Assembly (NCBI GenBank): GCA_043228905.1 | Contig: JBHGNT010000002.1 | Span: 8,060,001 to 8,124,000, forward strand | DNA from: Azolla caroliniana | Taxonomy: Eukaryota; Plantae; Polypodiophyta | DNA length: 64,000 nucleotides | Direction: 5' to 3' | Shown here: one piece after another, positions 1-64,000 of the stretch | Position numbering within the stretch: the first letter of the stretch is position 1 | Layout of the letters: each line of letters starts with the position of its first letter | The notes under the pieces: generated by a model | What the model saw: only the letters and a program-made list of their open reading frames with translations | Told to the model about the DNA's origin: nothing | The model's database searches: none | Translations under genes and position numbers: made by a program

Positions 1-457
1 TGTTCGATTCATGTCTCTCGAATCTCGTCCAACCATCGCTGCTTCATTCAAGCGTTGTCTCTATCCAGCCCATCCATGCCCGTTTGGTTTGGTCATCATT
101 CGGCCCTCCGGTCGTTTGTCTTCCTGGCCATGTCTGACCGGTCATATGTGGATAGAAATGCACTCTCATCTTTGGAAGATACGGCTTGTGATGGTTAGGT
201 CTCTCTCTCCTTTGCACTTCCATTGCTAACCCATAGATCATAAACTTCTGTTCGTCTTTCTTTTGCGATCAACTACACGCAAATTGTTAACACCATTTCT
301 CATTCCTCGACTTCGTTTAGTATATCGTGACCACCATTTGCAGCACATCATTGATTTGATTTCTTGCACATTATCTTTACCATTATCGCACATTTCGTCG
401 TTGTTGTCTCTGCCACGTATTAATCTTCGACTTCGTCTCCAAAGGGGGGTCGCCTTA

Positions 458-467
458 GTGGTCGCCA
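458..467 (-). promoter_or_regulatory. Primer-binding site (tRNA-Arg-like) of a minus-strand LTR element whose internal region runs off the window start
   Basis: The minus strand reads TGGCGACCAC, 5 nt after an LTR end (...CCTATAACA). This is complementary to a tRNA 3' end ...GTGGTCGCCA. Confidence 0.55.
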
Positions 468-478
468 AAAGGTGTTAT

Positions 479-611
479 TGTCAGGAACTCTATTAAGGCA
501 GAGAAGGAATTAGTACTAAAAGAAGGATTAGTACTATTGTCGGGGAATAGTACTAAGACAGAGAAGGATTAGTACTATGAGAGGTGTCGAACTTTGAGAG
601 AAGGAATGAGT

Positions 612-663
<52 letters not shown>

Positions 664-953
664 TGATGCGAAAGATATATGTATTATATGAAGGAAGATA
701 TACAACAGTGGTTAGAAGGCTTAAGACTGGCGTTGAACCGATTTGGTTCGAACTAATGCCTTGCGCCTCCTTTTATAGTGTCTTCAGGAATACTCCTGAA
801 GTTTCTAGAATGTTCCAGAGAAATCTGGAATATACATCAATTTCCTAATAAAACCTAAATGAAAATAATATCCTTCAAATTACAATTCATAACCTAATGG
901 TAAAGTCTCGACCCGTGTAACAAAAGGTTATGGGTTCGAGTCTAGTTATGACA
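479..953 (-). repeat. 3' LTR of chromovirus 1
   Basis: Direct repeat of 5803-6273, adjacent to the polypurine tract. Confidence 0.97.
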
Positions 954-3900
954 CTATCCCCCCTTTAAAACGACGAGTTCCACGAGTCGTTTTGGATTGA
1001 GGACCCGGTTTCTCGGGATATCGTCGATGGAAGTCTTCTAGAAGAGCACGAGCATTGGTCACATTCTCGATCGGTTCCCAAGTACGCTCGCTGGGACTAT
1101 ATCCTAGCCAATCGACTAGATAGTAGAGCTTGTTGCGAACAATCTTGGAATCGAGGATGGCAGCGACCTCATACTCAGGTCCATCTTCGAGCTCGATAGG
1201 AGGTGGTGGTTGTATAGTACGTCCTGGGATAGTGCTCTCGTGATAGGGTTCGAGGAGAGAACTATGAAACACCGGATGTATCCGAAGTTGCGGAGGTAGC
1301 TCGAGACGAAAAGCGACATCATTAATCTTCCCGATAATACGGAAAGGACCTAATCGCCGATAATCCAACTTCTCACATGGGCGAGTAGTCTTGATGTGTC
1401 GTCGTAGCAGCCACACCCGATCTCCAATGTTAAAACTGGATGGAAGTCGATGACGATCTGCGTAGTCCTTGTGTGATTGTTGAGCTTGCTGGAGTTGAGT
1501 AGATAAATCCGCTTGTATCTTGCGTAACCGCTCCAAACGATCCTCCGCGCAAGGATTTGTGGACACTTCTGGGGTTTCAAGGACACACCACCGGGGATGA
1601 TATCCTGTATAAGCGTAGAATGGCGTGACTTTAGTCGATGCGTGGATAGCGTTATTATAGGCAAATTCGGCGAACTGAAGAATATCTGCCCAGTCATTCT
1701 GATGATAGTTGAGAAAGCACCGCAGATACTGCTCCAGTGTCTGATTTGTTCGTTCGGCTTGACCGTCGGTTTGTGGGTGGTAGCCGGAGGAGAGGTTACA
1801 AGTGACCTTCAGCATTTTAAAAAGGTGCTTCCAGAATTTTGACACAAACTGGGGTCCACGATCGCTGATGATATTATCAGGGAGTCCATGATGCCGACAT
1901 ACTTCCCGCATGACAATTTCGGCGGTGTCTTCACTAGATATTTCTTTAGTACATGGTAAGAAATGAGCCATCTTCGTATATCGATCCACCACTGTGAGAA
2001 TCGCACTGAATCCCTTAGAGACTGGAAGATCTGTAATGAAGTCAAGAGCAATGGATTGCCATGGCTTGCTTGGAATTGGTAATGGTTCTAATAAACCATA
2101 TGGATGATGTCTTGGCATTTTCGCTCTGCAGCATGTATCGCAAGTCCGAACAAAATCTTCGACAAATTGTCGCATACGGGGCCACCAGAATGATCGTTGT
2201 ACTAAATCTAATGTTTTAGTACTACCAAAATGTCCTGCTGTATATGTGTCATGGCAGTTTTGTACTACTCGAAGGCGGCAAGAACCATTAGGAACATACA
2301 AAAGTTCTTTAAAGAAGAGTAATCCATCACAGTATTTGAATTGCCGATAATCCGTACCTGGTGATTGTGATTGTGAACATGACGCTCGAGAGGGGTCAAT
2401 TTGTGCTAGTATAGCTTGGGCGAAAGCGTCAGTCTTCAAGTCCTCACGTATAGTATTGGTAATGTCGGAATCCACGGGCATGTCAAAGACCTGTGCTGCT
2501 TGCAGTCGTGCTGGACCCAAGATTACTTGCTTCTGGTTATCGAAAGCTGGCTCACCGGGACGTGGTGTTAGATACGAACGCCGTGATAATGCATCTGCCT
2601 TCCCTTGGTGCTTCCCCGGACGATATGTAATTTTGAAGTCGAAGCGTGTGAGGAAGTGGGCCCACCGAGCTTGACGTCGATTCAGTACACGAGCATCTTG
2701 AAAGTAGGCAAGGTTCTTGTGGTCACTGAATACAGTGACCTGATGAGGAGATCCCTCCAGGAAATGCCTCCATTGCATAAAAGAATCAACTATTGCTAAT
2801 AGCTCTTTATCATGAATTTCGTAGTTGATTTCGGCGGCGTCAAACTTACGGGAGTGGAAAGCCACAGGATGTAGCTTCTCGTCGTTACCTTGTTGTGACA
2901 GAATGCTCCCCAATGCGAAATCCGATGCGTCAGCTTCGATAATGAATGGTTTTTCCGGATCCACATGACCTAAAATTGGAGCTGATGTAAACGCCTTCTT
3001 AAGACTCTCGAAAGCCATGTCCGTCTCTTTAGACCAGATGAATGATTGTCCCTTCCTGGTGAGCTGTGTGAGAGGCAGCACAATTTTTGAGTAATTTTGT
3101 ATGAACTTCCGGTAAAAATTTGCAAAGCCTAGGAAGCATTGCACATCCCGCACCGAACGCGGAGTGTGCCATTCTATCACCGTTTTGACCTTGGCTGGGT
3201 CCATAGATATGCCTTCTGAGGAGATGACATAGCCGAGAAACTCCACTTGGTTGCACCCGAAACTACATTTCTCTAACTTTGCATACAGACCATGTTCTCG
3301 AAGTCGTTTTAGTACTAATAGTACATGAGAATCATGTTCTTCTTGGGTCTTTGAATAAACCAGTAGATCATCCAAATAGATGATCAAAAAATCATCCAAG
3401 AGATCTCGAAATATATCATTCGCCATGTGCTGGAAGACTGCCGGCGCATTAGTGAGTCCGAACGGCATGACCGTATACTCGAAGTGCCCATATCTGGTGC
3501 GAAACGCGGTCTTCCATTCATCTCCTGGTCGGATCCGTACGAGGTTATAGGCTCCTCGTAAGTCGATCTTCGTGAAGAACCTGGCACCGTTGATCCGTTC
3601 TAAAAGACTTGAGATAAGGGGAAGAGCATACCTATTTCTTACTGTGACCTTATTCAAGCCACGGTAATCTACAACGAGTCGAAGCGAGCCATCTTTTTTC
3701 TTGACGAAGAAAATGGGTGCGCCGGCTGGAGATTTCGAATGCCGAATGAAACCGTTCTCCAAATTCTCCTCTATATAGGCTCGAAGGACTTCTAGCTCGG
3801 TTGGTGACAAATTGTAGATCGGCCCCCATGGCGGCTCTTTTCCCGGTTGTAAGTCGATGGCGCAATCGTACGGCCGATGATGAGGAAGTGTGTTGGCTTG

Positions 3901-4542
3901 TACTTTATCGAACACATCAGCATACTGATGATACTTCTCGGGAAGTTGAACGGTGGACTCCTCTTTGGTGGTGCTGGAGGGTTGTACTGATATTGCGAAG
4001 AGAAACATTTCCTCCTTGCGCCCTTCCTCACGCAACTGACGTAGCGAAATGGTTGCAACCTTCTGGGTAGATCCTTGGGTTTGTCGCAACTGGATTTCCC
4101 TTGTCCTCCAATCTATGTCTGGGTTATGTAACTCGAACCATGGTAATCCTAAAACTATGGGATGTTCTGGAATACTAATAATATTAAATGATACTACACA
4201 TGTTAAGTTATCTAGGACAATATTAACGGGTTCCGACTCTTCTATGATATTACCAGAAGCAATGGGACGACCATCAATGACTACTACTGAGGCTGGACAT
4301 GGGAGCTTTCTGAGAGATATCTGATGAGCTCGGGCAAAATTCCTATCCATGAAGCAAGAATTAGCTCCGGAATCTAGAAGGGCTAAGGTATGTACTGGAG
4401 GGGTACTTTTAGTACTAACTGCTACTTGGGCTACGAACACATCACTAACTTGCTTAGAGGGAATGGAACCACTAATGGGCTGCACAGATCTAGGGCTGTC
4501 CAACCAAACGGCTCCTATTTTGGCTGGACTTAGTCGTTTAAC
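946..4542 (-). CDS. pol: Pol polyprotein (PR-RT-RNaseH-integrase-chromodomain), expressed by -1 frameshift from gag
   Basis: Motifs: LLDSGA (protease), YLDD (RT), EADASDFALG (RNase H), HDTYTAGH..CDTC, LDFI/SDRG/QAER (integrase), GPF and EYEVAAILDS..YLVDWLGY..TWEP (chromodomain). The frame is open back to the slippery site at 4536-4542. Confidence 0.95.
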   Translation of the reverse strand, partial: VKRLSPAKIGAVWLDSPRSVQPISGSIPSKQVSDVFVAQVAVSTKSTPPVHTLALLDSGANSCFMDRNFARAHQISLRKLPCPASVVVIDGRPIASGNIIEESEPVNIVLDNLTCVVSFNIISIPEHPIVLGLPWFELHNPDIDWRTREIQLRQTQGSTQKVATISLRQLREEGRKEEMFLFAISVQPSSTTKEESTVQLPEKYHQYADVFDKVQANTLPHHRPYDCAIDLQPGKEPPWGPIYNLSPTELEVLRAYIEENLENGFIRHSKSPAGAPIFFVKKKDGSLRLVVDYRGLNKVTVRNRYALPLISSLLERINGARFFTKIDLRGAYNLVRIRPGDEWKTAFRTRYGHFEYTVMPFGLTNAPAVFQHMANDIFRDLLDDFLIIYLDDLLVYSKTQEEHDSHVLLVLKRLREHGLYAKLEKCSFGCNQVEFLGYVISSEGISMDPAKVKTVIEWHTPRSVRDVQCFLGFANFYRKFIQNYSKIVLPLTQLTRKGQSFIWSKETDMAFESLKKAFTSAPILGHVDPEKPFIIEADASDFALGSILSQQGNDEKLHPVAFHSRKFDAAEINYEIHDKELLAIVDSFMQWRHFLEGSPHQVTVFSDHKNLAYFQDARVLNRRQARWAHFLTRFDFKITYRPGKHQGKADALSRRSYLTPRPGEPAFDNQKQVILGPARLQAAQVFDMPVDSDITNTIREDLKTDAFAQAILAQIDPSRASCSQSQSPGTDYRQFKYCDGLLFFKELLYVPNGSCRLRVVQNCHDTYTAGHFGSTKTLDLVQRSFWWPRMRQFVEDFVRTCDTCCRAKMPRHHPYGLLEPLPIPSKPWQSIALDFITDLPVSKGFSAILTVVDRYTKMAHFLPCTKEISSEDTAEIVMREVCRHHGLPDNIISDRGPQFVSKFWKHLFKMLKVTCNLSSGYHPQTDGQAERTNQTLEQYLRCFLNYHQNDWADILQFAEFAYNNAIHASTKVTPFYAYTGYHPRWCVLETPEVSTNPCAEDRLERLRKIQADLSTQLQQAQQSHKDYADRHRLPSSFNIGDRVWLLRRHIKTTRPCEKLDYRRLGPFRIIGKINDVAFRLELPPQLRIHPVFHSSLLEPYHESTIPGRTIQPPPPIELEDGPEYEVAAILDSKIVRNKLYYLVDWLGYSPSERTWEPIENVTNARALLEDFHRRYPEKPGPQSKTTRGTRRFKGGIVS
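4491..4542 (-). promoter_or_regulatory. -1 ribosomal frameshift signal (G TTA AAC plus stem-loop/pseudoknot)
   Basis: Heptamer at 4542-4536, a 6-nt spacer, then an 11-bp stem GTCCAGCCAAA/TTTGGTTGGAC. Loop TAGG can pair with downstream CCTA. Confidence 0.8.
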
Positions 4543-5699
4543 TCTTCTTCTAATTGGCTAAGGATATCAAATTTGTTTGCGAGATTCGGACTATTAGTAC
4601 TATTAGGACTATTATGACTATGAGGACTATCAGAGATTCCTACTGAAATAGACTCGGGTTTAGTATAGTCAGAACTAACAACGACTTGGTTTACCTGCCT
4701 TCTTGGTCTATGGGGACAGTTTATCGCGATATGCCCTGGTCCACCGCAATAAAGGCATAATCGGTTTGTTCGGCGTCGTTGCTTTTCCTCCTCCGATAGC
4801 GGCCCACGACGACGTGTAGTGTCAATTTCCATTGGAGTTGGAGTACTTACTGGAGGCGCATTATGTGACTCCCTTTGAAAAGGTTTCGCTACCACTGAGG
4901 CATAGGTAGGCTCGGATCTTGCCCTCGGCATCTGAAATTGTCGTTCCGAACGTCGCTCGAAGAGGCGGTTGTCACATCTGACCGCTCGACTGATTGCTTC
5001 TGTTAATGATTTTGGCTCTTCAGGGAAAGTCAAGAGTAAATCCTTGACATCGTTGCGTAGACCATAGCGGAACTGCTCCATCAATGCTTGATCATCCCAG
5101 GGGATATCGGCGGCGAGTAGGCGGAAATCTGCAGCATATGCGGAGGCTGGACGGTCACCTTGGCGTAATCGCCGGATTTTATTGATTGCAGTCCTTATGC
5201 TGTCAGTATCTCCAAAACATGCTTTAAACTCACTTATGAATTCTTCAAAATTATTTAGTACTGGAGATTCCTTTTCTAGTAGCGGAGCGAACCATGCTAA
5301 TGCTGAGCCATTTAACAACGTGCCTACTAAACCCACTCGTGATGCATCGGTGGGATATCGGGACGGATGCATTTGAATAACTAACTGTACCTGGTTAAGA
5401 AACCCTCTAAACTGCGATCGCGTTCCATCGAACTTCGTGGGAAGGCCAATCTTGGGTTCTTTATGAATCCCTTGTGCTCCGTGCCCTTGTTGTTGCATTG
5501 CTACGATGGTTGCTTCGAGTTGTTGCACGCGTAACGCAAGTTCCCCATGCTGTTGTTGCGTTTGCTGCTTTTCTAAGGAAATTTGCTGAAGATCCCCCAA
5601 CAAGCGTTGATTTTCTTGTTCCAAAGCATGAAACTTCTCTTTCAAGCATTGAAATTCCGAGAAAACGGATTGATACTCTTCAGCGCTAACGGTGGCCAT
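4530..5699 (-). CDS. gag: Gag (coiled coil, capsid, CCHC zinc knuckle)
   Basis: 389-aa ORF with PTKFDG, RLRQGDRPASAYAADF, PMEID and CLYCGGPGHIAINC. Confidence 0.95.
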   Translation of the reverse strand: MATVSAEEYQSVFSEFQCLKEKFHALEQENQRLLGDLQQISLEKQQTQQQHGELALRVQQLEATIVAMQQQGHGAQGIHKEPKIGLPTKFDGTRSQFRGFLNQVQLVIQMHPSRYPTDASRVGLVGTLLNGSALAWFAPLLEKESPVLNNFEEFISEFKACFGDTDSIRTAINKIRRLRQGDRPASAYAADFRLLAADIPWDDQALMEQFRYGLRNDVKDLLLTFPEEPKSLTEAISRAVRCDNRLFERRSERQFQMPRARSEPTYASVVAKPFQRESHNAPPVSTPTPMEIDTTRRRGPLSEEEKQRRRTNRLCLYCGGPGHIAINCPHRPRRQVNQVVVSSDYTKPESISVGISDSPHSHNSPNSTNSPNLANKFDILSQLEEELND

Positions 5700-5788
5700 G
5701 GGATGAAGGAAAAGGGGAATAAGAGACTAATAGGAAAGGAGGGAGACAGAAGGAAGAGGGAGAGAAAAGACCAGACAGGCACCGAGGA

Positions 5789-5802
5789 AAATCGGTTCAA
5801 AC
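5789..5802 (-). promoter_or_regulatory. Self-priming PBS (non-tRNA)
   Basis: TTGAACCGATTT is complementary to AAATCGGTTCAA in the LTR (6064-6053), 33 nt downstream of TATAAAA. Confidence 0.8.
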
Positions 5803-5935
5803 TGTCAGGAACTCTATTAAGGCAGAGAAGGAATTAGTACTAAAAGAAGGATTAGTACTATTGTCGGGGAATAGTACTAAGACAGAGAAGGATTAGTACT
5901 ATGAGAGGTGTCGAACTTTGAGAGAAGGAATGAGT

Positions 5936-5983
<48 letters not shown>

Positions 5984-6273
5984 TGATGCGAAAGATATAT
6001 GTATTATATGAAGGAAGATATACAACAGTGGTTAGAAGGCTTAAGACTGGCGTTGAACCGATTTGGTTCGAACTAATGCCTTGCGCCTCCTTTTATAGTG
6101 TCTTCAGGAATACTCCTGAAGTTTCTAGAATGTTCCAGAGAAATCTGGAATATACATCAATTTCCTAATAAAACCTAAATGAAAATAATATCCTTCAAAT
6201 TACAATTCATAACCTAATGGTAAAGTCTCGACCCGTGTAACAAAAGGTTATGGGTTCGAGTCTAGTTATGACA
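5803..6273 (-). repeat. 5' LTR of chromovirus 1
   Basis: Direct repeat of 479-953; TATA box at ~6091-6097 on the minus strand. Confidence 0.97.
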
Positions 6274-6802
6274 GTTATAGGTTTTAGGGTTAATGATGAT
6301 AATGATAAAGATAGGAATAGGGTTAACAATCATGGTAGATTGATAATGTATGCATGATGATGGTGAGAGATCATGACGTGCATCAAGAAGCATTGCCCAT
6401 CGTTGTCATGATGGAGATAAGCATTGTGGAATGGTGGAGATGGTGAATGGTATGACGGTGAGAGAGAACATGAAGAACAAGACAAGCATTGAGGGGTGGG
6501 GGGTGGTGCCTACAATGGCTCCACCCCCCTCCCAAGGGGGTTCAACGCTAAGGGGGAGAGAAAAATGTCAAAGAGAGAGAGAGAGAGAGAAATATGGTTA
6601 TTGTTGTATTCATTCATTCCCCATAAGGGGTTAAATAGTACAAGAGGGGGTAGATACATAGGGGTGTAAGCCCCCTCGAGCATTCATATTGGACACTCAC
6701 TCACACCTCTTGGTATCCATCCACATGCACACACGTGTGCATGTGTTCACATATGTATAGACTCATAATTACATTTATGCCCCCTACACATACACAACAA
6801 CA

Positions 6803-7834
6803 TCATGATAACATTCGACCCTCGCTCATCACACGTGACTCTCCATACATCTCGTACGGGGTAACATTGACTAGGATCTCCTGATGAACTTTCTTGTGCA
6901 GCCTCATGCAGTCATCGTACAAGTCGGCTCGTACATGCTTCAGCTTGACCTTGCCTTTGACTTTAGGCATTGTATATACTGTCATCCAGTCTACATCACT
7001 GATCAATTTATCACTTAGGACAACAGGGTCAACACCCTCGAGTGACAGACCATAGGTGTTGTGGAAGTCCTCCTTTGTCTCGCAAAATTTTGTGAAGTTT
7101 AGCACTCTTGGATACGGAGGAATGAGCCATCTGAAATATCATTTTAGAAATAAAAAATAGTGCAAAATCAGAATATGTTAGAATTAGAAACCCCAATCAA
7201 CAACAACAAAAATAGTTCAAAATCATTAACTTAGCAAATCAGAAACCCTAATCATAATTTGTATTCAGAAATTTGAAATCAGAAACCCTAATCAAAATCT
7301 GTAATCAGAAGTTTGAAATCAGAAACCCTAATCAAAATCTGTATTCAGAAGTTTGTAACCAGAAACCCTATTCAGAAATTCTAATCAGAAATTTATAATC
7401 AAAAACCCTAATTAGAAATTTCAATCAAAAACCCTAACCCGAAATTTCAATCACAAACCCTAATCAGAAATTCTAATCAGAAATTTATAAACAAAAACCC
7501 TAATCAGAAATTTCAATCACAAACCCGAATCATCACTAAAGACAGGATTAAACACAAAAAAAGTAATATAAACACACATGCTGCTACTCCCCGATCTGCG
7601 AGACATCCTTGTATGGGACTCCAAGGACTTCGCCCTATTCGATTTTGGGGAAATATGAATCGGCACCAAAGTTCAGACAATAGTCAAAAAGAAAAAACAA
7701 ATGTTTGGGGTTTATGTAACTGAAACATACCTGGACGATGATCGAGCGGGTTCTGTGTTGTAGCTCTCAATCTGCAATGTTGATTTTCTACTGCTGCGGG
7801 AGCTACGTCTGCGTTCGTGCTCTGAGTACTCCAT
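6803..7834 (-). CDS. Two-exon ORF of unknown function inside the CACTA end (exons 7834-7731 and 7130-6803, ~143 aa)
   Basis: Donor AG|GTATGT and acceptor TTTCAG join in frame to give MEYSEHERRR...SSSR-WLIPPYPRVLNF. Confidence 0.5.
7235..7530. repeat. Degenerate tandem repeat built on AGAAACCCTAATC (telo-box-like), intronic
   Basis: About eight copies of (A)AACCCTAA/AAACCCTA with TCAGAAATTT linkers. Confidence 0.8.
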
Positions 7835-8062
7835 CTGCGTTCAAAATCAAACTTAGGCTAAATAGGAAATTGATGACATTGAAGTTCACCTTAGATGATG
7901 GTGCTATTCCCCAAGTTCCACTACGTCTGAAACAGAAGTTCAAATATTTGAGTTTTTTCATAAATTAGTTTTTCAAATATTTAATTTTCCCACAAAAAAG
8001 ACTAGCTAAACAAATAGCTAATTAGCTATGGCCATTTTAGTAGCTAAGTAGCTATAATAGTG

Positions 8063-11000
8063 TTTCCACTCGCATGCTTTTACCCTACTATTTTCTTCTA
8101 TTTCTTCATGTTCATTGAATCTAGTACTCTATACGTTTCTCACGTAGTGTACGAAATACACTACGACACTCACCACCTTTGAACCCGCACATCGTCCGCT
8201 ATGTGCCGAAGTTGTTGGAGCTCGTTATTCTCCTTCATTCGTGGTACCCTCAGTCTCTTCCCCTATGTCAATTATTAATTCTAGCACACTTTCATTGCTT
8301 TCCGAACCTTCGTAACTTTTGTCCGATTGTTCCTTTGTATCGGTGTTGTTGAAACTAACATAGGGTTCGTTGTCACTTCGCTTCTTAAAAATCTTCACTC
8401 ATTTCCCCGCTACAAGTACCCGTATTACTGTCTCGTCCAACTCACATAATTGGTATGTTCCATTATCGAATACCTTCCGAACTCCGTATGGTCCAACTAT
8501 GATGATGTTCCAAACTACTGCCGTAGACTATCACCCAATCCCCTTCTTCAATCTTTCGTGGTTGTAGATGGTTCTTTGTGTCCAATTGTCTTTTGTTCCG
8601 GAATCGTGCTTCTTGTTGTCGACGTATCACTTTCGTTACGTCTTCCGGTCTTTCCTCAAGCTGTCATATCCGGATCGCTAGTAGTTCTTCCCGACTCATC
8701 TCTTCCATCCATAGTAGTACTGCCCATGTTGCAATTGCGGTTTCCATAGGCATTATCGGCGTTTGTCCGGTCATAAGTTCTGTCGGCATATAACCGGTCA
8801 TGGAACTATGCGTTGTGTGATCCGCCCATAGTGCATATGGAAGTATCTGTGGCCAATTCTTCACTCTTCCGTCACATGCTTTCACAAGTGCTTTCATGAT
8901 TGGACTATGTCCTCGTTCGATCTTCTCGTTTACTTTTGGATTGGATGCCGTGGTTAGTGTCAACTGAACTCCATGTTTAGCGAAGAATTCCCTGGCTTTA
9001 TCGGAATCAAGTTCTCCCCAATCCACAATTACTTGTCCTACACACGCATGTACTTGTAGAACACTTCTTCCAAGAGAAATTGGCATACTGCAGAACATGT
9101 TTTTCTTCGTAACCCCTGACCCTCTACTTGGTTCGTCAGATCCTCCCGAGCTAGCACCAAGTACTCCTTTTGTCCGATCCCTGTTGGCATGGCCATGATG
9201 TCGACCATCCAATTAAAATTGATTGTCGGTGAGAATGTCGGATGTAATTCATCTCGGTGTAGAACTCAGGAGTAGATTTGGCATTTCTCACAGCTTCTCG
9301 TAAACTCCGCTACATCTTTGTACATATTCTTCCACCAATATTTTGTTTGACCTTTGCAAATATTGCCCACATTCCCGATGTCCAGCCCAAACAAATTCGT
9401 GAAATTTGGATATTATTTGTTTCTGTTGTTCCTTTCGGCCAACTACCCATAGTGGTATGCCATCCGGTCTTTTCGACTCCCTCTAGATTAATCCATCGTC
9501 TAAGAAGAACTTGCCAACTTGTCATTTCTTCCATCAAATCTTGGCTCTATTGTCTTTATGGTCTGATCATTCCTTGATTTCTTATAGAACCTTACTGATT
9601 AGTAAGATTTCTCCTTCGTACGCGTCATCCCGGAACTCCCGAATTATGTTCACCCGAGATATATGCCTCGAAGTAAAGTAATTTTCAAAAACTTCTTCAT
9701 TATCCTTTTCGATTACATCATCTCTGAACCGTGCTCTTGATAATATATCTGCTACCGTGTTGTCTTTTCCAGAGATGTGTCAGATATCTGGATTAAGTGA
9801 CTTTACATATGCAATCCATCTTAGCATAACAACATCCGGTATCGTGCAACATCGCATCATCCCTTATATCGGACGACAATCCATTTCGATCACTACTTCG
9901 GCTCCAATCCAAATATCCCGATCTGATTTTATCGCCGACATGACTCCCCATAATTCTCTTTTAACTTGTGCATATCCACATTGCCTCATCCTTTTCTTCC
10001 ACCCTACATCCTTTCATCGGAATGTCATCTAGGAACGACATTGTTATCTCCGGAATGCAGTCTCAGAGCACCTTGTTCATCGCATTCATCATATGTGGGA
10101 CCAAGTTTGTTGCTCCTTGTGGTAGCATGCACATCCGAACTAATTCTAGCTAGTTGGAATTGGTCATACCCGGAGTATAGGTCTCCAATGGAGTATATCG
10201 CGTGTCCGGCAAATGCTTCTGGAAATTCATCCACTATCAGAACAACTCCGGAGTTTCGGATCGTGACTTTATTCACTAGTTGTAAATCTTGAATGAACTG
10301 GAGTGACCCATTCTTTTTGGGAACTGTAAACCATCGATTTGAGTATGGAGCGTTTGATGGCTCTAGAATCCCCATCACCATCTTTTCTTTGAGCAGTTCA
10401 ATGATTTTCGGAATATGTGCCCGTGGCACCGGAATTGGCTTCAAGTTCCACAACCCATGATCAATCGTGAAGATCACCATCGGCTCCACAATCCGGAGTT
10501 TCTTTCGGGTCTCATTGGTAAATGTATGTTCAATATCCATGGACTTCCGAAGTGTGGGATCTTCCGAGACTTCTTTCATCTTTTGTTCACTATTGGCAGG
10601 TAACGGTCCCGCATATGGTTTCACCTTTCTTTTCACGGTCGTATATTTCATACATACCATTGCTTCTTCTTTGCGGAGCGCATCCGGCTCCATTTCCACA
10701 ATGATCTTGTACATCTCGACCGATGCCACCATAACTACCCGGTCTTCATGGTGATTCTCTTCTTCAAGGTCTTCAAGCCTTTATAGTGTGCTTCCACAGA
10801 ACACTTCTTCAATTAATCCAGTGATTTCTTTGTCTTCTTTTATGATTGATGCAGACCGTAACTCATCTTGCACCTTTTGGAATTCTTTCTTCATTACTCT
10901 GGTTACGGCTGTGTATGTAGATGCCCCATCCATACTGATTCATACTTGTTTTGCTCCAAGAGTTTTGTTCCTGTGTGGGGTATCAGGGCTTCTCGGACTA

Positions 11001-11992
11001 TCACTTCCCTATTCTGCAACAGTCCACTGTAAAAATTCATTTTTTTTTGGGACAAGAGCTCTCTCTTGTTCCTTTTGTGATTTGATGGCACAGTTAGGAA
11101 TTGGACGATTTTCCCTCCGGTTTGGTTTTGAATTCGTGCAAAAGCTGCGCCGCTATCGAGCACCTTTGTCTCCATCCGTGAAGCCGTGGTAAAGGGTTGC
11201 CCAAGGATCACGGAATGTGAGACCTCATCTTGCATGAAGAAATTTTGGTCAATCTCCACATATCCGATCTTCACCGTCACATCCGGACAAGCCGCAAATA
11301 AATCTTCCATGGCTTTTGTGGCTGCCCGGATCTTCCATCCATGGCTGGTGTTTATAGGCCACTTCCCCTTCCGTTAGAACTCCTTGGACATCAAAGTGAA
11401 CTCTAACCCGTGATCAATCAATGCTAGTACGGGCTCTTTGATGTTTCCGATTCGGACCGGAGTCTCCGTAGTTGCTCGTGCGCAATGTGGCTTTGTGTAG
11501 TGAGAGTTTAAAATTTCGTCCTCTGTTTCCGTATCGTTCATTAGAATCATATTTGCATTTACCTTTGAAGTATTAGAATCTTCCGCAGCTTGCCTCTTTC
11601 TCTTCACAAGATCCACGAGGAGATCGTGGAACTCTTTCTTTGCTATTCCAAGCAATTCCCGGAGAGAAAATTCCACCCGACTGTCAAGGATTATCTCTTC
11701 GAACACCTTCTTCAGGTTCGTCTGTTGTTTGATGTCTAAGGGGAGTTTGAATGCCGGAATTGTTTTTCCTTTTCCTTTTCCTTCCGAATTCCAACTCTCC
11801 GGTGTCTTCAATGGTACACCTACATCATCCGTGCGCCGTCTTTTTTCATCTACATATACATCATGTAATTGGCACATGGCGTATATGCTATTCTTCTTTA
11901 TGGGGCTCTCCCATCATGTAGCTTCCCAGATGCCTTCTGCAGTGCTCCGGATTTTACTAGAGTCGATTTTCTCGGAGATTTCTAGCACTTCT
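8063..11992 (-). pseudogene. Decayed non-chromovirus Gypsy element (partial 3' LTR 8063-8168; gag-pro and pol fragments)
   Basis: The fragments are homologous to 29704-34600 (LIDHG, DLYSGYDQFQL, KIERGHSP) and carry many stops and deletions. Confidence 0.9.
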
Positions 11993-12770
11993 TGAAGTGA
12001 AAAGCGTGGAATATTGCTCAACCACAACTAAGTCTTGAATCACTTCAATGAGAATGAAACAAAGAAATGGGAAGTAGAGAGTACACAAAGGAAATACACA
12101 GGATGTTTACGTAGAAAACCCTAAGTGGGAAAAACCACGGGAGCCCATGAACTCCAACTATCACTATGGTACAATCAGAGCCTTGGAGGCAATGACCTTG
12201 AGTTTTGTATCTTCACCAACTGGCAGTTACAACAGAGTATCGCTCTGTATCTCACACTCTCTTTCTCTGTCACTCTTAGTACAATTGTTACAACAATATG
12301 ACAACAACACTTAGTGATTGCCCTAAGTCATATTTATACTTATATGAACTTAGGGCTATTTACAAATATAGCCTCAATAGGCTTACTCAAAACATATTTA
12401 CAAATATGTCTTCTCTTCCGGTTCTCACCGGGTTCATCTGATCCGGTTTCTGGATCTCTTGCGGTTCTCACCTGGTACACCCGATCCAGGTTCTGGATCT
12501 CTTGCGGTTCTCACCGGGTCTTCTTCATTCATAATCGGATCCCATCTGGAGGGACCGATTTCCAAACAATCTCCCCCTTCACTCCGACATGGGATGTCTC
12601 GCCAGCCCGATCTGCTTTCAGCACGCGTCCAAGTTGTCGGTTGTTAACACCTTGGTCAACACGTTCGACCCGTTCTCCTCCGTGTGGATCTTCATCAGCA
12701 CGAACTCTCTCGGATCCAGTGATACCTTCGCTGGATATATTTCGTCTAGGAATGGTAGGCCGCGTTGTTG
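11993..12770 (-). mobile_element. Copia 3' LTR (~11993-12568), PPT and RNase H C-terminus
   Basis: Related to the LTR at 21827-22421; encodes KIHTEENGSNVLTK; PPT GAAGGGGGAG. Confidence 0.8.
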
Positions 12771-13624
12771 TGATGTGCGTGCTTGAGAGTGGGAAAAACT
12801 GGCGAAAGGGGGGGTCAAAATGTGCATGTGCACACAAAGGCAATTAATTGTTCATATCCAAAAGAAAAGGGAAAAGAAAGGGTGGAAAGGAGGTATAGAA
12901 GCTCGTGTAAAAAGTAAAAGAGAGGAGAGATAAAAAGTAGAGGGAAGACATGCTATTAATTTGTAGAGATAGAATTATACATTATATAAGAGAGAGTTTA
13001 TGGACTAGTGGATAGTTACATTGACTTTTAGCAAGAGGTGCACGGTTCAAATCCAGTCTTACAATGAAGCGTGATTTAAGGAATTTTATTCCTTTTGAAT
13101 TGAAGACAAAATTGGCGACCCCCCTTCTTTTCTTCCTATAAAAGGAAGGTCGAGGGGGGCTCATTTGGGAGGAGGTTTTGGGAGGAGGAGACTATCACCA
13201 TTTTTCCTTCGGAGCTCTCCATCTTCTTCTCCACCACTTCTCTTCATCTCACACCCCTTCATCACCTCATTGCTACGTGCGTCTTCTTCACGTTGGCACG
13301 CGAAGTGCTCGTTTCGTTGGTTCGAGTTGTTGAGCCCCGTTCGTCATTGCGAGTCCGTGTGCACGCCGTTCGGGTGGTCGTGGTTCCTTGGGGTCGGCAT
13401 TTTTGTGGTGGTCGTGTGTTCGTGCTCCATGTTCGGATTTTCTATTGTCTCTAAGGGCATTTAGTATTTATGTTTTGTTGAGCTTGTGGTTAACTAGAAG
13501 TTGCCACATTGTAATCAAGCCCTATTTTATAAAGGGCCCTCTTGTGTTGGAATTGAACACGTATTTATTTCTTTAGCCAATATCATTCGTGTTTTCTTTC
13601 TTTCTTTCTTTCTTTGTTCTCGTC

Positions 13625-13899
13625 CACTTGTACGTTCGACCGTCTTGTGACGAGGGAGCGTTTCGGGCGTGCCCATGCACCTCTCCTCCTCATAAAGGTG
13701 TACGAGCAATCTTGCGTGTGTTTGTGTCTTCCTTGCACGTTCGGGTGTCTTGTGACGATGGAGCGTTTCGGGCGTGCCCAGGCACCTCTCCTCCTCATAA
13801 AGGCGTACGAGCATTTGTGTGTGTGCTTGTGTCTTCCTTGTACGTTTGGACATCTTCTGACGAGGGAGTGTTTCGGGCGTGCCCATGCACCTCTCCTCC
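13625..13899. repeat. 105-bp tandem repeat, ~2.6 copies
   Basis: GAGYGTTTCGGGCGTGCCCA recurs at ~13656, 13761 and 13866. Confidence 0.9.
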
Positions 13900-14029
13900 T
13901 ATCAGGAGCAGTACTAAGACAGAGAAGTGTTGTTAGGAACAATACTAAGACAGAGAAGGAATTAGTACTAAAAGATGAGGATTAGTACTAAGGGAAGTGT
14001 AGAACTCTCGAGAGAATGAAAGAGTGAGT

Positions 14030-14070
<41 letters not shown>

Positions 14071-17000
14071 GCTAACAAAAGATATATATTATGTTAAGGG
14101 AATATACAATAGTAGCTAGGAGGCTTAAGACTGGCATTGAATTGATTTGGTTCGAAATAATGCCTTGTGCCTCCTTTTATAGTGTTCTTAGGAGTACTCC
14201 TGAAGTTTCTAGAATGTTCTAGAGAAATCTGGAATATACATCAATTTTCTATAGTAAAACTTAATGAAAATAATATCCTTTGTACTACAATATATAGCCT
14301 AATGGTAAAAGCTCGACCCATGGAACATATGTCATGGGTTCAAGTCTTGCCATATCATGACATTATCCCCCCTTTAAAACCAAGAGTGTCACGAGTCGTT
14401 TGGGATTGAGGACCCGGTTTTTCTGGATATTAACGATGGAAAACTTCAAGAAGAGCACGAGCATTGGTCACATTCTCTATCGGTTCCCAAGTATGCTCGC
14501 TGAGACTATATCCTAGCCAATCGACTGAATAGTAGATTTTTTTGCGAATAATCTTGGAATCGAGGATGTCGACAACCTCGTGCTCAGGTCCATCTTCAAG
14601 TTCGATTGGGGGTGGAGGTGGTTTAATACGACCTGGGATGGTGTTGTCCCAATAGGGTTCTAGGAGAGAACTATGGAACACCGGATGTATCTATAGTTGT
14701 AGAGGTAGATCGAGACTAAAAGCGACATCATTAATCTTTTCGATAATACGGAAAGGACCTAATCGCTGATAATCCAACTTCTCACATGGGCGAGTAGTCT
14801 TGATGTGTCGTCGTAGTAGCCACACCTGATCTGCAATGTCAAAACTGGATGGAAGTCGATGACGATCCGTGTAAACCTTGTGTGTTTGTTGAGCTTCCTG
14901 TAGATGAGTAGATAAATCCGCTTGTATCTTACGTAGCCGCTCCAAACGATCCTCTACACAAGGATTTGTAGGTAGCTCAGGGGTTTCAAATACACACCAT
15001 TGGGGGTGACAGCCCGTGTAAGCATAAAATGGTGTCACCTTTGCTTATGACTGGATAGAGTTACTATACGCAAATTCGGCGAAGTGGAGAATATTCACCC
15101 AATCATCTTGATGATAGCTTAAAAAGCACCGAAGATATTGCTCCAGCGTTTTATTTGTTCGTTCTGCTTGGCAGTCTATTTGCGGGTGGTAGCTAGAGGA
15201 GAGGTTACAAGTGACCTTAAGCATTTTAAAGAGGTGCCTCTAGAACTTCGAGACAAACTGGGCTTGACGATCGCTAATGATACTATCGGGAAGGCCATGA
15301 TGCCGACATACTTCACGCATGACAATTTCGGCGGTTTCTTCACTGGAGATTTCCTTAGTACATGGCAGGAAATGGGCCATCTTCATATATCGATCTACTA
15401 CTATTAAGATCGCATCGAATCCCTTAGAGACCGGAAGATCTGTGATGAAATCTAGGGCAATGGATTGCCATGGCTTCCTTGAAATCTAGGGCAATGGATG
15501 ATGCCTTGGCATTTTTGCTCTGCAACATGTATCACAAGTCCGAACAAAATCTTCGACAAATTGTTGCATATGGGGCCACCAGAATGATTGTTGTACTAAA
15601 TCTAGTGTTTTAGTACTACCAAAATGCCCAGATGTATATTTTGGACTACTTGAAGGCGACAAGTACCATTAGGAACATACAAGAGTTTCTTAAAGAATAG
15701 TAATCCATCATGACATTCGAATTGTCGATAGTCAGTACATGGTTGTTGCGACTGTGAACAAGATGCTCGAGAGGGATCAATTTGTGCTAGAATGACTTGA
15801 GAGAAAGCATTTGTCTTGAAGTCCTCACGTATGGTATCGATAACATGGGAATCCAAGGGCAGACCGAAGACCTGCGTTGCTTGCATTCGTGCCGGTCCCA
15901 GGATTACTTGCTTTTGGTTATCGAAAGCTGGCTCGCCGGGACGCGGTGCTAGATACATGTGCCGTGATAATGCATTTGCCTTCCCTCGTTGCTTCCCCGG
16001 ATGATATGTAATTTTGAAGTCGAAATGAGTGAGGAATTGGGCCCACCGAGCTTGACGTTGATTTAACACACGAGCATTCTGAAAGTAGGCAAGGTTTTGG
16101 TGATCACTGAATACGATGACTTGATGAGAAGACCCCTCTAGAAAATGCCTCCATTGCGTAAAAGAGTCCACCATTGCTAATAGCTCCTTATAATGAATTT
16201 CATAGTTGATTTCCGCAGCGTCAAACATGCGTGAATGGAAAGCCACAAGATGTAGCTTTTCATCATTGCCTTTTTGAGACAGAAAGAATATTACCCAAGG
16301 CGAAATCTAACGCGTCGGCTTCAATGATTAATGGTATTTCTGGATCAACATGAGCTAAAATAGGAGCTAATGTAAATTCCTTCTTAAGACTCTCAAAAAC
16401 CATGTTCGTTTCTTTAGACCAAACGAACGGTTGTTCCTTCCAGGTATATTGTGTGAGAGGCAAAACAAGCTTTGAGTAATCCTGTATGAACTTGCGGTAA
16501 AAATTGGCAAAGCCTAAAAAACATTGCACATCTCGCAACGAACACGGAATCTGCCACTCTACCACCGTTTTGACCTTAGAGGGATCCATGGAGATGCCTT
16601 CCAAGGAAATGACATAGCCCAAAAATTCTACCTGGTTGCACCCGAAACTACATTTTTCTAGCTTTGCATAAAGACCATGTTCTCGAAGTCGTTTTAGTAC
16701 TAACAGTACATAAGAATCATGCTTTTCTTGGGACTTCGAATAAACCAGTAGATCATCCAAATAGATGATAAAAAAATTATCCAAGAGATCTCAGAATATT
16801 ACATTTGCCATGTGTTGGAAGACTATTGGCGCATGTGAGGCTGAATGGCATGATTGTATACTCGAAGTGCCCATATCTGGTGAGAAACGCAATCTTCCTT
16901 TCATCTCTTGGTCGGATCTGTATGAGGTTATATGCTCCTCGTAAGTCAATCTTTGTGAAGAACCTTGCACCATTGATCCGTTCTAAAAGACTTGAGATAA

Positions 17001-19557
17001 GGGGAAGTGCATACCTATTCCTAATGGTGACTTTATTCAATCCATGGTAATCTATGACGAGAGGAAGTGATCCATCCTTTTTCTAGACGAAGAAAATGGG
17101 TGCGCCGGCTGGAGATTTCGAATGTTGAATGAAACCATTTGCCAAATTCTCCTCTATATAGGCTCGAAGAACGTCTAGCTCGGTTGGTGACAAATTGTAG
17201 ATCGGTCCCCATGGTGGCTCTTTTCCCGGTTGTAAATCGATGGGGCAATCATATGGTCAATAGTGAGGAAGCGTATTCGCTCGTACTTTATCGAACACAT
17301 CGGCATAACAACAATATTTCTTTGGAAGTTGAATGGTGGACTCCTCTTTATTGATACTAGAGGGGTTTATTGATATTGCGAAGAGAAACATTTATTCCTT
17401 GCATCCTTCCTCACACAACTGATGTAGCGAAATGATTGCAATCTTATGAGTAGATCCTTGGGTTTGTCAACACCATATTTCTCTTGTTCTCAATCTATGG
17501 CTGGGTTATGTAATTCGAACCATGGTAATCCCAAAACAATGGGATGTTCTCGGATACTAATTATATTAAATGATACTACACACGCTAAGTTATCTAGGAC
17601 AATATTAACGGGTTCTGACTCTTCTATAATATTTCTGGAAGCAATAGGACGACCATCAATGACTACTATAGAGGCTTGACATAGGAGTTTTTTTAGGGAT
17701 ATCTGATGAGCATGGGCAAAATTCCTATCCATGAAGCTCCGAAATCTAAGAGTGTTAAGAGATGTACTAGAGGAGTACTTTTACTACTAACCGTTACTTG
17801 AGCTAAGACCACATTGCTAACTTGCTTAGAGGATATGGAACTACTAATGGGTTGCACAGATCTAGGGTTGGCCAACCAAACAGATCCTATTTTGGCTGGA
17901 CTAAATCGTTTAACTCTTCTTCTAGTTGACTAAAGATTTCAAATTTGTTTAAAAGGCTTGGGCTATTAGGATTATCAGACACACCTAGAGAAATAGACTC
18001 AAGTTTAGTACTATTAGCACTAACGGTTATTTGATTTAGCGGCCTTTTCGGCCGATGGGGGTAGTTCACTGCAACATGCCCCGGTTCATCGCAATAAAGA
18101 CATAATCGATTTGACCTGCGTCATTGCTTTTCTTCCTCCGATAGTGGTCCGTGGTGACGTGTGGTGTCGATTTCCATTGGAGTTGGAGTATTTGTTGGAG
18201 ACGTATTGAATGACTCCCTTGGGAAAGGCTTTGCTATGATTGAAGCGTAAGTGGGCTTCGATCTTGTCCGTGGCATTTGGCACTGACGTTCCGAATGTCG
18301 TTCGAAGAGGCGATTATTGCATTGCACCGCATGACCAATTGCTTTTGTCAATGACTTTGGCTCCCCGGGGAAAGTTAAGAGTAAATCTTTAACATCATTA
18401 CGTAGGCCAAAATAAAATTGCTCCATTAGTGCCTGGTCATCCCAAGGAATGTCGGTGACGAGAAGACGGAAATCCGCAGCATAAGCCGAGGCCGGCCACT
18501 CACCTTTGCGCAATCTTTGGATTTTGTTGATTGTTGTTCTAACACTGTCGGTATCTCCAAAACAAGCTTTAAACTCGGTAATAAACTCTTCGAAATTATT
18601 TAACAAGGGAGAGCTTTTTTCTAACAGGAGGGCGAACCATGCCAAAGCCGTGCCACTAAGTAAAGTGCCTACTAGTCCCACTCATGATGCATTGGTGGGA
18701 TATCGAGAAGGATGCATTTGAATGACCAATCGTACCTGATTAAGGAATCCTCTAGATTGCGATCGCGGTCCATCGAATTTCATGGGAAGGCCGATCTTGG
18801 GTTCTTTATGAACCCCATGCATATTGGGTCCTTGTTGTTGCATTGCTACTATGGTTGCTTCGAGTTGTTGCACACGTAACGCTAGTTCCCCGTGTTGTTG
18901 TTGCGTCTGCTGCTTCTCTAAGGAGATTTGTTGAAGCTCCCCCAATAGTCATCGATTTTCTTGTTCCAATGCGAGAAACTTCTCTTTCAAGCATTGCAAC
19001 TCCAAAAAAACGGATTGATATTCTTGAGCGCTAACAGTTGCCATAGTATGAGAGAAAAGAGGAATAAGAGATTAGTATGAAAGGAGGGAGAAGTAAGGAG
19101 ATAAAGGAAGAGAAGGAAGGGGAGAAAATCAATTCAAACTATCAGGAGCAGTACTAAGACAGAGAAGGAATTAGTGCTAAAAGATGAGGATTAGTACTAA
19201 GGGAGGTGTAGAACTCTCGAGAGAATGAAAGAGTGAGTGAGTGAGTGAGAGAGAGAGAATGAGGATAACAAAAGATATATATTATGTTAAGGGAATATAC
19301 AATAGTAGCTAGGAGGCTTAAGACTGGCATTGAACCGATTTGGTTCGAAATAATGCCTTGTTCCTCCTTTTATAGTGCTCTCAGAAGTACTCCTGAAGTT
19401 TCTAGAATGTTCCAGAGAAATCTGGAATATACATCAATTTTCTATAGTAAAACTTAAATGAAAATAATGCTTTTCGTATTACAATACTTAACCTAATGGT
19501 AAGAGATCGACCCATGTAACATAAGGTCATGGGTTCAAGTCTTGCTATATCATGACA
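13900..19557 (-). pseudogene. Decayed chromovirus of the same family as 479-6273 (LTRs 13900-14362 and 19140-19557)
   Basis: Colinear gag/pol/chromodomain fragments with stops and frameshifts; diverged LTRs; the flanks do not form a TSD. Confidence 0.95.
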
Positions 19558-19646
19558 GGTGCTTGTGCTTGTTTGTCTTCCGTTTCATTTCTTGTCTTTC
19601 TCATTTCGTTGGTTAACCAGTTGTGGTCGGTCCCACATTCGCATCA

Positions 19647-21525
19647 AGGACTTTATCAAAACCATTGGCTTTGTGGAATGCACAAAACCATGTGTTATCT
19701 CCTTCTCTAGGATACACCTTCAATTACTCCCTTGAGTAATTGGGTCAAGGAATCGTTGTTGCGTAGGGGACTTAATATAGGGTCGAGTAGAGCCGAACAA
19801 TTACACGATAGATGATCAAGATCGATTTGCACTTACGACTTATCAATAATAGAATTGAAAGTACAGATTAAGATGAAACAAACACATAGGTGACCCCAAA
19901 AGTATTTGTATTGATTACTGCATATATCGGTTACAAAGAGAATACAAGCTGACTATATATCTGTTACTTTCTCTCTAAACAACATACATATATCTATATT
20001 CTCCCCCCTCCTTCTGCTGCTCAATTGATTTATATATAGCATATTCTCTCCTTATTCTTGGCCTTTATTCCCGGTTGTTTGTATTCCGTTTTTCCTCCCT
20101 TGGCTGCCAGTGCTCGGGTCAATTCTCCTTTTTATACTGACCTACTCTCCTCTTTTTTAAGATTCATTTCACACCTCCTGCCTTTTGTCCCACGAATAAA
20201 ACCATGGGCTTCCAATTGAACCTATGGTTTTTGTGCATGCCACAAAGCCAGTGGTTTTGATAAACTAACCATAGTTATCCTTAAAGTAACCATGGTTTAC
20301 ATGGGTTCAAGGTACTATATAAGACCCTAGTAGGGCTTGTGTATAAGGGCAGGTTATTTTGTGGGATCATTGTCATTCTTGAGCGAGCAAGCTCAACTTG
20401 GGCCGAACCGGCTAAGGAACTCGAGAGCCGGATCGGATGGAGACCGATCGACTAGGCCTAGATTAGTTGAAGAAACCAAGAGCCGGATTGGATGAAGACC
20501 AATCGGCTAGGCTGAGTCAAATAGAATCTAACAGACCATTAGGGGCATATATTCCTATTTTAGTAAATAGGAATATTATAGGTTGTTAGCATCAGGCTCA
20601 ATTAATGAGCATTCAAGTACTTATCAGTCTTTCTAAGACTTGTATAAAGAGTGCTCACTAAGCACATTTTATGTACAGAGCATTATTGTTTCAATACGAC
20701 TCTTTTTTGTTTGTTCTCTCTCAGTCTCTCTCTCATATAGTGTATCTCCATTCTCTATGTATACCTATTTGTTGTCCAAATAACCAACTGAGTACCTTGT
20801 GTTTTCCACAATGCTTCCACACATCATCTTTTACATGGTATTAGAGTGTGAGGGTTAAAAGAATCCTCTATTGTCGACACAACGAACAAGACAGAGACAA
20901 GCTTTCTTCTTTCGGAAAAGAAAAGACAGGAACATGATCAGAGGTATAGGTAGCTCACTTCCAACAGAGAAGCTTGACAGGAGCAACTACACATCTTGGT
21001 CATACAAGATGCACCAATACCTGCTCGGGCACGGATACTAGAGTTATGTCGAATGAGCTAATGATGCAAAACTAGGTTTGACACACAGAGATTTTCTAGC
21101 CTGGGAACAACCGGCAATCAGACTCCTTTACTGCTTCGCATCTAGTGTGAGTGACCAACTATTGAGCTACATCCAGGATGCCAAAACGCCGAAGCATGCT
21201 TGGGGAAATCTGAAGAAGATTTTCGCCACAAGCACCACAACCAGAAAACTATAGCTCAGAGCGGAGCTTAGTAATGTCCGATAGAGAGATATGTTGGTGG
21301 CTGATTACACCTCCAAAATCAAGGGGATCTGCGACTCGCTCGGGTCTATCAACGTGACGGTTGAAGAAGATGAGATGGTGCAGGTCTGACTCAAAGGTTT
21401 GGCACAAAATTTTGGATCATTCCGAACGGTGGTTTAAATCATGAGAGAGAATACCCCATCCTTCTTTGAGCTACAATCAATGCTTCTCGTTGAAGAGAAC
21501 CACAAGGGTGTGTCGACGAGCACGT
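19647..21525 (+). pseudogene. gag: Copia 5' LTR remnant (to 20835), tRNA-iMet PBS (20836-20847) and gag pseudogene (from 20934)
   Basis: ...TTACA|TGGTATTAGAG, then EKLDRSNYTSWSYKMHQYLLGHG and SFFELQSMLLVEENH with stops. Confidence 0.8.
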
Positions 21526-21826
21526 TGTTGTGCCTTTTGGCGCCGGATCGTTGCATGAGTCGGGTGGGAACCGTCGCGGTTTTGGACTACGAGGAAGAAG
21601 AATTTGAGACGGTTTTAGTTATGAATATGAATCGATTATAAGAAAGAGAGATTGAAACTTGTGAATCCCACAAGTATATTGTATTAGATTAATCAATATT
21701 AAGATAAGAATATGAGGATAAGGATATAGAAACCCCGTGAATCACATGAGGAAGTAATTGTGGCTAATTCTGCACTCTTCCGTCGCATGCTTTCGCAAGT
21801 GCTTTCACGATTGGACTATGTCCTCG

Positions 21827-24800
21827 TGACAGGAACACACGCTCCTAATGAATAATGCTCGGCCACAACCGAGCCTAGGATAAAACACAGAAAAACAGAT
21901 AATGAACGCACGACGCAGTGAAGAGAAGAGTACACAGGATGTTAACGTGGAAAACCCAAACTAGGGAAAAACCACGGCAGCCCACAGACTGCAAACTATC
22001 ACTATATCAGAATGTACAATAGTAGAGCACCGAGGCAACGACCTCAAGCTTGCTATCTTCGCCACAGGCGGCGGTTACGACAGAGGCAACGACCTCTTCT
22101 TCTCTCTCTCTCTCTCTGTACATTGTTACGCGCTCTAATCTTGCGCCAACAAGAATGACCACAACAACATCACTAAGTTTGCCCTAAGTCATATTTATAC
22201 TAATATGACTTTTCGGCTATTTACAAATATAGCCCTGATGAACTCTCAGAAACATATTTACGAATATGTCCCTTCATCCGGTGAGCACTCCTCACCGAGC
22301 CTGCATCATCCGGCGCTTGTCGAGCACTCATCATCCGGTTCTCACCGGGTCTTCCGTTTCTGGGTACTCCTCATCCGGTTCTCACCGGGTCATCCCATCC
22401 GGAGGGACCTGTTTCCTAACAAACTCCCCCTTCACTCTGGCACGGGATGTCTTAGTAGTTCGACCCGCTTCCGACATGCATCCAGCTTGTCAGATGTCAG
22501 TACTTTGGTCAGCATATCTGACCCGTTCTCGGCCGTGTGGATCTTCGTCAGCGCGAACTCCTGGTCATCTACTCTTTCCTGGATCCAGTGATACCTACGC
22601 TGGATATGCTTCGTCCGGGAATGGTAGGCCGCATTCTTAGCAAGGTGGATGGCACTTTGACTGTCGCAATAGAGCCGGTATTCATCTTGCCGGATACCAA
22701 GCTCTCCGATGAAGTCCTTCATCCATAATATTTCCTTGCCGGCTTCCACAGTCACCATGTACTCCGCCTCCGTGGTTGACAACGCAACCGTCTTCTGCAG
22801 CCTCGACTGCCATGAAACAGCTCCCCCAACATATGTCATTACATACCTGGATGTAGACCACCTGGTATCCACATCAGCCGACATGTCCGAATCCGTAAAA
22901 CCGTCAAGTTGAAGTTTACTAGAGCCAAATCAGAGACACATATTTGAAGTGCCCTTCAAGTACCGGAGTATCCATTTGACCGCGTTCCAGTGCTCCTTGT
23001 AGGGATTGCTCATAAACCGGCTCACCACTCCGACTGCGTATCCTATATCCGGTCGGGTACACACCATTGCGTACATTAAGCTCCCGACGGCTGAGGCATA
23101 TGGAACCTTCATCATATCAGCCTTCTCAGCTTTCGTCTTCGGGCTTTGCTTACCGGATAACCTGTAGTTTGCCGGAAGTGTCGATCCGGCCGGTTTCGCA
23201 TCTAACATGTTGAACCGCTGAACCACCTTTGTCACGTACTTCTCCTGTGACAGCCACAATTGCTTAATTGACCGGTTCCGGATAATATGCATCCCCAACA
23301 TCTGTCTTGCCGGACCCAAGTCTTTCATTGTGAAGGTCCGGTTGAGAGCCTTCTTCAGCATCCGTATTCTGGCTTCGTTCCGTCTGACGATCAACATGTC
23401 GTCCACGTATAGAAGGAGTATCAAGAAGTCGCCTCCTTCGAACTTCTTCACAAACACACAGTGAACGGCCTGCGTCTTGTGGTACCCTTGATCGGTCATG
23501 AAAGAGTTGAACTTCCGGTACCATTGCCAGGGAGCCTGCTTCAGTCCGTACAGGCTCTTCTTCAACCGGCAAACCAATTGCTCCTTCCCTTTCTCCACGA
23601 ATCCTTCTGGTTGTTGCATGTAGATCTCCTCTTCGAGGTCACCGTGAAGGAATGTTGTCTTCACGTCTAGTTGCTCTACCTCAAGGTCTATGCTTGCCGC
23701 TATACTCAGCACCGTCCGGATGGAGGTCATCTTTACTACTGGGGCAAATATCTCGTCGAAGTCCACGCCCTTCTTCTGCTGGAACCCCTTCACCACGATC
23801 CTGGCTTTGTATCTTGGGGGGTTGCCGGCATCTCCTTGTTTCAACTTGTACACCCACTTGTTTTGGAGTGTCCGCTTTCCTTTCGGCAACTCCACCAATT
23901 CGTACGTATGGTTCTCATGCAGGGAATCCATCTCATCTTGCACGTCACTTAACCATTTTCGATTGTGGGTGTCATCCTTCGCTTCTTCGAAGCTTTCTGG
24001 CTCCCCATCATCGGTTAGTAGCACATGCCCTGCATTCGGAAATCTCTGGGGGGCCCTTCTCTCTCTGAGAGGATATCTCCGTCTTTGGGCTTCGCTAACC
24101 GGCTCCTCCATTTGCTCTTCATCCGAATCTGATTCGGGGTCTTGGCCGGTTCTGGTTTTAGCTTCCTCTACTTCTTCTTTTGCCGGTTCGGTATCCTCAC
24201 CGTAACCGGCTGGTTCCTCGAGTGCTAACCGGTCTCTTGCCGGTTGGGTCTGCTCATCGTAGAATCGATCCTTACCGGTCGACTCGGAGTTCATATCTTC
24301 TTCTCTGACTCCTAGTCGGCGAGCGTCTTGTCCTCCATGAAGATAATATCTCGACTCCGGAATACCTTCTTGTCGACCAGGTTCCACACTCAGTAGCCGA
24401 ACTCATCGTCGCCGTAACCGAGGAATATGCATGGTCGGGTCTTCGGATCTAGTTTTCCTCTCCGGTCCTTAGCTATATGCACATACGCAAGACACCCGAA
24501 TACCGTCAGATGCTGGTAGGACATTTCCTTACCGGTCCAGACTCTCTGTGACGTGTCTCCGTCCAAGGGTACTGAGGGTGATCTGTTTATCACATATGTC
24601 GCCATTGACAGTGCCTCAACCCAGAACTTCTTGGGTAGTTTTGCATGCGCCAGCATACTCCGGACCCTTTCCATTATGGTCCGGTTCATCCTCTCGGTCA
24701 TCCCGTTTAGTTCCGGCGTCTTCGGCACGGTAAATTCGAGCCAGATTCCCTTCGAGTGACAATACTCCTCGAACTGCCCCCGGTATTCACCTCCGTTATG

Positions 24801-26958
24801 TGCTCGAACCGCCTTCAGCTTCTGGCCGGTTTCTCTTTCCACTCTCGCGTGGAGCTCTTTGAAGACGGATAACACCTCATCCTTCGTCTTCAACGGTGTG
24901 GCCCACAGCTTCCGGCTGTGATCATCTATGAACGTCACGAAGTACTGCGATCCGGCATGTGACTTCGTGTCCACTTGACATACATCAGTATGCACCAACT
25001 CCAGTGGTGCATTACGTCTCATCGGTGGCCTCGATCAGAAGGAGGTTCGGTTTTGTTTACCGGTCAGACAATCAGTGCACTTCTCCAAGTGCACGTTCTT
25101 CACTGGAATAAGGTTGTCGTCTGCAAGCCTGTTCATCCCCTTCTCGCTCATGTGACACAACCTCTTGTGCCACAGCTCACCGGCAGTGTTGGATGCTACG
25201 TTCACTTCTTCCGGGCATAACTGGGCATTCATCAGGTACAACGTGTTTACCTTCCGGGCCCGAGCCACAATCAGGCTCCCTTTGTTGAACTTCATAACAC
25301 CGTTCCGGATGCTACTAGTGTAGCCTTCATCATCTAGTTGACCGGCTGATATGAGGTTTAGACGAACCTCCGGAACGTGTCGGACATCCTTCAGCAGCAT
25401 CTTGCATCCGGTTGGTGTTGTCAACCACACGTCTCCTATGCCGACAATTCGGCATGTACCTTCATTCCCCATCCGGACACAACCGTGACTATCAACTCTT
25501 CTTCACTTGCCGCGATTGTCGTCGTTCCCTTCCGGTCCGGCCCCCTCCGGTCTTTACCGTTCCGCTTCGATGTCCGCTTCGAATCGGAACCGTCGGTTTC
25601 CTTGTCTTTTCGGAAATGCCGACAGTTTTTCTGGAAGTGTCCCGGCTTGTAGAAGCAAGTAGGCCTCCGCCTTGAGTTTGACCGTGTCCCCGACTTCTCC
25701 CGGTTCTGGGGACTACGGTTCATTTGTCTTCCGCGTTCCGATTCGGTAAGGATCGCTTTGGAGTCGGAGCTCGTATCCTTATCTTTCTGACGCGCCTCCT
25801 CATCTAGCAAGCTCGACTTCACTCTTGCTAGGGATAACCGTTTCCCTTCCGGCCCGGCATTGCCCAAAGTGACAACCAACGTCTCCCAGCTATCCGGGAG
25901 GGAACCGAGCAGGAGTAGCGCTAGTACCTCATCGGCGAGAGGTACTTCCAATGATGTTGCCTGGTGTATCAGCCCCTGGAAGGCATTCATGTGCTCCGCC
26001 ATGATGGAGCCATCTTGGTACCGGAGTCTTACTAGCTTCCGGAATACTGAAACCTAGTTAACAACATTTTTGTTCTGAAACATAATGTTGATCTTCTCCC
26101 AGAGCTCATGAGCCTTGCTCTCTTCATTGAAGTTGTTGTATAGACTCATGTCGATGAAGCATCCTATGTATGCCGTTGTCTTTATGTGCATCACCTCCCA
26201 TATCGTGGCGTCGATTTTGTCCGGTCTCTTGTGCCCGAACTGAACCGGCAGCCAAAGATCTTTAACCACAAGCATGTCCCTCATCTTCGAATTCCACACG
26301 GAATAGTTGGAGCTGGTGAGCTTGAACATGCCTCCTAACGATTCGTCCATTTTCTCTGTCGTTTCGCTCTGATACCACTTTGATAGGAACACACGCTCCC
26401 GATGAACAACGCTCGGCCACAACCGAGCCTAGGATAAAACACAGAAAAACAGATAATGAACGCATGACGTAGTGAAGAGAAGAGTACACAAGATGTTAAC
26501 GTGTAAAACCCAAACTAGGGAAAAACCATGGCAGCCCACAAACTGCAAACTATCACTATATTAGAATGTACAATAGTAGAGCACCGAGGCAACGACCTCG
26601 AGCTTGCTATCTTCGCCACAGGCGGCGGTTACAACAGAGGCAACGACCTCTTCTTCTCTCTCTTTCTCTCTCTGTACACTGTTACGCGCTCTAATCTGGC
26701 ACCAACAAGAATGACCACAACAACATCACTAAGTTTGCCCTAAGTCATATTTATACTAATATGACTTTTCGGCTATTTACAAATATAGCCCCGATGGACT
26801 CTCAAAAACATATTCCGGTGAGCACTCCTCACCGGGCCTGCATCATCTGGCACTTGCCGGGCACTCATCATCCGGTTCTCACCGGGTCGTCCGTTTCTGG
26901 GTACTCCTCATCCGGTTCTCACCGGGTCATCCCATCCGGAGGGACCTGTTTCCTAACA
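21827..26958 (-). mobile_element. Full-length Ty1/Copia element (Tnt1-like organisation), coding region disrupted
   Basis: LTRs at 21827-22421 and 26381-26958. TSD CCTCG at 21822-21826 and 26959-26963. PBS TGGTATCAGAGC at 26377-26366 and PPT at 22422-22433. Confidence 0.97.
22432..26350 (-). pseudogene. pol: Copia gag-pol (gag, PR remnant, GAG-pre-integrase, integrase, RT, RNase H) with stops and frameshifts
   Basis: LWHKRLCH, LELVHTDV, FIDDHSR, YKARIVVKG, LLYVDDML, LYCDSQSAI, RTKHI; split into at least six ORFs. Confidence 0.93.
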
Positions 26959-29703
26959 CCTCGTTCGATCGTCCCATTTGATTCTAGATTGTATGCCGTG
27001 GTTAATGTCAACTGAACTCCATGTTTAGCGAAGAATTCCCTCGCTTTATCGGAATCAAGTTCTCCCCGATCTGCAATTACTAGTCCTACGCACCCATACC
27101 TGGAGAACACTTCTTCCAAGAGAAATTGGCATTTTGTAGAACATGTTTCTCTTCGTAACCCCTGACCCTCTACTTGGTTTGTCAGATTCCCCCGAGCTAA
27201 CACCAAGTACTTCTTTTGTCCGATCCCTGTTGGCATGGCCACGATGTCGACCATCCATTTGAAATTGATTGTCAATGAGAATGTCAAATGTAATTCATCT
27301 CGGTGTCGAACTCAAGAGTAGATTTGGCATTTCTCACAGCTTCCTGTAAACTCCGCTACATCTTTGTACATATTCTTCCACCAATATTTTTTTTTGATAT
27401 TCTTAAATGTTGCCCGTGTTCCCCGAGGTCGAGCCCAATTGGATTTGTAAAATTCAGATATTATTTGTTTATGTTATTCCTTTCTACCGATTACCCGTAG
27501 TGGTATGCCATCCGGTCTTTTCAGCTCTCCCCAAATTAATCCATTGTCTCAGAAGAACTTGCTGACTTGCCATTTCTTCCATCGAATCTCGGCTCTATTG
27601 TCTTTATGGTCTGATGATTCCTTGATTTCTTGTAGCACCTTCCCGATCAGTAAGCTTTCTCCTTTGTATTCGTCTTCCTGGAACTCCTGAGTTATGTTCA
27701 CCCGAGATATATGCCTCGAGGTAAAGTAATTTTCGGAAACTTCTTCATTATCCGTTTCAGCTACTTAGTCTCCAAACCGTGCTCTTGATAACATATCTGC
27801 TACCGTGTTTTCTTTTCCAGAGATGTGTCGGATATCTGGATTAAGTGACTTTACATATGCAATACATCTTAGCATAGCCACGTCCGGTACCGTGCAACAT
27901 CGCATCATCTCTACTATCGGAAGACAATCCATTTCGATCACTACTTCGGCTCCAATCAAATCATCCTGATCCGATTTTATCGCCGACACAACTCCCCATA
28001 ATTCTCTTTTAACTTGTGCATATATGCATTGCCTTTTGTTTAGAATCTTTGCTCCGAATCGGATCGGATATTGCGAACCATCCGAGTCGACTTGGTTGAT
28101 GACCCATCCGATCCGAATTGGACTTGTATCAACCGTTACTATGATCGGCCGGTCATAGTTTGGCTTCTTAAGTGTTTCAGCCCTCCGTAGTAATTTCTTG
28201 AGCTTCTTCATGGCATTGGTATGTTCCAGCCTCCATTTGAACTTCTTACCCTTCTGCAACAAGTGATAGAGTGGGTCTGCAATATGTGCATAATGTACAA
28301 TCCATATGTGGTAAAATGAACATGCACCAAGAAATCTACGGACTTCGGATTGTAACTCGCATATCTCTTTCATAGCTTGAATCACATCAATCTTGATTGG
28401 CGACGGTCTTCGGCTGTAGGGCCCACATAGATGTCCGACTACCAATATCTCTTCTTGTCCGAATACCGATTTCTCTCCAGAGAGTGTTAGGTGCACATCA
28501 TCTAACTTCCGTAGCACTTTCTCGCAATCGCGAATATGGTCAACTACGAACTTTCGGCATCCTCGATCATCCATAGTCTCATCCTTTTCTTCCACCGCAC
28601 ATCCTTTCATCGAAATGTCGCCTAGGAACGACATTGTTATCTCCGGAATGCAGTCTCAGAGAACCTTGTTCATTGCATTCATCATATGTGCGACCGAGTT
28701 TGTTGCTCCTTGTGGTAGCGTGCACATCCGAACTAATTCTGGCTAGTTGGAATTGGTCATACCCAGAGTATAGGCCTCCAATGGAGTATATCGCGTGTCC
28801 GGAAAATGCTTCTGGAAATTCATCCACTATCGGACCAACTCCAGAGTTTCGGATCGTGACTTTATTCACCAGTTCTAAATCTTGAATGAACCGGAGTGAC
28901 CCATTCTTTTTCGGAACCGTTGTCGTAGTGTATTCCACACACTACGTGAAACCATAAAATAATATATCCGATTTTAGATACATATAAATAAATAAATAAT
29001 ATATCAAAAGAATTTATCACGTGCATAAGGCAGGATTTGAACCATGCACTTCCACGTAGATAAACCCCAACTTTACCATTGTAATAACTTATCTTTAGTG
29101 TTATAAATATAGATTTAATACATATAAGACCTTTATTTACACATACCTTTATTAAAAGGTAAAAATCATGTATTCTTTAGAGTGTGAATATTTTATTTAC
29201 ACGTGACATTAAAAGTGACTCATGCACATCTAGCGTGCATGAGCCCTATATTTAGGAAATGACAAAGCATCACATGCACATTTAGTGTGCATGGACACTT
29301 TAGGTGAAAAAGCATGAAGCCATGCTTAGCCTCTTCCATCTTTATATAAGGAGGAGAGAAATATGTATAAGGTTGTTGATTAATATAGAAGAATTGATCA
29401 ATCTAATATATTCGTGGGATTCACGAATTTTGCCATCTAAATTACTCTTATAATCTAAATATTGTTTTAAAATACACTAAACTCGTGGGATTCACGAGAT
29501 TGCTATCTTACTTCTCTTCCTATTATTCATATCTAGCCTTAAGTTGTATTCCTCTTCCTCCTAGTCCAAAACCTCGGCGGTTCCCACCCGACTCACGCAA
29601 CGATCCAGAGCCGAAAGGCACGACACCGTAAACCATGGATTTGAGTACGGAGCGTTTGATGGCTCTAGAATCCCCATCGCCACCTTTTCTGTGAGTAGTT
29701 CAA

Positions 29704-31115
29704 AGAGGGTTTCGGAACCGATTCCGAAACCGAGAACCGGATTGGAAGACCATCAACCAAGGGCTCGGGAGACTACAACCAAGAAGGGGATTGATGCATC
29801 TACGGTGGAGCAACTATTGAAGGAGATGGAGAATTTGAAGATCGCGATGGTGAAGAAGTCGGATGACCGCCCCAGAAGCTCCAAGTATACGGACCGACGG
29901 TGCATATGGTGCGATAGCGCCAAACACGATCGGAGGGATTGCGACGAGCATAAGGAGGCGCTACGGCGGGATCTCATCTACCACGAGGGAAACCGGATTC
30001 AATCGATGGACTCTCGGAAGCCACTCCGACCGAACTTCCGGAAAGGCGGCATGAAGAAGGTGCTCGAGGAGAAATTGGCGGCAAGAAGCAACTATGCGAC
30101 AACCGCGGGAATATGTGTCGGGGAATCATCGAGAGCAAAGACGTCTTTTTGGCCGGAAGTTCTAGAAAACACCGAGAAATCCGACTCCAACGAGATCCGA
30201 AGCACCGCAGAAGGCGTCCGGGAAGCTACAGGATGGGAGTGCCCTGTCGACAAGAATAGCGTATATGCCCTGTGTCAATTGCATAAGGTGTATGTGGACA
30301 AGAAACGACGACGCACGGAGGATGCGGCCAGGCCATCGAAGATACCGGAAAGCTGGAACTCCGGAGGTAAGGGAAAAGAAAAGGCGACTCCGGCATTCAA
30401 GCTCGCCTCGGACATAGAACAACAAACCGACTTGAAAAGAGTGTTCGAGGAAAGAATCTTGCATAGCCGAGTAGATTTCTCACTTCGGGAGCTACTCGGA
30501 ATAGCAAAGAAGGAGTTCCACGATCTTCTCGTGGATCTCGTGAAGCGAAAAAGACAAAGTACGGAGGAAAATGCTCCAAGGGTGAATGCGAACACCGTTT
30601 TAATGATCGACACCGAAGTGGAGGACGAAATTCCGAACTCCCACTATACAAGGCCACATTGGGCACGCGCGACTACGGAGACTCCGGTCCGAATCGGCAA
30701 CATCAAAGAACCCGTGCTAGCATTGATTGATCACGGATCGGAGATCAACTTGATGTCCAAGGAGTTCTACCGGAAGGGGAAGTGGCCTATTAACACCAAC
30801 CATGGATGGAAGATTCGGGCGGCCACCAAAGCAACGGAAGATCTATTTGCGGCTTGTCCGGATGTGACGGTGAAGATCGGGGATGTCGAGATCGACCAAA
30901 ATTTCTTCGTGCAAGATGAGGTTTCACATTCCGTCATCCTCGGCCAACCCTTTATCATGCCTTCACGGATGGAGACGAAGGTGCTCGATAGCGGTGCGGC
31001 TTTTGCGCGAATTCGGAGCCAAAACGGTGGGAAATCCGTCCAATTCCTAACGGTGCCGGCAAATCACGAAAGGAACAAGAGGGAACTCTTGTCCCAAGTG
31101 AGAATGGATTTTTAA
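29704..31115 (+). CDS. gag: 5'-truncated Gag-protease ORF
   Basis: Zinc knuckle CIWCDSAKHDRRDC, aspartic protease-like LIDHGSEINLM and VILGQPF. The track's GTG start lies in captured flank DNA. Confidence 0.85.
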
Positions 31116-31169
31116 AGTGGACTGTTGCAGAGTGGGGAAGTGATAGTCCGAGAAGCCCTGATACCCCAC
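31106..31169 (+). promoter_or_regulatory. -1 frameshift signal (G GAT TTT plus H-type pseudoknot)
   Basis: Stem 1 pairs 31119-31128 with 31140-31149. Loop GTGGGG pairs with CCCCAC at 31164-31169. The spacer is 6 nt. Confidence 0.85.
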
Positions 31170-34100
31170 ACAGGAAGAAAACTCTCGGAGCAAAACATGT
31201 ACGAATCGGTCCGGATGGGGCATCTACTTACACGACCGTAACTGGAGGATTGAAGAAAGGATACCGACAAGTGGAGGATAAGTTGCGGTCGGCATCAATA
31301 ATAAAAGAAGATGAAGAAATCGTGGGGATAGTCGAAGAAGTGTTCTATGGGAGCACGCTACAACAACTTGAAGAGCTTGCGGAAGATAAAAGCCAAGGGA
31401 ACCAGGTAGTCCCGGTGGAATCGGTCGAGATGTACGAGATCATTGCGAAAATGGAGCCGGATACGCTCCGCAAAGAAGAAGCAATGGTAAGTATGAAATA
31501 CAAGACCGTGAAGAAGAATGTGAAACCGACCGCGGGACCACTACCCGCCGATAGCGAACAAAAGAGGAAAGAAGTCTCGGGAGATCCGACACTTCGGAAG
31601 TCCGTGGATATCGGACATGCCTTCATGGATGAGACCCGGAAGAAACTTCGGATCGGTGGAGGTGGGTTCCTATTACAAAAAGAAGAAGAACGGTTTCGCG
31701 AGATGTTGGAGCAACACGGCAAAGCGTTTGCATTTACATCAAGGGAGATAGGGTGCGTCGATCCGAGAATAGTGGAGCCGATGGTGATCTTCACGATTGA
31801 CCATGTACCGTGGAACCTGAAGCCGATTCCGGTGCCACGAGCGCATATTCCGAAAGTCATTGACTTGCTCAAGGAGAAGGTGGTGATGGGGATTCTAGAG
31901 CCATCAACTGCTCCGTACTCAAATCGATGGTTTACGGTTCCGAAGAAGAATGGGTCACTTCGATTTATCCAAGACTTGCAACCGGTGAATAAGGTCATGA
32001 TCCGGAACTCGGGAGTCGGTCCGATAGTGGACGAATTTGCGGAAGCTTTTGCCGGTCGTGCGATATACTCCATCGGAGACCTATACTCGGGGTATGACCA
32101 ATTCCAACTAGCCGTGGAGAGCCGAGACATCACAACCATGCGAACACCGATAGGATTAGTCCGAATGTGCACACTACCACAAGGAGCGACAAACTCGGTT
32201 GCTCATATGATGAACGCGATGAACAAGGTGCTTCGAGACTGCATTCCGGAGATAACGATGCCGTTCCTCGATGACAGTCCGATGAAAGGATGCGCGGTAG
32301 AAGAAAAAGATGAGACTATGGATGATCGGGGATGCAGAAAGTTCGTGGTCGACCATATTCATGATTGCGAGAAAGTGTTGCGAAAGCTAGAAGATGTGCA
32401 CCTAACACTTTCCAAGGAGAAATCGGCATTCGGGCAAGAAGAAATATTGGTGGTCAGACATCTATGTGGGCCCTACGGCCGAAGACCGTCACCAACAAAG
32501 ATCGATGCGATTCAAGCTATGGAGGAAGTATGCGAGTCAACATCCGAAGTCCGAAGGTTTCTCGGTGCATGTGCATTCTATCACATATGGATTCCGCACT
32601 ATGCACATATAGCGGACCCGCTCTACCACTTGTTGCGGAAAGGTAAGAAATTCGAATGGAAACCGGAACACACCAAAGCCATGAAGAAATTGAAGAAGAC
32701 ACTTTGGAGGGCGGAAGCACTTAAGAAGCCGAGCTACGACCGACCGATCATAGTAACGGTTGATACAAGTCCAACCGGTATCGGGTGGGTCATAAATCAA
32801 GCCGACTCGGATGGTTCGCTGTATCCGATCCGATTCGGAGCAAAGGTTCTCAACGAAAGGCAACGTGGATATGCACAAGTCAAAAGAGAACTGTGGGGAG
32901 TCGTGTCGGCAATAAAATCGGATCGGGATTATTTGATCGGAGCCGAAGTGGTGATCGAGACGGATTGTCTTCCGATACTCGGGATGATGCGGTGTTGTAT
33001 GATACCAGATGTAGCTATGCTAAGGTGGGTTGCATATGTCAAGTCGCTTAATCCGGAGGTTCGACACATCTCTGGGAAGGAAAACGCGGTAGCGGATATG
33101 TTATCAAGGGCTCGGTTCGGAGACGACATAACCGAATCGGATAATGAAGAAGTTTCCAAAGACTACTTCGCGTCGGAGCACATATGCCGAGTGAACGTAA
33201 TCCGAGAATTCCGGGAAGAAGAATACGAGGGAGAAAGTTTGATGATCGGAAAGATGTTACAAGAGGCCGAGGACTCGACAAACGATAAAGGAAGAAGAGA
33301 CGAGATCCGAAGGAAGAAGAGGCAAGTCCAAAAGTTCTTCTTGGAAAACGGATTAATATGGAGGGCGCCGAAAAGACCGGATGGTATTCCAGTTCGAGTA
33401 GTCGGGACAAAAGAGCAACGAAACCGGATAATGTCTGAGTTTCACGAATCCGATTGGGCTGGACACCGAGGAACATGGGCAACATTTGTGAAGATCAAGC
33501 AAAAATATTGGTGGAAGAAAATGTACAAAGATGTCGCGGAGTTCACGGAAAGCTGCGAGAAACGTCAAGTCTACTCCGGGGTTCGACATCGAGATGAGTT
33601 ACATCCGACATTCTCACCGACAATCAACTTCAAGTGGATGGTTGACAAAGTGGCCATGCTGACCGGGATCGGACAAAAGAAATACTTGGTATTAGCTCGG
33701 AAAGATCTCACGAATCAAGTAGAAGGTCGAGCGCTTCAGAGGAAAACGTGTTCCGCGGTATGCCAATTTCTTTTGGAGGAAGTATTTTGCAGGTACGGGT
33801 GCGTAGGACAAGTGATTGCGGACCGGGGAGAACTCGACTCGGACAAAGCTAGGGGATTCTTCGCCAAACACGGAGTTCAGTTATCACTAACAACGGCATA
33901 CAATCCGGAGGCCAACGGGAAAATCGAACGAGGACATAGTCCGATCGTGAAAGCACTTGCGAAGGCATGCGATGGAAAGGTGAAGGACTGGCCGCAGATG
34001 CTTCCGTATGCACTATGGGCGGATCGGACGACGCATAGCTCCATAACCGGTTACATGCCGGCAGAACTCATGACCGGACAAGCACCGGTAATGCCGACAG

Positions 34101-34600
34101 AAACCGCGATCGCAACATGGATAGTGCTACCGTGGAAGGAAGAGATGAGCCGGGAAGAACTACTAGCGATCCGGATACGACAACTAGAGGGAAGACTGGC
34201 AGACATAGCCGAAGCAATACGCCGACAACAAGAAGCACGATTAAGGAACAAAAGCCGGTTCGACACAAAGCACCGACTACGACCGAGGAGGATTGAAGAA
34301 GGAGACTGGGTGATCGTCTATGACAGTAGTTTGGACCATCAACATACAACGATGCGAAATTTCGCGAAAAGGTGGTTCGGGCCATACGAGGTTCGGAAAG
34401 TCTTCGACAACGGAACGTACCGACTGTCCGAGTTGGATGGAACAATACTACGAGTGCCTATAGCCGAAAAGCGGGTGAAGATTTTCAAGAAGCGGACCGA
34501 CGACAAACCCTATGTGATCCAAGCCAAGGCGACAACGAGGAGCAATCAGACGAAGACCACGGTGATGCGGGAAGCGAAGAAAGTGAATTACAACTCATAG
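31106..34600 (+). CDS. pol: Pol (RT-RNaseH-integrase, no chromodomain), reached by -1 frameshift; C-terminus probably frameshifted
   Basis: LPQGATNS, FLDD, VDTSPTGIG, HESDWAGH..CEKR (Cys lost), MVD/ADRG/KIER and GPY. The frame is open from 31106. Confidence 0.9.
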   Translation, partial: GFLKWTVAEWGSDSPRSPDTPHRKKTLGAKHVRIGPDGASTYTTVTGGLKKGYRQVEDKLRSASIIKEDEEIVGIVEEVFYGSTLQQLEELAEDKSQGNQVVPVESVEMYEIIAKMEPDTLRKEEAMVSMKYKTVKKNVKPTAGPLPADSEQKRKEVSGDPTLRKSVDIGHAFMDETRKKLRIGGGGFLLQKEEERFREMLEQHGKAFAFTSREIGCVDPRIVEPMVIFTIDHVPWNLKPIPVPRAHIPKVIDLLKEKVVMGILEPSTAPYSNRWFTVPKKNGSLRFIQDLQPVNKVMIRNSGVGPIVDEFAEAFAGRAIYSIGDLYSGYDQFQLAVESRDITTMRTPIGLVRMCTLPQGATNSVAHMMNAMNKVLRDCIPEITMPFLDDSPMKGCAVEEKDETMDDRGCRKFVVDHIHDCEKVLRKLEDVHLTLSKEKSAFGQEEILVVRHLCGPYGRRPSPTKIDAIQAMEEVCESTSEVRRFLGACAFYHIWIPHYAHIADPLYHLLRKGKKFEWKPEHTKAMKKLKKTLWRAEALKKPSYDRPIIVTVDTSPTGIGWVINQADSDGSLYPIRFGAKVLNERQRGYAQVKRELWGVVSAIKSDRDYLIGAEVVIETDCLPILGMMRCCMIPDVAMLRWVAYVKSLNPEVRHISGKENAVADMLSRARFGDDITESDNEEVSKDYFASEHICRVNVIREFREEEYEGESLMIGKMLQEAEDSTNDKGRRDEIRRKKRQVQKFFLENGLIWRAPKRPDGIPVRVVGTKEQRNRIMSEFHESDWAGHRGTWATFVKIKQKYWWKKMYKDVAEFTESCEKRQVYSGVRHRDELHPTFSPTINFKWMVDKVAMLTGIGQKKYLVLARKDLTNQVEGRALQRKTCSAVCQFLLEEVFCRYGCVGQVIADRGELDSDKARGFFAKHGVQLSLTTAYNPEANGKIERGHSPIVKALAKACDGKVKDWPQMLPYALWADRTTHSSITGYMPAELMTGQAPVMPTETAIATWIVLPWKEEMSREELLAIRIRQLEGRLADIAEAIRRQQEARLRNKSRFDTKHRLRPRRIEEGDWVIVYDSSLDHQHTTMRNFAKRWFGPYEVRKVFDNGTYRLSELDGTILRVPIAEKRVKIFKKRTDDKPYVIQAKATTRSNQTKTTVMREAKKVNYNS

Positions 34601-36654
34601 TCGACATAAGGGGAGAATCGGAGGAAGCTTTGGGTGAAGACGGATATGGGGAATCGAGAACTTCGGCACATACCAGAGGATGTGCGGGTTCGGAGGGGGC
34701 GAGTGTCGTAGTGTATTCCACACACTACGTGAAACCATAAAATAATATATCCGATTTTAGATACATATAAATAAATAAATAATATATCAAAAGAATTTAT
34801 CACGTGCATAAGGCAGGATTTGAACCATGCACCTCCACGTAGATAAACCCCAACTTTACCATTGTAATAACTTATCTTTAGTGTTATAAATATAGATTTA
34901 ATACATATAAGACCTTTATTTACACATACCTTTATTAAAAGGTAAAAATCATGTATTCTTTAGAGTGTGAATATTTTATTTACACGTGACATTAAAAGTG
35001 ACTCATGCACATCTAGCGTGCATGAGCCCTATATTTAGGAAATGACAAAGCATCACATGCACATTTAGTGTGCATGGACACTTTAGGTGAAAAAGCATGA
35101 AGCCATGCTTAGCCTCTTCCATCTTTATATAAGGAGGAGAGAAATATGTATAAGGTTGTTGATTAATATAGAAGAATTGATCAATCTAATATATTCGTGG
35201 GATTCACGAATTTTGCCATCTAAATTACTCTTATAATCTAAATATTGTTTTAAAATACACTAAACTCGTGGGATTCACGAGATTGCTATCTTACTTCTCT
35301 TCCTATTATTCATATCTAGCCTTAAGTTGTATTCCTCTTCCTCCTAGTCCAAAACCTCGGCGGTTCCCACCCGACTCACGCAACGATCCAGAGCCGAAAG
35401 GCACGACACCGTAAACCATGGATTTGAGTACGGAGCGTTTGATGGCTCTAGAATCCCCATCGCCACCTTTTCTGTGAGTAGTTCAATGATTTTCAGAATA
35501 TGTGCCCGTGGCACTGGAATTGGCTTCAAGTTCCACGGCACATGACCAATCGTGAAGATCACCATCAGCTCCACTATCTTTGGATCAACACACCCTATCT
35601 CTTTTGGTGTGAATGCAAATGCTTTTCCTATTGCTCCAACATCTCACGAAATCGTTCTTCTTCATTCTTTAAGAGGAACCCGCCTCCACCAATCTGGAGT
35701 TTCTTTCGGGTCTCATTGGTAAATGTATGTCCAATATCCATGGACTTCCGAAGTGCCGGATCTTTCGAGACTTCTTTCATCTTTTGTTCACTATTGCCGG
35801 TTAACGGTCCCACATATGGTTTCACCTTCTTTTCCATGGTCTTATATTTTGTACATACCATTGCTTCTTTTTTGCGGAGCACATCCGGATCCATTTCGCA
35901 ATGATCTTGTACATCTCGACCGATTCCACCAGAAATACTCAGTCTTCATGGTGATTCTCTTCTTCAAGGTCTTCAAGCCTTTACAGTGTGCTTCCGTAGA
36001 ACAATTCTTCAATTACTCCAATGATTTCTTCATCTTCTTTTATGATTGATGCAAACCGTAACTCATCTTGCACCTTTCAGAATGCTTTCTTCATTACTCT
36101 GGTTACGGCCATGTATGTAGATGCCCCATCTGGACTAATTCATACTTGTTTTGCTCCGAGAGTTTTGTTCCTGTGTGGGGTATCAGGGATTCTCGGACTA
36201 TCACTTCCCCACTCCACAACAATCCGCTTTAAAAATCCATTTTTGTTTGGGACAAGAGCTCTTTGTTGTTCCTTTTGGTGATTTGATGGCACAATTAGGA
36301 ATTGGACGGTTTTCCCTCCACTTTGGCTCTGAATTTGTGCAAAAGTTGGACCGCTATGGAGCACCTTTGTCTCCATCCGTAAAGCCGTGATAAAGGGTTT
36401 CCCAAGGATCACAGAATGTGAGACCTCATCTTGCACAAAGAAATTTTGGTCAATCTCCACATCTTGGTCAATCTTCACCATCACATCCGGACAAGCCACA
36501 AATAGATCGTCCGTGGCTTTTGTGGTTGCCCGGATCGTCCATCCATGGATGGTGTTTATAGGCCACTTCCCCTTCTAGTAGAACTTGTTGGAGATCAAAG
36601 TGATCTCTGAACCCGTCATCAATCAATGCTAGTACAGGCTCTTTGATGTTTCTG

Positions 36655-37010
36655 AGAGTTGGATCGGAGTGAATCCGACTCTAGAAAGAACAAAGACAGA
36701 CCTTCGGAAACGAAGTTCGAGTAAGCCAAGAGGGCCCTAAAATTGGCAAACGAGAAGTTACGCCGATCAACCCGATGAAAGATTCCCATGAAGCGGTATG
36801 GTTATAACGAGGATATGGCGCATCATTATGCATACATGATGAAAGTGACGAAAGTGCGTGAGCTAGAGAGCTACGCCGAAGCGGCAAAAGATGCAAATTG
36901 GCGTGTCGCAATGGAGGAAGAGATGTGAGTGCTAACGGAGAATGAGACTTGGGACCTGATTGACATCCCTAAGGACGTGGAGCCGATCGGATGTAGGTGG
37001 GTGTACAAGA
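36655..37010 (+). pseudogene. Copia INT-RT linker and RT N-terminus
   Basis: ESYAEAAKDANWRVAMEEEM*..ENETWDLID..PIGCRWVYK. Confidence 0.85.
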
Positions 37011-37011
37011 T

Positions 37012-37213
37012 TGTTGGGAATTTTGTTGGGAATTTGTTCCCTTTGGATGGGATCCCGAGGAGTCGGATCAAGGAACCAGATCTGGATGGGATCCGGATGA
37101 GAACCGGAGGACTCGGATCAGACGAGCCAAATGAAGGAACCGGATCCGGAAGGGTTCCGGATGAGACTCGGAAACCGGATCGAGTGAATCCGGATGGATC
37201 CGGTGCAAACCGG
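37012..37213 (+). repeat. 5' part of a Copia LTR (CCGG-rich U3 family)
   Basis: TGTTGGGAA..TCCCTTTGGATGGGAT resembles the start of the LTRs at 12568 and 22421 (minus strand). Confidence 0.6.
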
Positions 37214-40200
37214 TTTCGTGTGGTTTTTCACACATGATATGAAAACTAGTAAAATAAGTATTTAAGATTAGCTTAATGGATTGATATGGGAAGATAGATA
37301 TCTTCAAGAGTTTCATATTGCATTTTTCTACGCATAAAACGGATAAATAAGTATTAAGATGTGTGAATATAAAGTTTGAGAAGATAAGGAAAATAGAATT
37401 GTAAAATATCCCACATAGATAGGAAACTTTAGGATCCATCTATATAAGTAGAATGAGAACCATTAGTTTTTATCTATGTGTTGAGAGCAGAAATGGAATG
37501 GTTGGACTTGGACCAATTTGTCTACATGGACAAATGTGGCTAAGGAACGGCGACCGGATAGAGTTGGCAACTAGAAACCGGATTGAGCCGGTAACTGGAT
37601 AGAACCGGCAACAAAGCCGGGAATTGGAAACCGGATAAAACCGGCAAGAAAGCCGGGAATTAGAAACTGGATGGAGCTGGCAACAAAGCCAGAAATCGAA
37701 AACCGGATGGAGCTGGCAACTGGAATTTGGAATTTGGACAGAGTCGGTGATGAAGTTGGGAACTGGAACCGGATGGCGACGGAACCGGCTACTAACGACA
37801 TATCGGACGGAGCCGATAACCGGCAATAGGACGGAGCCGGCAATTGGCAACCGGACAAAACCGGACGGTGACGGAACAGAAACCGAATGCGAACTGGACG
37901 GATCGAATAGGCGACGGTCAAGATGGACGGATGATAGGATCATGCGGCGAATTAAAGTAAACTAAACTAAACTAAAAGTAAGGGCGAAACAAAAAAAATA
38001 GGAGGCCATGCAACTAAAAATAAAGGTCATGCAACTAAAAAAAATAAAGGTCAAGCAACAAAAAATGGAGGACATGCAACCATAAAGGGGACGCATGCAA
38101 AGGATCATGGGAGGCTATGATCAACAAAGAACTTCATATATATTCGATTTTTTTTCTCCACTTGGGTCCGTTGTCCATTTTTTTTTTTTCCTTCTCGGTT
38201 CCCTCATCTCACGGAGGCATAACACTCATAAACCCTAATTTTCCTTACAGAGCCATATCTCTCATAAACCCTAAGTTTCCTTACGGAAGCCATATCTCTC
38301 ATAAACCCTAATTTCCCTACGGAAGCCATAAGACTCAAAAACCCTAATTTTCCCTATGGAAGCCATATCTCTCAACACCCCTAATTTTTCTTTTCTATTA
38401 ATCTCAGTAAACCTAAAAATTTTGAATCCCAATCTTGGGACATATTATAATTTCTTTTCCTTTGTTAATGAAAATTACTAAATTCCTTATTTCCATTAAT
38501 TGTTAAAAATATAAACGCACGAATGTGATATCCTCTTGTCGGAGGCCCTGGGGTCCTGCCTCAAGTTCACGTATCCTCATCGTATTTTCGCGACATCTTT
38601 GGTGAACCCGACGTGAAACGAGGCGGCGAGAGGATATCTCATGGAGGCATATAGATACAAAGAGCCGAAGAGATGCAGTCTATACGAGTTCGGCCAATGG
38701 GTATCATCATTAAAGACCCACCAAAATGCCATGCATGCTTTCGATGAGTTCGAGTGTCGCTTTGCACAACTCTCGGAGCGGGATCAAAGATTGGTGGGGG
38801 TGGATAAAGTCCTAATGTTCGTGAAATCGATAGATCTGAAGGAAAGAAAGACCATTGGAATACGAATTGAGGATGACGACGGAGCAAATGGCCTCACCGA
38901 GGATTGGATGAAAGTGGAAAGAGAATGTCGACTACACGATAAGAGGAAGACAAGATTCTTATCGACAACAACACAACCCACGATAGATGGTGAAAGGAGG
39001 ACAAGAAGCAACTACAAACTACTACCTAAAGAAGAGAGCTTTAAGAGGGAAGGTTCAATGGTACTCGACATAGAGGCCTTCATAAATGAGGCATATGAGA
39101 AATTAAAGGTGCAAGTCGAGGCCAAAGAGAATCTTATAGTGGAACCAAAACCGATTAAAATGGTTATCAACGAAGAAAATACCTCCCAACAAAGGTGGAG
39201 TAATGATATGGCGAATACGAAGGCCCAAGTTCGGTATTATCGCACCATGGGAGAAGATGTGGAACAAGACACCCTCTCGTCTTGGAAAGAAACAATGACG
39301 AAGAATGAAATCAATGAATCGAGGGTGGCAAATGTCACTTCAAGCAAGGACAAATGTTTCGGAACACGCATCGTGTCTAAAACATCAAGTGATGAAGGTG
39401 CAAGCATGAGCAAAGCTTGCATGATCAAGCGAGATAAAAAGTGTGAGGCCAACGTGATTATAGAGATAGCCATGAAAAATGACATCGAATAAGAGGTGGC
39501 TATGGACAAGTTAATGGCGGATGGCTGCGTCGAGACTTTCTCCACACTTGTTCTAGAGACGTGGGCAGATGCGTCGAAAAGCAAACGTGAGACCCAAGAG
39601 ATGGAAGGTGCCGGCGAGGAAGTGAAGGACGAGGCTAACACATGTGAAGAAGAAGGAGACGTCAAGCCGAAGAGGGTAGACGACGATCATGAAGAGACTT
39701 TGCCCACAAAAGTTCTTGAGACTTGGGCATTAACCGATGTAAGACCCAAGAGACAAAAGGTGGCGGTGAAGAAACAATGGTCAAAGCCAATGCAAACAAC
39801 CATAAGGTGGAAGCGGCTAAGGGTAGCACGACAAAGACAAACTATTAAAACGTATGGATCCCTCCACACTCGTTCGAGAGACTTGGGCATTAACCGATGT
39901 AAGATCGAAGAGAAGGATAGTGGCGGAGAGGAAGCAAGGGTTGAAGCTAGTGCGGGCAACAAGGAAGTCATGGTCAACTCCAAAGTATACCACGAAAGTA
40001 GAAAAAGTGAGAAGCATGAAATGTGTTCACTTAAGGACCTCGAGATGTGCATGCAGTTGAAGAATGAACCACTAAGAGTACTCAACAATAGTACTTCGAT
40101 AAGGCCTTTGAAAGGCATGCATGGAACAAGAAAGGATGATAAAAGAAAGTTAGATGACCAAGGAGATGGCCGAGATGAGGGTGGCACGTGCACGAGGCGT

Positions 40201-40905
40201 GAATCATTATGGTCAAGAGGAGCAAAGAGAGCCATGACAACCGGTCATGGAAATGCAAAGATTGAACAAAGAATATGGTGGATCGGATGGCAACGATGGT
40301 TTGGGTATAAAGAAGAAATATCGATGAAGTAGAATAATCAAAAGAGGAACCTCACTACAATTGGCACATACCGGTGGATGTGCAGGTTTGGTGGGGGTGA
40401 ATGTCGTGTGGTTTTTCACACGCGATATGAAAACTAGTAAAATAAGTATTTAAGGTTAGGTTAATGGATTGCTATGGGAAGATAGATATCTTCAAGAGTT
40501 TCATAACACATTTTTTTATGCATAAAACGGATAAATAAGTATTAAGATATGTGAATATGAAGTTTGAGAAGATAAGGAAAATAGAATTGTGAAATATCCC
40601 ACATAGATAGGAAACTTTAGGATCCATCTATATAAGAAGAATGAGAACCATTAGTTTTTATCTATGTGTTGAGAGCACAAATGGAATGGTTGGACTTGGA
40701 CCAATTTGTCTACATGGAGAAATGTGGCTAACGAATCGGTCACTAGATGGAGTCGGCAACTAGAAACTAGATTGAACCGGCAACTGGATACAACCGGCAA
40801 CAAAGCCGAGAACTAGAAACCGGATGGAGCTGGCAACTGGATACAACCGGCAACAAAGTTGGGAACTGGAAATCGGATGGAGCCGGCAATTGGATAGAAC
40901 CGGCT
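37214..40905 (+). mobile_element. Non-autonomous gag-only LTR element (5' LTR 37214-38595, truncated 3' LTR from 40402)
   Basis: The LTR starts are homologous. PBS TGGTGAACCCGACGTGA (tRNA-Trp) lies at 38600-38616. The PPT context matches 34660-34703. Confidence 0.85.
38641..40332 (+). pseudogene. Gag-like N-terminus fused to a charged low-complexity tail; one in-frame stop at 39490-39492
   Basis: EFECRFAQLSERDQRLVGVDKVLMFVK matches the gag at 54140-54547 (EFAQRFDRLPTLDKTILDSNKVLLFIK). Confidence 0.65.
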
Positions 40906-40924
40906 AAATGGGATGTGTTATAAG

Positions 40925-42430
40925 GATAAAAGACCAGGGGGGAGTAGCCTCTATCTATAAGTCTTTGGAAGAATAGTTTTTTTCCATGTTTTTAAAAAAT
41001 AAAGGTGTGCATTCTCGATCTAGGTACCGACATAACTCATTACAAATAAAATGCTCTTGGTATGAAGAGGGTGATTGGAGGAAAACGGGAAATATTGGTA
41101 GGAGTTTATAGGTTTTTGAAAACAATTGAATGTAAAAGAGGAATGGTCTAGGTTAACTCAAAGTTTTAGAAATGGGATTCATGGGGGGGAGGTTTAGATG
41201 GTTAGTTTTATGCATTGGTCGATGTTTAAACTGTAGAAACCTAGGTAGTCTAAGAGATGAGTTTTGGTTCCCCACCAAACACCAAAAGCATTATCTATAT
41301 ATCAGGTAAAGAAGAAGAGATTGTTAGGTTTGGGTTGTATATTTTCTATGTGCACGAGGAAGAGGCAAACATAAACTACGGAGAAATTAAGTCTACCCAT
41401 AGTTGTACCTTTAATCTATTGATAGACTATGTTGTCGAAAGATAGAAAATGGTATACTAATACTAAGGCACTAAGGGTGTAGATTAAGTTTGTTTTTGTT
41501 GTAGTGAAGTGGGTGGTAATAATTTTCATAAGGGCATCTAATCCTAGTTTAGGAGGTATGTTAAGGTATAAGGCTTCAACGTCAAAGGTAAAAAGGAAAT
41601 TGTTGGGAGGTGGATGGAGTTTTTCTACCGTGGTTTTAAGGGTATGGGAGTCTTTAAGGTTTTGTTTTTGTAAGAAGAGTACGGAGAGGAGTTGGTGGTG
41701 GTGGTGGTGGTGGAGCCACTTGGAGGCTTATTCAAAATGCAATAATTGTAAGAGCATATGGCCCGATAACTAATAGGTTGTTTATGGATTTTAGGAAGGA
41801 AGTATATGTTACAAACTCTATATCCCTTTAGGGGTCTATGTAGTACAAAACTTGCTTTGGATATGGTTCCTATATATTTATCTATAATTTAATTAGGGCT
41901 AAAAAGGAGTTCATCTATAGGGAATTGTGGGACGATTTTATAAGTTGTAGGATCTTAGAGATGCTCAAGTGCTTTTTTCGTGGTATAATCTCTTGTCGAG
42001 AACACATACCACTACATTTTTGTCAACTAGGAGGATTATAGTGTTTAGGTTTCTATTAAGGTTTTTTAAAGCTTTAAGGAAGTGAGGCGGTCTTTTAGTT
42101 GGTTTTAATTTGATGTTTTGAAGGGTGTGAATGAGATTTTTCTTCTGTTTAGTTAGTATGGTCTCTAGGCGGGTGTATTGGGTAGGAGGTAGCCAAGTAG
42201 GGTTAGGTAGATAATAGATTAAAGGAGTTTAGAGGAAGTTTGTTTTTATTATCTCTAAAAAATTGTTTAAGTTTCTGTAATCTACTACGGTTATTAAATC
42301 CATTAATTATTTCATTAAAGGGGGGATTGGATAAGGGAATGTGTTTTAATCCTAGTTGTAAGAGTTGGATTTTGTGTTTCGAAAGGGAGTGTTGGGAGAG
42401 GTTATGGATTCCATTGGTAATTTTTGTTGG
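40925..42430 (-). pseudogene. Penelope-like element reverse transcriptase remnant
   Basis: Manual translation gives, in order: IHNLSQHSL..LLQLGLK.IP, YFLPKIHK, TFDVEALYLNIP, YQ*IKGTTMG..FSVVY, *YIDNAFGVW, YQYFPFSSNHPLHTK, ELCRYL, FFQRLIDRGY. Confidence 0.85.
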
Positions 42431-42845
42431 GTTTAGTGTCGTGAGTGGTAACCAAAATTTACTATCGGTTCTTCTATGCCTACTTTTTTAACTATATGGA
42501 GAGAAGTGAAATCTTAGTGTGTGTTTACAGAACCATATATTAGTGTTTAAACTAGAAACGAGCCTATTAAGAAGATAATGAAGACATGGCGTGGGTTGTA
42601 TGGCATGCCAAAACTGCTTATCCTGTTTGGCATGCCTAGGTATACGTTTTTGGACTTACTACATTCTAGTTTTTGAGGGCCCAAGGCGGGAGTGAGTTAT
42701 GGGGATTTGATTTATTATGGGATGGTTTATGTAGGGGTCTTGGGATATGATAGCTTGAAGAGGGACAGGTGTATGGTGTGGGTTTAGAAAAAGGGTTATA
42801 CAAAGGGGAGGGGGGATAGTGTGAAAAAGAAGGGAGGGGGGGGGG

Positions 42846-43620
42846 GATTCAAATTATGCTAGATGCGCTGACAATAGGAAATCTACTTAAGGGTACATCT
42901 TTCAGATTATAGGAGGTGCCATTGCTTGGATATCTCGTCTTCAAGAATGTGTTGCATTGTCAACTATCAAAGAAAAGTATGTTGCAGCTAGTGAGGCATG
43001 TAAGGAAGTAGTAGGGCTTTCTCGACTAGCTTGTGACATGGGTATACCTCAACATGTACCCAAATTGTTTTGTGATAGTCAGAGTGGCATTGCCTTCGTT
43101 AAGAATCTGGCATATCATGTGAAGACCAAACATATTGGAGTGTGATACCATTTCATTCGGTAATGCGTAGCTAATGGTTGCATTAGCCTTGAGAAGGTTG
43201 TTTCTCGCGAAAATGCCGCAAATGCATTGACCAAGGCCTTACTACAAGATGCATTGGAGCATTGTTGTCACTTGATGGGAGTCACTTAGTGCCTTACATT
43301 ACACACTTGTTGTGTACATTATGTAACATGCCCATTAGGTGGGAGGTATAGGTCTTGTACAACTCAAGCTTCCATTATTCGTACTCCTAGTTTAGGCCTT
43401 TTAGTGGGAGATAGTGTGAAAAGGCCAAAATTGGTCTTCCACTTAGTAGTGTGTGGGGAGAGAGTTTGGAGTGTGTGTGAGTAAAACCCCTCCGAGACAT
43501 AGTGTGTGAGGTAGAGTATAAAACCAACGTTTTCTCTATCCCCCCCCCTTTTTCAGAAACAGAGTTTTTCTTCACAGAACCAAAATTCTTTGTTAGCTCT
43601 CTATTCTTCCCTTTTATACA
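42846..43620 (+). mobile_element. Copia RNase H end, PPT and short (~210 bp) 3' LTR (43411-~43620)
   Basis: LFCDSQSGIA..HVKTKHI, paralogous to 46381-46709; AGTGGGAGA precedes the LTR. Confidence 0.8.
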
Positions 43621-43746
43621 TGTATCCCCCATACATGCATAGTGTGAAAAGGCCAAAACTGGTCTTCCACTTAGAAGTGTGTGGGGAGAGAGTTTGGAGT
43701 GTGTGTGAGTAAAACCCCTCTGAGACATAGTGTGTGAGGTAGAGTA

Positions 43747-44555
43747 TGACGGAAACTACAAGGCTCCTATGCGCAGCGCTCGGCCACAACCGAGCTTAGA
43801 ATCATACACAGAAAACGGGAAATAAATGCACGACACAAAGTAGAGAAAAGTACACTGGATGTTTACGTGGAAAACCCAAACTAAGGGAAAAACCACGGCA
43901 GCCCATAGGCTGCAAACTATCACTATGTTAGAATGTACAACAGTGAGTTCACGGAGGCAACGACCTCGTGCTCACGATCTTCGCCACAGGCGGCGGTTAC
44001 AACCGAGGCAACGACCTCTTCCTCTCTCTCTCACTCTCTGTACACTGTTACACACACTCTCTTCTTACACCAACAAGAAAATACCAACAACCCTCAAAAG
44101 TTTGCCCTAAGTCATATTTATACTAATATGACTTTTCGGTTATTTACAAATATAGCCACGATGGACTCTCAGAAACATATTTACGAATATGTCTCTTCAT
44201 CTGGAGAGCGCTCCTCACCGGGTATGCACCATCCGGCTCTCCGTAGCCGGGTACTCCTCATCCGGTTCTCACCGGGTCTGCACCATCCGGCTCTCCGTAG
44301 CCGGGTACTCCTCATCCGGTTCTCACCGGGTCTGTACCATCCGGCTCTCCGTAGCCAGATACTCCTCATCCAGTTCTCACCGGGTCTGCACCATCCGGTT
44401 CTTCGTAGCCGGGTACTCCTCATCCGGTTCTCACTGGGTATGCACCATCCGGCTCTCCGAAGCTGGGTACTCCTCATCCGGTTTCGGCCAAGGCCGAGTT
44501 TGCTCATCAGCACTGTTCTTCTCCCTTCCCATCCGGAGGGACCTATCTCCCAACA
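43747..44555 (-). mobile_element. Copia solo LTR (family of 21827-26958)
   Basis: TG...CA termini and TSD GAGTA (43742-43746, 44556-44560). Confidence 0.93.
44213..44482. repeat. 54-bp CCGG-rich tandem repeat, five copies, in U3
   Basis: Unit CTCACCGGGTCTGCACCATCCGGCTCTCCGTAGCCGGGTACTCCTCATCCGGTT. Confidence 0.95.
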
Positions 44556-46949
44556 GAGTATACAACCAACGTTTTCTCTGTTCCCCCCCCCCCCCCCCCC
44601 CCCCCCCTTTTAAGAAAAAAAGTTTTTCTTCACAGAACCAAAATTCTCTCTTAGCTCTCTATTCTTCCCTTTTATTATTGTGGTATCAAAGCTTGGGAGT
44701 TCACAATATAGAGCTTTGGAGATTGTACAAAAACGTTGGTGATTGGATCTGCTTGGTTGTAGCATCTACCTATTTTTGGGCATCTCCAGCATCTTCGACA
44801 TTGAAGGAAAAAACTTATTATTCATAGGTATTTTCCCTAGTTAAACTCTCACGTTTATCGCCATTTGCGAAACATTTCTGGTGGAAATAATCTGTAGTGG
44901 GAGAGACCCCTACTACATTTGGAAGAGAGATTTGGGATCACTATGACTGTATGGCAGAGCAGATGCCTACAATTTGTGATTTGGGAGATGTATGCTAGTC
45001 CGTATCGTTGATATTTTGGAAGTTATATGCTTTCAGTGGTGCGTGTTATACGCAAGATTGGTATCAGTCTTTTTTGACAGTTTGCAACTGATATTTTGGA
45101 AGTTCTATGCTTTCAGTGGTGCGTGCTACACGCAATATTGGTATCACTTCTTGACAGTTTTCCATAAGCTAGTCAATTACTAGTTTTTTGTTGCCCAATC
45201 ATACTTTGTTTCCTGATACTCTCGTTCACTCCCATGGAGTCTGAAATGTTGGATGCATCTAGTAGCACTTCTGTTGGTCGCAATAGTTCAAGTAAGAACT
45301 ATTCATTTTTGGGAAAAGATCACATTGAGATCTGGAAATTTGATGGATCTAATTTTGCTTTGTTGCAGAATCAGATGCGTGATGTATTGGTTCAAAGAAA
45401 GAAAATGAGGCCTTTTGACGGCAAACCGAAGAAGTCGGATCACATTGATGATGATGATTGGTAGGAACTTGATGCCCTCACCATGTCCACTATAACACTG
45501 TATTTGGCGGATAGTGTCTACTTTATTTTTTTAGACAGTAAAAACACCGAAGAACTTTGGAAAAAATTATGCAATACCTATGAGAAGGAAACTGGAAATC
45601 AGGATTTGGAATTAGTCCAAATGGATGTAAAGACTTCCTTTTTACATGGGGACTTTGATGAGGATATTTATATGGAACAACCAGAAGGTAATGAAGTCTT
45701 GGGAAATTAACATTTGGTATGTAAACTCAAGAAGACTTTGTATGGGCTTAAGCAGACCCCCAGATTGTGGTACCCAAAGTTTGATGCTTTTGTGAAGACT
45801 CAGGGGTGCGCTAGAAGCAATGAGGATCCTTGCCTTTATACGAAAAAATGTTCAGATGAGAGTTCCATTATGTTGATGATATGCTTATCGTTGGTAAAAA
45901 CAAGGATGAGTTATCCTTGTCAAAGAAAAACTTGAGCCAAATTTTTGACATGAAGGATTTGGGAGACGCAAAACATATTCTTGGTATGCGTATTACTCGT
46001 GATAGAAGCAATGCATTTACTTGTCTTAGGTTGAGTACATATCAAAAGTGCTCAAGAGGTTTAATATGGAGAATGCAAAGTCATTGAGCACTCCATTGCC
46101 TACATATGTAAAACTAAGCACATGTGATTGCCCCACGTCTGATGAGGACAAGGAATTCATGTCTAAGGTTCCTTATCAATCCGCAGTTGGGAGTCTTATG
46201 TACGCCATGGTGGCTACTAGACCAGACATTGCATTTGCAATGGGAGCAGTAACTCGATTCATGTCAAATCCTAGTAAGAAACATTGGGATGCAATCAAGT
46301 TGATATTGAGATATCTGAGTGGCACTAAGGATAAGTGCCTTTGTTTAGGTAAAGGGGATGCCTCTACCATTGGATACACAGATTCAGATTATGCTGAATG
46401 CGCTGACAATAGGAAATCTAATTCAGGGTACATCTTTCAAATTATGGGAGGTGCCATTGCTTGGAGATCTCGTCTTCAAGAATGTGTTGCATTGTCAACC
46501 ACCGAAGCAAAGTATGTTGCAGCTAGTGAGGCATGTAAGGAAGCAATATGGCTTTCTCGACTAGCTTGTGACATGGGTATACCTCAACATGTACCCAAAT
46601 TGTTTTGTGATAGTCAGAGTGGCATTGCCTTGGCTAAGAATCCAGCATATCATGCGAAGACCAAACATATTGGAGTGTGATACCATTTCATTCGGGAATG
46701 CATAGCTAAGGGGTATATGTCGTATATGTAGAAAGTGGGTAGGGGTAGGAAAAAAAGGGGAGGAGGGGTAGAATGAAAATTAGAAAAAAGGGGTGAGGGG
46801 TATAGTGAAACATCAAAGAAGGGGGACGGGATTTACCCAATTTCTAGAAAGTAAAGGGGGGGTGGGGGTATTGGTATGAGAGGGGAGTGGGCGAAGAAGT
46901 TTAAAACAGGGGGTAGAGTGTGTATGGTGTCGAGAATTGTGATTACAAC

Positions 46950-49430
46950 ACATGAGAGAGTTGTATAACATGATGGATTGTTATAATCTTCATAATCATT
47001 ATCTTCGCTTGTTTCTATATTTATTTCTCTAATGTATCTGTAATACTTATATATGTTTTGTCTAAGTGTTCATTACTTATGAATGAATTATCTTTATGTT
47101 CCGTAGCATTTAAACGGATAGCAGTTTCCACTATAATTCATTACAAAAACATCACTTGCTTGTAGTATTTTGTAGTATTTCTTTAAAAGTATTAATATTA
47201 GGATAAGAAGATACTTCTTACAAATATAAGGGTTATTGAATGACTTTGCTTATATCTAATCTAACTTTATTAGAAAAATCCTGTAGGTCTTTAGTATAGT
47301 TGTGAGCGAGTAAATCCAAATGTTAGAGTGAGTTCTTTATTATAGTGTTTAGTGAGAGTATCAAAACTCATTATGCATACTAATATTTAACTCTTCATGT
47401 TATTTAAGTTAAGTGGTGTAGTTTTTATGTAGGAGGTGTAAGATCATGTTTGTTTAGGTTTAAAACACGAGTATAAGTAGTTTTTGTTTTCTTGGAATGT
47501 CGATAAAGTCATTTAAATGCAGCGAGGATCCTACCTCTATAATCATCAAACTGTTTAGAACCAAAAGTAGTGTCTGATATAGTTCCCTTGTCTTTTTCTA
47601 GGTACAAGAGTTGAAGAGTGGGGAACATTATAGGTGCTCTCGGTCTTTTGCTTGGACAATTGTTGGCACTACGTCAAATTCAGAGAATACAAACTCGAGT
47701 GGGGGAGTTTATAGGAGCTTGTAGTCTTTTACTAGGTCAGTTGTTGGCGTGACGCGGCTTGGTAGGTGTTGGTGATGTCGATGCTTCCACTGCAAATTGA
47801 GGGATCTTCACTAGAGCATGGAACCCACGAGAGTCTTGACCCAATTAACCTTGACCAACCCTTTAGTGAAGAGCTCCCTCCTAAAAGAGTGATGATAGAA
47901 AGAAAAGATAAAGAAGATATATAAATCTAAAACTACAAAGATCTATTGATCATGAAAGAAGGAAGATAGAAAGAAGATACAAGTACAAATATCTATTGAT
48001 AAGAATTCAAACAACACTACATGAATTGAAAAGAAATCACCACAAGAAAGAGACCCCCCTCTACCTACCACCTTACTCTTCTTGCTTTATATGAAGTTCT
48101 CCTCTACTAGATAAATTTCCCTTGCTTTCTTTTCCACACTTTTTTTAGAGCTTTTCCATCTCCTATTCTTAGCTATGACACAACGATCTTCTAATCATCA
48201 TATCTCCCTCATCCGAACTCCAAATTTAATGATTTCAAAAGATACGAATAGTGGACTTCACGAGCTTTCTGACCCATATTTGCACATTATATTTGGCTTC
48301 CAAACGAAAGAGTTATAAGTGTTCATTTCACACTGTGTTTTGGTGGCCCGCTTTTTTCTTCTTTTACTTTTCTCCATGTATCTTGCTTTTAGTTTGACTT
48401 ATCCTCAAGACCTTGATTCGTGTTCTTGACCTCCGGATGTGAACGCGCCATACCTTATATTCTTGTAGACTTCAAAACCTTGAATTCTAAAAACACTTTC
48501 ACACCTCCCAACAAAGTGATGACATTTGCAACGGAGGCATCTACAACACCAACGTCTATCAAGTCATATAGCGCCAACAAATGACATAGTAAAGGCTAAG
48601 ACCTCCTATAACTTCCCCACTCGAATCTGTGTTCTCCGACTCTAGAGTAGCATCAATAAACGACCAATTAAAAGACCTAGGGCTCTTATAATATCTCCCA
48701 CTCCTCAACTCTCATACTCACATAAAAACAATGTAACTATGTCGGACACAACTCTTTGTTCTAAACACTTTGATGATTATAGATCTAAGATCCTAGCCGA
48801 GTTTAAACTACTTTATTGGCATTCTAAAAATACTAAGAATACTCATATTCTTATGTCTAACCTAAACGAATACGATCTTACTCCTCCAAGTCTAAAAACT
48901 AAACCTCCCAACTTAAATATAGAGCATGAAAAGTTAAATAATGATATTGAGTTCGACACTCTTATTAAACCCTATAATAAAGAACTCACTCTTAGTTATA
49001 TTAAAATTTTAGATTTTCTCGCTATAGTTATATTAAGGCCTTAGATAATTTTACAAATAAGGTTAAACTTTATATTAGTAGAATCGTTGAGGTCATCCAA
49101 CAACCCTTATACTCGCAAGAGGTCTCTTCTCACACTAATATTAATAATTTTAAAGAAACCCTAACACTATGACAACAAAACTTGGTTATAGAAATATTAT
49201 AAGGATGTGATGATTTCGCAATGAATCGCATAATAGAAATTGTTATCCAATTAAATGCTACTAAACAAAGAGATAAAGCCCTCATAAGTAATGAACACTT
49301 ACGTAAAACACATATTCGTATAACAAATACATCGGAAAACATAAACATTAGAGAAATAGACATAGATACGAGTGAAGATAATGATGATGAAATTTATAAT
49401 AGTCCATCATGTTATATAACTCTCGATAAC
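46950..49430. repeat. Diverged inverted repeat; arms ~46950-47790 and 48531-~49430
   Basis: The arms align right up to the central insert, e.g. TTCTAAACA.TTTGATGATTATAGA and CCATCATGTTATA.AACTCTC. Confidence 0.85.
47791..48530. mobile_element. 740-bp solo-LTR-like insert (TGCAAAT...ATTTGCA)
   Basis: 7-bp inverted termini; no TSD. Confidence 0.55.
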
Positions 49431-49625
49431 AAGAGTAATGAAAAATATAATAATATTCATCCTTTACTCACAACTTTAACCCTAACCCTAAACCTAACCT
49501 TAAATCCAACCCTAATTCTAACCTTACCTCTAACCCAAATACTAACCCTAACACCAAACCCTTTCCAAAAATACATCCTCAACCATCCGACCAACACTCT
49601 GTCCCTTGATTCACATGCAACATAG
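48739..49625 (+). pseudogene. Decayed ORF of unknown function (PLE-associated?)
   Basis: ORF pieces 48739-49044 and 49221-49625, with a homologous decayed copy on the left arm; TAACCC-like hexamers at ~49475-49560. Confidence 0.4.
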
Positions 49626-50249
49626 TTACAAATGAGGTAAGTAGGAACACTACAAATGAGGTAAGTAGGAACCCTAATCTAGTAAGTCTAAAAACATATA
49701 TATAGACGTGCCATACGAGATAAATAGTTTTCGGCTCTCCATACACCCTAGTTAAACGTCTATTATTTTTTCAATTGAGCAGTTTTTAGGTTAAACACTA
49801 ATATATAATAGGTAAACACACACTAAAATTTCACTAACCTCCTCCTAAATCAAAATTCCCAACATAACACAATCCTTTGTATGTAGGACTAAGGCAAAAT
49901 CATTACATACCCTCCTTTTTAAATCTTAATCACTACATACATTCCTAATTAAGACTAGATAAAACCCCATATCACCCCCCTTTGTTTTTAATATTATACC
50001 TGTCCCTTTCACCCTTGATTATAACCCCCCCTTTTTTATAATATACCCCTCCCTCTCTAAGTCCCTTCATTATAAACCCTTTCAATCATACTTATATACA
50101 CTCTCCCCTCCCGCTCTCCCTTCACATTAACTCATCACCCTCACCTCCTCATTATCATCCTACACCCCTACCACTACTTCTCTACTCCTCTCTCTACTAT
50201 CTCCCCTTTCTCTCCTTCCACCCTATATATAACACATCTCATATTGTAA

Positions 50250-50304
50250 GTGATCTTTACATTGATGAGCTCATATGGAACAAAACTAGTTTGCACAAGA
50301 TCAC
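50250..50304 (+). ncRNA. Decayed type I hammerhead ribozyme
   Basis: Stem I GTGATCTT/AAGATCAC, core (C>T)TGATGA, stem II GCTC/GA(G>A)C, (G>A)AAAC, palindromic stem III ACTAGT. Confidence 0.65.
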
Positions 50305-50369
50305 CCCCTTTCTCTCTCTTTTTAATAAAAACCTTCTCTCTCTCTCTCTCTCTTATTCATCAGCCGTCG

Positions 50370-51470
50370 TACAAAAGACACATGTACCACTACCAATTTG
50401 TCTTCGTTTTAAAGCCCTAGCCAAAGGTCACCCACCACCATAGCACGTCAAAGAAACACCTTTGCACGAAAAGGAAGATGAGACTTCCATCCTGCATCTC
50501 AAACTCTAGCACACCATTCACATCCACGGATAATGTGCCATGTATCCAAAACCTTGCTCTGTACCCAAACTCTATCCTTAACCAACTTATGATAAACATC
50601 ATTTGTGTTCATTGCAAATAATGATTTCTTGTTATCAAAAAACCAATCTCTCCATGGTTCCACCGCCACCAATTGTGGAATCGATGATGATAAAATAGGC
50701 AATTGTACTATTGTTTGCCAAATCTGACCATATCTAGGAGGTATATGAAATCTACTTCTCACAGTTCGAAAAGTCATCATCTGTCGTTGTGACTCTAAAT
50801 TACCATCCTCCACAGTTACCAAACCTAATTTTGCCATTCTATTAAACTTTGACTTTAAACTGTCTTTTCCATCCTATTGTCATAATCTTGAAGATGTGAT
50901 CACCTCTGCTAGCAAAGAGTTGCAATCTTCTCTACAATCAATTGGTTTCCAATTGAACAACTTCAAACTTTTTTGCCAAGAGACCACTAAATGTTGAACA
51001 ATAGTAGATGTTGAACATCGAAATGATCGAGTGTTATTAATAACATGCCACCATGAAGTTCTAATTTTTGTTTTACCATGTTGTATCCCTACTTTCTCCA
51101 CAAAATAACAAATTATCTGTGCCCATGGTTGAGAACCTGAACACATCTCTTTCAAGAGACTAAACCTTCGAGCAACCAGATGATCTTCCAAATTGAGTAA
51201 ACCGGTTCCTCCTAAATGTTTCAGGGTACATATATGAAGCCATGAAACCCAACTGATACCAATGTTGGACTCTTTCTTCCATAACGTATACCTAAGAGCA
51301 CAAGCCAAGTGATCAAGTGATTTCTTTGTCCAAGGTAACAAAGGCAAAAAATATGAAATCATCGGAATCATAATTGCTTGCACCACTTTGAGACGAGTAG
51401 CAAACGGTCAAGCTTGGGACTTCAAATATATAAATTTATCTGCTATGGTTCTAGAAATCCAAGTTAGGCA
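50370..51470 (-). pseudogene. LINE (L1-like) ORF2 C-terminal fragment
   Basis: ISWVSWLHICTLKHLGGTGLLNL matches the W..IC.PK..GGLG motif. Confidence 0.75.
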
Positions 51471-51507
51471 TCTCAATCTCAATCTCAATCTCTTATTATA
51501 ATTAGCT

Positions 51508-51691
51508 TACCCTAGTGGTAAGTCGATAACACTACAAGCACTGTGTCTTGGGTTCGAAACCTAATTTCCTCACCTCTCTATTATATACTTCATATATATC
51601 TCTATTTCACTAGATGCCATTGTGGAATGTAGGGGTTGAACCCATGACCACTTGGTCTCCATTGGGTAACCTTACCAACTGAGCTACATCC
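51508..51691. promoter_or_regulatory. Two convergent tRNA-like Pol III A/B-box modules
   Basis: Plus strand: TACCCTAGTGG (51508) and GGTTCGAAACC (51551). Minus strand: TAGCTCAGTTGG (51686) and GGTTCAACCCC (51642), with acceptor-like GGATGTA/TACATTCC. Confidence 0.7.
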
Positions 51692-51696
51692 ATCTA

Positions 51697-51698
<2 letters not shown>

Positions 51699-51741
<43 letters not shown>

Positions 51742-52955
51742 GTGCGCCTATTTCTGTCCCTCCATCGTTTTCTGTGTTCTATAGCTCATTGGAAAGTTCT
51801 TTCACAGAGCTTTCTAAGGAATGCTTATTTGCTAAATTCGTTTATCGTTGTGAGAAGTTATGAGCATTTTCGTCTGCAACCCTCTTTGCCCTGCGGTTCC
51901 TCAAACTCAAGGTAGATTTTGAAACCCAAAATTGATTGAAAGGTACATTCCACTTCTTCTTTCACTTTATTAATAGTAAATATGCCAAGAGAAGTAAAAT
52001 TCAATGATGATGTGATTGAAAGCCCAAACAATCAAATGCATACTTTGTCAATGGAAAAGATGGTAGCTATGTATATCTCATTGCAAGAGACAGTGATGCA
52101 TAAGCAAAGCGAAATGTATGGTTATAAGGAGAGAGAATTAACTCTTCAACATACAATGGAAATGCAAAAGTTATAGATTAAAGCTTTGTGTGAAGAACTA
52201 CATGCAATGAAGAACATGATTGTTCAAATGCAAGATAATCGGATGCCTGAAATAGAAAGAAAAATGTTGAGTCTTGAAGTAGAAAAAGAGATTTTGGTGA
52301 AGGAAAATGCCGAAATAAAATCTACAATTGAAGGGAAGGAAGATGTGATCATGACAAGGTGGAACGATGTTCTCTTGAAAGAAACACCGAAAATCACGCA
52401 AAGGCATTCTAATACCATGGATATGTTAGATGCAAAGGAGCAATATGAAATCGAAAGAAGAAAGAATAATATTATCATTAGAGGTATGCAAGAGAATGAA
52501 ACAGAGAATGCATTATCTCTTCGAGAGAATATTACGAAATTATTTGAAAATCACTTTGCTATGCAAGATGTTATTGTATATGTCGCACATATGGTTGGCA
52601 AAAAGCAATTAGAGGGAAAGTCATCTCCAACTATTGTTTGTACAATCCTTGATGAACGTAAAAGGGCAATGATTCTAGATAGTAGTAAGGTGTACTTAAA
52701 AGGGACAACTTCTTTTGTAACAGAGGATAGAACTCCACAAGAGCATAATGTAGAAGGCAAGCATATGCATCTAGGAAAGCAAATCAAAAGGCATAACAAA
52801 CAACGACCTATGGGACTATAAGTGCTTTACGATTGAAAGTAATGTTTTGGAATTGTAGAAGATATCCATGGAATAAGGGTTTAGGACTCAATGATGTAGC
52901 TCAAGGTATGGATAGTATATTTTTGGCTGAAACATGGGAGCATGAGGCAAAACGT
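51699..52955 (+). pseudogene. LINE 5' end: (CT)n leader, ORF1 (51982-52821, one stop) and start of ORF2 AP endonuclease
   Basis: Coiled coil plus ERRKNNIIIRG..V.EDRT, then KVMFWNCR..DSIFLAETW, cut by an LTR at 52956. Confidence 0.8.
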
Positions 52956-55515
52956 TGTCATGAAGATTTTCGGCAACAATGTGAAAATTGCGTGGAACAA
53001 GGAAAATCGAGAATGTGCAATGTGCACATGTATGAAAGGAGTGATGGTTACACATATATGTTAGCACGTTAATGTGCATGTGTGATGTGTCTTTAGGTGT
53101 TCATTACACAAGATATAAAAATAAGCCTAGGGCCTAATCGCATACAATGAGATGCAAGTAAGGTTTTGAACCTTACACCTCAACAATAGGAGGCAATTAA
53201 CATACCATTAGGCTAGGTTATTTCCTTTAAAGTTTATTTCTTCATTGTACTTTTCACATAACAGCTCGTACATGAGAGCTTGAATGAGAGACATGGTCAT
53301 CATGCATCACATGCATTTCATGCATTGTATGCATGTCTTACACCCTCCATGCAACATATGCATGGGGGCATCTATATAAGAAGGAAAGGAAGGGAAAGGA
53401 AATCAAGTAATGTATGGAATCAATACCAATAATAATAAATCTTAGTTATCTCATTGGGAATGTGTCTTGTCCCTCAATTTTGAAGTCAATGGTTCAAACT
53501 AGAAATTGGAATTCTCGTCCATATCTATGTATCTACCAATCTATCTTTAATACTTTCTCGCTTGCGCTAGTCCTTCTAGTCCAGAACACTGACGGTTCCA
53601 CTTCATTGTCTTGAACAATCCTTTTGATCCTCCATCACCACTTGCGGACGCACATCGCGACGTTTGGCACATGTGTCACGTGCTTCATGACATCTTTCTG
53701 GTGTGGTAAATATTTTCTCAATATCGCTCTCTCTCTCTCTCTCTCTCTCAATCAACTGACACAAGCATCTTTGACAGCAAGAACGACCCAGTTATAATCC
53801 TAAACGATGGTCTATTCCTTACAAGCACAAGTCACCCAATTCATCCTCCTTGGTCAAAGACCCCGGTGGTCCTGTTCGACCGACCCGCAGGCGCGGATTT
53901 CCGCGACATAAATTTGGTGAACCCGACGTGAAGAACAGCAAGGGAGGATGGTCGGAACTTCGAGTGCTAGAGACTCTAATGATATTCTAGAACAAGGAAT
54001 GGCAAGGATGATGGACCAAATGCTTCAGGAGAGAGACAACGTCACGGGCCTTGATGTTGCCATCGATAGGATCGTGGATACCAACGGATGCTTTGATGGT
54101 AGAGATGTGACACGATACCGTCAAACCTAAGAAACAAAAATGCAGAAAAAGGGTATTCATATGGCAAGACAAGTGACAAGCTTCTCAAGGATTGTAACTT
54201 CATGTCTTTACTCCCGAGTCCTAGAGCTACAAGAGTCCAATCCGGAATGGTCATCTTTCAAACGAAGTTTACTTGAAGAATATGGGTTTGGTGACTCGTC
54301 TCGAATGACGAAGAAAGATTTAATGGACGGGGTGGAGTCTTCTAACAAAGAGTTGAGTGCGAGTGCGACGCTCCACGAGTTCGCGCAAAGATTTGATCGT
54401 TTGCCTACACTTGACAAAACGATTCTTGATTCCAACAAGGTGCTCCTATTTATCAAATTAGTAGGTGAGGAAGATCGAAGAGATCTTGGACTACTCCTAT
54501 TTTTGACAAAACGATTCTTGATTCCAACAAGGTGCTCCTATTTTTGATAAGCGTCGACAATGGGACAACAAGACAAGATCGAGTGTTGCAATTCAGATTG
54601 GCCGACAAGCTTATAACGCAAGACAAGAACCACAAGCCCAAAGACCGAGGGATGTTGAAGTGGTTCAACCCACAGACGAAGCCACAATGGATGAACTTGT
54701 AGACATGCTTTGAGAGATAACAATTTCTCAAATTAGAAAGGAAGAAACTCAAAGTTTTCCGGATCGTCACCTAGACTTTCCCCGTAGGTGTATTTGGTGT
54801 GACTCTTTGGAACACCAGTGGAGAGATTGCTTAGAATTCCAAAATGCCCTTCGACGAGATAACATTTATCTCTCAAACAATCGGATTCACTCCTCAATGA
54901 CACAACGTTGTCGTGAAGATTTTCGTCCATAGGCGGAAACCGGGGTGGAAGGGGCAAGTCGGTGGTGTGCAACATGTGCACATGTATACTAGGATATGGT
55001 GTATAGAAAGAGAGGGGAAAATTTTGTCCCACATTGTAAGGTCCCTCCCTCCTTGGGCTATAAAAGGAAGGGAGGGGTCACTTATGAAGGGGTTGCCTAT
55101 TTTGTGCGAGTAAGGTATACCACTTAGTCTAGGGTTCTCCCTCTTCCCATTTCGTTTTAGGGTTAGGGTTTCGGTTAGGGTTTTCTTCTTGGGTTTCCCT
55201 TTAGGGTTTTCGGATAGTCATTTTGGTGCGGCGACGACGGCCACCATTGTTGTAACCATTCGTTGTTTTAATATAACTTGTTGAGCATCTTGCCTCCACC
55301 GATCCCTCCTTCGATGTCGTGGTCTTATGCTTTCCTCTTCTCCTCTTGAGCTAAGCCTCCATATCATGTCCTATTCTTTCTCCTCCACTCCCTAGTCCAA
55401 GACCCCCGCGGTCCCGCCCCTTCTACACGCACGCGCGCAACAACGCGACAACGTCCTCTCAATACCAACTTCGGCGGAGGAGGTATGAAGAAGTTGATGG
55501 AGGAAATGGAAGAAA
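52956..55515 (+). pseudogene. gag: Gypsy 5' LTR (52956-53908), tRNA-Trp PBS (53915-53932) and gag pseudogene
   Basis: TGTC...CGACA termini; PBS TGGTGAACCCGACGTGAA; FDGRDVTRY, CIWCDSLEH and NFGGGGMKK are homologous to 29704-31115. Confidence 0.85.
54909..55450 (+). mobile_element. Gypsy solo LTR inside gag
   Basis: TGTCG...CGACA termini; TSD ACGT at 54905-54908 and 55451-55454; gag resumes after it. Confidence 0.92.
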
Positions 55516-56178
55516 AAAAAGTAAATAGTGTTTACTATTCCTCATCTGCCGGGATTCGAGCTGGACACGATATGAGAGCCCAAGAATCTCAAGCAGGAGA
55601 ATTTTAACCAATCATATTAAATTAAGTCAAAAAAGGGAAGCTTTGCATGAACGAGGCACTCAAAGCAGAATGTGTTAATCCTAGGGCCAGACAACAGCCT
55701 AACACAGGGTGTCCACTTAAGACACTTCACCAAAGGGTGGTATGGACGAATGACTTACGACACAACGCTTAATTAGACCTTAATTGGTTACTTAGCAATT
55801 TGTAATTAACACGCGTAAGATATAACAATGAATGCAGAACGGTAATGAAAACTGGAAGATTAAGACAATAAGATCTATTAATTATCCGCTCTGATTACAT
55901 TATAACTGGGCCTTTATATAGGTCTCCGGTGCGAAATACCAACCGGCACCTTTACGGGATCGGTCCAGATCCGGATCGGCATACTGATTCCGGTCCGTCC
56001 GTCCACATCTTCTCATATTATTAATATCTATATTAAGATTACTAATTACAACAGTTCCCGAATAAACTATTCCTTTTCACACTCTGATTTGGATCTCCTT
56101 AAGCCTTCTTGCCAGCCGATAACACATGGCACGCCCGTGGGATAGTACCTTGTACGTCGAACCCATTATCTGGCCCTT

Positions 56179-58164
56179 TTACACTTCGTCCAAAATGTCT
56201 AGAATGCTTTGCTCCAAAATTTCCAATGGCTCGTCGAGAATCTGTTGTTGCTGTTGTGGCTGCTACTTCTGTTGCTGTTGTTCCGTTTGTGGTTGTGCCT
56301 GCTGCTCCGTTTGTGCCTTCTCCGCTTGGGGTTGCGGCTCCGTTTGTTGCTCTGGCTGCTCTGGCACCGGCGTTTCCTTCGTTGGTTCCTCAGTCGGAGT
56401 TGTCTGTGGCTGACTGACCCCGGCCTGGTCCCCGTCTGGTCCTTGCACCGGTGACGGTTCCTCATCACTAAGGTTGACCGTTGCCGCCTTTCTCGCTTTT
56501 TCTTCCCGCAGCCGGGACCACTCATAGCTCTCGAACTGGATTTGGGCCTCCAGCCGATCGTCGTCCAGTTGAGCTACGAGCTGCCGGACCTGTACCAGTT
56601 GTTCATCCGCCAGGGCTGTGAAATGTGCGGCGAGCTCATCTCGTAATTCCGCAAGCTCTTGGGCTTGCGCCGCATCTTTCTCCGGGACAGTTTGTGTCTC
56701 CGGGGTCTTATTCCTCTGTACATCAACCGAAGTCACCGGTGCTTGGATCTGCATTGCGGTTAAAGCCATTTTGGCCATATCTCCTGTGATCTGATCCAAG
56801 TCTTGTTCAAGGCACCGGATCCTTGACCGGGCCGTCTCCAGTTCATTGGTTGTGACGAGCAACCGTTCCGTTTGCGCTCTTTCCTCCGCCTCTATGCATC
56901 CGACTACTCCGGCAATTTGTTCTCCTATCCAATGGAGCCATTGGCTGTTGGTGCACTGTTGTTGCACTTGCACGGAGAGTTGGCTGGTGGGTTCACTCGC
57001 CGGTGGCTGGTCCCGCCTTAATGCATCGAGCTACGCTTCTGGTTATGCCAGTTGACCACTTTGCCGTTCTGGCTCCGAGTGTGTTTCGATTAATCGCCCC
57101 TTGTCTGCTTGTTCTTGGTGGGCTGGGAAGGTTGGCCCTTGTATATCCGGCTCTTGAGTTACGGGGCTTGCCGGTGCTGCCTGTTGTGCAGGGACTTCTG
57201 TGATTGGTTCCCTCCAAACCAGTTCCAGTACCTCCCTTGGCGTGGGATGCTCAACGTGAGTTGCAAGTGTTCCATCCTTCTGTGGGTCCGAATGCTTCCC
57301 GACTCATTCAACGGTGCTCTTCACCAGCCGCCGCTAGAGGTGCTCCGTGGGTTCTTCCTCCATTTCTTCCGCCTAAGTCCCGGCATTCATTCTTGCCGCT
57401 AGGGTGCCTGTTTCCAGTTGCACCGGTCGGTGGAGTGGGCTCTTCAAGGGCCATGCCGGTGTCTCCTCTCTTGCATCCGTCGGCCGCTTTCGGCTGGCAC
57501 GCTCCTTTGCCGCCTTCTCTGCGTCGGCCATTTTCCCCTTAGTGGCCTTGGAGGCCAACAGTTGTTGCCGTTTCGAAGCAGGTTTCGGGGTGTCGTTCGT
57601 TGCTCTTCCCCGCTTCTTGGTTTGGACGGGCTCGATCTGTGGCGCCAAAAAGGTGAGCCATTGTGTCACCACATGCCATATTTTCCGGCCTTCCTTGCCG
57701 TCCTTTCCTCTTACTATATCACTGGCCGTACACAACCCGTCGGCGATCAGCACCGGCCAATCTACCTTGACCCCTTCGTACGTTGCGATGATCAAGCCTG
57801 CTCGGTTTTGAGGCATGACGGGGGGTCGAGGGTACACGTGGCCGCACTCATGGAGCACACGGGCAATTTCGTGGAATAGCATATCTTCGCCGCCCTGTGT
57901 CCTGTAGCCCTTGCTGGCTAGAGAGTACTCACCGAAATATTTGATGAGTTGCTCGGAGGTAGGATTGTTGATCGTGTAGATGCCTCCCTCCGGAAGGCCT
58001 ATTAACGCACTGATCGCCTCCTCCGTGATCACCTCTGTGTCGATTTCTTTGATGATCTTTTCGGCCTCCTTGTGTGGCGCCACCTCCATGATCGTTAAGA
58101 AACCCTCTAGTCTGTGTTGCCGTAGCCATTTCTTGGCAGCTTCAGACAGCGTTTGGTAGTCCAT
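56179..58164 (-). pseudogene. Extra (non gag/pol) ORF: plant-mobile-domain/Transposase_32-like N-terminus, coiled coil and Q/E/P-rich tail; frameshifted
   Basis: ITEEAISALIGLPEGG and YEGVKVDWPVLI; heptad-rich segment at 56263-56973. Confidence 0.55.
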
Positions 58165-58389
58165 CTCTACGTCGAGGTCGGAGAGCGTTGGCGAGGTTTG
58201 GCGGTGGGGAGAGTGTGAGAGAGAAAGTTCTGAGGGAGGGGATTCTCTGTGTGCGAGCTCTCTGCAATTTATCTTCACGCGTCTGTCTGCGTCTGTTCTC
58301 CTTGGTTCGCAATAGGACAAGGTCTCGATGCGTGGGGGTTTTTCTCTCTGCATCTTGGCACCTTTTTCGAGCCTCCGCATGTGCAGGTC

Positions 58390-59793
58390 GTGTACTATAA
58401 TAGCATTGTGTGCCATGTGGTGGTGGTTAAATGTCCTATTCATAGCCCCAAGATTAACAGAAAGAAGAAATTTAATAATTTTCATTAACAAAGGAAAAAG
58501 AAATTACAATATGTCCCAAGATTGGGATTTAGAAGTTTTAGGTTTACTAAGATTAATAGAAAAGAAAAATTAGCGGTTTTGAGAGATATGGATTCCGTAG
58601 GGAAGATTAGGATTAGGTTATATGAGTATTATGGCTTCCGTAGGGAAGATTAGGGTTTTTGAGTGTTATGGCTTCCGTAGGGAATTTTAGGGTTTATGGG
58701 AGTTATGGCTTCCCTAAGATAAGAGAGTTGAGAAAGACAAGAAAATTAAGATAATATAGAAAGTGCCCCCTAGTGTAGGAAAAAAAATGGAATAAATATC
58801 GAGTTCTCACTTGATCATAGCCTTTCCACTTTTTGTTGCATGGCCTCTACTTTTAGTTGCCTAGCTTTTTCTTTTTGTTGCATGTGACTGTCCACATGAC
58901 CTTTACTTTTTCCATGCACTCTTTCTTTAGTTGCTTGCGTCCACATGGCCTTTACTTTAGTTCTCTTCACTTTACTTTAGTTTGTTGCATGATCCAATCT
59001 TTCGTCCGTCCGCGTCCAAACTCGTCCGGTAGCCGGTTTCGATTTTGCTTGCCGGTCGGTTCCGGTTTCGATTTTGCTTGCCGGCCGGTTCCGGTTCCGG
59101 TTTTGCTTGCCGACCGGTTCCGGTTTGCTTGTCAGTTCTGGTTCTGGTTTTGCTTGCCGGCCGATTCCGGTTTGCTTGCCGGTTTCGGTTCCGGTTTTGC
59201 TTGCCGGCCAGTTTCCAAGTCTAAAACCCGTTCCGGTTCCGGTTTGCTTGCCAGCCGGTTCCGGTTTTGCATACCGGCCGGTTTCCGGATTTGCTTACCG
59301 GACCCGTTTTCCGGATTTGCTTACCAGCCGGTTTCTAGTTTTAGGGAATTTGGCCACCATCATCCATCCTAAACCCTAAACCCTAAACCCGTTCCAGTTC
59401 CGGTTTTGCATACCGGCCGGTTTCCGGATTTGCTTACCGGACCCGTTTTCCGGATTTGCTTACCGGCCGGTTTCCAATTTTAGGGAATTTGGCCACCATC
59501 ATCCATCAAGACAAAGTGGCCAAAGTGCTCTTAGCACAAATGAAAAATGAGGGAGCTCAAGGTGTTTATATAGCCAGGGCCTTAACTTTCCTATCTATGT
59601 GGGATAGTTCTAATTTCTCTATCTAATCAAACTTCATTTTCTCATAACTTGATATGTATTTCTCCATTTTGTATATAGTAAAATACATTTTGAAGCTCTT
59701 GAGTATATCCATCTTTCTATAGTAAGCTACTAATCTAATCTATAATAATTATTTCATTATTTTTTTACATAGTGTGTGAAGATTCACACGACA
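58390..59793 (-). mobile_element. Solo or recombinant LTR related to 37214-38595
   Basis: Starts TGTCGTGTG at 59793. It shares the CCGG-rich array, the ACGGAAGCCATA/AACCCTAA repeats and the ATCCCAATCTTGGGACATATT block. Confidence 0.8.
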
Positions 59794-61693
59794 ACGCTCC
59801 TTGAGCCTGCAACTGGAGAACTACGGCTGAGATTCGGAATGTGTGGCCCCTGATGGTTACTTCTAAGTCCCGTATTAATCCTGTCAGTCGCACCAAGCTT
59901 GTGTCTGCCATTCGGAGCCAGAACGGACATGGCTCCCACTCTTGGATTCCAAGAGCATCGCACGTCCGGAGGCTGATTACATTAACGCCGGAGCCTCTGT
60001 CTATTATCTGTCGAGGAGTTCTTTCCCTTTCACAATGGCAGTAATTGTCGGACTGTTGGTGATCACCACCACCGGTCCCTCCTCCGGATTTGAGAAGAAT
60101 GCCGGAGCCGGTGGTGTTCCGCCTGTCTTCATGCCGGACTTGAGTCCTTCTGTGAATCTTAGTTCTAGCTGCAAGAGTCGTCCTAACAGCAACGTGATCT
60201 GGCATTCCTGCAATACCTGCCATGTCGCGTTTTTGGACTGATTGCCACCGACGAGCTCTTCAGTGTTCTCCTTTTGCTGCGCAAGTTCTGCTACATTTCG
60301 CTCATTTGCCTTTTTCACCCATTCCGTTGCCTGTTTCCGGATGGCCTCTTGTGTCTCCCATTCCGTCGTCTTGCCCTTCGACCTTGTGGTGACCTGCTGT
60401 AGGTCTACGACTTCGGCGACTACGATGTTTACTTTTGGTCGCTTATCATAGCTCTTTGTTGGACATTGATTACTATAATGTCCTTCTTGCTGGCAATAAT
60501 AGCAATATGCTTTCCGAGTATTGTTGGATTCGGCATTGTTTCCTGTACACGGTGGAGGGCTTGAGGTAACCGTGGGGCTCTGGTCCGGTTGGCGGCTTGA
60601 GGCGCCTTTTTCCGGTTCACATGGGTGGCTCCGGTTTTTGAAATGCCGTGTTTTATTAAAGTTCTTTTTGTTGCGGTACCCTTGCCGGAGTTGGTCATCA
60701 TACCTCCCGTAATCTTCCCGTCGTTGGTGATAACCGGGGGAGTGATCCCGGTTGTGATGCTCGTACCGTCCATTGTAATCTTGGTACTTGTCATATCTCT
60801 TGTACCGGTCATAGTTGTCTCGCCGATTGTCGTACTAGACATCCTGTGCCGGTCGATATCGCTCCTCTCGCCGCCAGCGTTCGTCTTCTTCGTCTCGGCT
60901 ACTACGTGGCTCGATTTGCCGTACTAGCGGTGCTTGCCTATTAAATAAGTTATATTCACACCAGTCCATTGTGTGGCTCGTAGATTGGCAGAGTAAGCAG
61001 TGCGTCCGTATGGTGCACTCCAGTGACGAGTGTCCGGAATTCAAGCAGGTCGTACATTGGATTGCTGCCGGAAACGAAGAATTGGTAATGCTCGTTGGAG
61101 GGCTCCCATTGTTAGCCAAGAGCTCGTTTTCTCCATTTCTCTAACCCGGTCGATGACCTGGTCGACGGTGCTTGTGCGAAAGTCGATGACCGTGCATACC
61201 GTTTGTAGAGGTTCCCGGACCGCGGCTAAAAATATAGCCCGCGTTTCATCCTCCGGATGTGCGCGGGTAAGCTGACTGTGCATCCGTTGAAACCGGATGA
61301 CAAACTGCGGGATGCTCTCCCCGGGGTCCTACTGGATGGTATAAAATAAGCCCACCATTTCTCGTTGGTCCACCTCCTTCTGGAAGAAGTGCAAGAATTT
61401 GTCTTTCAGGTCCGCAAAGGTGGTGATGGTGCTGCGATCCTGCGTCCGGTGCCATCTGGCGGCCGGTCCTTCCAATGTCACGCCGAATTCGGCTATCTTA
61501 GATCGTTCCTCTTCTGCCGCGGTTAACCGTTGTGACACATGGTTCGCCTCCCATGGTTTGCCTCCCATGTTTGTCCGGATCATCCCTATCTTTGGAGTAC
61601 TGGAACGGCATGTCGTCGTCTAGTGTCGGTACCCGGGCTGGTGGTGTCGGTGGTCTTTCCTTCTGTTCCATCGACCTCGGAGGTCTTTGCCGG

Positions 61694-64000
61694 TGTTACG
61701 GGCATGACCATTTAATATCCCGTGGTGAGAATTTACCGTAGTATTCTATACACGTGGATAAGTGTGAGGGTTAAACGAGAGTGTAAAGAAGGGGACGATT
61801 ACTTTTAATCCTCGGGATTGAGACAACCCATTAGGTCAAGTGTGAACTTGCCTGGGGGCCTTGGGTATCGCTATAAATAAGACGCCTAGCTACCCTCATT
61901 TGATCATCATTTTGACTACATCGAGACTCTGCTCTTGTGGTGGGTCAACTCTTGTAGCAAGCGCGCCAGCACCAGGTACGACTCGACGCCACGGCGGTGG
62001 TATGGGACGCCGATCGAGGCTCGAGTCCGTCTCGATCCCTTTGCTCGGGGGTGGTCGGGTGGATCGGCACCCTTCTTTCTCTTTCTCCTTTCTATCTATC
62101 ATTTGTTTATCCTTATCTTAAGCTTACTTTAGTACTTAGATCTCTAATATTTGGTATCAAAGCTATGTACTAATGTTTCTTTGTTTTTCATTTGTCGTTT
62201 GATTGATGGTGATCGATCGATGTGCGGTCGGCCTTGATCCAAACAACGATCAACAAAGAACTTCGGTAACTCTTTCCAGATTTTTTTTTCTATTCTCTCT
62301 TCTCCCATCTAATCATGTGTTTAGTTTATATGTCATTTTTTTTCATTAAGTCAATGATGTTGTAGTTGTCTTTAATTGATTATCTAAAACATTTACATAT
62401 GTGCACGAGGTCAATACCTCGTTTGACATATTAATAATATGTGATGAGTGTCGTATGCGTACGAGGTTAATACCTCAATTACATATTACGTTCACGAACA
62501 TATGTTACGTATGAGTTCCGTTTTGCGTATGAGTTTAATACCTTGATTTGTTGTAAACGATATGCGGTTGGTCTCGTATGCGTAAGAGGTCAATACCTCA
62601 ATTGCGTATTACGATGATCTCTTATTTGTGGATGTTTCGTGTGCGTAGAGGTATATACCTCGATTACATATCTCGATCACATCATTTGTGGCTATTTAAT
62701 ATAACGATATGTTAATATAGGCATATGTGGTCACATATATACGTATTTGATCGTATATATGTGATAAGTAAACATATGTGTATATTCGTTATTACGTGAT
62801 TATATCGAAAGTTGTCCTTGTCGGGAAAAGGATGTTGGTGGCCGTCCTCACATTTTTGTGAGAATGGCGTTGTCACCATCCCTTTTTCAACAATTTTTTA
62901 TTGTTGATAACCCCGTTGATGACCTCGATTTCGTTACGTAAAGAAACGCCAATAGCCATAATGATGTTGAGTACGTAGGGCTTGACCCACTTCAAGTGAG
63001 GTCGCTCCAATGATGCACGTATCCAACATCCCTCCCTCGTTACATGGATACGATGCCACCATGAGCTCGTTCTTATGAGAGGCATTCGTACCAACATAGT
63101 TTTGGTAAATGAGGGCGAAATAAGAACCCTTGACATATATGATCAATTGCCTCGCATATCTCTTATACGCATCAGACATTAAGCATTCGAGAAGAGCAAC
63201 TTACTTGGTTGGCTCAAGTGTTTAATGTATTTGTTTTCGAGGTCTCGAGTTCAAATATGACCAAGACCATACAACATCCTTGATACATATGACTATAACA
63301 CATGTTTAGACTTAAGGTCTAAGTGCACCTCGGGGTCCTCGTAATAGGACTTAAAGAGCCGAAACCACATATGTGGGCACCGAAGCATAGTTTATTGTTA
63401 ACATTTTTTTTCGTGTATAAACTATTCATGACGCGAACATACATGGTTGAGCCTCGGGGAGCCACCATGAAAAAATCGATATAGAGATCAGGGAAAGACA
63501 TTTATTTGTCACCCCCATGGTTTTTAAAACACCTTTGTGTTACCATAGTAACCTGATCTTGAACCTCATCTCATACGTCTAGAGGGGTATTGACATGAGA
63601 TCATGATATCGATTAATGTTTGCCCATGATATGTTTACATCACGACATGATGTTATGACTATCTCTCTGACCTTATCCTATTTCTTTTCCAGAAATAATC
63701 TTTATTGGCTCAAATTAACAACCCGATGTCATCCGCTCAAGCGGAAGGAACTCAAGGGAATCCTCCTGGACAAATGTCCACTGAGATGTATTTGGCACAA
63801 TAACCCAATACCTTAGTTTCACCGCTCAACAGATGACCGAACTTCGGCAATCTCAAAGTGCTCTTGAGGCACGTGTCATTATTCTACAACGTGAGACTAA
63901 TAGACCTGATGAGCGACAAGGTGAACCATCATTTGTCATTAAGCCATTTACGGGAGACAAAAAGGAAAGAACTAAAGAAGCAATCTGCACATGGCTGGGA
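61694..64000 (+). mobile_element. LTR element 5' end: LTR 61694-62149, tRNA-iMet PBS 62152-62163 and long leader
   Basis: TGTTA...TAATA termini, TATAAAT at ~61872 and PBS TGGTATCAAAGC. Confidence 0.7.
62407..62661. repeat. Five spaced copies of the hairpin motif GAGGT-N4-ACCTC
   Basis: Copies start at 62407, 62463, 62531, 62586 and 62648. Confidence 0.85.

Follow-up and report, generated by a model that had tools for sequence, protein, structure and literature searches.

RNA polymerase III (Pol III) promoters in long terminal repeats (LTRs) are already known from Cassandra, Helenus and the foamy viruses. The plant LTRs of Cassandra TRIMs contain an internal Pol III promoter that has long been conserved, a type-1 promoter of the 5S kind that drives the transcript of these non-autonomous elements themselves, and Helenus/TRIMp3 elements, which are non-coding, measure 311-1263 bp and are thought to be transcribed by Pol III, carry tRNA-derived sequence in both LTRs (PMC10886601). 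According to Kojima (2024, PMC10886601), autonomous elements are argued to need Pol II, one plant Helenus family is described (Selaginella) and Repbase includes 'not a few LTRs' with a resemblance to tRNA, the analysis being limited to those under 1000 bp. The LTR of foamy viruses, which are autonomous and transcribed by Pol II, harbors A and B boxes belonging to a miRNA cassette with a conserved hairpin and terminator (Kincaid 2014, PMC3993851). Finally, yeast tDNAs and ETC sites are Pol III factor sites on host chromosomes with experimentally shown, product-independent effects, acting as barriers, insulators, roadblocks to Pol II read-through and in nucleosome phasing (PMC2040200; PMC4228148).

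The window analyzed here, a whole stretch of 64,000 nt from Azolla caroliniana, contains LTR retrotransposons that can be set against each of these systems. As in Helenus/TRIMp3, a tRNA-like module is present in both LTRs (elements E1, E2 and E3), but the present elements are 5.8-6.5 kb long with intact gag-pol, retain a Pol II TATA box and have a module that points outward. As in foamy viruses, A and B boxes lie in the LTR of an autonomous element; these are, however, plant Gypsy retrotransposons and not animal retroviruses, and neither a hairpin nor a terminator is conserved across their families. Unlike the yeast sites, the modules belong to mobile elements of a plant and are known from sequence. 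Sites of the B-box-only kind have no A-box, which the LTR modules described here retain.

All ten A-box/B-box pairs listed in the first-pass annotation were recovered at their coordinates and on their strands. A strict scan (A-box with at most 2 mismatches, B-box with at most 1, any spacing of 30-70 nt) returned nine partly dependent pairs in the window, four being LTR copies of two sibling chromoviruses and two the LTRs of one element, and every one of the nine is spaced at 42-44 nt. In 100 local dinucleotide shuffles the mean was 0.05 pairs (maximum 1) at that spacing and 1.02 (maximum 4) at any spacing, bearing out within the window the expected enrichment over shuffled sequence. The tenth pair (51686, minus strand) has a 12-nt A-box and falls outside the scan rule. 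The nine matches represent five distinct sources, and the ten pairs trace to about five: one group of Tcn1-type chromoviruses, a distant Gypsy lineage represented by two LTR families, an unclassified LTR and, between two LINEs, a unit likely of the SINE type. In each pair the A-box, with 0-2 mismatches in the window, precedes the B-box on one strand, which is the order of tRNA-type (type-2) Pol III promoters, and the linkers of the modules (31-33 bp) lie inside the tRNA range. The commonest A-B linker in yeast tRNA genes is 32 bp (PMC11724288). The spacing of about 43 nt noted earlier, which ranges over 42-44 nt, corresponds to this default linker and therefore shows tRNA ancestry, not a new design. 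ARAGORN called no tRNA gene in the window, and among the calls listed with a lowered threshold and introns allowed there were just implausible long-intron ones; Rfam at E<=1 likewise made no call in the window.

E1 (479-6273, minus strand; 5.8 kb; TSD GTTAT) is an intact chromovirus labeled Tcn1-type from its features and PMC6317226, the RT tree containing no named reference. Its LTRs (479-953 and 5803-6273) show no mismatches and one 4-nt repeat indel, and its gag (4530-5726) and pol (946-4557) are both open and arranged in the Tcn1 order, gag-pol with the chromodomain after the integrase. The module occupies 890-943 in the 3' LTR, on the plus strand and hence antisense, with the end of the B-box 10 nt from the LTR 5' end, and 6210-6263 (plus strand) in the 5' LTR, where it points out into flanking DNA. 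A predicted Pol II TATA box (TATAAAA, 771-777, minus strand) lies about 110 nt inward of the A-box and is aligned in 9 of 10 LTR rows, that is, in all rows that reach the site. Near the start of R, a predicted self-priming site (732-744, minus strand) is complementary to the primer-binding site (PBS) at 5788-5802, and the two covary through compensating changes in locus L013 and in L016/L018/L019, in keeping with a self-priming PBS in place of a tRNA PBS. Another A/B-like pair, which spans the start site of E1 (702/746), was rejected: it derives from the self-priming hairpin and is lost in L016-type LTRs. E2 (13901-19557, minus strand), a degenerate sibling with 82% DNA identity to E1, is inserted in another LTR (E5) and carries the module on the plus strand at 14295-14347 (3' LTR, spacing of 42 nt) and 19489-19542 (5' LTR). 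Tcn1 chromoviruses, described from mosses and club mosses, are chromodomain Gypsy elements that have fungal-like relatives, lack a tRNA PBS and are predicted to prime themselves (Neumann 2019, PMC6317226; Novikova 2010, PMC2864245); the term 'polymerase III' has no occurrence in the main texts of these two articles.

E3 (28921-35408, plus strand; 6.5 kb; TSD CCGT) is an intact non-chromovirus Gypsy element with open gag and pol, 705-bp LTRs that differ at 1 site and named relatives in Riccia and Adiantum. Its modules lie on the minus strand, antisense, at 29033-29086 in the 5' LTR, about 110 nt from the LTR 5' end, and at 34816-34869 in the 3' LTR. The E4 LTR (52956-53908, plus strand) is followed at 53915 by a tRNA-type PBS, presumably of the Trp type, and carries an antisense module (53162-53215, minus strand) in which the anticodon arm and the T-arm form partial hairpins; a T5 run follows 40 nt downstream. 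Since the gag of E4 matches that of E3 at 36-42%, the 705-bp and Trp-primed LTRs belong to one lineage. The modules had been attributed to unrelated retroelements, which is correct for at least two very distant LTR lineages, with pol proteins only 23% identical, but not for E3 and E4. E5 (12769-19637, TGTG...CACA), an unclassified solo LTR split by E2, is placed on the plus strand solely by its TATA box and CT-rich leader; its module (13001-13054, plus strand) is apparently sense and lies about 80 nt upstream of the TATA box at 13137. The position in U3 upstream of the TATA box, in antisense, applies to E1-E4. In these and in nine fetched loci the antisense module faces outward and, hence, is not placed to transcribe the element itself.

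Two further pairs had been assigned to the upstream region of a LINE. Both are present, but they are better read as belonging to a single-copy SINE-like unit (51467-51693, minus strand) than as parts of a LINE promoter. This likely SINE-type unit comprises a tRNA-like head (A-box 51686, B-box 51642), a body and a (GAGATT)3 tail, contains a second module on the opposite strand (51508-51561, plus) and abuts a 5'-truncated LINE ORF2-like fragment. We take the SINE and LINE labels from the layout and from familiar motifs, and Pfam gave no match supporting the LINE labels beside the unit. No further copy of this unit, or of the E4 and E5 LTRs, was found in the window and the fetched loci.

Relatives of E1 were selected for similarity in pol and without regard to the motif. 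The focal clade (support 1.00; RT 78-90% identical to E1) constitutes one phylogenetic event; it includes eight loci whose contig covers U3, and all eight have the module in antisense orientation within 50 nt of the LTR 5' end, against one weak match in 33 other LTR starts. L023 (RT 69%) likewise carries the module. Because they occur in both LTRs and in seven families of chromoviruses, the modules are features of LTR families, as the first-pass annotation had supposed; they do not fit a recent SINE insertion in single LTR copies, of which no tail or TSD was seen. Other Tcn1 branches are without the module (L020, L021, L026, L031, L035, L068 and L073), as are the E3/E4-type LTRs at 37216, 40404, 59525 and 54909 of the window; given such close relatives, the module must be dispensable. 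A/B-like pairs within the pol of L012 and L013 are coding sequence and were treated as chance. The search of viral contigs produced no E3 relatives with LTRs and two motif scans of them no match, and prokaryote genome contigs gave three fragments of E3 relatives with no well-scoring module.

Conservation across the seven families is concentrated in the boxes. Mean pairwise identity is 0.73 in the B-box, 0.90 at positions 44-48 and 0.81 in the A-box core, as against 0.34 in the anticodon-arm spacer and 0.35 in both flanks, with whole-U3 pairs aligning at 0.43-0.56; the earlier expectation that boxes would be more conserved than spacer is thus satisfied. A44 G45 G46 T47, G53 T54 T55 and A58 are invariant in all seven families and C56 in six; L016 shows C56T and L017 G53T. 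The A-boxes are imperfect: two of the seven families have G10, and one module in 11 has CAA near its start. The A/B spacing stays at 43-44, whereas the module varies in its distance to the TATA box (175-276) and in how far it lies from the LTR end (B core at 15-44). Upstream, at -50 to -21, AT content is 0.73-0.93 in Tcn1 elements (six families measured) and, for E3-E5, 0.70-0.83, against a window mean of 0.56. All nine LTR modules measured (0.70-0.93) thus have the AT-rich stretch within 50 nt upstream that type-2 promoters show, and the two LINE-side modules reach 0.50-0.60; the indication is weak, as a high AT content is usual in U3. Among copies of the E3 family, listed variants fall on 0 of 11 positions in the B-box and on 10 of 32 in the spacer (one-sided Fisher p=0.034; 40 of 43 listed rows), the B-box lying 25-35 nt from a masked edge.

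On this pattern of conservation, selection probably maintains the module as a Pol III factor site; that it serves as a chromatin boundary we would put at about an even chance. The reading that we favor overall, and which we consider evenly balanced, is that two distant Gypsy lineages keep a tRNA-type promoter core as a TFIIIC/TFIIIB site acting as boundary or roadblock. The core (A-box, AGGT, B-box and AT-rich upstream) sits at the outer end of U3 and would stem from tRNA genes or SINE heads, likely through at least two captures. TFIIIC would bind the B-box and positions 44-47, and between the module and the TATA box the retained A-box and AT-rich upstream would load TFIIIB. Outward firing of Pol III may give RNAs without fixed form. 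The assembled complex would separate flanking chromatin from the element's own Pol II promoter and so may protect the promoter of the 5' LTR against read-in transcription or the spread of silencing. Barrier and roadblock roles of tDNAs are demonstrated in yeasts (PMC2040200; PMC4228148), where tDNAs are also able to repress Pol II promoters nearby (PMC4228148), which counts against the boundary model. The copy of the module in the 3' LTR would face the genomic transcript head-on, a cost that the boundary model leaves unexplained.

The module might instead be a functional Pol III gene: an antisense RNA made across the LTR end (and across the polypurine tract, from the 3' LTR) would tune silencing or reverse transcription in the manner of the foamy-virus cassettes, in which LTR Pol III miRNAs require the A and B boxes (PMC3993851). 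Initiation is predicted from the retained A-box and AT-rich upstream, the module region folds into a long hairpin in E1, E2 and L011 (z -2.3 to -4.7), and a T4 run occurs within 11-40 nt downstream, inside the LTR, in L016, L017, L018, L019, E3, E4 and E5. Nevertheless, the hairpin is confined to one subfamily, so that an impression by eye of a general conserved long hairpin had to be discarded; the opposite strand scores about equally in E1 and L011, and the three elements with the hairpin are without T4 inside the LTR. Such a run is found in 3 of 7 Tcn1 families and is no common terminator, the transcribed sequence outside the boxes is unconserved, and a consensus-fold search across modules found none on either strand. 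Cloverleaf pairing shows no excess (47.6% vs 47.2% in shuffles), and identity as a tRNA gene was rejected, acceptor and anticodon stems being paired in 37% and 36% of cells, with no excess over shuffles. With the boxes kept and no cloverleaf, fold or terminator kept, selection therefore appears to act on a DNA site for TFIIIC/TFIIIB and not on an RNA. The suggestion that the modules are a source of short Pol III RNA is unsupported as regards a conserved product, and we regard a working gene as unlikely.

A role in integration, with TFIIIC on the cDNA end beside the integrase tethering the element to Pol III-rich places, or with the LTR as a landing pad for tRNA-targeting elements, would agree with the Tcn1-clade B-box within 50 nt of the U3 end, with a clade fragment (L012) that adjoins a degenerate tRNA-like tandem array and with a LINE-like 5' end situated some 40 nt upstream of the 51508 A-box. 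It seems decidedly improbable, as none of the eight LTR modules in the window has an insertion just upstream, the window is without a called tRNA gene, the modules of E3 and E4 lie 110-210 nt from the LTR end and L012 is a single truncated case. Neutral leftovers, common tRNA-like SINE heads that fell into ancestral LTRs and were copied along, would account for the origin of the modules but not for their persistence: decay would not yield the observed contrast between boxes and spacer, at fixed spacing, in seven families, and the LTR modules have no recognisable SINE body, tail or TSD. Although similar heads do occur outside LTRs (51467-51693, 63204-63258 and two in the L068 flanks), presence among relatives is patchy and Kojima proposes an origin of Helenus by SINE insertion (PMC10886601), we hold this account to be very improbable. 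Least probable of all is co-option by a non-Pol III factor, be it a plant transcription factor on the Pol II promoter or a genomic-strand RNA signal beside the polypurine tract. In conservation, the AGGT at 44-47 exceeds the average of the textbook B-box, and the A-box is partly degenerate, but the conserved columns match TFIIIC-contacted and tRNA-invariant positions, on one strand and at tRNA spacing (PMC11724288, PMC11811891), and a conserved fold is absent on both strands.

Returning to a TFIIIC/TFIIIB site at the LTR edge, the literature searched contained no outward-facing Pol III promoter in autonomous plant elements, and with the modules described here the capture of Pol III promoters reaches beyond non-coding TRIMs and includes autonomous elements. 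Tentatively, and with somewhat less than even confidence, it can be postulated that a Pol III pre-initiation complex has, on repeated occasions, been placed at the outer LTR edge of autonomous plant retrotransposons to serve them as a portable chromatin boundary, independent of any product and convergent in at least two Gypsy lineages, so that each insertion would bring its own silencing shield and thousands of TFIIIC sites would be scattered across the genome. In the genomes of seed-free plants, such LTRs may be registered as tRNA pseudogenes or as peaks of Pol III factors. A conserved candidate TFIIIC site at the LTR edge makes self-insulation, together with TFIIIC boundary activity in plants, addressable through one base (B-box C56), and it touches on the question of how young retrotransposon copies remain active in silenced, repeat-packed plant chromatin.

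All ten A-box/B-box pairs listed by the first-pass annotation lie at the positions it gave, and comparison with shuffled sequence confirms a genuine signal. A scan of the window at any A/B spacing from 30 to 70 nt returned nine matches, every one spaced 42-44 nt, as against 0.05 matches at 42-44 nt and 1.02 at all spacings (30-70 nt) in shuffled sequence; the nine matches represent five distinct sources, which is still far above chance. The near-fixed 43-nt spacing thus stands (42-44 nt), but not as a separate design: it comprises an 11-nt A-box and a 32-bp linker, which the relevant section of PMC11724288 gives as by far the commonest A/B distance in yeast tRNA genes, and is therefore a sign of tRNA ancestry. 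A scan of 22 LTR-like stretches across the window, several with approximate boundaries, finds the module in eight; it is absent from the Copia-type LTRs and from four LTRs of the E3/E4 type described below.

The window presents a nested set of plant retroelements, the host likely being a moss; the best matches to E1 include leaf and plant metagenomes. E1 (479-6273, minus strand) is an intact chromodomain Gypsy element of the Tcn1 type, bounded by near-identical LTRs and by a GTTAT duplication, and E2 (13901-19557, minus) is its decayed sibling. The PBS of E1 is complementary to the start of R, and the two sites co-vary among relatives, as expected for self-priming Tcn1 elements. This complementarity and co-change is seen at 732-744 and 5788-5802 and in five loci retrieved by pol homology (L011, L013, L016, L018 and L019), and its recurrence between families is good comparative support for putative self-priming; the site also forms a B-box-like GAACC...GGTTC hairpin. 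In the part of PMC6317226 dealing with them, mosses and club mosses are the only sources of plant Tcn1 elements on record. Intact as well, E3 (28921-35408, plus) is a Gypsy element outside the chromoviruses; its pol shares 23% identity with the pol of E1, and its named relatives are from Riccia and Adiantum. The first-pass annotation had treated its 705-bp LTR as unrelated to the Trp-primed LTR E4 (52956-53908, plus), a view overturned by gag, which places E4 in the E3 lineage. That lineage shows 4-bp target duplications, CCGT and ACGT (28917-28920, 35409-35412, 54905-54908 and 55451-55454), and inserts into its own relatives; a tRNA-type PBS is seen in E4 and none in E3. Two E3 relatives (L094 and L095, 54-56% identity) lie on contigs filed as bacterial genomes, probably through contamination. 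E5 (12769-19637) is a solo LTR without class assignment, split by E2.

As previously described, the modules of E1-E4 occupy U3, antisense to the element and upstream of its TATA box. Hence, Pol III would be directed outward from the element, with TFIIIB placed between the module and the Pol II promoter. Downstream of its TATA box, the E4 LTR has another A/B-like pair, in sense orientation (53447-53501, plus; 44-nt spacing), which may be a chance occurrence or a decayed copy.

The two modules reported upstream of a LINE (51508, plus; 51686, minus) are present, but both fall within one 230-nt unit (51467-51693) with a tRNA-like head, a partly retained tRNA-like fold and a (GAGATT)3 tail, which is read, from its one copy, as SINE-type. 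Two LINE-like fragments flank it head to head (50300-51466, minus; 51740-52955, plus), of which the left may represent a head-LINE chimera formed by template switching. Outside any LTR, at 63204-63258 (plus) and roughly 1 kb downstream from a Met-type PBS, there is a weaker A/B-like unit that has GAGGTC and a shorter spacing. On another plant contig, two tRNA-like heads occur in AT-rich non-LTR DNA (L068:2700-2755 and 19036-19083, minus), showing that raw material of this kind is common. At L012:1-8500, at least 11 tRNA-like units (A-B spacing about 48 nt), which we take to be Tyr-like with a short intron, form a degenerate tandem array directly in front of a truncated member of the module-bearing clade.

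Of 93 loci retrieved by pol homology, 41 show an LTR start followed by 90 nt or more (assignments in L003 and L004 being doubtful), five are too short and 47 yielded none. The module is present in 8/8 loci of the E1 clade (support 1.00; RT identity to E1 78-90%), antisense and less than 50 nt from the LTR end, and the other 33 LTR starts gave one weak match without AGGT. L023, on a neighbouring branch (RT 69%), misses the automated rule and has the module by profile and alignment. Among the retrieved loci, the module is missing from other branches within this larger group, implying more than one gain or more than one loss; L020 and L021, also without module, have an additional open frame located after pol and before the PPT.

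Since the E1 clade is one event, its 8/8 count shows inheritance, not function. Conservation makes neutral remnants quite improbable. When each of seven families is represented by a single LTR (E2, L011, L017, L025 and L027 excluded as near duplicates), mean pairwise identity is 0.73 in the B-box, 0.90 at tRNA positions 44-48 and 0.81 in the A-box core, as opposed to 0.34 in the anticodon-arm spacer and 0.35 in the flanks, bearing out the expectation that boxes outlast spacer. Positions 44-47, 53-55 and 58 are invariant, and in a plain LTR alignment the invariant columns group at the same site. Spacing is constant at 43-44 nt, and distances to either side vary widely. Among contigs aligned to the E3 LTR, listed variants fall at 0/11 B-box, 10/32 spacer and 4/11 A-box positions (40 of 43 listed rows; B-box 25-35 nt from a masked edge). 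We regard the module as a real, selected feature with a putative function. A role in integration, for which the position at the LTR edge might speak, is rather improbable; the LTR modules in this window show no landing-pad pattern.

A functional antisense RNA is unlikely. T4 terminators lie within the LTR in 3/7 Tcn1 families and in E3, E4 and E5; a conserved cloverleaf was rejected (47.6% paired, 47.2% shuffled), RNAalifold found no consensus pair, and a long hairpin is restricted to E1, E2 and L011. The conserved part is what TFIIIC reads, so that constraint most likely acts on DNA. Co-option of the motif by another factor is very improbable. As set out in part of PMC11724288, yeast TFIIIC touches DNA lying upstream of the B-box, transcription responds to changes at +44 to +47, and the A-box is minor for TFIIIC binding and required for TFIIIB loading.

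LTR Pol III promoters are already known from Cassandra and Helenus, which are described as non-coding in the pertinent passages of PMC10886601, and from foamy virus miRNA cassettes (in part of PMC3993851). Kojima's remark there that many Repbase LTRs are tRNA-like, only short elements having been studied (PMC10886601), means that raw tRNA resemblance had been hinted at in print. A full-text literature search, covering mainly papers outside subscription journals and the main texts of the Tcn1 papers, with most entries judged by title and opening of the abstract, found no report of a tRNA promoter that faces outward and is conserved among autonomous LTR elements of plants. Our best reading is that a captured type-2 promoter core at the LTR edge would assemble TFIIIC and TFIIIB. 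In yeasts, according to the portions concerned, tDNAs block heterochromatin in either orientation, needing TFIIIC and Pol III (PMC2040200), and stop Pol II read-through (PMC4228148). Against a boundary or roadblock count the relatives without module, the damaged boxes of some copies and the obstruction that a 3' LTR module would cause to the element's own transcript; even so, the most plausible role of such an assembly would be to form a boundary or roadblock that protects the promoter of the 5' LTR.

What the first reader, a model, noticed from the sequence alone, without database searches (positions are those of the whole stretch)
21522..59797. Gypsy clade with 4-bp target sites always centred on CpG
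Seen: LTRs of the TGTCG...CGACA clade are flanked by CCGT (28917 and 35409, both sides) and ACGT (54905 and 55451, both sides). One-sided junctions read ACGT (52952), ACGT (21522), CCGG (37210) and ACGC (59794). All six readable junctions are NCGN, whereas the chromovirus and Copia insertions here have 5-bp TSDs (GTTAT, CCTCG, GAGTA). Inference: the integrase of this clade, which lacks a chromodomain, selects CpG. It may select methylated CpG, which would steer it into existing transposon DNA.
Basis: partly seen in the sequence, partly recalled or inferred. Interest (0 to 1): 0.75.

Follow-up and report, generated by a model that had tools for sequence, protein, structure and literature searches.

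The report
Phygy-like retrotransposons that insert at CpG
These plant jumping genes sit almost only at four-base sites centred on a CG pair, a habit already reported for their moss relatives (Phygy); their integrase likely reads that short site itself, and nothing here shows that it senses methylation.

Summary
All six junctions are LTR ends. For the main family, 227 of 251-254 outer LTR starts follow NCGN, against 3.8% CpG background. Another 20 are CA/TG, as expected from later decay. The duplication is 4 bp.

The trait is published: Neumann 2019 lists Phygy (moss non-chromovirus Gypsy) with 4-bp NCGN sites and a tRNA-Trp primer. This family shares both, lacks a chromodomain, and has Physcomitrium, Riccia and Adiantum relatives.

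Two additions: the host is likely a fern (one gene tested), and the motif is sharper. None of the 227 CG sites ends in A, against 34% expected, which gives VCGB. Retroviruses with 4-bp duplications avoid the same edge bases.

Methyl-CpG sensing is untested. CpG is 3.3-fold denser in repeats, which explains over half of the shift into transposon DNA: 60% of random positions, 78% of random CpGs and 91% of insertions lie in repeats. The remainder could be selection or methylation.

The scan noted a similar NCGN pattern earlier in a fungal genome (e1-10582392). Verdict: real, largely known, with a modest refinement.

The parts
28917..28920 (+). left TSD copy CCGT of the young family-A element
28921..29625 (+). 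5' LTR, family A (705 bp)
   Evidence: 409 exact LTR starts in the genome
29626..29706 (+). 81-bp copy of the downstream flank (35409-35489, 1 difference) where other copies have the PBS and 5' internal sequence
29565..31115 (+). Gag-protease frame; its first part reads through LTR and duplicated flank; weak DUF4100 hit; Physcomitrium, Riccia and Adiantum homologues
30992..34600 (+). Pol frame: RT, RNase H, integrase; no chromodomain and no second RNase H found
34692..34703 (+). polypurine tract
34704..35408 (+). 3' LTR, family A
35409..35412 (+). right TSD copy CCGT
21522..21705 (-). ACGT junction (21522-21525) and 3'-end remnant of an old family-A-like LTR
21740..36670 (-). old decayed relative of family A, in pieces, into which the Copia (21827-26958) and the young family-A element inserted
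37210..40889 (+). family B: CCGG junction, LTR 37214-38595, tRNA-Trp PBS from 38600, short internal part, PPT, truncated second LTR from 40402
52952..55620 (+). family D: ACGT junction, LTR 52956-53908, tRNA-Trp PBS from 53915, Gag-like remnant interrupted by the family-C solo LTR
54905..55454 (+). family C solo LTR 54909-55450 with ACGT on both sides
58453..59797 (-). family E LTR (related to B) starting at 59793, junction 59794-59797; its other end is lost
474..6278 (-). control: chromodomain-bearing Gypsy with 5-bp TSD GTTAT
21822..26963 (-). control: Copia element with 5-bp TSD CCTCG
43742..44560 (.). control: solo LTR related to the Copia LTR, 5-bp TSD GAGTA

Best explanation
These are Phygy-like non-chromovirus Ty3/Gypsy retrotransposons whose 4-bp target duplications centre on CG, and whose integrase likely picks that site by reading the DNA sequence itself rather than its methylation. 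Shown: 4-bp duplication, about 90% CG today, almost all of the rest CA or TG, and in family A near-exclusion of T at position 1 and A at position 4 (VCGB), with no clear preference outside the four bases. Inferred, by analogy with the foamy-virus intasome: a 4-bp stagger needs a sharp kink at a central pyrimidine-purine step, and base contacts narrow that step to CG and set the edge bases. Also inferred: because CpG is 3.3 times denser in repeats than in other DNA here, this rule by itself pushes insertions into transposon DNA. Selection against insertions in genes likely adds the rest. The shorter families B, C and D likely borrow an integrase from autonomous relatives.
For: Genome-wide, 409 exact LTR starts split into CGN 227, HHN 16 (CA 12, TA 2, PPT variants 2), DGN 10 (TG 8, AG 2) and 156 GHN by subtraction, nearly all PPT (155 GGG-NNNN). 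That gives 227 CG of 251-254 outer starts, against 3.76% CpG in 320 kb of random DNA. CGA before the LTR: 0 of 227, against 34% NCGA in background. T1 or A4: 1 of 100 CG 5' junctions, against 57%. Of 70 insertions with both ends held, 45 have identical 4-mers (44 NCGN), none identical 5-mers, and 66 keep CG in at least one copy (the set was partly chosen for and partly against CG). CA/TG share 20 of 247 fits CpG divergence between paired LTRs, 50 of 800 bases. Families C, D, B: CG at 33 of 36, 26 of 35 and 15 of 21 junctions; chromovirus control 2 of 30. CpG per base: 0.052 in repeats, 0.0158 elsewhere. Literature: Phygy NCGN; central YR with T/A disfavoured at the edges, largely chromatin-independent, in 4-bp retroviruses; ZAM integrase binds CGCGCg in vitro; Ginger1 uses CCGG/CCGT. 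Closest solved structures are the PFV and Ty3 intasomes.
Against: Family-A sites lie in repeats more often (116 of 127, 91%) than random CpGs do (313 of 400, 78%; block bootstrap 67-86%), so sequence alone does not account for everything. The test saw only 1.8 Mb and that database is rich in family-A surroundings. No biochemical or methylation data. The integrase model is weak (mean pLDDT 66, pTM 0.38) and names no CG-reading residue. The Ala188-equivalent position of PFV contacts bases outside the duplication, where no preference was seen. Families B-D tolerate T1/A4 (11 of 43), so VCGB is not clade-wide. One apparent non-CG duplication exists (GTGT/GTGT, L083).
Confidence: 0.72

Rival explanations
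1. The integrase selects methylated CpG at the cut site, so insertion is steered into silenced DNA without a chromodomain.
For: Residual excess in repeats, 91% against 78% for random CpG. No chromodomain. The elements and their TSDs decay at CpG, which fits methylation after insertion. Retrotransposons can exploit methylation: an MBD-bearing Copia (abstract). A 1992 paper on CpG methylation and retroviral integration in vitro was seen as a title only (not held).
Against: CpG density alone gives 60% to 78%. Surviving insertions are filtered by selection. 11 of 127 family-A sites had no repeat hit in the 1.8 Mb searched. Pfam found no methyl-binding domain in Gag or Pol. In the fern Ceratopteris CG methylation covers most features including gene bodies (passages), so if the host is a fern, methyl-CpG would be a poor marker of transposon DNA. 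CG-rich targeting is known in Drosophila ZAM, and D. melanogaster has lost DNA methylation.
Confidence: 0.13
2. Sequence reading sets the CG site, and a separate tether to heterochromatin sets the region.
For: The same residual excess in repeats. Phygy elements are enriched at centromeres in a liverwort (passage).
Against: No tethering domain found. The chromodomain-bearing control is not more repeat-bound (13 of 17, small sample). Selection can give the same pattern.
Confidence: 0.11
3. Only DNA flexibility matters: any central pyrimidine-purine step would do.
For: CG is a YR step, and YR is favoured by 4-bp integrases. The non-CG sites are mostly CA, TG or TA.
Against: CA and TG make up only 20 of 251, usually with CG in the partner copy. 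The YR enrichment in retroviruses is modest, 63% above random.
Confidence: 0.03
4. The pattern is chance, mis-set LTR boundaries or copies of a few loci.
For: A few loci are duplicated with their flanks (for example L252-L254, L215-L216).
Against: Junctions were de-duplicated by flank. Nine different NCGN 4-mers occur among matched pairs. Empty-site reads skip 709 bases.
Confidence: 0.01

Closest known systems
Phygy, non-chromovirus Ty3/gypsy clade of Physcomitrium patens (Neumann et al. 2019, PMC6317226; passages and supplementary file 3 read)
   Same: 4-bp NCGN duplication (100% of 186 elements), tRNA-Trp primer (81%), no chromodomain, no extra domain, coding region filling the interior. Gag-protease has 21 P. 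patens homologues among the best 120 hits.
   Different: Host is likely a fern, whereas Phygy was described as specific to P. patens. Family A is about 7.1 kb against 7656-9968 bp. In an unrooted protease-region tree the family lies outside the branch holding the Physcomitrium, Riccia and Adiantum proteins. The VCGB edge rule was not in the text or file that I saw.
Retroviruses with 4-bp duplications: PFV, MoMLV, PERV, XMRV (Serrao et al. 2015, PMC4422553; passages and section 6 read)
   Same: Central YR step; T and A disfavoured at the first and last duplicated base; closest solved integrase structures.
   Different: Their preference is weak (YR 63% above random) and not CG-specific; here CG is about 90% and was likely near-total at insertion.
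Ginger1 DNA transposons (Bao et al. 2010, PMC2836005; passages read)
   Same: Gypsy-type integrase, TGT termini, 4-bp CG-centred duplications (CCGG 75%, CCGT/ACGG 24%), all of which fit VCGB.
   Different: DNA transposons of animals with inverted repeats; favour CCGG, whereas family A favours ACGT (29 of 100 CG 5' junctions). Kinship of the integrases was not tested.
ZAM/Tirant errantiviruses of Drosophila (Faye et al. 2008, PMC2527525, abstract; Nefedova and Kim review, PMC5408687, passages)
   Same: Gypsy integrase with intrinsic preference for a CG-rich palindrome.
   Different: Target is CGCGCg or CGCG, a longer alternating motif, in an insect.
CopiaMBD of arthropods (de Mendoza et al. 2019, PMC6673714; abstract read)
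   Same: Precedent for a retrotransposon using methyl-CpG to choose regions.
   Different: Uses a captured MBD domain; none was found here.

Membership tests
Ty3/Gypsy LTR retrotransposon | LTRs with PBS and PPT; domain order RT, RNase H, integrase | tested here: met
   the window's own copy has lost its PBS
Phygy | 4-bp TSD of form NCGN | tested here: met
Phygy | PBS complementary to tRNA-Trp | tested here: met
   the PBS complement matches host genes called tRNA-Trp(CCA) by ARAGORN in 6 of 6 loci
Phygy | no chromodomain and no additional (archaeal-type) RNase H | tested here: met
   Pfam on the 1202-aa Pol frame found neither, while the window's chromovirus scored Chromo
Phygy | polyprotein domains fall inside the REXdb Phygy clade | tested here: inconclusive
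   No labelled Phygy reference was available. P. patens proteins are close homologues but sit in a neighbouring branch of an unrooted, quick-search protease-region tree of 106 rows. Filed as Phygy-like, not as Phygy in the strict sense.
Phygy | described range: P. patens only, 7656-9968 bp (descriptive; the paper calls size a weak classifier) | tested here: not met
   host likely a fern; family A about 7.1 kb
TatI (4-bp TSD, tRNA-Trp) | additional RNase H domain (100% of TatI) | tested here: not met
Selgy | tRNA-Ala PBS | tested here: not met
Chromovirus (Tcn1 and others) | C-terminal chromodomain | tested here: not met
Methylation-reading retrotransposon (CopiaMBD type) | encoded methyl-CpG-binding domain | tested here: not met
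Methylation-reading retrotransposon (CopiaMBD type) | preference for methylated over unmethylated target DNA | not testable with these tools
   no methylome or assay available

The most novel reading that the evidence does not exclude
A land-plant Gypsy lineage spanning mosses, liverworts and ferns has an integrase that recognises 5-methyl-CpG at the cut site itself, so it finds silenced DNA with neither a chromodomain nor a methyl-binding domain.
Probability: 0.13. Interest if true: 0.78.

Novelty: new member of a known kind. Interest (0 to 1): 0.33.

Why it matters
Almost all plant LTR retrotransposons insert without sequence preference, and Phygy is the stated exception (Neumann 2019). This window shows the exception in a second plant lineage, with hundreds of copies and a sharper rule (VCGB in family A). 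That makes it a good system for asking how an integrase reads a dinucleotide. It also shows that a plain CpG preference can bias insertion toward transposon DNA where repeats are the CpG-rich fraction. If the integrase did read the methyl group, that would be a new way to target the epigenome, but this is untested.

Tried and rejected
- Mis-set boundaries or a 5-bp duplication: rejected (0 of 70 pairs identical as 5-mers; reads skip 709).
- A longer motif outside the duplication: none clear in 12 flanking positions (193 junctions).
- TatI, Selgy and chromovirus identity: rejected.
- ESM Atlas gave only generic RT/integrase clusters.
- AlphaFold model too weak to name contacts; Foldseek only confirmed the intasome fold.
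- Metagenome relatives (80 loci) are mostly collapsed contigs. Five outer junctions that surfaced at repeat edges were all NCGN (L097, L120 twice, L130, L141; read by eye), not a systematic count.
- Sequencing runs held at most 0.41 of the words, so they could not test the 81-bp duplication or give true empty alleles. No methylome was found.
- The careful tree did not finish; the quick tree has no outgroup and dropped 27 of the 132 candidate proteins as too short or unmatched.
- Papers that added nothing: PMC4522978, PMC13469084, PMC8282616 (passages). PMC49326 is not held.
- Literature searches: NCGN + retrotransposon gave 2 papers, only Neumann relevant; Phygy + fern gave 3, none on target sites in the two read; fern genome + LTR retrotransposon + TSD + non-chromovirus gave 0; integrase + methylated CpG + integration site selection + retrotransposon gave 4, none on Phygy by listing.
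Full report
What the window is. A stack of nested LTR retrotransposons at G000:C2:8060001-8124000 in a 523-Mb genome. Random stretches hold land-plant genes (KCS, PPR, LRR). For one KCS protein the highest identities among named hits are ferns: Ceratopteris 78% over 76% of the query and Adiantum 73% over 89%, against 47-68% for the seed plants, liverworts and alga among the 120 listed. The host is therefore likely a fern; this rests on one gene.

Observation. All cited 4-mers are in place and each junction is an LTR end. Family A is the two-LTR element 28921-35408 with CCGT on both sides, inserted into an older relative on the other strand. An uninterrupted paralogue in the window carries the site once, and 230 reads of run X23 skip 709 bases, the 705-bp LTR plus 4. 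Families B (37214) and D (52956) have LTRs followed by the same PBS. C (54909) is a solo LTR whose genomic copies carry that PBS. E (59793) is related to B. 21526 is the 3' end of an old A-like LTR. The 5-bp controls are as described. Six of six by chance is about 3-5e-9.

Genome-wide test. A 25-base family-A LTR start occurs 409 times. The three bases before it are CGN 227 times, HHN 16 (CA 12, TA 2, two PPT variants) and DGN 10 (TG 8, AG 2). That leaves 156 GHN, nearly all the PPT of 3' LTRs (155 GGG-NNNN). Removing PPT sides leaves 251-254 outer starts: 227 CG (89-90%) and 20 CA or TG. Background CpG is 3.76% per base in 40 random 8-kb stretches. Of 70 insertions with both ends held, 45 have identical 4-mers (44 NCGN, one GTGT), none has identical 5-mers, and 66 keep CG in at least one copy. 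That set was partly chosen for CG (L301-360) and partly against it (L061-086, L287-300). Paired LTRs differ at 50 of 800 CpG bases and 9 of 9097 A/T bases (20 pairs; the classing overstates the contrast). The CA/TG share of 20 of 247 is thus about what decay after insertion gives, so specificity at insertion was likely close to complete. Families C, D and B show CG at 33 of 36, 26 of 35 and 15 of 21 junctions. The chromovirus control shows it at 2 of 30.

A sharper motif. No family-A LTR start is preceded by CGA (0 of 227), though NCGA is 34% of background CpG sites. Among 100 CG 5' junctions only one has T first or A last, against 57% expected, and its partner copy reads CCGT. ACGT is 29 of 100 against 5.4%. 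The 12 positions outside the duplication show no clear bias. Families B-D are looser: 11 of 43.

What it is. The Pol frame has RT, RNase H and integrase, with no chromodomain and no extra RNase H. The PBS is complementary to host tRNA-Trp(CCA). Neumann et al. 2019 (PMC6317226; passages; supplementary file 3) state that Phygy elements prefer NCGN and tabulate 186 elements with 4-bp NCGN duplications, tRNA-Trp primers in 81%, and 7656-9968 bp. Named homologues are Riccia and Adiantum for RT-RNase H and 21 P. patens proteins among the best 120 for Gag-protease. In a quick unrooted tree of 106 protease-region rows the window family lies outside the branch holding the moss, Riccia and Adiantum proteins. 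Family A is about 7.1 kb. It works like Phygy; strict membership is not shown.

Mechanism. Shown: 4-bp stagger, central CG, edge rule. Inferred: the closest solved structures are PFV and Ty3 intasomes. Serrao et al. 2015 (PMC4422553; passages and section 6) report that 4-bp viruses favour a central YR step, disfavour T and A at the two edges, and do so largely independently of chromatin, with PFV Arg329 contacting the edge bases. The same geometry plus tighter base contacts would give VCGB. The position aligned to PFV Ala188 is acidic in all 18 aligned integrases (Glu 17, Asp 1), and the C-terminal domain has a conserved loop. These are candidates only; the model is weak. ZAM (abstract) and Ginger1 (passages) show that Gypsy-type integrases can target CG-containing sites.

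Methylation and steering. With a 1.82-Mb database, the 100 bases next to the site hit a repeat for 116 of 127 family-A junctions, 313 of 400 random CpGs, 240 of 400 random positions and 13 of 17 chromovirus junctions. The bootstrap range for random CpGs is 67-86%. CpG is 0.052 per base in repeats and 0.0158 elsewhere. Choosing CpG therefore supplies 18 of the 31 points of shift into transposon DNA. The remaining excess is against my reading. It could come from selection, from a database rich in family-A surroundings, from a tether, or from methyl sensing, and these data cannot separate them. In Ceratopteris CG methylation covers most features, genes included (PMC9477723; passages), which would make methyl-CpG a blunt marker of transposons in a fern.

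Novelty. The core trait is in print. I did not find the fern occurrence, the VCGB rule or any methylation test in the searches. Most subscription papers are not searched, and Neumann's per-element table was not seen. The scan noted an NCGN pattern in a fungal genome (e1-10582392; unchecked AI note), which gave the Ginger1 lead. Verdict: real, a new member of a known kind, interest 0.33. The methyl-reading case has probability 0.13 and would deserve 0.78.

Noticed in passing
window 29626-29706: Behind the 5' LTR lies an 81-bp copy of the downstream flank (35409-35489, 1 difference). The PBS and about 660 bp of 5' internal sequence present in L312 and L350 are missing. It may be repair copied from the 3' end of the element, or an assembly error. 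The copy also differs from its relatives at several conserved integrase positions.
   Followed up: partly
window 37214-40889, 52956-55620, 54909-55450; loci L167-L256: Families B, C and D share the PBS, PPT and LTR termini. In B and C the LTR-to-LTR distance is often only 3.2-4.1 kb and no Pol match was found in the window copies, so they are likely non-autonomous.
   Followed up: partly
G000:C8:17.80-17.82 Mb and C16:4.99-5.11 Mb: Clusters and tandem arrays of matches to the tRNA-Trp 3' end (64 matches in the genome); the six loci checked hold tRNA-Trp genes, three in L401.
   Followed up: partly
random loci L361-L400: Non-repeat DNA is CpG-depleted (observed/expected 0.47) while repeats are not (0.97), the reverse of the usual expectation for methylated transposons.
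   Followed up: no
L076, L320, L344: Tandem partial duplications of family-A LTR starts, in L320 and L344 repeating the junction bases.
   Followed up: no
L322, L335, L339, L341, L352: The 3' TSD copy reads A where the 5' copy reads G at the first position. This would fit decay at the CAG context formed with the LTR end, or recombination between copies.
   Followed up: no
window 7237-7529: Degenerate 13/27-bp tandem repeat containing AAACCCTA units.
   Followed up: no
window 44160-44537: 54-bp tandem repeat inside the solo Copia-type LTR 43747-44555.
   Followed up: no
window 46956-49424: Long imperfect inverted repeat (about 840-bp arms, 71% identity), possibly a decayed DNA transposon.
   Followed up: no
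window 8140-11991: A second old minus-strand relative of family A with both outer ends lost, so no TSD can be read.
   Followed up: partly
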